Position numbers and translations under genes: made by a program. Shown here piece after piece: positions 1 to 37,717 of a DNA stretch of 37,717 bases. Below the pieces are notes generated by a model. That model was given only the letters and a program-made list of their open reading frames with translations, did not search any database and was not told where the DNA came from. Position 1 is the stretch's first letter, and every line of letters begins with the position of its first letter. Source of the DNA: a virus (taxonomy: Duplodnaviria > Caudoviricetes); IMG/VR virus record IMGVR_UViG_3300025288_000006, positions 1 through 37,717 of that record. One strand, 5' to 3'.

Positions 1-127
1 AAGCTGGCACGGCCGCCGTCTGCCTTGCGGTTCAACCCGAAGACCTGGTGCCAGGACCGGCGGGCCGAGCACCCGGCAATGGTGGCCGCACTGTTCCGCC
101 TTGGCGATCCGGCCCTCGTGGCCGCGC
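1..127. repeat. Terminal 127-bp overlap identical to 37591-37717 (circular contig)
   Basis: aagctggcac...gccgcgc occurs at both ends, and the primase ORF reads in frame across the join. Confidence 0.97.
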
Positions 128-594
128 ACCGGACTTACATCGCCCCGCACGGTGGCGGGTGGGGCAAGGCCGATGTGCCAAAGCCGCGCTCTATCCTGGG
201 AAGCTGGCCGGGTGCTGTGATCCCGATCCAGCGGGGCGAGACGGATGCACGATGGAAGGACATTGCCGAGGGGGGGGTTGTGGCCTTCGGCGAGGGGATC
301 GAAGAGGCGTTGTCGATCGCCCTGGTCAAACCTGAGTGGCGTGTGGGGGCGGTCGGGTTCGTCGGCAACTTCGGCCAGGTGGCCTTGCCGGTCTGGTGCC
401 ACGTCATGCTGTGCATCAACAATGACCCGCCGGGCAGTGAGGCCGAGCGCGCGATCTTCGGCGATCCTGACAAGAACCGGCCCGGTGCGGTGCGCACGCT
501 TGAAGAGGCCGGGCATGTGGTGCGCGTGCTGCGGCCGCCGACTGACTTCAAAGACTGGAATGACCTTTTGACGGGGAAGAAACGCGGTGCGTGA
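1..594 (+). CDS. DNA primase, C-terminal TOPRIM part (gene starts at 37066 and wraps the join; about 372 aa in total)
   Basis: TOPRIM-like GEGIEEALS, INNDPPG and KDWND motifs; open frame continuous from 37066. Confidence 0.85.
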   Translation, partial: KLARPPSALRFNPKTWCQDRRAEHPAMVAALFRLGDPALVAAHRTYIAPHGGGWGKADVPKPRSILGSWPGAVIPIQRGETDARWKDIAEGGVVAFGEGIEEALSIALVKPEWRVGAVGFVGNFGQVALPVWCHVMLCINNDPPGSEAERAIFGDPDKNRPGAVRTLEEAGHVVRVLRPPTDFKDWNDLLTGKKRGA

Positions 595-2554
595 TGATGA
601 TGATTTCAGCGACGGTGAAGCGGCGGTTTCCGATGCCTTGCGGGCACAGCTAGAGGCCGATGGCAAGGTGGCGCCGATCGGCCGCGCCGCGCCCCCGCCG
701 GAAGAGCGCCAGGACACGACAGCCTTTGTCGATGGGGCCGGGCGCTTCATCGAAAAGGGCCAGCCGACAATCGCCGCCTTGCCGCCTGATGCGCCGGTGC
801 GGGCGCTCGGCACCTTCGGGAACAAGGTTTATTTCCTGGACGCGCATAGCCAGCTCCGCGAGCTGGCGGCAAAGGACGTGTCGCGCACCATGATCCTGCA
901 CCTGTTCGGCAGTCAGGTGGATTGGATTTACAAGCTATGGCCGACACTCAAGAAGGTGCCCGCAAAAGATATCTGGATTGTCACCGGATGGGACGGAACC
1001 AAGGCGCAGGAAAGCCTGATGACGGCATGCGCGCACCGGGGTGTCTGGCGTCCGCAGGACCATGTTCGCGGCCTGGGCTCGTGGAGCTCCGGGGATAACC
1101 TGATCGTGCATGCGGGCACGCGGCTCTTTTCCAGCTCGGGCAAGACCCGCAGGCCGGGGCTCATCGGCGATATGGTCTATCCGGCCGCGCCGCATGGGCT
1201 GGCCCCGGCTGAGAAGGGTGACGGCATGATTGCGGCCGAGGAATTGCTGCTCCATCTGAAATCGTGGAATTGGGCGCGCGACTATGACGCGCTGCTTTTG
1301 TTCGGCTGGATCATATCGAGCATGATGGCGGGGGCCTTGAAGGTCAGGCCGCTGGCTTGGGTGACGGGCGAGAAAGGCACCGGCAAATCCGCCCTGGTGG
1401 GGGAGGATGGTGTCATTCACAAGATCTTCGGCTCGGGCATTCTGATGACGGCAAACACCACGGCCGCCGGTCTTTACCAAAAGATCGGCTATGACAGCTT
1501 GCCGGTTGCGGTGGATGAGATCGAGGCCAAGCGCGGCAACCAGAAGACCGAGGCCGTGATCGAGCTCGCGCGCCAAGCCTATTCGGGGGGCATGGTGCTA
1601 CGGGGCGGCGCTGACCATGAGGGCAAAGAGTTTCGGGCCATGTGTCCGGTGCTCTTCGGCTCCATCCTGATCCCGCCCTTGATGCCGCAAGACTTGTCGC
1701 GCCTGGCGCTCCTGAACCTGCGGCCGTTCCCGGCCGATGCGAAAGAGCCGGTGATGGAAGACGGCCGCCTTGCCGAGATCGGCCGCATCCTTTTGCGCAC
1801 GCTCCTGGACCGCTGGAAGGATTGGCCGGCACGCTTTGCCCTGTGGCACGATTACCTTCGCTCGATCGGTCATTCGGGCCGCGCCTCTGACCAGTTCGGA
1901 ACGCTCCTGGCCGCTGCTGATCTTGTGCTTCATCCAGTCGAGCCAACCCAAGAGGATATGGCGCGGGTGGCCGCCGGAATGAAGCCGCAGGACTTGCACG
2001 AAACCCAAGTCGAAAGCTCCAACGCCGCGATGTGCGTGGGCTATGCCATGTCGCGGCCTTTGAGCTCGATGCGCGGCGGTGAGAACATGATGGTGTCCGA
2101 GCTGATCACCTGTGCGGTGCGGCGCTTCGGCGGGGAAATGGAAAGCCCGGTGAGCCCGTTGAACGCAACGCGATACCTGGAACGCGCGGGCGTTTCGGTG
2201 GTGGGGGTCAAGGTGCTGCCGCCCGATGGCAGGTTGAGCATAACCAAGACAAGCCGCATGGCCCCGCACGAATTGCAAAAGATGGTGGATGAGCCGGTGG
2301 TGTTTGATGAGGGCATTTTTGTGGCCTTCGCCCCCACCGGCGACGGTATCCTTGAGCTCTTCAAAAACTCGGATTGGGAGGGCGTGCCGGGCGCGCATAA
2401 CCCCTACGTCCAGGCGCTTGAGCGTGTCACCGGCGCGCGGCGCTCGCCTGAGCCGGTTCGCATCGGCGGGCAGGTTTGCAGGCCGATCCTGATCCCGATC
2501 CATGAGTGCATCGACGTGCCGACCAAAGACGAGGCGGCGCGCCCCTATGAGTGA
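587..2554 (+). CDS. Primase-associated SF3/P4-alpha-like replicative helicase
   Basis: 655 aa; Walker A GEKGTGKS and Walker B VAVDEIE; overlaps the primase stop. Confidence 0.8.
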   Translation: MRDDDDFSDGEAAVSDALRAQLEADGKVAPIGRAAPPPEERQDTTAFVDGAGRFIEKGQPTIAALPPDAPVRALGTFGNKVYFLDAHSQLRELAAKDVSRTMILHLFGSQVDWIYKLWPTLKKVPAKDIWIVTGWDGTKAQESLMTACAHRGVWRPQDHVRGLGSWSSGDNLIVHAGTRLFSSSGKTRRPGLIGDMVYPAAPHGLAPAEKGDGMIAAEELLLHLKSWNWARDYDALLLFGWIISSMMAGALKVRPLAWVTGEKGTGKSALVGEDGVIHKIFGSGILMTANTTAAGLYQKIGYDSLPVAVDEIEAKRGNQKTEAVIELARQAYSGGMVLRGGADHEGKEFRAMCPVLFGSILIPPLMPQDLSRLALLNLRPFPADAKEPVMEDGRLAEIGRILLRTLLDRWKDWPARFALWHDYLRSIGHSGRASDQFGTLLAAADLVLHPVEPTQEDMARVAAGMKPQDLHETQVESSNAAMCVGYAMSRPLSSMRGGENMMVSELITCAVRRFGGEMESPVSPLNATRYLERAGVSVVGVKVLPPDGRLSITKTSRMAPHELQKMVDEPVVFDEGIFVAFAPTGDGILELFKNSDWEGVPGAHNPYVQALERVTGARRSPEPVRIGGQVCRPILIPIHECIDVPTKDEAARPYE

Positions 2555-2822
2555 CGATCTGACGGCCGATGAGTTGGAGGCGCTCGATCTCATGTCGCGC
2601 CCGGTGCGCCTGATCCTCAAGCGCGCCTGGGGCAAGACAGTTCAGAGGCCGCTCTGGCTTGATGGGCCGAACATGCGCAAGGCGGCGGTGTCGGCCGAGC
2701 TCCTGACCTTGATCGAGCGGGTGCGCCCTGATGCCGTGGCGCTCACGCCTCTGGGGTTTCGCCTGGCCTTGCATTTGAGGCGCTCGGGCTGGCCGAATTG
2801 CGAGAGGCCGGGCCGGTCCTAA
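2547..2822 (+). CDS. Hypothetical protein, possible winged-helix-like (91 aa)
   Basis: ATG overlaps the helicase stop; contains an LTPLG wing-like motif. Confidence 0.55.
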   Translation: MSDDLTADELEALDLMSRPVRLILKRAWGKTVQRPLWLDGPNMRKAAVSAELLTLIERVRPDAVALTPLGFRLALHLRRSGWPNCERPGRS

Positions 2823-3058
2823 TCCTTCCAGCGATCAGGCCACGAGCTGCGCGGTGTTGCCTGCAAAAACTCTGCGCAGGCCAGCACCGCAACCGGCGGC
2901 GCATCCGTGCGTCCTTTGGGCGGCGTGAAGTATCGCCGCACCATGGATGGGTCGATTTCGAGGGCCCGCGCGACCTTCCCGCGCCAGTCAGGGCCGAGCA
3001 CGGTTCCGAAAATTTTTGCGGCGCGATCTCGTCTTAATGTCTTTTCGTCACTGTTCAT
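2819..3058 (-). CDS. Small HTH DNA-binding protein
   Basis: WRGKVARALEIDPSMVRRY fits an HTH pattern; last gene of the leftward operon. Confidence 0.7.
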   Translation of the reverse strand: MNSDEKTLRRDRAAKIFGTVLGPDWRGKVARALEIDPSMVRRYFTPPKGRTDAPPVAVLACAEFLQATPRSSWPDRWKD

Positions 3059-3141
3059 TTTTCAATTTTCCAGTATATGAGATTGTGCCCTTTGCGGGGT
3101 AGATGCGCGCAGGTTCGCAAAATCAATGCGTGTATCGGGGA

Positions 3142-3179
3142 GGGCCGGGGCTTTATGCCTCGGCCCCCTTTGCTTTCTT
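3142..3179 (+). terminator. Probable intrinsic terminator or hairpin
   Basis: GGGCCGGGG-ctttatg-CCTCGGCCC followed by T-rich ctttgctttctt on the + strand. Confidence 0.5.
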
Positions 3180-3196
3180 GCTGTATTGATAGCTTG

Positions 3197-3541
3197 TTAT
3201 CCAGTGTGTCTCTTCTCTTCGGTCAGTGCTTTGGTGAGCGCGTCTGCGGCCTCTATCACGGATGCGCGCCCGCGATAGGCAATGACCATACAGAAAAAGC
3301 GAGGCCCGATCTTGTGGAAACTGCGGGTCAGGTTGTCCTCAATAAATTCCTCAAGGGCAAAGCTAGGGCCGGTGTGGGCGATGGGTGGCGATGAGCCAAA
3401 AAAATACCAGTAATCCTCTCTGCGGCACTCGAACCATTGGCCGGGCGCTCGCGCGCGTGCAAGTAGCACTTTGAGCTCGGCGCTTGACGCCGTGCCGGTG
3501 TGTATCTGTTCCAGGATCATTTGAGTTGCTCCGTCTTGCAT
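3197..3541 (-). CDS. Hypothetical protein (114 aa, lower GC)
   Basis: ORF inside the leftward operon, aromatic-rich core (YWYFF); the start could be 3520. Confidence 0.65.
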   Translation of the reverse strand: MQDGATQMILEQIHTGTASSAELKVLLARARAPGQWFECRREDYWYFFGSSPPIAHTGPSFALEEFIEDNLTRSFHKIGPRFFCMVIAYRGRASVIEAADALTKALTEEKRHTG

Positions 3542-3572
3542 GGTTTAACCAGTAAGCGCCCGGCATTGATGA

Positions 3573-3818
3573 TCATTGTGTGGTTTTTTTGGCGAGCTCC
3601 GCTGCCAAGGCGCGCAGTTTGTGGGTGTGTTCTGTGAGATCGTCGGCCTCTGTCTTGGCCTCGCGCCGGTGGCCGATGGTGCTCAAGTTTTCCGACTGCT
3701 GGCGGCGCAGCTCGGCGCGGCGGCTGTAATGATCTATGGCCAGAGTTAGGGCGTCAGTCACCATCACGACGCGCGCAGGGGTCAGCAAAAGAGTTTTGGT
3801 TTCCTGTTGGTTCGGCAT
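3573..3818 (-). CDS. Hypothetical protein (81 aa, helical)
   Basis: GGAG RBS within the repeated leader; ATG at 3818. Confidence 0.75.
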   Translation of the reverse strand: MPNQQETKTLLLTPARVVMVTDALTLAIDHYSRRAELRRQQSENLSTIGHRREAKTEADDLTEHTHKLRALAAELAKKTTQ

Positions 3819-3896
3819 TTGAGGGGCTCCATTTTGCGGGGTTTCATGCGTGGCGCATGGGATGGGGGCGGCGCGCCGCCCCGCACCGATGCGTCA
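3819..3896 (-). repeat. Intergenic repeat copy (module A plus RBS module; GCGAAC hairpin deleted)
   Basis: TGACGCATCGGTGCGGGGCGGCGCGCCGCCCCCATCCCATGCGCCACGCATGAAACCCCGCAAAATGGAGCCCCTCAA then ATG. Confidence 0.92.
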
Positions 3897-4286
3897 CGCG
3901 CACAAGCCCCATGGGGCGGCCTCATACTCCGGTGCGGCCTTCATGCCGAGGCGTTCCAGCTTCTCGCGGATTGCATCGACCTTTTGAAAGAGCTCGCGCT
4001 GTGGCACGTCGCCCTCGCTGCACTGGTACAGCAGGCATTCAAGGCTTTTGAAAAGAACGGGCGTGGCCTCGTTGCGGTGCGTCCAGCGATAGGCCGCGAT
4101 CTCTTCGGGCGTGCCGTTCATGTCCTCGCCCCGTGCCCCATAGCGGGCGGTTACGGCATCGGCGTTCAGGGTCCAGAGGCCGCGCCCGATGGCGTTTGCC
4201 TCGTCCAGTGACATGAGAACACCGGCGCGAATGATGGCGGTCACGGCTGCGTCAACGGTATCTGATCCGACGAAAAAAGCTGACAT
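3894..4286 (-). CDS. Conserved-looking phage/plasmid hypothetical protein (130 aa, MSAFFV...LFKSLECLLYQCSE)
   Basis: GGAG RBS, ATG at 4286; its TGA is the first 3 nt of the repeat. Confidence 0.8.
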   Translation of the reverse strand: MSAFFVGSDTVDAAVTAIIRAGVLMSLDEANAIGRGLWTLNADAVTARYGARGEDMNGTPEEIAAYRWTHRNEATPVLFKSLECLLYQCSEGDVPQRELFQKVDAIREKLERLGMKAAPEYEAAPWGLCA

Positions 4287-4389
4287 TTGAGGGGCTCCAT
4301 TTTGCGGGTTGTGCCGGGTTCGCATCCGGCGGGGTGTCATGCGTGGCGCATGGGATGGGGGCGGCGTGCCGCCCCGCACCGATGCGTCA
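4287..4389 (-). repeat. Intergenic repeat copy (modules A + B + RBS)
   Basis: TGACGCATCGGTGCGGGGCGGCACGCCGCCCCCATCCCATGCGCCACGCATGACACCCCGCCGGATGCGAACCCGGCACAACCCGCAAAATGGAGCCCCTCAA then ATG. Confidence 0.93.
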
Positions 4390-5274
4390 AGCCGCGCGGG
4401 CGGTCTTGATCTCGCCCATGCGCTCGGCCAGCACCCACAGGGCGCGGTTCAGGGCGCGGTTCTGGTCGATGCCTGCAACCTCGCGGGTTGTGCTGCGGCG
4501 CACTCGCCCGTTTTCGTCCACGGTGCGCCCGCGCAACCCGCCCTTGATCGTGTTTTCCTGCACCACGTTGAAGGCGGTCCAAAGATCTGTTGCCCGGTCC
4601 TCGCTGCGGCGCGGGCGGATCAGCTCGGCGGCGCGGATCGGCGCGGCGGTGGGGGCCTCTTCGGCATAGGCTGCGGGGAAGCGCAGGACGTGCGCGGCCT
4701 CTGCCAGTGCGGCGCGCTCGTTGTCCTGCAAGGTGATGGACTGGAACCGGCGCACCTGATCCGCCACGCGGGGCGCATCGTTCAGGACGGTATAAGCGCC
4801 CTCGATCACGTCTGACACCGCATTGCCGGAATGGCGGACCTTCACCTCGTTGAATGTGTCGCCTGTCATCAGGCCATTGGCGCAGACGAACCGGAAAAAG
4901 CCGGGGATCATCTGATAAGCCGATGTTCCGTCATTGGCATTCACAAGCACAATCTCGAAAGCCTGCCCCGCATCGTTGCGGATCGAGCGGTGGCGCAGGC
5001 GCAGCATGTGCTTTGTAAACTCGGCCTTGCCTTCGATCCGGCTGCGCGCCTGCACCGCTTGGAAGGGCTCGAACCCTTCGGCGCGCAGGCCGCCCAGAAC
5101 CTGAAAGGTCGGCACGCAGACAAAGCGGGCGCTGCGGCTCTCGTGCGCCTCGTTGGCGAAGATCGACGGCACCACGGCGCGCAACTGGTCATCAGTCAGG
5201 GCCTCGCCGTTGCGGCTGGCAATGGTCGAACCGGCTTTGATGGCGCGGGAAAAGCGGGAAAAATTGTAGGACAT
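4387..5274 (-). CDS. DUF932 (DUF945)-family protein
   Basis: Motifs PSIFA..HESRS.R, FTKHMLRLR, NANDGTSAYQM.PG.FRFVCANG, DLWT.FNVVQEN and NRALW; ATG at 5274 after AAGGA. Confidence 0.88.
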   Translation of the reverse strand: MSYNFSRFSRAIKAGSTIASRNGEALTDDQLRAVVPSIFANEAHESRSARFVCVPTFQVLGGLRAEGFEPFQAVQARSRIEGKAEFTKHMLRLRHRSIRNDAGQAFEIVLVNANDGTSAYQMIPGFFRFVCANGLMTGDTFNEVKVRHSGNAVSDVIEGAYTVLNDAPRVADQVRRFQSITLQDNERAALAEAAHVLRFPAAYAEEAPTAAPIRAAELIRPRRSEDRATDLWTAFNVVQENTIKGGLRGRTVDENGRVRRSTTREVAGIDQNRALNRALWVLAERMGEIKTARAA

Positions 5275-5378
5275 GGGTTTATTCCTTTTCGCGGGGTTGT
5301 GGCGGGGTTCGCATCCGCCGGGGTTGTCATGCTTGGCGCATGGGATGGAGGCGGCGCGCGCCTCGCACCGATGCGTCA
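5275..5378 (-). repeat. Intergenic repeat copy (modules A + B)
   Basis: TGACGCATCGGTGCGAGGCGCGCGCCGCCTCCATCCCATGCGCCAAGCATGACAACCCCGGCGGATGCGAACCCCGCCACAACCCCGCGAAAAGGA...; compensatory changes relative to the other copies. Confidence 0.92.
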
Positions 5379-5540
5379 ATATCCGAGCCATGCGAGGACG
5401 GTTTGCGCGTCGTAATCCTCGCGCTCGCCGCAATCGGCTTGGAAGTCTGCCCACTCATTCGCGACCCCGTGGCGGTCGAGCTCTTGGAGGGCGCGGGCGG
5501 CGCTGATCGTGGTTTCCTCGGCGCTGTCATAATAGGTCAT
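5376..5540 (-). CDS. Small acidic protein (54 aa, ends TVLAWLGY)
   Basis: AAGGA RBS; 12 D/E versus 3 R; its stop starts the repeat. Confidence 0.78.
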   Translation of the reverse strand: MTYYDSAEETTISAARALQELDRHGVANEWADFQADCGEREDYDAQTVLAWLGY

Positions 5541-5655
5541 CTGGGTTGATCCTTGCGGGGTTGTGGCGGGGTTCGCGGGCCGCCGGGGGAAGGGTGCGCG
5601 GCCCCCTCGGGGCCGCCTGACTAAATGCCGTCGCGCCCTTGGGCGCGGCCTTAAT
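5541..5655 (-). repeat. Structured intergenic region with module B (GCGAAC hairpin) and two extra GC hairpins
   Basis: GGCGG-CCCGCGAACC-CCGCC-ACAACCCCGCAAGGA; also CGCGCCC-AA-GGGCGCG and GCGGCCCC-GAG-GGGGCCGC. Confidence 0.8.
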
Positions 5656-5799
5656 TCACCCCACGAGGGCGGCAAGCTCTGCGGCAAACTGGACGGACCA
5701 AGCGGCCCACCCTAGAGCCGCAATCTGCCCAAGGGCGGCGGCGCAAATCGGGGTGGCGAAGCCAAGGGCGAGGGCGGCGGCGAGTTTCAGGGTAGGCAT
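5656..5799 (-). CDS. Small hydrophobic or membrane peptide (47 aa)
   Basis: AGGAG RBS; MPTLKLAAALALGFA... is almost entirely hydrophobic; first gene after the promoter. Confidence 0.6.
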   Translation of the reverse strand: MPTLKLAAALALGFATPICAAALGQIAALGWAAWSVQFAAELAALVG

Positions 5800-5872
5800 T
5801 GGGAAAGCTCCTAGTTGCGGGGTGGGGCGGGTTCGCAGTCCGCCGGGGCCGGTTCGTTCTGGCCTTGCATTC

Positions 5873-5901
5873 TGTCTAGTGGCCAATGGTTACAGGGTCA
5901 A
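5873..5901 (-). promoter_or_regulatory. Sigma70-type promoter of the leftward operon
   Basis: TTGACC-17 nt-TAGACA on the minus strand; the spacer contains a TGTAAC repeat. Confidence 0.65.
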
Positions 5902-6039
5902 GCCCTTTTTTTTCACGCATCCCCGCACCCCTTTTCGCCATCCCCTCGGGCGCTGGCCGCTCGGGCCTTACATTCCCCCTTCCCCGCACCCCTTCGGGAT
6001 GATACCTATCGGGGGCAATCCCGTGGCCGCTGCCGGGGT

Positions 6040-6295
6040 GATTTGTAACAACCGGGTTCGGGATTGTTACAACTTGTAACAGAGCCAAGCGCCTGTAAAC
6101 AAAAGAGAAAACACCACTTTGTAACAATGTAACGATGTAACGTCGCGTAGCGCCCGCGATCATACGCACGCGCACGCATAGAGAGATAACCATGTAACAC
6201 TGTAACAATGTTACAAAGTGTTGTTAAGTGCAGCAATTTCAAAGACTTAGCGTTGTAACGGGTTGTAACAACCTGCGCCAACTTGTTACAGGCAC
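6040..6295. repeat. TGTAAC/GTTACA repeat cluster, candidate lytic replication origin
   Basis: About 12 copies in both orientations in an AT-rich non-coding stretch, including the palindrome TGTAACAATGTTACA at 6201-6215. Confidence 0.75.
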
Positions 6296-6435
6296 AGCTT
6301 TTCCCATTTCATATCAATGGGTTGGCATTCTGGGGGCTTTAATCAATTTTGGCGTTGCGCGGTTATGGCGCTCGGGCTTATGGTCTGCGTGTCGGTCGGG
6401 CCTTGGGGCCGGGCTGGATCGAATAAAAAAATTGG

Positions 6436-7050
6436 GTGATATTCTTGACCGGCTCGGGCGCTTCCCTTTCCCCTTCTGGCCTCGCCGCTGCGGTGCGTGA
6501 TCTGGACTTTGCCGAGACTGACGGCGAGGGGCAGGGTTCGCTTTTCGGCGCGGTGCCGCCCGATCCTGACGGGGTGGGCGAGCTGGCAGAGGCCGCGCCG
6601 GGCGAGCGCCGGGGCCGGGGTCGGCCCGCCGGGTCGCGGAACCGCAGCACGCAAGAATGGTCCCGGTTCATCCTGTCCCGGTATCGCTCGCCCCTGATCG
6701 GTCTGGCCGAGATCGCCAGCGCCACGCCTGCCGAGCTGCAAGCCGCCCTTGGCGGCCCGCCGCGCCCACCTGCCGCCGGGGGCGACGGGGCAGAGGGCGA
6801 CGGGGGCGGGGGCGTCAGCCTGCAAGCCTGCCTGTCGCTGATCATGCAGGCGCAGACCAGCCTTGCGCCCTACCTGCACCAGAAACAGCCGCTGGCCATC
6901 GACGCGGGCGGGGTCGGGATGATGACGATCATCATTCAGAAGGGCGACGGGGCGACCATGGAAGGCGCGCGGATCATGCCGGTGGATGACGCGGAAGAAA
7001 TCGAGGAAAATCAAGGGCTTGAGATTTCAGGCGGGGGCATGTCGGAATGA
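6436..7050 (+). CDS. terS: Probable terminase small subunit
   Basis: GRGRPAGSRNRST and APYLHQKQP motifs typical of TerS-like proteins; lies upstream of terL; start uncertain. Confidence 0.6.
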   Translation: MIFLTGSGASLSPSGLAAAVRDLDFAETDGEGQGSLFGAVPPDPDGVGELAEAAPGERRGRGRPAGSRNRSTQEWSRFILSRYRSPLIGLAEIASATPAELQAALGGPPRPPAAGGDGAEGDGGGGVSLQACLSLIMQAQTSLAPYLHQKQPLAIDAGGVGMMTIIIQKGDGATMEGARIMPVDDAEEIEENQGLEISGGGMSE

Positions 7051-7083
7051 TCATGTCGGAACGGACCACGCAAGCTGTTGATT
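7009..7083. promoter_or_regulatory. Two inverted IHF-consensus sites flanking a CATGTCGGAA direct repeat (candidate packaging site)
   Basis: AATCAAGGGCTTG at 7009-7021 (+) and AATCAACAGCTTG at 7071-7083 (-) match WATCAANNNNTTR; CATGTCGGAA at 7038 and 7052. Confidence 0.45.
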
Positions 7084-7350
7084 TGCAAGGACAATTGCCC
7101 TTGCTGTCGTCGTGTCAGGCAAACGACGACACCGGCCACGCCGCCAGCGCCGCCGCCGATGGCCGGGGCCTCGGTGCTGGTCGCGCCGGGCAGGCCGCAG
7201 CATCAAGGGGGGGGGCCTTCGCGGCCACCGAGCCCCCCCCCTCCCCCTCGCGCGAAGTGCCATCCCCCCTCTCTGAGACAAGAATTGGCGGCGGGGAAGG
7301 CTTCTACCCACGGGGTGCGGGGGGGTGCCACGGCCAGCGGGGGTCAGGGG

Positions 7351-7518
7351 ATGGCAGAAGGCGAGCAGGCCCATAAGCTGCGCATGATCAAGTCCCTGCC
7401 GTGCGCCGGTGAGGTTGAGGGATGGGTTGGCCTGGCGCGCGAGCGCGGTTTCTTCCCAGGCGAGAAAGCCGCCCTGGACAACCGGCTGCGGGAATTGACG
7501 ACGCGGGGGGCGCGATGA
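7351..7518 (+). CDS. Hypothetical protein (55 aa)
   Basis: ATG after GGGG; its stop overlaps the next ATG (ATGA). Confidence 0.55.
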   Translation: MAEGEQAHKLRMIKSLPCAGEVEGWVGLARERGFFPGEKAALDNRLRELTTRGAR

Positions 7519-7808
7519 GCGATCCTGTGCGTAAGCCTGCCCATTATCTCGCCCTGGGGGCCACATGCGCTTGCTGTGGCGCTGCGATCGAGTGCAAGCG
7601 CGTGACCCGGCATATGTCTTTCGAGCTCGGATCGGCGGTCAAATACATCTGGCGCTGCGATCAGAAGGGCGATGCGATCGAGAACCTGGAAAAAGCGATC
7701 GAGTGCATCACGGAAGAGATTGCGATGCGCAAGGAAGCGGCTGGCACTGGTCGAGAGCTTGCGACAGACGAGGCCCTGCATGAAATTGCGCTTGGGTGGT
7801 GGCCCTGA
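7515..7808 (+). CDS. DUF3310-family protein (T7 gp1.7/SaV-like)
   Basis: DPV.KPAHY...IEC...F.LG.AVKYIWR...KG..IENLEKA motif. Confidence 0.8.
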   Translation: MSDPVRKPAHYLALGATCACCGAAIECKRVTRHMSFELGSAVKYIWRCDQKGDAIENLEKAIECITEEIAMRKEAAGTGRELATDEALHEIALGWWP

Positions 7809-9400
7809 TGCTGGAAACCTTCGCAACTGATCCCGAGATCACCAAGCGGTTCACCAAGCCTGGCCCGGTGGCCTCGGCATTCATGAGCTCGTCGGCGCGG
7901 ATCGTGGGGATCATGGGGCCGCAGGGTGGCGGAAAGACAACCGTGATCATCAACCGGGTGCTGGAAAAAGCCGCGATGCAGCCGCCAAGCCCGATTGACG
8001 GGGTGGCGCGCTATCGCTGTGTGGTCTGGATGCGCACTTATCGCGAGCTCTGGGCCAAGGTCATCCCTGATTGGCTGGAATGGATACCGAAACAGAACAA
8101 GGCGTTTCGGATTTCCTGGACCGGCGGCGTGGATAACCCGGCCGAGCACAAGTTTGAGTTCATCGCCATTGTGGATGGCCAAAAGCGCCGCGTGAAAGCC
8201 GAGGTCTGGTTCCGCGCGATCGGCGATCAGACTGCGACCGAGGCCGCCAAGGGTCTGCACGCCACCGATGGATGGTTGCCGGAAAGCACAAGCGCCACGG
8301 TGGAAATGCGCAAGGCCCTGTTCGGCCGTCTTGGCCGCTATCCGAGCCAGGAGCATGGTGGCGCACCGCACCGCCAGCTCTTTTGCGACTGGAACGCAGG
8401 CGATCCCTACAACTGGACCAGCGAATATTTCATCACCGAGCGCCCGCTCGATGTGGACGAAACCGGCCGCAAGATGGTCGAGTTTTTCCGCCAGCCAGGC
8501 GGCCAGGACGCAGCGGCCGAGAACCTGCACAACCTGCCGGAAGGCTACTACCGCGACCAGTGCGCCGCCAACAGCGACGATCCCGACTGGATCAGGCGCA
8601 TGGTGGATAACCAGATCGGGTTCATGCGCGACGGGATGCCGGTTTATTCGGATTTCGCCGATGAGCTGCATGTGAGCGATACCGAGCTTGTGCCCTGGCG
8701 CGGCGTGCCGCTGATCATCGCGGCCGATGCGGGGTTGACCCCGGCCGCCGTGATCATGCAGCGCAATGCGCATGGCGAGGTCCAGGTATTGCAGGAGCTC
8801 ACGTCGCGCCGGGCTGATGCGGAAACCTTCGGTGAGGCGCTCGTGCTCGCGATCGACAGCCCGCGATACAAGGACGTGCCGCGTGCCCGTGAGCTGTTCG
8901 TGGACCCGACCGCCCTCAACGCGGGGGAAAGCAGCGGCCGGGATAACGAAAACGAGCAACTCAAGTCCTGGGCAAAAATCGTGTCGAAGAAAACCGGACT
9001 GAACGTGCGCCCGAGCCGGTGCGGCAACGATATCGTCATCCGCACCGGATCGGTGCAGCAAATGTTCCGGCGCCGGATCGGCCAGCGCACGGCCTGCCGG
9101 ATTGACCGCAAGCATTGCCCCGAGCTGATCAAAGGGTGCGCGCGCGATTACAAATACGAAAAGGTCGCGGTGGTCACGAAAGCCGGGGGCCTGGAATACA
9201 AGGACAAGCCGAGCAAAAACTTTGCCAGCCACGTCTGCAACGCCCTCGAATATGCCGCCGCCAACGCGGGCGAGCAGGACATTCTGAGCGGCAAGGCTGA
9301 CCGGGTGGCCGCGCGCAAGGCCGAGGCCGCACGGCGCGCAAAGGCCATCGCCGGGCCGCGTCAAAGCGATCCCCTCTCGCAATATGGGAGGGCCGTATGA
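7808..9400 (+). CDS. terL: Terminase large subunit
   Basis: Walker A GPQGGGKT, RTYREL, AENLHNLPEGYY, nuclease motifs AADAGLTPAAV and SHVCNALEY. Confidence 0.93.
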   Translation: MLETFATDPEITKRFTKPGPVASAFMSSSARIVGIMGPQGGGKTTVIINRVLEKAAMQPPSPIDGVARYRCVVWMRTYRELWAKVIPDWLEWIPKQNKAFRISWTGGVDNPAEHKFEFIAIVDGQKRRVKAEVWFRAIGDQTATEAAKGLHATDGWLPESTSATVEMRKALFGRLGRYPSQEHGGAPHRQLFCDWNAGDPYNWTSEYFITERPLDVDETGRKMVEFFRQPGGQDAAAENLHNLPEGYYRDQCAANSDDPDWIRRMVDNQIGFMRDGMPVYSDFADELHVSDTELVPWRGVPLIIAADAGLTPAAVIMQRNAHGEVQVLQELTSRRADAETFGEALVLAIDSPRYKDVPRARELFVDPTALNAGESSGRDNENEQLKSWAKIVSKKTGLNVRPSRCGNDIVIRTGSVQQMFRRRIGQRTACRIDRKHCPELIKGCARDYKYEKVAVVTKAGGLEYKDKPSKNFASHVCNALEYAAANAGEQDILSGKADRVAARKAEAARRAKAIAGPRQSDPLSQYGRAV

Positions 9401-9912
9401 CCGTCGCCTTCACCCCGATTGAGCCCTGGACGCCCGGCACCCGCAAGGCGGTGCTTGAGATCGCGCACAACATGGCCGAGCTCGATGCGGCCGAGATTTT
9501 CGGGCTGCGGCCGCAGTGGCACACGGCCGATGACGTGGTGGCCGATATCGCGGGGCTGATCGCGGCGCGCCGGGTCATTGATGGATTTGTCGCCTGGCAC
9601 CAGGTGGGTGATGAGCCTGTGCCGGTAGCGGTCGCGGTGGCGTTTCGCGGGACAATGCCAAGGGTGGCCGATATCGCGCTCTTTGGCCGGGCGGGACACG
9701 CGCGCGCGGTGCCCGCCGTCTACATGGAAATCGCCTCGCGCATGGTCAGTTTCGGGGCGCAGCACCGGGTTGCCGTGGTGCAGGTGCCGATACTGACGGA
9801 ACACCGGGCGGCGCGGCGCATGGCGCATGCCCTGGGTGGCGAGGCAGTCTTTGATTACGGCCCGGTGGGTGTCCATGGGCAGAGCTACACGCACACAATC
9901 TGGAGGTTGTAA
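9397..9912 (+). CDS. GNAT-fold-like phage protein (T7 gp13-like)
   Basis: N-terminal IA.NM..LD..EI and C-terminal H..A.R....LG....YG..G..Y pattern. Confidence 0.55.
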   Translation: MTVAFTPIEPWTPGTRKAVLEIAHNMAELDAAEIFGLRPQWHTADDVVADIAGLIAARRVIDGFVAWHQVGDEPVPVAVAVAFRGTMPRVADIALFGRAGHARAVPAVYMEIASRMVSFGAQHRVAVVQVPILTEHRAARRMAHALGGEAVFDYGPVGVHGQSYTHTIWRL

Positions 9913-9915
9913 CCT

Positions 9916-10128
9916 ATGGGCTTTCTCATTCCTAAAGCACCGGCTGCTGCGAAGATCACTCCTACCGCCGCCCCGACAACAGATGATCAGCGCGTGCGCG
10001 CGGCGGCAAATAACGCCCGCGAGCGGGCGCTTAACCGCCGGGATAGTGCTGACACGATCGGCGGCGAAAGCACCGGCCGCCGCACCGGCGGCCTTGCTGC
10101 TGCAATGCGCCAGACAGTAGGGGCCTAA
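9916..10128 (+). CDS. Small virion protein preceding the portal
   Basis: MG-P/A-rich start, basic helix, R.DTI motif; position equivalent to T7 gp7.3. Confidence 0.6.
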   Translation: MGFLIPKAPAAAKITPTAAPTTDDQRVRAAANNARERALNRRDSADTIGGESTGRRTGGLAAAMRQTVGA

Positions 10129-10131
10129 GCC

Positions 10132-11757
10132 GTGACCGTGAAACCAGAGATCGACGGGGATCTGAAAAAGCTGATCCACCGGGCGGAATATCGCAAGACG
10201 CTGCGCGAGCCGGTGGTCGCGCGCCGCCAGGCTATTTCCGAGCTGATGCGTCCCTTGCGTGAAGATTGGGAACATGCCGTGGAAGGCCGCCCGCGCTCGG
10301 TCAGGCGCTATGACGGAACCGCCGTGCTCGCGCTCGACCAGGCGGGGGCCAGCATCTATTCCATGCTGACGGCGACGGACAATATCTGGGCACCGCTGGA
10401 ATTTGAGGACGAATGGCGCAAGGACGACAGTGAGGCCCGTACCTGGATGGCCGATGTTAACCGGATCGTGTTTCGATCGCTCGATCCGGCGCGCGACAAT
10501 TTTTACAACGATGCGCCCGAGGTGATCCTTGACAGCATCGGCCTCGGCGATGGGGTGTTCTATTCCTCGCGCCAGCCGGGAACCGAGCTCTTTCACTCCA
10601 AGGCGATCCCCTGGCGCGAAGCCTGCTTTGATATCGGCAACTTTGGTGAGGTCACGCATTTTGACCGCTGGTATTCCGAACCGATCTGGAACGTCGCCGA
10701 GCTCTTCGGCGAGGACGCCTTGCCGGAAAGTTTCAAAAAGCGCCTAAAGGATACCCCAAACGAAAAGACCCGGCTCCTGCACACGGTTGTTCCTGCCAAT
10801 GGCTCAAACCGGGTGTCGAATGTGCATCGGTTCTTGTCCTGCTATGTGCTGACAGAGGCCAGCCATGCCCTCTCGTGGGGCGGATACCGCGACATGCCCT
10901 ATTATGTCAGTAGGTGGGGTGTCGGGTCGGGTGAAACCTACGGGATGGGGCGTGGTGTCTTCGCCCTGCCCGATGCGCAAATCCTCAATGAAATGTCGCG
11001 CACCTCGATCTTGGCGGCACAGAAGGCGGCCGAACCGCCTATGGCCGCGCATGATGAGTTGGCCGGGCTGGTGTCGATGGACCCCAACGCGCTCAACTTC
11101 GGGGCCATTGACGACGCGGGCAATCAGCTCGTGCAGCCGATCCAGACCGGGGCGAATGTCGGGATCAGCCTGGAAATGCAGGATCAGCGCCGCCAGGCGA
11201 TCAAGGATTGCTTTTACCACGCCATGCTTTCGCTGGTCGGCTCGCCCACGCCTTCGGTGGTGGAAATCCTCAAGAACGATGAGCGCCGCGATCAGTCCAT
11301 GGGGCCGAACCTGGCGCGGATCATCAGCGAGTTTCTGTCGCCCTTCATTCAGGGCCGCTACCGCGAGTTGATGCGTGCCGGGCGCATTCCGCCCGCGCCG
11401 CCGGTGGCGCAGCAAGCCAAGCTCAAGGTGCGGTTCGTGTCGCCTCTGGCCAAGGCCCACAAGGCGCAGACGGCACAGGCAACCCTCGCGGCCGTGCGCG
11501 GCGTGGCTGAGGTCGCACAGGTGGACCCGCGCGCCCGCCACGCGATCAACGGCCTGCGGGCGGCAAAGCGCGTGATCGACGGCTTTGCCGCCCCGGATGA
11601 CATCATGTCAACCGAAGAAGAGATCGCGGCCCTGATGGAAGCCGAGACGCAGGCGCAGGAAGGCGCTGAAACGCTGGAAGTGGCCGAGCGCGGATCGCGC
11701 GCGGTCGAAAGCCTGGCGCGCGCCGGGCAGGCCATGCCGCAAGAGGGAGGCGCATAA
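10132..11757 (+). CDS. Portal (head-to-tail connector), T7/BPP-1 type
   Basis: 541 aa; PYYVSRW....GETYG.G...ALPD, GP.L.R...EFL.P and FVSPLAKA motifs. Confidence 0.93.
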   Translation: MTVKPEIDGDLKKLIHRAEYRKTLREPVVARRQAISELMRPLREDWEHAVEGRPRSVRRYDGTAVLALDQAGASIYSMLTATDNIWAPLEFEDEWRKDDSEARTWMADVNRIVFRSLDPARDNFYNDAPEVILDSIGLGDGVFYSSRQPGTELFHSKAIPWREACFDIGNFGEVTHFDRWYSEPIWNVAELFGEDALPESFKKRLKDTPNEKTRLLHTVVPANGSNRVSNVHRFLSCYVLTEASHALSWGGYRDMPYYVSRWGVGSGETYGMGRGVFALPDAQILNEMSRTSILAAQKAAEPPMAAHDELAGLVSMDPNALNFGAIDDAGNQLVQPIQTGANVGISLEMQDQRRQAIKDCFYHAMLSLVGSPTPSVVEILKNDERRDQSMGPNLARIISEFLSPFIQGRYRELMRAGRIPPAPPVAQQAKLKVRFVSPLAKAHKAQTAQATLAAVRGVAEVAQVDPRARHAINGLRAAKRVIDGFAAPDDIMSTEEEIAALMEAETQAQEGAETLEVAERGSRAVESLARAGQAMPQEGGA

Positions 11758-11759
11758 TC

Positions 11760-12041
11760 ATGCCAATGTTTCGGAAAAGGGTTGTAACGATTGAAGCGCG
11801 GCAGGCGCACGGAACCCCAGAAAGCAACCGCGAAATCATCGACTGGACACGGGGAAGCGAAACGCCAGCGTTCATGGATAAGCGCCCGGCTGTTGCCGGG
11901 CCTGATCTGCCGTGCCTGTCCATCAACACCCTTGAGGGCGCGCTTTTTGTCAGCCCCGGCGACTGGATCATTCGCGGCGTCAACGGCGAGCATTACCCCT
12001 GCAAGCCCGACATTTTCGCAAAAACCTACGAGCCAGTTTAA
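11760..12041 (+). CDS. Conserved phage protein (PGDWII / YPCKPDIF.KTYE family)
   Basis: FRKR.V.IEA.Q, INTLEG...VSPGDWIIRG..GE.YPCKPDIFAKTYE. Confidence 0.85.
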   Translation: MPMFRKRVVTIEARQAHGTPESNREIIDWTRGSETPAFMDKRPAVAGPDLPCLSINTLEGALFVSPGDWIIRGVNGEHYPCKPDIFAKTYEPV

Positions 12042-12064
12042 CCCCAACCATAGGAGCGAACCCC

Positions 12065-12562
12065 TTGGAACATTCAGAAGCGACAATCGAAAAGCAAATC
12101 CAGGCAAAGGGCCTCACGGCCCCACGCCTGACCCCCGCCGTGATTGATGGCGCAATCTCGTCAGAGCAATATTATGTGCCGCCTGGCACCACGTTGACGC
12201 TTTGCACGCTGATCTTGCGCAACGGCTTCACTGTGACCGGCGAAAGTGCGGCGGCCTCGCCGGAAAACTTTGATGCCGAGATCGGCCGCAAGATCGCGCG
12301 CGAGAATGCCCGCCAGAAGATATGGGCTCTTGAGGGCTATCTGCTCAAGCAATGGCTCTATGACCAGACAAGCGCGGTGGCAAAAAGCAGCCGGCCGGGC
12401 AACAACCTGGACGAGCTGCACAGTTTCAGGCTGCGCTCGGCCCTCGCCGAGCTGGCCGATGTGGTGCGTGTGGTGGCAACCGATGTGGCTTTGCCCAAGA
12501 CCGAGCGCACGCGCCTGGACGCGGCGCTTGCGGCGGCCGATCATCTGACGGGCGTTGCGTGA
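12065..12562 (+). CDS. N4 gp49/Sf6 gp66-family protein (Phage_gp49_66) with a C-terminal helical extension
   Basis: APRLTP..I, LT.C.L.LRNGFTVTGESA.ASPENFDAEIGRKIA..NA..KIW.LEGYLLK; TTG start after AGGAG. Confidence 0.85.
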   Translation: MEHSEATIEKQIQAKGLTAPRLTPAVIDGAISSEQYYVPPGTTLTLCTLILRNGFTVTGESAAASPENFDAEIGRKIARENARQKIWALEGYLLKQWLYDQTSAVAKSSRPGNNLDELHSFRLRSALAELADVVRVVATDVALPKTERTRLDAALAAADHLTGVA

Positions 12563-12858
12563 TGACGGCCGCAAGCCCCTTCGGCCCGGCGCAGCTCATC
12601 AAGGGTGTGCTCAAATGCACCGATGAAGAGGCGCAATCGGTGGTCAACGTGCTGGCCGGGCCGATGCAGCACCGGCACACGCGCGCCTTTCTGGCGATCG
12701 CGCTGCACCTTTCCAACACCACGCGCACCACAAAGGCCACGCGCGATGATGTGTTGATCAATGAGGGCAAGCGCCAGTTCGGCCTTTTCCTCTCGTCATG
12801 CGCCCAAGCGGGCCTTGATCTGGACCTTTACAGCAATCCGAATGGAGCATCCGAATGA
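12559..12858 (+). CDS. Bbp19-like small head-region protein
   Basis: NEGKRQFGLFL motif; position between portal and scaffold. Confidence 0.6.
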   Translation: MMTAASPFGPAQLIKGVLKCTDEEAQSVVNVLAGPMQHRHTRAFLAIALHLSNTTRTTKATRDDVLINEGKRQFGLFLSSCAQAGLDLDLYSNPNGASE

Positions 12859-13844
12859 ACCGTTTTACCCTGATCCGTCGCATGGTCTTTTCGCCGGAAG
12901 GCGAGGGAAACCCTGCTGGCGGTGATGCCGCCGCAGCGGCCGCCGCCGCCGGTTCCTCCCCCGGTGGTGATGCGGCCGCAGCGGCGGCCGCTGCGGCCGC
13001 AGCCAAGCCCGCCGGGGAGGCTGACCCTGCCGGTGGCAAGCCCGCAGATCACCCGTTCAAGTGGTTTGGCGATGAGGTCGATGACGACACCAAAGCCTAT
13101 CTGGAAGCCAAGGCGTTCAAAAAACCGGCCGATCTCTACAAGTCCCTGCGCGGGGCTGAAAAGCTGATCCGGGGCGACCAGGTTGCCGGGCCGCCGGATG
13201 ACCCGGAAAAGCATGCGGACTGGCTCAAGGAAAGCGGCCTGGCCAAGCGCCTCGGCATCCCCGAAGAGCCCACCGGCTACACCGTGAAGCCACCGCAGTT
13301 TGACGACGCGATCAAGGGCATGATCCAGTATGACGATGACCGGCACGGGCGCTTGCTGGCGGCGGCTCATAAGATCAACCTGACCCCTGGTCAGGTCGAG
13401 GGCGTGCTCGGCTTCTACTCGGCCGAGATCGCGGCCGATGCGCAAAACTACACCACGGCCGCGCAGGCGGATGAAGAGGGCATGCAGACCACGCTCAAGC
13501 GCGAGTGGGGCGATGGCTACGAGGTCAACGTGCGCGCCGCCCTGGAAGTGGCCGCCGAGGTCGGGCTCGATGAGGCGGCGGTCGAAAGCCTGCGGGTCGG
13601 CAAGGTGGTGGGCAGCGCGCAACTTACCAAAATCCTGCACGAGCTGGCGGTCGCGCGCGGCAATGACACGCTCAAGGGTGGCGGCAAGGGCGGGGGCGAT
13701 GCAGGCAAGAACGCACAGGCCGAGCTCGATGCCTTCAACGCAAAGAATGTGGAGGCCCTGACCAAGCACGATCACCCTGAGCACGCAAGCGCCTTGCGCC
13801 GGATGCAAGAGCTCAAGCGTGCCGCCGGTCGCGGATCGCAGTAA
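12855..13844 (+). CDS. Capsid scaffolding/assembly protein
   Basis: Ala/Gly-rich N-terminus, LGIPE.P.GY, L..EWG..Y..N and HPEH motifs; lies upstream of the capsid gene. Confidence 0.8.
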   Translation: MNRFTLIRRMVFSPEGEGNPAGGDAAAAAAAAGSSPGGDAAAAAAAAAAAKPAGEADPAGGKPADHPFKWFGDEVDDDTKAYLEAKAFKKPADLYKSLRGAEKLIRGDQVAGPPDDPEKHADWLKESGLAKRLGIPEEPTGYTVKPPQFDDAIKGMIQYDDDRHGRLLAAAHKINLTPGQVEGVLGFYSAEIAADAQNYTTAAQADEEGMQTTLKREWGDGYEVNVRAALEVAAEVGLDEAAVESLRVGKVVGSAQLTKILHELAVARGNDTLKGGGKGGGDAGKNAQAELDAFNAKNVEALTKHDHPEHASALRRMQELKRAAGRGSQ

Positions 13845-13854
13845 AAGGTGATTG

Positions 13855-13890
13855 GGGCGGGTCATCTTCGGGTTGACCCGCCCGAATTTA
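13855..13890 (+). terminator. Stable hairpin or terminator after the scaffold gene
   Basis: GGGCGGGTCA-TCTTCGGGT-TGACCCGCCC with a cUUCGg loop; weak U tail. Confidence 0.6.
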
Positions 13891-13948
13891 TGCCCCTATG
13901 TGGTGGAACAACTTTGCGAACCAACAAAATCTACGATGGAGAAATCAG

Positions 13949-14206
13949 ATGACGCACACTTTGCGGCTCGTTGCGAGCTGTGATGAGCAGACGGCTGACA
14001 CCCTGTTTGCTGCGGCGATCGAGCCGCTTCCCGCTGGCGTTTGTGCAACGGCCATTGTCGCGCATGCCGCCAGCCTGGCCCGTGATACTGTGCATGTGAT
14101 GCGGCGGGATGATGAGCCTGCGATCCTGGCAAGCATTGCTCTGGTCATCCCTGACCAGGCCCTCAAGGTCGCCTATCTGGAAGCGATCGGCGCGCAACTG
14201 ATCTGA
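13949..14206 (+). CDS. Moron-like hypothetical protein (85 aa)
   Basis: GGAG RBS; flanked by hairpin terminators. Confidence 0.65.
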   Translation: MTHTLRLVASCDEQTADTLFAAAIEPLPAGVCATAIVAHAASLARDTVHVMRRDDEPAILASIALVIPDQALKVAYLEAIGAQLI

Positions 14207-14230
14207 TCTTACCTATGTTTTTAGTGTGTG

Positions 14231-14258
14231 ACCCTCGGCTTGCCGGGGGTTTTTTATT
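14231..14258 (+). terminator. Rho-independent terminator
   Basis: ACCCTCGGC-TT-GCCGGGGGT followed by TTTTT. Confidence 0.8.
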
Positions 14259-14368
14259 GCGCGTGTAGTGTGGTGCGCTGTATGCCCGTTCCCCATAGTA
14301 TCAACGCAGAAAGGGCGGTGCTATTTCTGCGGGCGTGGCTTGTGTAGTGCATGGAGGTTTACAAGATC

Positions 14369-14539
14369 ATGGCAGCAAATTGGGAAGAACACCTAAAAGA
14401 TGATGAAAAGCAAAGGCTTGCCGCCTTGCGCTTTCGCCGTGAGCTGAAACGGAAAACGCTGGATGAGATCGGCGATGAGATTGACCGCATGATGAACCGG
14501 GCGATACGCCGCAAGCGCCGGGCCGAAGGCAAGAAGTAG
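14369..14539 (+). CDS. Small Arg/Lys-rich coiled-coil protein (56 aa)
   Basis: GGAGG RBS; ends MNRAIRRKRRAEGKK; has its own terminator. Confidence 0.7.
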   Translation: MAANWEEHLKDDEKQRLAALRFRRELKRKTLDEIGDEIDRMMNRAIRRKRRAEGKK

Positions 14540-14562
14540 CCCCGGCCCCTCTTTGTCACCCC

Positions 14563-14598
14563 GCCCGGCCCTGGATCACCACGGCCGGGCTTTTTATT
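14563..14598 (+). terminator. Rho-independent terminator
   Basis: GCCCGGCC...GGCCGGGC followed by TTTTT. Confidence 0.75.
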
Positions 14599-14619
14599 GT
14601 GGTAAGGGGCTTGTTTTTT

Positions 14620-14634
14620 ACTCCATATTGGAGT
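14620..14634. promoter_or_regulatory. Palindromic operator ACTCCA-N3-TGGAGT upstream of the capsid gene
   Basis: ACTCCATATTGGAGT; same arms as at 28298 and 36736. Confidence 0.75.
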
Positions 14635-14798
14635 GATAACTAAAGCACCGGCCGCCCCGCAGATCGCGGGACCGGGGGACAAGATGGGAAAGTCCTCGGG
14701 TGCGCGCCCCGCTCGGCGCGAAGATAGGGCCTAGTTGAGACTGGCCGCCCCTGTCGAGTTTTGGTCTGAAACTTAGGCATTTTAAGGGGAGTGAACCC

Positions 14799-15713
14799 AT
14801 GCCCGAAGATAGCAAGTATGAAGGCTACGCCGACGATTTCAAGATCGGCTATGACCTGGCACTGCAACAGAAGAAATCCCGCTTCAAGGATAAGGTGAAG
14901 TGGGTTGCGCCGGTCAAGGCTGACGGCGCGCAGCTCGTGGACCATATCCTGCCTTTCGAGGCTGAGATCGGCGGCGCTGATCTGTCGGATACCAAATGGA
15001 CGCACCCTGAAATGCTCCCCCGTTGGGCCTTCCCGGTGCCGATCCGTGTCACCGTTCCTGTGACCACGACTGACCGCCTGTCGATGCTAGCCGATCCGTC
15101 GAACGATCTCACCATGTCGATCATCGCGGCGCAGCACCGCGCGCTCGATGGCAAGATCATTGTGCCCGCCTTCTTCCGCGACGTGACCGCAGGTAAGGAC
15201 AAAGACAAAACCAAAGTCTTTGATCCGGCGCATGTCATCAGTCAGGACGTGGGCGGCGTGGGCTCCGGGATCAACCGCGACAAGATGGACAACGCAATCG
15301 AGCTCTTCGAGCTTGCCGAGGTCGATCTTGAGGAAGAAATGCCGTGGATGGCGATCACGCCCCGGCAGCACCGCATCCTGCGCAACCTGGCCGAAGTCAA
15401 GAACATCGACTTTCAGAAGCTCGGCGGCGTGGTCAAGGATGGCCGGGTGACGCAGTTCCTCGGCTTCGATGTGTTCGTGTCGAACCGTCTCAACAAAATC
15501 CTGATCGGTGCGGTCAGCTATGTTGAGGTGCCGGTCTGGGTGCCTTCGGGTCTGCTGGTGCAGCCTTGGATGGAGCCGAAAGTAAAGATCAGCGAGCGGG
15601 CCGACAAAAACTATACCACGCAGCTCTTTTGCGAGGCGCGCTATGGCGCGATCCGCTCTGAGGAAGGCCGCGTGATCAAAATCCTCTGCAACGAGGAAGC
15701 CCTGCCGGTCTGA
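14799..15713 (+). CDS. Major capsid protein
   Basis: 304 aa; LQQK.SR, G.V..FLGF....SNRL, ISERADKNY.TQ and GA.R.EE..V motifs; AAGGGGAG RBS. Confidence 0.9.
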   Translation: MPEDSKYEGYADDFKIGYDLALQQKKSRFKDKVKWVAPVKADGAQLVDHILPFEAEIGGADLSDTKWTHPEMLPRWAFPVPIRVTVPVTTTDRLSMLADPSNDLTMSIIAAQHRALDGKIIVPAFFRDVTAGKDKDKTKVFDPAHVISQDVGGVGSGINRDKMDNAIELFELAEVDLEEEMPWMAITPRQHRILRNLAEVKNIDFQKLGGVVKDGRVTQFLGFDVFVSNRLNKILIGAVSYVEVPVWVPSGLLVQPWMEPKVKISERADKNYTTQLFCEARYGAIRSEEGRVIKILCNEEALPV

Positions 15714-15732
15714 TCGGCCGCAACGAGCTGAC

Positions 15733-15764
15733 GCCGGGCGGCCTGATCGCCCGGCTTCCCTTCA
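15733..15764 (+). terminator. Hairpin after the capsid gene
   Basis: GCCGGGCG...CGCCCGGC followed by a pyrimidine run. Confidence 0.5.
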
Positions 15765-15797
15765 CCCTTCCCCGCTTCTTACACAAGGAAATCTCTC

Positions 15798-16265
15798 ATG
15801 GCTGTTCGTCAAGCTCTCGCCACCGGAATGCCCGATCTCACCGCCGCCAAGCCAGGCAAGGCCGATGTGACCGTAAACCACGGCGCTCTGCGCACGTCCT
15901 GTTTCACCGCCGCCATCCTGAATGGTGACAGCATCAACTCCACCTTTGTCGTGGGCCGTCTGCCGTCACACGCGCGCGTCTCGCGCCTGAGCAAAATTCA
16001 CTCGTCCGGCATTGCCGGGATGACGGATACCGATCTCGGCACGCCGGAAAACCCTCATTGTCTGGTAGATGGCCAGACCCTTGCGGCGACCGGCACCGTG
16101 GAAGGCGCTTCTGCAATCCCGGTGGCTGGTGAGGCGCTTGCGCTCTGGCAGCACGCCGGGCTGACGGCTGATCCAAAGCGGGAAATGGACATCATCCTGA
16201 CCATGAAAACCGCTTCCATCGCCGCCGGGACTGTCACTGTCGATCTCGTCTACATCACCGAATAA
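15798..16265 (+). CDS. Capsid decoration/cement-like protein (Bbp16-like)
   Basis: Beta-rich 155 aa with LP..ARV and G.V.V.L.Y motifs, directly after the capsid gene. Confidence 0.6.
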   Translation: MAVRQALATGMPDLTAAKPGKADVTVNHGALRTSCFTAAILNGDSINSTFVVGRLPSHARVSRLSKIHSSGIAGMTDTDLGTPENPHCLVDGQTLAATGTVEGASAIPVAGEALALWQHAGLTADPKREMDIILTMKTASIAAGTVTVDLVYITE

Positions 16266-16277
16266 GGTGCAGGGCGC

Positions 16278-16889
16278 ATGAGCGAAGAACAATCACGCAC
16301 CGGGATCGCATCCGCCGCCTTGATGCACCTTGGCCGCGATCCGATAGCTGATCTGGACGCCTCGCGCGACCAGACGGCCGTGATGGTGCGTGAGCGTTAT
16401 CCGCTTGTGCGCGATGCCCTGCTTCGGTCCTACCCGTGGAATTTTGCCATGCGGTTTGCCGCTCTGCCGGGATCGGCCTTGCCGGTTGCGCAGTTCGGGT
16501 TCACCCACAAATGCGCCCTGCCTGCGGGTGGGGCGCAGCTCTATTGCCTGCGGCTCTGGCGGCTCGAAAACAAGGGCATCAAATACCAGGTCCAGGGGCG
16601 TTCCCTGCTGGTCTGTGGCGTGCCGCCGATAACAATTGCCTATGTCGGCCGGGTTACGAATGAGGAAGAGTTCGATCCCATGTTCTGCGAGCTCCTGGCG
16701 CTCGATCTCGCGCTCGCCCTGGTCAACCGCCTCCCCTCGAATGAGGTCCGCAAGCGCGGCAACGAGCTGCGCCAGGACCGCGCCCGCCTGCGGCGCTCTT
16801 CCGCGATGACAGATGCGATGGAAAGCTCGCCCGGCGAGACGACTGGCGGCGACACGGGAAGCTGGCTCGGCGCGCGGAGGCCGCTCTAA
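16278..16889 (+). CDS. Tail tubular protein A / adaptor (T7 gp11-like)
   Basis: IA..AL..LG...I, RD.LLR.YPWNFA and FDP.F...LA..LA motifs. Confidence 0.85.
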   Translation: MSEEQSRTGIASAALMHLGRDPIADLDASRDQTAVMVRERYPLVRDALLRSYPWNFAMRFAALPGSALPVAQFGFTHKCALPAGGAQLYCLRLWRLENKGIKYQVQGRSLLVCGVPPITIAYVGRVTNEEEFDPMFCELLALDLALALVNRLPSNEVRKRGNELRQDRARLRRSSAMTDAMESSPGETTGGDTGSWLGARRPL

Positions 16890-19034
16890 ATGGAAATGCC
16901 AAAGCGCGCGCTTACCGGCGGCGAGGTTGACCCTGATCTGTGGCAAGCCTCTGACCTGAACCCGGTCCGGGTTGCAGCCGCCAAGGTCAGCAACATGATT
17001 GTGCGCCAGCGGGGCGGGGTGGAGCGCACCCCAGGCACCGAACACCTCGCAATGGCCAAGACGGCCGCCCGCGTGCGCCTGGCACCCTTCAACCGCTCAT
17101 CGCAGGCCGCCTATCTGCTGGAACATGGCCCCGGCTATGTGCGCATCTATGATGCCGACATGGCGGCCGGGGATGCAATGGTCGATGAGGTCGCGACCCC
17201 TTACGCGGCGGATGATCTGATCTTTCTGCAATGGGCGCAGTCGAACAATGTCCAGTGGATATTCTCTGGCGGGCCGGTCAAGGAGCTGATCCGGTTCCCA
17301 TTGCCGAGCGTGAGCTTTGGCCTGGTGGACGCCCGCATTGAGAATGGCCCGTTTCTTGATGAGAACGCCAACAAAGCCCTTACCCTGTCGGCAGACGGGG
17401 TGACGGGAGTTATCACATTGACCGCCTCTGCGGCGCTGTTTCAGCCTGGCCATGTCGGGGCGTACTTCCGACTGGAAGAGCGAGATGAAATCACCGAGCC
17501 GCTGTGGCTTCCTGAAGTCCCGGCTGTAAATCTTCAAATCCGGCGGTTCAACGGCCGCGCCTACCGATCCTTGATCGGCGGTACAACCGGCACGTCCGCC
17601 TATCCGCCCGAGCATGAGGTCGGCATTCGCAATGACGGCAACGGGGTCAATTGGGAATATCTGCATTCTGGCTTCGGCATCGTCCGTGTCACCGGATACT
17701 CAAGCCCGACTTCGGTTACATGCACCGTCATCAAGAGGCTTCCCGAGGCGCTCGTGACCGCTAACACCTGGCGCTGGCGAGAGGGCGCGTTCTCTGGGGT
17801 GCGCGGTTATCCGACCACCGGCGCGCTTTACAAAAATGCACTCTGGATGGCGGGCACGCCCTTTGAGCCCTACCGCCTGCACAAATCTGCGATTGATGGC
17901 TTCAACGATTTTGAGCCTGGCGTGTTGGATGACAGCGCCCTGACCCGCGATCTGGTGGACGGCGCAACCGAGGCCGTGCGCTGGCTCTGCCCTGCCAAGG
18001 TGATGATGATCGGCACCGATGGGCCGGAATGGGTGGCGCGCCCTGACCAGACCGGCGACACTGTGCGGGTCAATAACCTGATCACTGAGCCCGCGACGAA
18101 TGAGGGATCATCGGAAATTCCGGGGCTGGCCGTGGGAAACCGCACGATCTTCACCGATGCGGGCCGCCGCCGCCTTCTGTCCACCGGCTTCGATCTGCGC
18201 AGCGACGGCTGGACCCCGGCCGATCTTTCGCTCCTGGCCGCGCATATCCTTGGCCCTGGTGTTATTGAGACGTGCTATCAGCGCAACCCCTGGCCGCTGA
18301 TCTGGTGTCTGCTTGAGGACGGCACGCTTGCCGCCCTCACTTATCTGCCCGAGCAAGACGTGCTCGCCTGGCACCGGCATAACGTGGGCGATCCGATCGA
18401 AAGCATTGCTGTGCTCAAGGTCGAGGGCGGCCGCCGTGAAACCCTGTTCATGGCTGTGCGGCGTGACGGCTTGGTGCAGATCGAGCGCATGTTTGACCGC
18501 CACCGGCCCGAGATTGGCCAGGGGATCGCTGATGCACAATATCTGCAAGCGGCCGTGACCTATGATCTCGGAGTGCCCGCAACCGTCTTTGCCGGGCTGG
18601 ATCACCTTGAAGGCCGGGAGGTCATCGCCCTGGTCGATGGCAACTCGCACCCGCCGGTGACGGTCACGGGCGGCGTGGCCACGCTCAATTTTGCCGGATC
18701 AAAAGTCATCATCGGCCTGCGCTACCGCAGCCAATACGACACTTTGCCCTTTGATATGGGCATGCCTGATCTGGCTCAAACGCCCAAAAACAAGCGTGTG
18801 TCGGATCTGGCAATAGCCTTTCGTGCATCCATGGGCGGCTCGATCTTCATGGGCGGCAAGGAGCAAGCGGTCTTTCAGTTGGGGGCTACGCCGCTCGATG
18901 CAGCGCCCGCCCTCTTTGACGGCGTGCGCAATGTGTTTCCGCCGGGCTCCGAGGACACGGCGCAGATTTCCTACGTCAACGATACCGCCTGGCCTGCGAC
19001 GATCACGGCGATTTTCCCAGAATACGAGGTTTGA
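16890..19034 (+). CDS. Tail tubular protein B / nozzle (T7 gp12-like)
   Basis: GGEVDP.L, N.IV...GG..R.PGT, AQS.N, V.AWHRH and IGL.Y motifs; 714 aa. Confidence 0.88.
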   Translation: MEMPKRALTGGEVDPDLWQASDLNPVRVAAAKVSNMIVRQRGGVERTPGTEHLAMAKTAARVRLAPFNRSSQAAYLLEHGPGYVRIYDADMAAGDAMVDEVATPYAADDLIFLQWAQSNNVQWIFSGGPVKELIRFPLPSVSFGLVDARIENGPFLDENANKALTLSADGVTGVITLTASAALFQPGHVGAYFRLEERDEITEPLWLPEVPAVNLQIRRFNGRAYRSLIGGTTGTSAYPPEHEVGIRNDGNGVNWEYLHSGFGIVRVTGYSSPTSVTCTVIKRLPEALVTANTWRWREGAFSGVRGYPTTGALYKNALWMAGTPFEPYRLHKSAIDGFNDFEPGVLDDSALTRDLVDGATEAVRWLCPAKVMMIGTDGPEWVARPDQTGDTVRVNNLITEPATNEGSSEIPGLAVGNRTIFTDAGRRRLLSTGFDLRSDGWTPADLSLLAAHILGPGVIETCYQRNPWPLIWCLLEDGTLAALTYLPEQDVLAWHRHNVGDPIESIAVLKVEGGRRETLFMAVRRDGLVQIERMFDRHRPEIGQGIADAQYLQAAVTYDLGVPATVFAGLDHLEGREVIALVDGNSHPPVTVTGGVATLNFAGSKVIIGLRYRSQYDTLPFDMGMPDLAQTPKNKRVSDLAIAFRASMGGSIFMGGKEQAVFQLGATPLDAAPALFDGVRNVFPPGSEDTAQISYVNDTAWPATITAIFPEYEV

Positions 19035-19037
19035 GCG

Positions 19038-19484
19038 ATGGGCTTTACACCCTTGATGCTGATCGGAAGCGGTCTTTCGGCCGCTGGTCAGGTCGCGGGC
19101 GGGATCGGCGCGGGCCGGGCCGCCAAGATAAACGCCGCCAACCAGGACGCGCAGGCCGACCAGCTAGAGACGAAAACCGCCGCCGATGTGGGGGCCGCCC
19201 GCCGCAGCTTTGACAAGTTTCGCGGGGCGCTGCGTGGCGATATTGCAGCCTATGGTGGATCGGCCAAGCGTGGCACGGGGCTTTTGCTGGCGCAGGAGGC
19301 CGAGCGCGCGGCCAAGCTCGATGAGCTCAACATCATTGTGGACGGCAAGAACCAGGCACAGGCGATCCGTGCGGGTGCAGCGATGACGCGGTACGAGGGC
19401 AAGAACGCCCGAACCCAAGGCATCCTTGGCGGGCTCGGCACCGCGATCAAAGGCTATGGCGACTTTAGAGAAATGCGGGGCTGA
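19038..19484 (+). CDS. Internal virion/ejection protein (gp14-like)
   Basis: Gly/Ala-rich hydrophobic ends with a Q/A helical centre; syntenic position. Confidence 0.7.
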   Translation: MGFTPLMLIGSGLSAAGQVAGGIGAGRAAKINAANQDAQADQLETKTAADVGAARRSFDKFRGALRGDIAAYGGSAKRGTGLLLAQEAERAAKLDELNIIVDGKNQAQAIRAGAAMTRYEGKNARTQGILGGLGTAIKGYGDFREMRG

Positions 19485-19486
19485 TC

Positions 19487-21514
19487 ATGGCAATTCGGGA
19501 CTACCGCCCTCAAACCACAGCCCCCGGCCCTGCCCGCGTGCGCGAGCTCGGCGCGCCCGACACGCGGGGCATCCAGCAGCTCGGCGGCGCGATCGCCGAT
19601 GTGGGGGCCACGCTGGAAAACGCACGCCAGGAGGTCGAGGTAAACGACGCCCGCCTTGCCCTGACCGAAGGGCTCGGCGCGCTCAACGCCGAGCTGACGA
19701 CTGACATGGATTTCAGGACCATGCGCGCGCGCTATGGCGAGCGTCTCGGCGCGCTGGAAAAATCCGTGCTTGATGGGGTCAGCACACCCCGGCAGAAAGC
19801 GCGGATGCAGCTCGAAATTGCGCAATCGAAAGTGGCGGCCAAGGCGCGGGTCTATGCGCGCGAGAATGAGCTGTCGGGGGGGCATGCGCGGGCGACATTG
19901 AGCCGAACCCTGCGCGCCACCGCAAATGCCGTGCCAACGGCCGCCACGCCGGAAGAAGCTGAGATTGCCTATAACCGCGGGCTGGAAGCGATCGCCTCTC
20001 TGGAAACCGCGGGGCACCTGACGGCAGAGCAGGCCGAGGCGGCGCGGGTCGAGCTGGATGGCGATATCTCTGTGGGCATGACGCTCGGTGCGATCAACAC
20101 CGATCCGCGCGCGGCCGCAACCGAGCTGGCCAAACCGGGCGCATACGGGCTCGATGAGACGGAGCGGCAACGCTATCTGGCCACCGCCACGCGGGCGGCA
20201 GAACAGACCGAAACCCTCAAGAAATCGGTGCTTGAGCGCGAGGTCGATACTGCGCGCGGCCTTCTCGTGCGGGGTGCGCCCGTTGCGCCGGAGGATATCG
20301 CCCGCTTGCGCGAGGAAGCCACCGGCACCGAATATGCGCCCAAGCTGGAAGGCGCGCTTCTGGCCAGCCAGCAGCTCGGAAACTTCTATGCTGCAACCTC
20401 GGCCGAGCGAACCGCCCTGATCGAGCAGACCCGCGCGCGGGGGATAAAGGTGGATGACGCGAGTGTTGACGGGGCCTTTTTGTCGTCGCTGGAAGCGATC
20501 GACGCCGAGGCCAAGCGCGAGCTGGCCGCTGATCCGGTCAGCTATGCCATGAAAGCGGGTGTGCCGGGGGCCGCACCGCTCGATCTGGGCAATCAGCAAA
20601 GTGTCAATGCCCGCATGGCCCTGATCGGTGTCTTGAAAAACGACTATGGGGCCAGCGGCTTTGTGCTGACCAAGGAAGAGCGGGCAAATTTCAAGGAGGT
20701 CGCGAATGAGGGATCGGTTGATGACCAGCTCGCATTTGTCGTGTCGGCAATTGACGGCTTCGGCCCTGGGGCTTCTGTCGTGTTCAAGGAAATTGACGGT
20801 CTTGATCCGGTTGTGCAGCGCGCGGGAAACCTCGTTTTCGAGACGGGCAGCACGGACGTTGCCAAGATCATCCTTTCCGGCCGAAAGGCGATGGCGGCGG
20901 GCGATGAGCTCCGCACCCCGAGCGAGGAAGCCCTTGCGGTGTTCGAGGAAACGATTGACGGCACGGTTGGCGCGCAGCCCGGCCGCCGCGAGGAAGTGAT
21001 CGAGGCGGCAAAGGCGTATTATGCGCACATGGCCCCCGGCAAGGTCACGCTGAACGATCCTGGATCACAGGTCGATCTGCTTGGCCAGGCCGTACAGGCG
21101 GTTATGGGTGGCGTCACGGTGGGCGGGACGCAGTTCGGCGGCGTGCAGGACGTGAACGGGCTGCGGGTCAAACTGCCCCCTACACTGGACCGCAAGAGCG
21201 CCACGCGGCTTGTGCGCGAGGCGACCGATGCAAACTGGAAAGCCGCCTCTCTGACCGGCAACCTGCCGCATGAGGGCGAGACGCCTGTGACGCCTGAAAA
21301 TGCCGTGCTGATGTGGGTTGAGGGCACAACCTACCGGCTCGGCGTCAAGTCACGGCGCGGCGAGGTCGAATGGTATCAAGACCCTGGCACGAGCAACGGG
21401 TTTTTCTATGTCGATATTGACCGGCTTTCGGTCGATTTCCTGAAAAATCCGGCCGCCAAGCCCGCGCCTGCCGCGCCCGCCAGCCAGCGCAACAGAACGG
21501 GATATGCGGAATGA
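19487..21514 (+). CDS. Internal virion/ejection protein (gp15-like)
   Basis: 675 aa, helical; syntenic position. Confidence 0.65.
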   Translation: MAIRDYRPQTTAPGPARVRELGAPDTRGIQQLGGAIADVGATLENARQEVEVNDARLALTEGLGALNAELTTDMDFRTMRARYGERLGALEKSVLDGVSTPRQKARMQLEIAQSKVAAKARVYARENELSGGHARATLSRTLRATANAVPTAATPEEAEIAYNRGLEAIASLETAGHLTAEQAEAARVELDGDISVGMTLGAINTDPRAAATELAKPGAYGLDETERQRYLATATRAAEQTETLKKSVLEREVDTARGLLVRGAPVAPEDIARLREEATGTEYAPKLEGALLASQQLGNFYAATSAERTALIEQTRARGIKVDDASVDGAFLSSLEAIDAEAKRELAADPVSYAMKAGVPGAAPLDLGNQQSVNARMALIGVLKNDYGASGFVLTKEERANFKEVANEGSVDDQLAFVVSAIDGFGPGASVVFKEIDGLDPVVQRAGNLVFETGSTDVAKIILSGRKAMAAGDELRTPSEEALAVFEETIDGTVGAQPGRREEVIEAAKAYYAHMAPGKVTLNDPGSQVDLLGQAVQAVMGGVTVGGTQFGGVQDVNGLRVKLPPTLDRKSATRLVREATDANWKAASLTGNLPHEGETPVTPENAVLMWVEGTTYRLGVKSRRGEVEWYQDPGTSNGFFYVDIDRLSVDFLKNPAAKPAPAAPASQRNRTGYAE

Positions 21515-24500
21515 GGGGCAAGGATGATGCGGTGATCGCCTCGGCCGAGGCCGATCTTGCGGCGATGGAAAATCCCGGTGCGCCCAAAGCGGTAAAGCTG
21601 CGCGCGCCAATGGACATGACGGCGGCCAGCGCGCCACGCAAAATGCCTGACGTGTCCACCGGCGAGATCATCGCGGCCGGTGCGCAGGCCGAGGCGATCG
21701 AAACCGATTACTGGTTTCTGACCGATCGGGAATACAGCGACCGGCTTGATAAGCTGATGGAGGTGGCCAAGGGCGTAGGTGAAGAGCCGCGCGGGTGGGG
21801 CGGCATGGGACCGGCGCCGGCCGATGGCTTGACGCTGGAAGAGGCGCTCTTGCTTCCCAACGTGCGCCCCGGTGAGCGGATCGAGGATGAGCGCATGGAT
21901 ACAATCCTGCGCGCGCGGGCCAAGAACCCCGAGGCATTCGCCGGGTTGCCGATCACGCGGGCCGAGATCGAGGCCGATGTGAACCGCGAGCTGCGCGAGG
22001 AATGGGATGATGCGCAGGCGACACTCAAGGCCGCCCCTGACAGCTTTTTGCGCAGCACGGTTCCCGAGTTCATCGGCCGCATGGGGCCAGCCGCAACGGA
22101 TCAGGTAAACCTGCCTCTGGCGATCGCCACTCTGGGCGTCGGCTCTGCCGCGAACCTGGGCCGCCTGATGCTTGTGGAGGGCGGCCTGTCGATCGTCGGC
22201 GAGGCGGGCACCCTGCCTGCGCAGTTTGAAATGGCCGAGCGGCTCGATATCCCCAAGCCCGATGCCCTGACGCAGCTTGCCTTTGCCGGTGTTGTTGGCG
22301 CGGCTCTGCCGGTGGCGTTTCGTGCCGGTGGCAAGGCGATCTTGGCTGGGGCGAGCTTTACCAACCGGCAGCTCGTGGAGCGGCTGCGCAAGGATGCAAG
22401 CGCGCTGGCTCCTGAACAGCGTGCGGCCGTCAACGCGCTTGAGCGCCAGGTGGCCGAGGAAGATATCGGCCCGGCCGTCAAGGGCTCGGAAAACTGGAAG
22501 CAAACCGACCAGGCGGTGAGCGATATCGACGGCGGGCGGCCGCCAAGCGCAGATGTGCCGGTCACGTCTGGCGCAAAGGTCGAGGCGCTGACAACCCCGC
22601 CAAAAGCCAAGCCCGATGCGCGGCCCGGCTCCACGATCAGCATGGACTTTGAGCTCGGCCCGGCGCGCCCCAACCCGCCGGATCAACCCATTCTCGATGT
22701 GATCTCGGCGGCGGTAGAGGATGCCGTGGGGCCGGGCGCGCGCGTTGTCGTCACGTCTGGCCAGGAGGGCGATCTGCCGCAGCACGGCTCCAACCGCCAC
22801 AAGACAGGCGATGCGGCCGATATCGCGATCTATGACAAGGATGGCAATCAGATCACGATGGCCAGCAACCCCGAGCTGATGCGCGAGATTTCCCGCGCGG
22901 CGGCCCGGCGCGGGGCAAAGGGGATCGGGCTCGGCTCGGAATACATGGGTGGCGCGCATATTCACGTCGATCTTGTGGAGCCGGGGGCAGGCCAGGCGAC
23001 GGCCTGGGGCTCTGAGGGCGCGGCAATGCGCGACGAGCTGGATGGCATTCGCGGCACCGGGGCCAGCCCGCGCGCGATCGAGGCAAGTGTCGCTGACCTG
23101 ATCCGGGATAGTGAGGCGGGCGGCAGCTATGACACGCCGAGCTCCTACTCGGTCATCGCGCCCCCCAAGCCGCTCACGCAGATGACCCTTGATGAAGTGG
23201 ACGCCTGGCAGACCGCCAACCGCGATGCGGGCGCGGCCAGCACGGCGGCGGGGGGTTTTCAGATTTTGCGCGACACGCTGCGGCCCCTGCGCGATCGGCT
23301 CGGCCTCACGGGCGACGAGCTCTTTGATCGCGACATGCAAGACCGCCTCGGCACGGCACTGATGCAGGACGCGGGGCTTGATGATTTCAAGGCGGGGCGG
23401 ATCGACGCGGAAGAGTTCGGCGATCGCCTGGCCGGTATCTGGGCCGCCCTGCCGGATGCAAGCGGGCGCTCGGTCTATGCGGGCGACGGGCTGAACGCGG
23501 CGCGGGTCGATCGTGACCAGCTCATCGGCGCGCTGACCGGAACGCCCTACTACAGCAGTGGCCGCCCTGCCCCGCGCATGAGCCGCGTGGCGGCCTCTAT
23601 TGTTCGGGTTGACCCGAAGGCTTACCAGTTCCGAACCGAGGTGGATGCGGGCGGCGTGGGCACGCCCATGGACCGCGTGAGCTCGTGGGATGAGCTTCTG
23701 GCCGGGGATTTCATCCTGCATCAGCGCCGCGACGGGGCCACCTATATCGCGGATGGCCACCATAGAAAGCAGCTCGCCGAGCGCCTGGAACGCGAGGGCC
23801 ACCCGCCAATTGAGTTTAACGCTTTCGTGCTGCGCGAGGATGACGGCTATACGGTCGAGCATGTGCGCGCGCTCGCGGCCGTCAAGAATATCGAGGCAGG
23901 CAGCGCCACGGCGATCGACGCGGCCAAGGTGCTGCGGGTCGATCCCGCCATGCTCGATCGGCTGACCCTGCGCAGCAGCCAGGCGCGGGACGCGCGCGGC
24001 CTGATGCAGCTCTCGGATGAGGGCTTTGACATGGTGACAAACGGGCTTGTGCGCGAGGATCAGGCCGCACTCGTGCCGAGCGTGTCGCGTGACCCGGCCA
24101 TGCAGAATGCCCTTCTGCGCGTCCTGGTGCAGATGAAGCCGCGCTCCATGGCCGAGGCGCGCCAGATTGTCGCCGATGCCCACCGCGCCGGGCTGGCGAA
24201 AGCTGATCGCGATGGGGGCGGCCAGGCTTCGCTTTTTGGGGATGACTTTTTGCCCGAAGAGACGCTATTCAAGGAAAGAGCCGAGGTCATGGCAAAGGCC
24301 CTGGCGCAGCTCAAGTCTGACAAGCGCGTTTTTGCAACCCTCGTGCGCGAGCGCGACCGTATCCAGGAGGCGGGCAATGCGCTCACCGATGCAACAAACA
24401 CCGCCCGCCTCTCGGCCGACGAGCTCGCCCTCGGACTTGTCGAGCGCCTCGTCAACCGAGCCGGGCCGCTCGATGACGCCCTCACAGCAGCCGCCCGCAA

Positions 24501-25215
24501 CGTCCGAACCGGCGGGAACGTCCGTGGCTCCGTCAATGACTTCCTCGGATTTGTCAGAACCGCAATTGAGGGAGGCGGCCTTGCTCGGCTCCTGGATGGC
24601 GGCGATGGAAGGCCGGGCGATGTTGCAGCGCCGAATGGTCGCGCGGATGAAGGCGCAGGAAGCGGACCAGGCGACAAAAGCGATGGGATCGGGCGCGGCC
24701 TAGACCCTGCCGCCGATGACGGGGTAGACCTGTTCGCAGCGATTGATGAAGCGGCGGCAGTCGCAAAAAGTGTTCTGGACCCTGCCCGCGCATCCGAGCT
24801 GACGGCCGCCGGTGATCAGCTCCTTGCGCCAGGCGTGAACCCGATCACCGCGCGCGACCGCATGGCGGCGCAGATGGATGCCCCCATGCGTGGCGGCCAG
24901 GCCGCCGCCGATGATGGCCTGTTTGACACGGCCGCGCGTGATCAGTTCGATATGTTTGCCGATACCGGCCGGGTCAGTGATGGCGCGGCCGATGATCTCT
25001 TTGGAGATCCATCGCCTGCCGCGCCCGAAGTCAGGGGCCAGATCAGCGCGGCCGAGAATGCCTTGCGCGAGGCGCTGGCGCGCGGCGAGGATTTCGAGCT
25101 GCCCACCGGCCGCCTGATCGACGGCGCGCCGGAAGTGATGACGGCAAGCGACGTGCTCGCCGATCTCGATCTTGATGATGAATTTCTGGGGGTGCTCAAT
25201 GTCTGCAAAGGATGA
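21511..25215 (+). CDS. Large multidomain ejection protein with peptidase M15-like, lysozyme-like and ParB-like domains
   Basis: S.RH..GDAADI...HIHVD (M15-type Zn motif, about 22670-22980); SEAGGSYD...STAAGGFQI...MQDRL (lysozyme-like, about 23100-23500); YIADGHHR (ParB/Srx-like, about 23610-23900). Confidence 0.75.
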   Translation: MRGKDDAVIASAEADLAAMENPGAPKAVKLRAPMDMTAASAPRKMPDVSTGEIIAAGAQAEAIETDYWFLTDREYSDRLDKLMEVAKGVGEEPRGWGGMGPAPADGLTLEEALLLPNVRPGERIEDERMDTILRARAKNPEAFAGLPITRAEIEADVNRELREEWDDAQATLKAAPDSFLRSTVPEFIGRMGPAATDQVNLPLAIATLGVGSAANLGRLMLVEGGLSIVGEAGTLPAQFEMAERLDIPKPDALTQLAFAGVVGAALPVAFRAGGKAILAGASFTNRQLVERLRKDASALAPEQRAAVNALERQVAEEDIGPAVKGSENWKQTDQAVSDIDGGRPPSADVPVTSGAKVEALTTPPKAKPDARPGSTISMDFELGPARPNPPDQPILDVISAAVEDAVGPGARVVVTSGQEGDLPQHGSNRHKTGDAADIAIYDKDGNQITMASNPELMREISRAAARRGAKGIGLGSEYMGGAHIHVDLVEPGAGQATAWGSEGAAMRDELDGIRGTGASPRAIEASVADLIRDSEAGGSYDTPSSYSVIAPPKPLTQMTLDEVDAWQTANRDAGAASTAAGGFQILRDTLRPLRDRLGLTGDELFDRDMQDRLGTALMQDAGLDDFKAGRIDAEEFGDRLAGIWAALPDASGRSVYAGDGLNAARVDRDQLIGALTGTPYYSSGRPAPRMSRVAASIVRVDPKAYQFRTEVDAGGVGTPMDRVSSWDELLAGDFILHQRRDGATYIADGHHRKQLAERLEREGHPPIEFNAFVLREDDGYTVEHVRALAAVKNIEAGSATAIDAAKVLRVDPAMLDRLTLRSSQARDARGLMQLSDEGFDMVTNGLVREDQAALVPSVSRDPAMQNALLRVLVQMKPRSMAEARQIVADAHRAGLAKADRDGGGQASLFGDDFLPEETLFKERAEVMAKALAQLKSDKRVFATLVRERDRIQEAGNALTDATNTARLSADELALGLVERLVNRAGPLDDALTAAARNVRTGGNVRGSVNDFLGFVRTAIEGGGLARLLDGGDGRPGDVAAPNGRADEGAGSGPGDKSDGIGRGLDPAADDGVDLFAAIDEAAAVAKSVLDPARASELTAAGDQLLAPGVNPITARDRMAAQMDAPMRGGQAAADDGLFDTAARDQFDMFADTGRVSDGAADDLFGDPSPAAPEVRGQISAAENALREALARGEDFELPTGRLIDGAPEVMTASDVLADLDLDDEFLGVLNVCKG

Positions 25216-25543
25216 TGTGGTGTCGCGCAATTTGCGCGCGGATCGTGGGCCGTATCCGGCCGCTCTTGGGTCAATCTCGGTGCCGCTGATCGTCGCGGAG
25301 GCCGAGCGGCTGGATGCAGCGGCGGTCGGCGGGGTCAGCCCAACCGCAACGGCGATCTATGCGCTCCTTGACTATGGGGTGGCTGCGCTCAACCGGCAGA
25401 AGGAGCTTGAGGGGGATCGGCGTGAGACGGACCCGCTTCGCATCCTGGGGGAGTGGCTTGCGGGTGTGCTCGGTGAGGAAGATTGGCCCGCCGCAGAGAG
25501 GTATCTCAACGCGGCTATCGCCAAGTATGGTGTTCCCGCATGA
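25199..25543 (+). CDS. Hypothetical protein (114 aa)
   Basis: ATG overlaps the end of the previous gene; its stop overlaps the next ATG. Confidence 0.5.
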   Translation: MSAKDDVVSRNLRADRGPYPAALGSISVPLIVAEAERLDAAAVGGVSPTATAIYALLDYGVAALNRQKELEGDRRETDPLRILGEWLAGVLGEEDWPAAERYLNAAIAKYGVPA

Positions 25544-25737
25544 CCGGCCGCGATGGCGACGGCCTGACCGGGGAAGTGCTGCACGCGGCTGACTATCAGG
25601 AGGGCGCGCAGACCTTCCTCTTTCACTGCGCAACATGCGGCCGGATGGTGATGAATGAGGCGGTGTTTGTCGATGAGGCGCACGAGCTGCACTGCATGGG
25701 CTGCATGGAAACGAATGATCTGGGCGAAGTCAGCTAG
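25540..25737 (+). CDS. Small acidic zinc-ribbon-like protein (65 aa)
   Basis: CATC...CMGC pairs; ATGA coupling. Confidence 0.6.
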   Translation: MTGRDGDGLTGEVLHAADYQEGAQTFLFHCATCGRMVMNEAVFVDEAHELHCMGCMETNDLGEVS

Positions 25738-25775
25738 CCAGCTTTCATGCTATCTTGATATCAAGGGAATGAGAC

Positions 25776-28262
25776 ATGAGCCTTTTCGACTGCATCCAGG
25801 CCGCCGTAGACGGCAAGGAAATGGACCCGGCCCGTGGCCGCGAGGCGCAACAGCTCTTCACTGATCTGCGGGCGGAATATGCGCAGCGGGTGGGAGTGGA
25901 CGCCGCTAACGCTGCGGCGGCCGAAGACGTGAAACCGATCATGGCCGCGCGCGCCGGGGAAAAGCGCCGCCTGACCCTGTTGCGCTTGCAGGCGGCCCGG
26001 CGCAACGGGCAGCTCATGGCGTCCCACCGGACGCTGCGCGGCCAGGCCAACCCGGCCGATGCCCTGCGGATATTCATCACCGGCGATGAGGCGTCGGCGA
26101 TCCCCGGCATTGTGTCGGTGGCAAAGAGCCTCAAGGGCTTTTATCATGCCGAGCTGGACAAGGTGCTTTCCACCTTCTCGCGCAATATCGTGGGCTCGGT
26201 CAGGAACAAGGCCAAGCTCAAGGAAGTGACGCGGGCGCTCTTCGGCGCTGAAACCAAGGATGCCGCCGCAAAGGAAATGGCAGATGCCGTGCGCAAGGTG
26301 CTCGATCGGGCGCGGCGCGATCACAATGCGGCCGGTGGCAATATCGGCGAGCTGGAAAACTACGGCCTGCCGATGAACCACAACGGCCGCGCAATCGAGG
26401 CGGAAGGCTTCGACGCCTGGCGTGATTTCATCTGGGACAAGCTCGATTGGGGCCGGATCAAGGATCGCACCACGGAAAAGCCCTTTGCCGTGAAGGGCAA
26501 TTTGCCCTCCAAGGGCGGCCGGGCCGATGAGTTTCTGAATGAGGTTTTCCGCACGATCACCACCGATGGATGGTCAAAGCGCGATGCCTCTTTCACCGAG
26601 CGCGGCCTGTCGGTCGGCGGTCGGCGCGACACAAGCCGGGTCTTGCATTTCCGCGATGGCGACACTTGGCTCGAATACAACGGCCGCTTTGGGTCGGAAG
26701 ACCCGTTCACGTCGATTGTGAGCACGCTTGATGGTTATGCGCGCGACACGGCCTCAATGCGCGTGCTCGGCCCGAACCCAACGGCCGGGATCACTTACCT
26801 GGGCCAGCTCGCGATGAAGACGGCCGAAGAGGCCCCCTGGCGCGAAACCCGCACGGCCGCCGTGAATGAGGCGCGCAAGGCCGCCAACAAGGCCCGCGTC
26901 ATGCTCGATCTGCATTCGGGCGCGGCGCAGCAGCCGGTGGATGAGCATCTGGCCAACTTCCTTGCGGGCACCCGCGCGGTCCTGGTGTCGGCGCAGCTTG
27001 GTGCTGCGGCCGTGTCGGCCGTCACGGACGTAGGCTTTCAGGCGGCTGCGGCGCGCAAGGTCGGCATGGCGGGATTGGGCGTCATGCGCCAGCTCTTTCG
27101 CGAGCTGACGCGCAGCCCTGTGCAGGCGGTGCGCATGGGCCTGATCGCTGATCAGATGGCCAATGTGGGGGCGGCGCAGGCGCGTTACATGGGCGAAGTG
27201 TTCACGCCCGAGCGCGCGGCGCGCCTGTCCGATTTTGTCATGCGCGCCTCTGGCCTGTCAAAGTGGACCGAGGCGGGCCGCCATGCGTTCCAGCTCGAAT
27301 TTATGGGCTTTCTCGCGGACAATGCCACCCTGCCCTATGACCGGATCAACCCGGCGCTCAAAACCGTGCTGGACCGCAAGGGCTTCTCGGCCGCCGAGTG
27401 GGAAGTGATCCGCGCAACCGAGCTGCATGCCGAGGATGGGGCCACCTTCCTGGTGCCCCACCAGGTGCGCGGCCGCACCGATATTCCCGAGGCGCAGGCC
27501 GACGATCTGGCCGTGCGGCTCATGTCGGTGCTGCACGAGCAAACCGAGTTTGCGATCCCCTCGGCCTCGCTGGAAGGCCAGGCGATCTTTCTGGACCAGA
27601 CCAGGCCGGGCACGCTCATTGGCGAGCTGGCGCGCTCGGGCTTCATGTATAAGACTTTCGGCATGTCGGTGCTCTATAACCAGATCAGGCGCACGATGAC
27701 CTATGATGGGGTTTGGAGCCGGGTCGGTTATGCCTCATCCATGATGGCGATGGTTACGCTGATGGGCGCTGTGAGCGTCCAGATGAAAGAGCTCGTCAAG
27801 GGCCGCGATCCGCGCCCGATGGACAGCCCCGAGTTTCTGGGTGCGGCGATCTTGCAGGGTGGCGGGTTCGGTATCTTCGGCGACTTCCTGTCATCGGAAA
27901 GCAACCGCTTTGGTGGCGGCATTGAGGGCACACTCGCGGGGCCGATGTTCGGCGCGGCGGGTGATCTGATCAGCCTGGGCGTGACTGGCGCAAAGGCGGC
28001 TGTGGGCGGCGAGGCCAAGTTCGGGCGCGAGCTGACCGGGTTCTTGCGCTACAACACGCCCGTAACTGGCGTCTGGTATTGGTCGTCTGCCTTCCAGCGC
28101 GGGCTCTTCGACAACTTGCAGAGGATGCTTGACCCCGAGGCCGAGCGCGCCTGGCGCGACAGCGAAAAGCGCCGGATCAGGGACAACCGAAACCCCGCTT
28201 GGTGGGGGCCCGGCGATGCTTTACCCAAGCGCGCCCCGGATTTGAGCAACGTGGCAGGTTGA
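25776..28262 (+). CDS. Large internal virion/ejection protein (gp16-like)
   Basis: 828 aa; R.LHF.D...W..Y...FG, GE..RS...YK.F and QGGG.GIFGDFL motifs; hydrophobic C-terminal helices. Confidence 0.78.
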   Translation: MSLFDCIQAAVDGKEMDPARGREAQQLFTDLRAEYAQRVGVDAANAAAAEDVKPIMAARAGEKRRLTLLRLQAARRNGQLMASHRTLRGQANPADALRIFITGDEASAIPGIVSVAKSLKGFYHAELDKVLSTFSRNIVGSVRNKAKLKEVTRALFGAETKDAAAKEMADAVRKVLDRARRDHNAAGGNIGELENYGLPMNHNGRAIEAEGFDAWRDFIWDKLDWGRIKDRTTEKPFAVKGNLPSKGGRADEFLNEVFRTITTDGWSKRDASFTERGLSVGGRRDTSRVLHFRDGDTWLEYNGRFGSEDPFTSIVSTLDGYARDTASMRVLGPNPTAGITYLGQLAMKTAEEAPWRETRTAAVNEARKAANKARVMLDLHSGAAQQPVDEHLANFLAGTRAVLVSAQLGAAAVSAVTDVGFQAAAARKVGMAGLGVMRQLFRELTRSPVQAVRMGLIADQMANVGAAQARYMGEVFTPERAARLSDFVMRASGLSKWTEAGRHAFQLEFMGFLADNATLPYDRINPALKTVLDRKGFSAAEWEVIRATELHAEDGATFLVPHQVRGRTDIPEAQADDLAVRLMSVLHEQTEFAIPSASLEGQAIFLDQTRPGTLIGELARSGFMYKTFGMSVLYNQIRRTMTYDGVWSRVGYASSMMAMVTLMGAVSVQMKELVKGRDPRPMDSPEFLGAAILQGGGFGIFGDFLSSESNRFGGGIEGTLAGPMFGAAGDLISLGVTGAKAAVGGEAKFGRELTGFLRYNTPVTGVWYWSSAFQRGLFDNLQRMLDPEAERAWRDSEKRRIRDNRNPAWWGPGDALPKRAPDLSNVAG

Positions 28263-28266
28263 CGGC

Positions 28267-28313
28267 TTGCGTTTTACCACACAATAGGTAGTATCTCACT
28301 CCAAAATGGAGTG
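28267..28313 (+). promoter_or_regulatory. Putative promoter and operator for the tail-fibre/lysis genes
   Basis: TTGCGT-16-TAGTAT, then the palindrome CACTCCAAAATGGAGTG (28297-28313) overlapping the RBS. Confidence 0.65.
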
Positions 28314-28319
28314 GATTTA

Positions 28320-29597
28320 ATGACCGTTTCCTCTGCCTATAGCCCGCAGGAAGACGATGGCGACGGGGTTTCGGTCATCTTTCCCGTGTCGTTTCGGTTC
28401 GACAAGCCCGCCGATGTGCGGGTGACAATCTACGCGGTGGACGGCACGCCGCGCACACCGGCCTTTATTGTCAGCGGCACGGGCGATCCTGGTGGGTCGA
28501 TCGAGATCACCAACGGCGCGCCACTCGTGGGCGAAAAGGTTGTGCGCGAGCGCGTGACCGAGCTGGTGCAGCAGGTGAATTATGAGGCTGGTGATTTCCC
28601 GAGCTCGGCGCATGAAAGGTCGGCCGACCGGCTGACCATGGCCGCGCAGGAGCGGGCCGCCCTAGCTGGGCGCACGTTGCGCTTTGGCCCGCTGTCGCCC
28701 GAGATTGATGCGATCGAGCCGGTGGCGCTTGGTCGAACGATCGTGCGCACGGCTGGTGGGTTTGGCGAGGGGCCGACCGCCGATGAGATCGCAGCGGCGC
28801 AGGGGTTCGCGGTGCAGGTTGGTCTGGACGCAGTGGCCACGGCCGCCGACCGCGTGCAGACCGGACTGGATCGGGTGGCGACGGCCGCCGACCGGGTGCA
28901 GACCGGGCTGGATGCGGCCGCCACCGCCGCCGATCGCGTGCAGACCGGGCTCGATAAGACTGCCACTGCCGCCGATCGTGTGCAGACCGGGCTCGATGCG
29001 GTCGCCACCGCCGCCGATCGCGTGCAGACCGGCCTCGATAAGACTGCCACCGCCGCCGACCGGGTGCAGACCGGCCTCGATGCCGCCGCCACCGCCGCCG
29101 ATCGCGTGCAGACCGGGCTCGATGCCGCCGCCACTGCTGCCGATCGCGTGCAGACCGGCCTCGATGCCGCCTCTGTCGCGAAGTCGTCTAACCCGGATTT
29201 CACGGTGGACCCGGCCAGTCTTGCCCCGCGCGCGGCGATCAACACCCGCTTCGGCGTGGCAAATGCGCCAGGGACAAAGGAGGCGCTGAATGCCGCAGGT
29301 TCCGCCCCGATATGTGCCGGGCGGGCGTGGGGAAATTTTAGTGGTGATACAATCGTCGCCCGTCAATCTTTAAACTTGAGCATCGCCAGGACGGCCACTG
29401 GCGAATTTACCTTTACCATGCCCACTGCAATGCCGAATGCCACCTATTCGGTGCAGGTCAGTTGCAATGCGGCAGTCGGCATTGTGGCTATGGCGGTGGG
29501 TGTAGCCACAGCGTCAAGTTTTACCGTGTCTTTCCGGCGTGTTGACACGGGCGTTGCGGTGAACCCAACCCAAATATTTGTGGAGGTCACAGGATGA
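28320..29597 (+). CDS. Tail fibre protein
   Basis: N-terminal T7-gp17-like anchor (GDG....FPVSF.F...DV.V; DRLTM..QE), a repeat stalk, and a beta-rich C-terminal head (RAW.NF.G). Confidence 0.85.
   Translation: MTVSSAYSPQEDDGDGVSVIFPVSFRFDKPADVRVTIYAVDGTPRTPAFIVSGTGDPGGSIEITNGAPLVGEKVVRERVTELVQQVNYEAGDFPSSAHERSADRLTMAAQERAALAGRTLRFGPLSPEIDAIEPVALGRTIVRTAGGFGEGPTADEIAAAQGFAVQVGLDAVATAADRVQTGLDRVATAADRVQTGLDAAATAADRVQTGLDKTATAADRVQTGLDAVATAADRVQTGLDKTATAADRVQTGLDAAATAADRVQTGLDAAATAADRVQTGLDAASVAKSSNPDFTVDPASLAPRAAINTRFGVANAPGTKEALNAAGSAPICAGRAWGNFSGDTIVARQSLNLSIARTATGEFTFTMPTAMPNATYSVQVSCNAAVGIVAMAVGVATASSFTVSFRRVDTGVAVNPTQIFVEVTG
28821..29170 (+). repeat. Eight tandem 42-bp coding repeats (GLDxxATAADRVQT)
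   Basis: 14-aa unit repeated 8 times plus a partial copy, with synonymous variation. Confidence 0.95.
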
Positions 29598-30061
29598 TCG
29601 TTTTTCGCTTGCCCGAAAACCGCGTGGCCGTTTCACCGCCTCTTGATGATCCAGAGGGTTTGGCTGCGGCAATCGGGGCGACTGTCTGGCGCGAGGTTGA
29701 CGCTGTGCCGGAGGCCCCGCAGGAGCGGTGGGAGTGGACGGACGCAGGTGCGCTTGGTGTGATGCCGCCGCCACCGCCGCCGGTGCCTGATCTGTCCTTT
29801 GCGCAGCTTGTCATTGGTTTGGTCGAGGAAGCATGGATCACAGAGGCGGAAGGTGATGGCTGGCTCGATGGGAAACTGCCCGTCCCTGTCAGTGCGCTGA
29901 TCGTGTCTCTGCCGCAAGAATTGCGGTTCCGGGCAAAGGCGCGTGCCCAGCGTCCCTCGATTGTCAAGCGGCCTGATCCACTGGTTACGGCAATGGCCGC
30001 TGTGCGGAACATAGGCCCGGCCGAGCTCGATGCTTTTTTCATCAAGTATGCGGCGGTGTGA
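29594..30061 (+). CDS. Tail fibre-associated/assembly protein
   Basis: Follows the fibre; PPPPVP.LSFAQL..GL, R..PLV and LD.FF motifs. Confidence 0.65.
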   Translation: MIVFRLPENRVAVSPPLDDPEGLAAAIGATVWREVDAVPEAPQERWEWTDAGALGVMPPPPPPVPDLSFAQLVIGLVEEAWITEAEGDGWLDGKLPVPVSALIVSLPQELRFRAKARAQRPSIVKRPDPLVTAMAAVRNIGPAELDAFFIKYAAV

Positions 30062-30065
30062 GCTG

Positions 30066-30338
30066 ATGACCGAGCCGAACAAAAACAACCCAGAAGGCGA
30101 CGGAAAGCTGCACATGCCGGAATACAAAAACACGATCAGCAGCGGCCAGCTCTTGCAGATCGGCATGCTCCTGGTCGCCCTCGCCGCAGGCTGGACGGTG
30201 ATCGACACCCGGTCGCAAGCCTCGGTTGCGCAGATCATCGACCACGAGGCGCGGCTCCGATCGATTGAGCGCGACGTGCTTGGCGGCCTGGCGCGGATCG
30301 AGCAGCGGATCATCCAGCTTGAAAGGACCATCAAATGA
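30066..30338 (+). CDS. Single-TM plus coiled-coil protein (holin- or antiholin-like)
   Basis: One TM segment (LLQIGMLLVALAAGW) and a coiled coil, directly before the endolysin. Confidence 0.6.
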   Translation: MTEPNKNNPEGDGKLHMPEYKNTISSGQLLQIGMLLVALAAGWTVIDTRSQASVAQIIDHEARLRSIERDVLGGLARIEQRIIQLERTIK

Positions 30339-31120
30339 CCGGGCCGGAAGTCACCACAAAAGGCGTGCTTGAGATCGCCGAGCATGAGGGGGTCGTGCTT
30401 GGCCCCTACTATGACAGCAAGAAAATTCCGACCTATGGCGTGGGTCACACGCGCGCGGCGGGCGGTCCCGATCCGAACAAGATGGGATGGGTGGACACAC
30501 GCGGCTGGCCCGAGGCCAAGGTGAAAGCCGAGCTCGTGAAGGCGCTCGCGCTCTTCGATGATGATCTCGACAAATACGAGGACCGGGTGCGCCGCGCGAT
30601 CAAGGTCAAGCTCAAGCCGCATCAGTTCGATGCGCTTGTGTCTTTCGATTTCAACACCGGCGGCATTGTCGTGGCAAAGCTCACCGAGGCAATCAACCGG
30701 GGCGACATGGGCGGCGACGGCTTCATGGGGTGGATCAAGCCAAAGGAGTTGATGAAGCGCCGCCAGGCCGAGCAAGCCCTGTTCCGCACCGGCGATTATG
30801 AGGCCAATGGCGACTTGATCCCGGTCTATGATGCGCTGCCTGATGGGCGCACCCGGTTCCGCCGCCACATGCGCGGGGCCGAGCTCCTTGCGTTGATGCC
30901 AAAACGCGGCGCTGTGGCGGCCATTGAGGCTGTTGCGGCACGTCACCCCCCGGCCAACCCCGTTGCACCCCCGTCTGCCCCCGCTCCGGGGCGCGCTGAT
31001 GTATTCCCGCCCCTCGCGGACTATGCCCCCGCCCCGCCCGCGCCTGCCGGTGGGGCTTTGGCCGCATTCTTTGTCGGTCTTGCTGCGGTGCTCAAGGCTC
31101 GGTTTGGAGGTGGAAAATGA
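30335..31120 (+). CDS. Endolysin, GH24 phage lysozyme
   Basis: Catalytic E-8x-D-5x-T pattern (HEGVVLGPYYDSKKIPTYGVGHT), QFDALVSF.FNTG and RR.AE..LF; Pro-rich linker and hydrophobic C-terminus. Confidence 0.92.
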   Translation: MTGPEVTTKGVLEIAEHEGVVLGPYYDSKKIPTYGVGHTRAAGGPDPNKMGWVDTRGWPEAKVKAELVKALALFDDDLDKYEDRVRRAIKVKLKPHQFDALVSFDFNTGGIVVAKLTEAINRGDMGGDGFMGWIKPKELMKRRQAEQALFRTGDYEANGDLIPVYDALPDGRTRFRRHMRGAELLALMPKRGAVAAIEAVAARHPPANPVAPPSAPAPGRADVFPPLADYAPAPPAPAGGALAAFFVGLAAVLKARFGGGK

Positions 31121-31383
31121 ACCGCCCGCCGATCTTCTTCCTGATCACCCGCAGTTTTTGGATCTTCCTCGGCACCGTGGCGCTCATGCTTGAACAGGGC
31201 GAGCCGGTGCTGCGAGCGATCGCGCAGCTCGTGGTGACGCTGCGGGGCGCTGGTGATGTGGCGGCCCTGACCGAGTGGCTGCAAGCCGTGGCCCCGATCA
31301 TAACCCTGGCGCTCATGCTGCAACAGCGCGCCGGTGCCGCCCGCCCCTACACCGTCAAGCCTTCCGCTGAAACTCTCAAATAG
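31117..31383 (+). CDS. Probable holin
   Basis: 88 aa, TRSFW motif and two hydrophobic segments; follows the lysin. Confidence 0.65.
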   Translation: MNRPPIFFLITRSFWIFLGTVALMLEQGEPVLRAIAQLVVTLRGAGDVAALTEWLQAVAPIITLALMLQQRAGAARPYTVKPSAETLK

Positions 31384-31391
31384 GTGCCCGG

Positions 31392-31487
31392 ATGATGCGT
31401 CTTGAAATTACGTTCCATTGGCTGTGGCTCGCTGTGATTGGCGGGCTGCTCGTCTGGCTCCGTGCAATCTGGTGGTTTCTCAGTTGA
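31392..31487 (+). CDS. 31-aa Trp-rich single-TM peptide (not in the ORF track)
   Basis: MMRLEITFHWLWLAVIGGLLVWLRAIWWFLS*; AGGT RBS; its TGA overlaps the TTG start of the i-spanin. Confidence 0.55.
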   Translation: MMRLEITFHWLWLAVIGGLLVWLRAIWWFLS

Positions 31488-31807
31488 GCCCACTCGGGAA
31501 GCTCGGGGCTGCGCTGGCCCTGGTCGCGGCCTTCTGGGGCCACGGCTTTTACACCGGCGATAAATCGGGCCGCGCTGATGAGATCGCAAGGACGATTGCG
31601 CAGATCGTGCGCCTGGAAAAGAACCTTGCCGATGTGACCGATGCCAACCGGGCGGCGGCCGCGATTATCGAGGCCAGCCGCATTGCGCAGGCCACTCTCG
31701 CACAGGAGCTCGAAAATGAAGCGCGCCTTGACCCTGACGCTGTGCGCCGCGTGCCTTCCCCTGACAGCCTGCGTCGGCTGGAAAGGCGGTGGATCGGTGC
31801 GCGTTGA
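31484..31807 (+). CDS. Inner-membrane spanin (Rz-like)
   Basis: N-terminal TM followed by a periplasmic coiled coil. Confidence 0.7.
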   Translation: MSPLGKLGAALALVAAFWGHGFYTGDKSGRADEIARTIAQIVRLEKNLADVTDANRAAAAIIEASRIAQATLAQELENEARLDPDAVRRVPSPDSLRRLERRWIGAR

Positions 31808-31982
31808 GCCGCCCCAGGCTGTGTTCACTGCACCTTGCCCGCACCCGTCGCAGTTCCTCGGCGTGCAGGATTACGAGCTGATGGCGGGCCGCCTCGGTGA
31901 TGCGCTGATCGACTGTGAAGCCAGACGTGCCGGGCTCGGTGCCTGGGCCGCCGGGGTGGCTGCGGCGGTGGGTGGCAAATGA
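31716..31982 (+). CDS. Outer-membrane lipoprotein spanin (Rz1-like)
   Basis: MKRALTLTLCAACLPLTAC lipobox, Pro-rich with Cys residues; overlaps Rz in another frame. Confidence 0.78.
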   Translation: MKRALTLTLCAACLPLTACVGWKGGGSVRVEPPQAVFTAPCPHPSQFLGVQDYELMAGRLGDALIDCEARRAGLGAWAAGVAAAVGGK

Positions 31983-32166
31983 AAAGAGGGCCAGCTTCAT
32001 GCAGTTGAGCATAGAGTTTCTTTGCCGCGTCCTGCCGGGGCTATCGGCTTCCCCGGCCGGGGTGCTCTTGGCTCTGCACAAGGCCGAGGCCGTGGTGGGG
32101 CGGCTGCGGATGACCCGCCCGCAGGCGATCGACCTGGCGCGCCTGCTGATCAGCGCGGCAAAGTAG
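31972..32166 (+). CDS. Possible hypothetical protein (about 55-64 aa)
   Basis: ORF coupled to the Rz1 end; start uncertain (31972 or 31999). Confidence 0.4.
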   Translation: MANEKRASFMQLSIEFLCRVLPGLSASPAGVLLALHKAEAVVGRLRMTRPQAIDLARLLISAAK

Positions 32167-32376
32167 GGTTAAAGAATATATATCTTAAGTTAAACAGTTA
32201 AGCGGTTTTGGTCTGCCGCGAAAACTGCATGCAGTCAAGGGCTTGTCGGGTGAAGCTGGTAAGGCCCGATGTGTGATACCACGAATGATAATGTGTGATA
32301 CCACAACCCCGCCGATGTGTGATACCACAAGTCTGCGCGGGTGATACCCCGAGCCGTTGCAGAGTTATCCACAGGG
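32167..32376. promoter_or_regulatory. Plasmid replication origin: AT-rich region, iterons and DnaA box
   Basis: AT-rich 32167-32202; ATGTGTGATACCAC at 32269, 32291 and 32315 plus partial GTGATACC at 32341 (22-24 bp period); TTATCCACA at 32365-32373. Confidence 0.88.
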
Positions 32377-33213
32377 TTAAAAGTCAAACCGCCGGTCGCG
32401 CCATTCGAGCTTGGCCGGATCACGGTTGATCGAAAGCGTCGGACCATTCACGCCCTTCGTCTCGGTCAGGCTGTATTCAGGCAGTGCGTTGCGCTTGATT
32501 GCGTTGCGCAAATCGCGGGCGAAAGGCCCGTAGTCTTGCGCTGAACCGCTGCGGGTGTGCAGGTCGCGGAAGGTGAACGCCCACCCTGCTTGCTTGCCTA
32601 CATGACGTCTTGCTAGCCGGTAAAGAAAGCGGTCTAGGCCGCTGGTCAGGTCGAAGTATTGCGGCGAGATTGCCAGCACGTCACGATCAAGGGTGACGGC
32701 TTCGTAAAGCCACGGGGGCAGCTCAAGCCAAGCCTCTTTGATCTTGCCATTCTCTTCTATGACGCCTGATGCGCCAAGAAGGTTAAAGGCCCCGAGTGTT
32801 CGGCGCTTACCGTTTAGCGATGGGCTTTCATAAACAACCGTGGTGGAGGTCAGGCGCAGAAGAGCGGCCTTCAACTCGGCATAGCCTTGTCCGCTGATGT
32901 TGCGGCCCACTGCGCTCAAGAGATTGTAGGGGTGGAAGGTCACGCGGGGCGACACCGGCAAGCCCTGGTTCACCGCCTCGTTGATCTGGCTGATCGCCCA
33001 AAGGATCACGTCATAATCCCATATCGTCGCGATGCCGTATTTCTCGGCCGCTGTGACCGTGACGCGCTGGCCGCCTGGTCCGTCCCATTCGATCAGATTG
33101 CGCTTGTTCTTCGACAGGCTCACAAGGGGCGCGGTCATACTCTCGCGCTCATCGCGAAACGGCACGTCGCCGATCAGCGCCACGAATAGATCAAGCTGGC
33201 GGTTCTTGCTCAT
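32377..33213 (-). CDS. repA: Plasmid replication initiator protein A (RPA family)
   Basis: QLDLF, RD....M..P..SLSK, ATIWDYDVI...ISQ, Y..L..AL.RL..T and YF.LT.GL.RFLYRLARRH.G motifs. Confidence 0.9.
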   Translation of the reverse strand: MSKNRQLDLFVALIGDVPFRDERESMTAPLVSLSKNKRNLIEWDGPGGQRVTVTAAEKYGIATIWDYDVILWAISQINEAVNQGLPVSPRVTFHPYNLLSAVGRNISGQGYAELKAALLRLTSTTVVYESPSLNGKRRTLGAFNLLGASGVIEENGKIKEAWLELPPWLYEAVTLDRDVLAISPQYFDLTSGLDRFLYRLARRHVGKQAGWAFTFRDLHTRSGSAQDYGPFARDLRNAIKRNALPEYSLTETKGVNGPTLSINRDPAKLEWRDRRFDF

Positions 33214-33235
33214 GGCTGGCAGTCCTTTGAGGGTA

Positions 33236-33280
33236 AGGCAATGCGGCAAGCTAGCAGGATAGCAAGCCGCATTGCTATCA
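33236..33280. promoter_or_regulatory. parS/operator-like repeat upstream of repA
   Basis: Inverted repeat GCAATGCGGC...GCCGCATTGC; shares GCCGCATTGCTATCA and CAATGCGGCAAG with 35107-35156. Confidence 0.7.
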
Positions 33281-33505
33281 GACTTCGCCCGCGTCGTCGC
33301 GCAAGAGATCAATCGCGCGCTCGATGAGCGTCTGTTGTGGCGTGCGGGTCTTGGCCGATAGCATCCGCAGGTATTCCGCGCGGTCGGCGCTCACGCGCAC
33401 ATTCACCATGACGCGCTCGCCCGAGCTCGGCGTCTCGGTCATCGGCACGGCGGCAGGCTTGCGGGGCGGCGGCGCGATCGCGCCAAGGTCGGGGCGTTTG
33501 GTCAT
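33278..33505 (-). CDS. Ribbon-helix-helix partition adaptor (ParG-like)
   Basis: Flexible N-terminal tail, strand VMVNVRV and two helices (EYLRMLSAKT, QQTLIERAIDLL). Confidence 0.78.
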   Translation of the reverse strand: MTKRPDLGAIAPPPRKPAAVPMTETPSSGERVMVNVRVSADRAEYLRMLSAKTRTPQQTLIERAIDLLRDDAGEV

Positions 33506-33747
33506 GTGGAAAATTCCTCTGCTTTGGGTGTAGGTCCGATGCCAACCTTGATCGGCGGATGCTGATTGCCGAGGATGGTCACATAGATGGGTGCGCCTGC
33601 GGCCAGCGCCGCCAGCTCGTCCGGTGTGGGTTGCCATGACGTGACCATTGCAGGCACGCCTTGCTCTTCAATGTCCCGTACCGGCAGGCCGAGGTAGCCC
33701 TGGCTCTTGCCGAGGCGACGTGTCGCGCCCTCAATTGCGTTGATCAT
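33502..33747 (-). CDS. Conserved phage hypothetical protein (81 aa)
   Basis: LPVRD...SWQPTPDELAAL.AG..I...ILG..HPP motif; translationally coupled. Confidence 0.75.
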   Translation of the reverse strand: MINAIEGATRRLGKSQGYLGLPVRDIEEQGVPAMVTSWQPTPDELAALAAGAPIYVTILGNQHPPIKVGIGPTPKAEEFST

Positions 33748-34139
33748 CATTGCGGCTCACCCCAATAGATCACGGTGCCCTCGAACGGCAGGCCGTGGGT
33801 GTCATCAAACCAGTTCGCCATGTCGGTGAAGCTCGGGAAGCCGTCCGCCTCGGCAAACTCGTTGTCAGTCATGGGGCCGTCGCGGCCCCACAATGTTGCC
33901 GGGACCATCTGCCCATTGAGATACATGCACGTCGCTTCGATGCGCACGCGGGCTGTGCGCGTCACTTTGGCCTCTGCCAGCAGGCGGCAAGCCTTGGTCC
34001 TCATGCCGGTGTAGAGCTTGAGCCTGTCGCCTGGCTTGCAGTGCGGGCGGCCGTCCTTGCGATCGGCGCGGATTGTCTGGCGCTTGTGGCCCCATTCTAC
34101 CGCCTCGGCGAATTGCTTCTTGAAATTGAATGCGGGCAT
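33747..34139 (-). CDS. ASCH/PUA-like domain protein
   Basis: NF...F...V..G.KRQTIR, GD.L.LYTGMRT and FA.ADGF motifs. Confidence 0.8.
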   Translation of the reverse strand: MPAFNFKKQFAEAVEWGHKRQTIRADRKDGRPHCKPGDRLKLYTGMRTKACRLLAEAKVTRTARVRIEATCMYLNGQMVPATLWGRDGPMTDNEFAEADGFPSFTDMANWFDDTHGLPFEGTVIYWGEPQ

Positions 34140-34798
34140 TATCCGTCGATCCCCTCTCTCATCATGGCCGCCGCGATCTCGGCCGCGACAGCGCGCGCCT
34201 CGTCGTTGATCTTGGCAAAGGGCGTTTCCGATGCGGCCCGGCCGAGGGTGTGCGCCTGGCGGATGGCGGGCAGCTCGCGCAGCTCGTGCTCGAATGCCTT
34301 GAGCCCGGCGCGCTTGATGTAGCCCCGCACCCCCAGCCCCTCTTTCGTGCTTCCTCGCGTGCGCCCCAAGGCAAGCCTGATGCGCTCGGGCGGCACGCCT
34401 GCATCGGCCAGCTCATAGGCCACGCGCGCCTGCGGTTCCAGATCGTCAAGGCTGTAGCCGGTGGGCAGGATGACCAGCGCAGAGTTGAGCGCCATGGCCA
34501 CGCCGCCGCGCTCGGCATGGGCCGGGCCGTCCAGGATGGTCAGGTCATAGCGCGCCGCCTCTTGCAGCGCGCGCTCCACCGATCTGAACCGCATCACCGA
34601 AACGTCAGGCTCGATCTCGGCGGCCGTGCGCCGGTGGTGCCATTGTGTCGATGTGCCTTGAGCTGCGTCCAGGTCAGCGATCAGCACGCGCCACCCGGCG
34701 CGCGCCATTTCCACCGCCATGAGGCGGGCGAGGGTGGACTTGCCGACCCCGCCTTTCTGGCTGATGAGGGAAAGGATGGTTGGCGGTTCAGCAGTCAT
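34139..34798 (-). CDS. parA: ParA-family partition ATPase (short type Ib)
   Basis: QKGGVGKST, ADLDAAQGT and ILDGP motifs; 219 aa with no N-terminal HTH. Confidence 0.92.
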   Translation of the reverse strand: MTAEPPTILSLISQKGGVGKSTLARLMAVEMARAGWRVLIADLDAAQGTSTQWHHRRTAAEIEPDVSVMRFRSVERALQEAARYDLTILDGPAHAERGGVAMALNSALVILPTGYSLDDLEPQARVAYELADAGVPPERIRLALGRTRGSTKEGLGVRGYIKRAGLKAFEHELRELPAIRQAHTLGRAASETPFAKINDEARAVAAEIAAAMMREGIDG

Positions 34799-35066
34799 AG
34801 GGGATCACCGTGTGCGGCATGTTGCAGGGAAGCCAGCCGATCACTTCGCCGCGCCCTTCGGTGAAACAATCTTGCGACCAGCACCAGCCGACAAACTGCC
34901 ACTCGTCTGTGCCGGTGTCTTCAAGATTATTAAAGCCGAGGGTCCACGCCTTGCGCGCGTCTTCCAGCGGGTGTTCGCCTTCGGTGTAGTCCACCAGAAG
35001 CCAGAGCATTTTACCTGTCTTCGGCGCGTCTTTCATCGGCTTGGCCGGTTGCGGGGTGTCTGTCAT
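34788..35066 (-). CDS. Hypothetical protein (92 aa, APKTG / DUF551-like)
   Basis: AAAGGAG RBS; PM.DAPKTG...W...GWLP pattern. Confidence 0.65.
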   Translation of the reverse strand: MTDTPQPAKPMKDAPKTGKMLWLLVDYTEGEHPLEDARKAWTLGFNNLEDTGTDEWQFVGWCWSQDCFTEGRGEVIGWLPCNMPHTVIPYDC

Positions 35067-35106
35067 GGGTGCTCCTTTGCTCGGCCGGTTCGCTCGGCCG
35101 CAAAGG

Positions 35107-35156
35107 TATCTTGCCGCATTGCTATCAAGATTGCAAGATAACAATGCGGCAAGATA
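35107..35156. repeat. Perfect 15-bp inverted repeat; parS-like centromere/operator or recombination site
   Basis: TATCTTGCCGCATTG-20 nt-CAATGCGGCAAGATA, between the int stop and the par operon. Confidence 0.75.
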
Positions 35157-35157
35157 G

Positions 35158-36321
35158 TCAGCTAGCAGCGGCCATAAGGTGCGCGCCGATATCCTCAATC
35201 GTCGGCGTGCGGATCAGATCGAGCTTGGCCGTGGCCTGATCGGCAAGCAGCCTTTGCCGGGGCAGGTAGGTTTCCAGAATGTCGAGCCCGCTTTGCAGGG
35301 TGTGCCCGCTGATAGAGCAGATTTGCGCAATGCTGGCCCCACTCTGTGCGGCCCAGACCATGCCTGACCGGCGCAGATCGCGCGCGGCCAGCTCGCCCTT
35401 GTGCGTGGGCTCGCGCACGGCCGCATCCGTGCCGGTCAGCGATGGCATATCCTTGGCGGCCGCTGTGCGCACGGTGTCCCATGCGCGTTCAAAGGCGCGC
35501 AAGGTGTAGGTTGTGCGGGTGCGCTCGCTTGGAAAGAGGGGCGCTTGCGCGTCATCGGGCAGGGTGCCGAGGCGGTCAATGACCAGGGCGTGCAGGCGGA
35601 ATGACAGCTCGGCCTTGGTCTTGGACTGCGTGAGGTAAAGCGCGCCCTGGTCGATCTGGTGGCGGGTCAGGCTGAGAATGTCGCTGACGCGCTGCATGGT
35701 CGCGGCCGTGGTCAGCGCCACCGCCGCCACGCTTGGCAGCTTCAACCGCTCGGCTGTGCGGATCATGGCCCAAAGCTCGTCACGGGTTGCGATGCGATTG
35801 CGCCGCTCGCGGGGGGCTGCGCTGATCCCGATTGCCGGATTTGTCGCAAGCAGGTTCTCATCAACGGCCCATGACAGGAAGGCGCGCAATGCGCCCAGGC
35901 TGTTGCGTGCATCATCGGGGCTGATGGCTGCAAGGGCGGTGTGCCATGCCGAGATTTCGCGGCGGGTGAGCTGGTCGAGCCGCTTTGCGCCAAGCGTTGC
36001 CTTTGCCCGCGCCAGGTGCCGTTCATAGTCGCGCTGTGTGCGGGGCGACAGGCTGCGCCATTCATCGCTAGCTTGATATCTTGCGAGCATGTCGGCAACT
36101 GTCTGCGCCGCCGGGCGGGTGCTGGCCTCGGCTGACAGGAAGGCATCGGCGCCGGTGTTCAGCTCGTCCGCTTGGGCGAGTGCGGCCGTGGTCAGAATGC
36201 CGAGCGCCTGGCTCTTGAAGCCTTGACGGCGCAGGGTGGCCGATGGTTCCCAGAATGCCCGGCCCGACCGGACTTGAACGCGAGGGGTGCGCGCGGCGCG
36301 CAGGGTGAGGCTCTTGCTCAT
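35158..36321 (-). CDS. int: Tyrosine recombinase/integrase
   Basis: Catalytic set: R (MQRVSD), K (QSKT), RDLRRS, SGH and Y (LETY); SAM-like core-binding region; ATG at 36321 after AAAGGA. Confidence 0.9.
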   Translation of the reverse strand: MSKSLTLRAARTPRVQVRSGRAFWEPSATLRRQGFKSQALGILTTAALAQADELNTGADAFLSAEASTRPAAQTVADMLARYQASDEWRSLSPRTQRDYERHLARAKATLGAKRLDQLTRREISAWHTALAAISPDDARNSLGALRAFLSWAVDENLLATNPAIGISAAPRERRNRIATRDELWAMIRTAERLKLPSVAAVALTTAATMQRVSDILSLTRHQIDQGALYLTQSKTKAELSFRLHALVIDRLGTLPDDAQAPLFPSERTRTTYTLRAFERAWDTVRTAAAKDMPSLTGTDAAVREPTHKGELAARDLRRSGMVWAAQSGASIAQICSISGHTLQSGLDILETYLPRQRLLADQATAKLDLIRTPTIEDIGAHLMAAAS

Positions 36322-36347
36322 GGGTGCTTCCTTTGCTGGGAGGGGTG

Positions 36348-36701
36348 CTAGTTCGCTATGGCACTCGGGAGGGTTTGTTGCTCGGCTTCCATGCGAAAGG
36401 TGCGGGCAATCTGTGACAGTATGTGTCGCTTGTCTGGCGGCATTGCGCGGTAGAGCTGCACGAGCTCGGCCTCTTCGCTGCCCTCGGGCGTCGGCTGATT
36501 GGCAAACGCGGGTAAAAGATCGACGGCCTTGCACCCAAGGATTGCCGCGAGTGTCTGCGCCCTTTCGGGCGACATGGATATGGTGCCATTTTCGAGCTTG
36601 GATATGAGCTGTTGTGATATCCCGGCGCTCTGCGCGAGGGTCGCTTGCGATAGGCCGCGCGCGATCCGGCGGAGCCGTAGGCTTGGGTTCTCTTGCATCA
36701 T
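36348..36701 (-). CDS. XRE-family HTH repressor (CI-like, no S24 peptidase domain)
   Basis: LRLRRIARGLSQATLAQSAGISQQLISKLENG; divergent from a cro-like gene. Confidence 0.88.
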   Translation of the reverse strand: MMQENPSLRLRRIARGLSQATLAQSAGISQQLISKLENGTISMSPERAQTLAAILGCKAVDLLPAFANQPTPEGSEEAELVQLYRAMPPDKRHILSQIARTFRMEAEQQTLPSAIAN

Positions 36702-36730
36702 TGGACCTTTGAGCGTGTCAACAATATAGC

Positions 36731-36815
36731 TAGCTACTCCAATTTGGAGTTTATGACAAGGCGGCGCTTGTATTTCATCCCAACCCGGCGTAGCAATCTT
36801 ACTACGTTTTGGAGC
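36731..36815. promoter_or_regulatory. Immunity switch: divergent promoters and operators
   Basis: Leftward TTGTCA-17-TAGCTA (36759-36731) with operator ACTCCAATTTGGAGT (36736-36750) in its spacer. Rightward TTGTAT-17-TAGCAA (36768-36796) with degenerate operator ACTACGTTTTGGAGC (36801-36815). Confidence 0.75.
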
Positions 36816-36835
36816 AATGAGGGGGTTTCTTGCGC

Positions 36836-37063
36836 ATGACGCTGAACGAATGGGCAGAAACGGCGGGCCTCACGGATCGCCAGATCGCCGGCAAGATGAC
36901 TGAGTGGCTCGCCCAAGAGGGGGAGGATGACACGGTGTCGGTGCCTGCCGTCCAGAAATATCGCAACGGCCGTGTGCCCAAGGGGGCAAGGATGCGGGCG
37001 ATATTTGCGATCACCGAAGGGTGGGTAACGGCAAACGATTTCTTTGATCTTCCCGTGGTCTGA
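36836..37063 (+). CDS. Cro-like HTH regulator
   Basis: MTL.EW, V.KY..GRVP....M..I...T.G.VTANDF pattern; GAGGGG RBS. Confidence 0.82.
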   Translation: MTLNEWAETAGLTDRQIAGKMTEWLAQEGEDDTVSVPAVQKYRNGRVPKGARMRAIFAITEGWVTANDFFDLPVV

Positions 37064-37065
37064 CC

Positions 37066-37717
37066 GTGGCGCGGGTGGATGACCGGGCGGAAACGCCGGA
37101 AGAGCGACAGCGCCGCCAGCGTGAAGAGGTGCGCGCGATTGCCGCTATGCTTCAGGATAGGGTGGGTGATCTCGCCCCGATCCTGTTGCCGGAAGGCCGG
37201 ATTGAAAACCGGGGCCGCGAGTGGCGCGCCGGTGCCCGTGGCGGCAGGTCGATCATGCTGCACGGCCCGACACGCGGGGTTTACCGGGATTTTGAGAGTG
37301 GCGAGAAGGGCTGCGACATGCTGCAAGCCGTCGCCGTGATCCTCTGCAATGGCTCGGTGCGCGATGCAATCGCCTGGGCGCGCTCGTTCCTCGGCCTCGC
37401 CGATGCCGACGCGGAAGCCTACGCGCTGGCCAACAAGCGCGCCGAGGAACGCCGCAAGGCTGATGAGATCAAGCGTGCCGATCTCGATGTGAAGCGCCGC
37501 CGTCAGGCGGGCGGGCTCTGGCACTCGGCCGAGCCTGTCGCGGGTGGACCGGCTGACCAATACCTGCGGGGCAGGGGCATTGATATCTCAAAGCTGGCAC
37601 GGCCGCCGTCTGCCTTGCGGTTCAACCCGAAGACCTGGTGCCAGGACCGGCGGGCCGAGCACCCGGCAATGGTGGCCGCACTGTTCCGCCTTGGCGATCC
37701 GGCCCTCGTGGCCGCGC
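37066..37717 (+). CDS. DNA primase, N-terminal part (continues through the join to 594)
   Basis: GTG start right after cro; L...LLP.G......EWR.G, DFESGEKG.D and YLRGRGI motifs; no stop before the window end. Confidence 0.82.
   Translation, partial: MARVDDRAETPEERQRRQREEVRAIAAMLQDRVGDLAPILLPEGRIENRGREWRAGARGGRSIMLHGPTRGVYRDFESGEKGCDMLQAVAVILCNGSVRDAIAWARSFLGLADADAEAYALANKRAEERRKADEIKRADLDVKRRRQAGGLWHSAEPVAGGPADQYLRGRGIDISKLARPPSALRFNPKTWCQDRRAEHPAMVAALFRLGDPALVAA
37591..37717. repeat. Duplicate of positions 1-127
   Basis: Exact identity with the window start. Confidence 0.97.

What the first reader, a model, noticed from the sequence alone, without database searches (positions are those of the whole stretch)
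3091..36364. Genome-wide start-associated hairpin with a GCGAAC loop about 30 nt before start codons: a candidate post-transcriptional regulon
Seen: GCGAAC occurs in sense orientation in the leaders of many accessory and lysogeny genes. Minus-strand copies are at 5831-5836, 5571-5576, 5307-5312, 4318-4323, 3113-3118, 35088-35093 (par operon) and 36351-36356 (before int). Plus-strand copies are at 13916-13921 and 12056-12061 (two morons in the head module). Distances to the start codon are about 32, 31, 33, 32, 55, 22, 30, 28 and 4 nt. In most copies the hexamer lies in a loop whose stem differs but still pairs (GGCGG/CCGCC, GCCGG/CCGGC, CGGCCG/CGGCCG, GTGC/GCAC), so it covaries. It is often followed by ACCCCGCAA and then the RBS. 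The int and par-operon leaders also share AGCAAAGGA(A)GCACCCATGA. I did not see the motif before core structural genes, apart from a GTGAAC variant at the capsid RBS. Inference: this is an RNA element recognised by a protein or an antisense RNA that co-regulates anti-defence, integration and partition genes. Analogies are lambda boxB/nut sites, mycobacteriophage start-associated sequences and the bipartite P1/P4 C4 targets. I do not recognise it as a described motif.
Basis: partly seen in the sequence, partly recalled or inferred. Interest (0 to 1): 0.85.

Follow-up and report, generated by a model that had tools for sequence, protein, structure and literature searches.

The report
Phage two-seed RNA targeting early leaders
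A bacterial virus marks six of its early, integrase and partition genes with a two-part tag at the ribosome-binding site and carries, on the opposite strand, a predicted small RNA whose two loops are complementary to that tag; tag and RNA change together in related phages, so the RNA likely switches these genes down by base pairing, though no transcript has been seen.

Summary
The motif is real, but one listed copy is probably the regulator itself. GCGAAC is not enriched overall (18 found, 35 expected) but is the top hexamer 18-38 nt before starts. Six copies (four early genes, int, par) sit in hairpin loops with differing stems, followed by a second box that runs into the Shine-Dalgarno. The 3113 copy, read on the + strand (about 3086-3178), is a predicted non-coding RNA: a -10-like element, two hairpins whose loops are complementary to the two boxes, and a terminator. 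Seven related phages carry the same two-hairpin unit at the end of the early operon. Across four tag types (GCGAAC, GCCAGAC, GTGAAAC, ACACCAC) the RNA loops match their own phage's tags. It works like P1/P7 c4 RNA but is not an Rfam C4 member and has several targets. The 12056 copy is rejected and 13916 is unresolved. The main rival is an Aca-like helix-turn-helix protein binding the hairpins. No RNA data exist. The scan noted similar two-seed RNAs earlier in other phages (unchecked notes), none on this DNA.

The parts
3086..3178 (+). Predicted small non-coding RNA, about 90 nt: hairpin 1, hairpin 2, terminator
   Evidence: z -4.5 on + strand against -1.7 on - strand; same two-hairpin fold at the same place in 7 relatives; overlapping 105-codon ORF not conserved
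3086..3101 (+). Hairpin 1, loop UUGC within CCUUUGCGGGG, complementary to box 2 and part of the Shine-Dalgarno
   Evidence: 7-10 perfect pairs with 7 leaders; stem letters vary among relatives
3102..3136 (+).
   Evidence: 10-12 bp basal stem fully paired in 5 of 5 GCGAAC-type phages with different letters
3142..3178 (+). Intrinsic-terminator-like hairpin and U run, working only on the + strand
3052..3079 (+). Candidate promoter of the RNA (TGTTCA, 16 nt, TATATG), overlapping the start codon of the 79-aa gene
   Evidence: TA[T/A] begins 11-14 nt before hairpin 1 in 8 of 8 phages (read; chance 3-8% per genome); not called by the strict sigma-70 scan
5808..5844 (-). Target leader of the 47-aa first early gene: hairpin 5826-5844, box 2 plus SD 5808-5822
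5550..5584 (-). Target leader of the 54-aa gene (phrog_25588): hairpin 5565-5584, box 2 5550-5560
5283..5319 (-). Target leader of the DUF932 gene: hairpin 5301-5319, box 2 variant 5283-5296
4295..4330 (-). Target leader of the 130-aa gene: hairpin 4313-4330, box 2 4295-4308
3827..3840 (-). Leader of the 81-aa gene with box 2 only (hairpin missing)
   Evidence: 10 perfect pairs to hairpin 1; best of 41 leaders by cofolding
35071..35100 (-). Target leader of the par operon; box 2 is also paired in cis with an upstream CCUUUGC
   Evidence: conserved with other stems in G001 and G411
36327..36364 (-). Target leader of the integrase, overlapping the last codons of the repressor gene
   Evidence: conserved with other stems in G001 and G411
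13913..13922 (+). Possible single-box site before the 85-aa gene; unresolved
   Evidence: 10-nt match to hairpin 2 but no stem and no box 2; 23rd percentile by cofolding; hexamer absent in homologues
2819..3058 (-). 79-aa helix-turn-helix-like gene, last in the early operon
   Evidence: Pfam HTH_31 E 0.0026, below cut-off; four-helix model, pLDDT 87; generic XRE-type matches, Z 5-7.5
5872..5901 (-). Candidate early promoter (TTGACC ... TAGACA) with a palindromic ACCAWTGG in the spacer (5883-5894), a likely operator
   Evidence: present in the early promoter of 5 of 5 GCGAAC-type phages; coordinates
5333..5378 (-). Element A copy 1: 46-nt hairpin that starts with the upstream stop codon, just 5' of the target hairpin
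4344..4389 (-). Element A copy 2
3851..3896 (-). Element A copy 3
3197..5799 (-). Early accessory operon: six genes, among them DUF932 (4387-5274) and DUF1419 (3197-3520)
   Evidence: the same slot holds ArdA, ArdC, LPD29, ParB-like or RadC genes in relatives

Best explanation
The GCGAAC hairpin and the box that runs into the Shine-Dalgarno form a two-part tag on six leaders, and the opposite strand at 3086-3178 carries the complement of both parts in the loops of a predicted small RNA, which likely pairs with these leaders and would block their translation. Shown: the tags, their positions, the complementarity, the conserved fold and the joint change of tags and loops across four types. Inferred steps: (1) the RNA is made from a promoter over the start of the 79-aa gene and ends at the U run; (2) hairpin 2 starts a loop-loop contact with the GCGAAC loop; (3) hairpin 1 pairs over box 2 and the SD and excludes the ribosome; (4) this ends the early burst of anti-restriction-type proteins and tunes int and par, while the helix-turn-helix protein probably represses the early promoter at the DNA palindrome; (5) in a lysogen the RNA would act only on incoming phages of the same tag type. 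The sign of the effect on par is open, because its SD is already paired in cis.
For: Leader hexamers have stems of 4 bp or more in 17 of 20 cases against 6 of 58 elsewhere in three genomes, p 1e-9. The two-hairpin unit lies at the end of the early operon in 8 phages. Four tag types, each matched by its own RNA loops. Cofolding gain: same type mean -8.4 kcal/mol (n 125), other type -3.9 (n 139); the L001 RNA gives -20 to -23 on its 3 leaders and 0 to -3 on 7 window leaders. The window RNA's best 6 of 41 leaders are 3818, 5540, 5799, int, 5274 and 4286, all in the top 2.1% of 3766 windows. Strand evidence: G-U pairs 19 on the RNA strand against 4 on the mRNA strand over 8 phages, stronger z in 7 of 8; a -10-like TA[T/A] in 8 of 8; a terminator or U run in 6 of 8. 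In this last copy box 2 is not used as an SD, and in G410 it lies about 700 nt from the next gene. Fine match: G001's loop has two U and its 5 leaders have GCAA followed by C or G; L196 and L197 have three U and all 7 of their leaders have GCAAA.
Against: The RNA was found because it mirrors the leaders, so the ranking is partly built in, and part of the pairing is plain anti-SD. Strand asymmetry is small in G001, L029 and L037, and with a longer 3' end G001 folds so that hairpin 1 is lost and L195 drops to z -1.7. The par leader ranks only in the top 9%. The L037 RNA binds L195 and L197 leaders (-8.7, -7.4) as well as its own (-7.0), and the L029 RNA binds L195 leaders at -10.0. Two of 4 L195 leaders and 1 of 2 L197 leaders lack an exact GCGAAC. 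L029 and L037 show no clear terminator. The GCCAGAC phage has no tag at its integrase. The helix-turn-helix protein diverges with tag type too (48-59% within type, 22-26% between), so co-variation alone does not exclude a protein reader. The 8 phages are related and are not independent trials.
Confidence: 0.72

Rival explanations
1. Aca-like control: the 79-aa helix-turn-helix protein at the end of the operon binds the promoter palindrome and also the GCGAAC hairpins, repressing translation as Aca2 does; the 3113 copy is then a sense-strand autoregulatory site.
For: Small HTH gene last in an anti-defence-type operon, palindrome in the promoter spacer. Aca1 and Aca2 bind leader hairpins, and such motifs occur between genes inside operons (PMC13551039, passages). 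Fold matches include Aca1 (Z 5.7, rmsd 3.1, 63 aligned) and Aca2 (Z 5.0). The protein diverges with tag type.
Against: It does not explain why the last copy folds with G-U pairs, a -10-like element and a U run on the opposite strand, why both boxes lie in loops there, or why the copy stays in G410 when an insertion separates it from the gene. The fold matches are generic for HTH proteins (notes). Here the loop is conserved and the stem varies, while the Aca1 model has the stem bound like DNA.
Confidence: 0.13
2. The tags are translation enhancers or binding sites for a host factor, like mycobacteriophage start-associated sequences, and the opposite-strand fold is a by-product.
For: Fixed distance to the start, one orientation, confined to non-structural genes, as described for SAS (PMC3203893, passages).
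Against: A host factor would not be expected to accept four unrelated loop sequences in related phages, and the last copy has no start at the usual distance.
Confidence: 0.05
3. The hairpins are boxB/nut-like sites for an antitermination protein that carries transcription through the early operon.
For: A conserved loop on a variable stem in an early polycistronic transcript.
Against: Copies sit before each ribosome-binding site, not once after the promoter, and are tied to an SD-overlapping box; the terminator scan of 2700-6500 gave one weak - strand site, inside the last gene; no N-like protein was named by PHROGs. The features of nut sites are recalled, not from a call.
Confidence: 0.04
4. 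The leaders are repeats that serve as recombination points for swapping early gene cassettes and are homogenised by gene conversion, with no RNA role.
For: Whole intergenic units are near-identical within a phage, and cargo genes differ between relatives.
Against: Stems differ between copies in one genome while pairing and loop are kept; int and par carry the tag without the rest of the repeat.
Confidence: 0.04

Closest known systems
c4 antisense RNA of phages P1 and P7 (Rfam RF01695; c4-a1b1 targets)
   Same: Small phage RNA with two antisense regions (a', b') likely in loops, pairing near a ribosome-binding site to block translation; sequence differences give P1/P7 heteroimmunity (PMC12197685 and PMC8198154, passages; PMC2864571, table and supplement passages).
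   Different: No Rfam C4 match. Two side-by-side hairpins with their own promoter, convergent on the target operon, whereas c4 lies in the c4-icd-ant operon it controls. Targets are 3-7 separate leaders (early cargo, int, par), with no icd or ant gene recognised.
CI RNA of phage-plasmid P4
   Same: Antisense RNA of a phage-plasmid pairing with two target sequences, seqA and seqC (PMC4825925, passage).
   Different: CI is processed from the transcript it controls and causes premature termination; here the RNA is on the opposite strand and its second seed covers the SD.
sar RNA of P22 and OOP RNA of lambda
   Same: Short RNA from the opposite strand of a regulatory gene's leader or end (PMC12197685, passages); the RNA here is fully complementary to the region before the 79-aa gene.
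   Different: Those have one overlapping target; here the seeds are repeated as tags in distant leaders.
Aca1/Aca2 regulation of acr operons
   Same: Small HTH gene closing an anti-defence operon, palindrome in the promoter, hairpins in leaders and between genes (PMC13551039, passages).
   Different: No acr gene or Aca family match was found, and no antisense RNA is mentioned there ('antisense' 0 occurrences).
Start-associated sequences (SAS/ESAS) of Cluster K mycobacteriophages
   Same: Oriented repeats at the starts of non-structural genes, overlapping the SD, reader unknown (PMC3203893, passages).
   Different: Different sequence; that paper finds little support for ESAS hairpins, whereas these stems keep pairing; a candidate RNA reader is identified here.

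Membership tests
c4 antisense RNA (RF01695) | Match to the Rfam C4 covariance model | tested here: not met
   Window at E up to 5: 4 weak unrelated hits; 5 loci at gathering score: 0; L029 and L037 at E up to 1: one weak unrelated hit away from the RNA
c4 antisense RNA (RF01695) | Two antisense regions displayed in loops | tested here: met
   Predicted folds in 8 phages; in L029 the second seed is in an internal loop
c4 antisense RNA (RF01695) | Bipartite target at a ribosome-binding site | tested here: met
   16 of 20 leader hexamers have stem and box 2, 0 of 58 others (box 2 and leader definitions overlap at the SD)
c4 antisense RNA (RF01695) | Encoded in the same operon, upstream of icd and ant | tested here: not met
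   RNA is on the opposite strand at the operon's end; no icd or ant family among 49 proteins scanned
c4 antisense RNA (RF01695) | Type-specific seeds giving heteroimmunity | tested here: inconclusive
   Four seed types with matching tags; immunity itself cannot be tested here
c4 antisense RNA (RF01695) | Expression and translational repression shown by experiment | not testable with these tools
   Needs RNA from infected cells and reporters
P4 CI RNA | Processed from the leader it controls; causes premature termination | tested here: not met
   Opposite strand with own promoter-like and terminator-like flanks; an effect on termination was not testable
Aca-type HTH regulator | Small HTH gene in an anti-defence operon with an inverted repeat in the promoter | tested here: met
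   the cargo's anti-defence role rests on family names in relatives (ArdA, ArdC)
Aca-type HTH regulator | Homology to a named Aca family and an adjacent acr gene | tested here: inconclusive
   No PHROGs, Pfam or NCBIfam Aca match; fold Z 5.0-5.7 is generic; no Acr library was searched
Aca-type HTH regulator | Protein binds the leader RNA hairpin | not testable with these tools
   Needs a gel shift
lambda nut/boxB | boxA-boxB pair after an early promoter, N-like protein, downstream terminators (recalled) | tested here: inconclusive
   Position and copy number differ; no N-like family named; boxA was not searched
Mycobacteriophage SAS | 13-bp consensus 3-7 bp before the start | tested here: not met
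   Consensus quoted does not resemble these leaders

The most novel reading that the evidence does not exclude
A family of temperate phages shuts off its whole interchangeable anti-defence cassette, and tunes integrase and partition, with one programmable two-seed RNA. Any gene dropped into the cassette gains control through a standard tagged leader, and seed switching creates RNA-defined immunity groups between related phages.
Probability: 0.4. Interest if true: 0.85.

Novelty: new variant of a known kind. Interest (0 to 1): 0.72.

Why it matters
Phages must express anti-defence genes at once and then silence them; the known solution is Aca proteins. This would be an RNA solution that reaches several genes at a time and links them to the choice between integration and plasmid life. 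It names a candidate reader for start-associated repeats, a class whose reader was left open for mycobacteriophage SAS. Four natural seed types give ready-made orthogonal pairs for a compensatory test and for synthetic translational control. The tag also marks unknown genes as likely early anti-defence candidates.

Tried and rejected
Genome-wide enrichment of GCGAAC: rejected. Rfam: nothing relevant. GenBank phages: no DNA match to the early region; terminase relatives 24-32% identical among the 20 of 27 listed. Pattern GCGAACC..ACCCCGCAA in IMG/VR: 119 loci from 53 of 64 parts scanned, mostly chance; 3 had a stem of 5 bp or more plus SD, of which L047 led to G001, L072 is near-identical to the window, and L107 was not followed. 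RNA-gene patterns: 16 loci gave only G001; 17 loci gave only the L196 phage. Integrase search: 0 of 7. Primase search: 6 loci, 2 already known, 4 without the inverted early operon. HTH in 401 genomes: 1 false hit; in metagenomes 5 loci, 1 the window itself, 1 false. DUF932 search: 25 loci, only L001 showed the architecture in the upstream 260 nt. The crude positional test missed in G001 (3 of 43, rank 41), G002 (1 of 29), L195 and L197 because the script dropped overlapped genes; one search lists the sites directly. duplexfold without accessibility did not separate leaders well. Other phages with element A (L026-L028, L033, L158, L160, L161, L163, L217) showed no two-part tag by eye (output was cut); not tested formally. 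G004 has DUF932, element A and an HTH gene but no tag that I could see. Sequencing runs: no RNA holder listed; one RNA run laid nothing and DNA contigs gave no informative variants. Foldseek: no match at E 0.001. Covariance model R1 found one strong hit in each of its 5 source phages and no new member in 48 plus 20 sources apart from a second record of the L196 phage. Literature: 10 searches found no description of this RNA or tag; the library lacks most subscription papers and bioRxiv supplements are closed.
Full report
Setting. The window is a whole phage record with 127-nt terminal repeats. It has podovirus-type head and tail genes, a primase, an integrase, a repressor, ParA, an Arc-like protein and an RPA-family replication initiator, so it looks like a phage-plasmid. 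The host is probably an alphaproteobacterium: the only named relative of the 79-aa protein is from Sagittula sp. P11, and element A occurs in Rhodobacter and Sulfitobacter genomes. A leftward operon at 3197-5799 holds six small genes, among them DUF932 and DUF1419. In relatives the same slot holds ArdA, ArdC, LPD29, ParB-like or RadC genes. Reading these as anti-defence cargo rests on the family names.

Observation. GCGAAC is depleted overall (18 against 35 expected) but ranks first among all hexamers 18-38 nt before starts (6 of 18, p 8e-8; crude gene calls). In three genomes (window; 40,000 of 40,233 nt of G001; all of G411), 17 of 20 leader hexamers have a Watson-Crick stem of 4 bp or more against 6 of 58 others (p 1e-9). 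Sixteen of the 20 also carry a second box, GCAA or GCGA followed by GG, against 0 of 58; this second test is partly circular because the box overlaps the SD. The 16 sites are the early genes, int and par in each genome: 6, 5 and 5. Stems differ within and between genomes while the loop stays. 12056 is the SD spacer. 13916 lacks stem and second box, and homologues lack the hexamer, but it has a 10-nt match to the RNA described next, so I leave it open.

The 3113 copy. It lies about 55 nt from the next ATG and has its own SD further on. On the + strand, 3084-3176 folds into three hairpins at z -4.55, against -1.70 for the - strand. The third is a terminator-like hairpin with a U run. The first loop reads CCUUUGCGGGG, the complement of box 2 with part of the SD. 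The second reads GGUUCGCAA, the complement of the GCGAAC loop. Perfect pairing with the six tagged leaders is 7-9 nt for hairpin 1 and 6-8 nt for hairpin 2. By cofolding, the best 6 of 41 leaders are 3818, 5540, 5799, int, 5274 and 4286, within the top 2.1% of 3766 windows; par is at 9.2%, 12065 at 12.9%, 13949 at 23% and capsid at 63%. This ranking is partly built in, since the RNA was spotted by its mirror sequence. An overlapping 105-codon ORF is not conserved.

Relatives. Four more phages with GCGAAC tags (G001, L195, L196 = G411, L197) were reached through a motif scan and the 79-aa protein. Each has, antisense to the leader of the same small gene, the same two hairpins, with basal stems of 10-12 bp fully paired in different letters. 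The int and par tags of L196 were seen only afterwards. Three phages reached through DUF932 or element A use other tags. L001 (G002; 40,000 of 41,521 nt read): loop GCCAGAC and box CCYGAGAC on 3 leaders, RNA at L001 4898-4948 (-) with loops carrying GUCUGGC and GUCUC. L029 (G409): loop GTGAAAC on 2 leaders and box CCRAACC on 4, RNA at 5721-5780 (-) with GUUUCAC and UUGGUUU. L037 (G410): loop ACACCAC on 3 leaders, RNA at about 2890-2951 (+) with UGUGGUG and AUCCUCUA. There my first look, directly before the HTH-like gene, failed; the unit lies about 700 nt upstream, beyond an insertion, and matches 6 of the 7 loop letters. Cofolding gain averages -8.4 kcal/mol for same-type pairs (n 125) and -3.9 for others (n 139); the pairs are not independent. 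The L001 RNA is sharply specific (-20 to -23). The L037 RNA is not: it scores L195 and L197 leaders as well as its own, and L195 leaders score well with all RNAs.

Which strand. G-U pairs number 19 on the antisense strand and 4 on the mRNA strand over the 8 units, and z is stronger on the antisense strand in 7 of 8, by little in L029 and L037. TA[T/A] begins 11-14 nt before the first stem in 8 of 8 (read), where chance is 3-8% per genome. That spacing would place the start at hairpin 1. A TGGTCA-like hexamer lies 16-17 nt upstream in 7 of 8, but it overlaps the HTH start codon in most, so its conservation is not independent. The strict sigma-70 scan did not call this promoter. A terminator or U run follows in 6 of 8. 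With a longer 3' end G001 refolds and hides hairpin 1, and L195 falls to z -1.7. The second loops of two types hold a YUNR motif (UUCG, CUGG), known from antisense recognition loops (recalled).

Mechanism. Most likely (0.72) the early promoter fires on entry, the cargo is made, and the RNA then builds up, touches the leader loop with hairpin 2 and covers box 2 and the SD with hairpin 1. It is also fully complementary to the region before the 79-aa gene. That protein is predicted to be a four-helix HTH and probably binds the ACCAWTGG palindrome in the early promoter, present in 5 of 5 GCGAAC-type phages. All timing and direction of effect are inferred. In the par leader box 2 is already paired in cis, so RNA binding could open it. 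The chief rival (0.13) is that the HTH protein reads the hairpins, as Aca2 does (PMC13551039, passages). The protein diverges in step with tag type, so only the strand evidence and the G410 layout speak against this.

Comparison. It works like c4 of P1/P7 (PMC12197685, PMC8198154, passages; PMC2864571, table and supplement passages) but fails the C4 model and gene-context tests, so it is not filed as C4. It differs from P4 CI (PMC4825925, passage) and from SAS (PMC3203893, passages). Ten searches of the held library found no description of it; subscription papers and bioRxiv supplements were out of reach. After my reading was fixed, a word search of the scan's notes showed several two-seed or multi-seed RNAs aimed at early leaders in other phages. 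They are unchecked, and I do not count them as support. A look-up by sequence found nothing.

Element A. A separate 46-nt hairpin starts with the stop codon of three early genes. On 23 sequences 91.9% of cells pair and 12 of 19 pairs change on both sides; most rows were picked by a pattern that fixes the lower stem. It recurs up to 5 times in other phage early operons and in 3 of 151 genomes, 2 strongly, also where I saw no tag. An RNase III site or mRNA stabiliser is my guess, from recall of T7 early RNA processing; it was not tested.

Verdict. A real regulon tag with a good candidate reader; a new variant of the two-seed antisense kind; expression and effect not shown. Interest 0.72.

Noticed in passing
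window 5333-5378, 4344-4389, 3851-3896 (-); also L001, L026-L037, L158, L160-L164, L168, L195-L197, L217: Element A: a covarying 46-50 nt hairpin that begins with the TGA of an early gene, with no Rfam match; widespread in phage early operons, possibly an RNase III site or stabiliser. Often followed by a short GCnnGAC.
   Followed up: partly
window 5883-5894; G001 25334 and 17377; G411 19679; L195, L197, L028: Palindrome ACCAWTGGT in the spacer of the early promoter, a likely operator; G001 has a second copy before the homologue of the 13949 gene, and G411 has box 2 in that gene's leader, so this moron may belong to the early regulon.
   Followed up: partly
window 35105-35160 and 33235-33280 (-): Inverted repeats built on TAGCAATGCGGCAAG before the par operon and before repA; likely sites for the Arc-like protein at 33278-33505.
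   Followed up: no
window 32266-32355: Four GTGATAC-containing repeats just past repA, probably iterons of a plasmid origin (family D14).
   Followed up: no
window 28770-29231: 42-nt tandem repeats in the tail fibre gene (family D1).
   Followed up: no
window 6040-6310: AT-rich stretch with repeated GTTACA/TGTAAC between the early promoter and the small terminase region; may be a lytic origin or packaging site.
   Followed up: no
window 33222-33230 (-): The repA leader has a 6-nt match to hairpin 1 and ranks in the top 4% by cofolding; may be only the SD.
   Followed up: partly
L107 3001-3029: One GCGAAC hairpin with box 2 before an 827-aa gene in a 94-kb contig (G005); relation to this system unknown.
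   Followed up: no
L176, L178-L181, L183, L184, L188, L190, L191 at the match: A conserved stretch of about 120 nt in 10 viral contigs that carries both seed words but does not fit model R1 (L176 tested).
   Followed up: partly
L037 about 2300-2850: An insertion on the opposite strand, by eye an HNH/AP2-like endonuclease gene (recalled resemblance, not scanned), separates the RNA unit from the HTH gene.
   Followed up: no
L003, L005, L007, L008 early regions: Other DUF932 phages repeat promoter or ribosome-site blocks before early genes without the tags described here.
   Followed up: no
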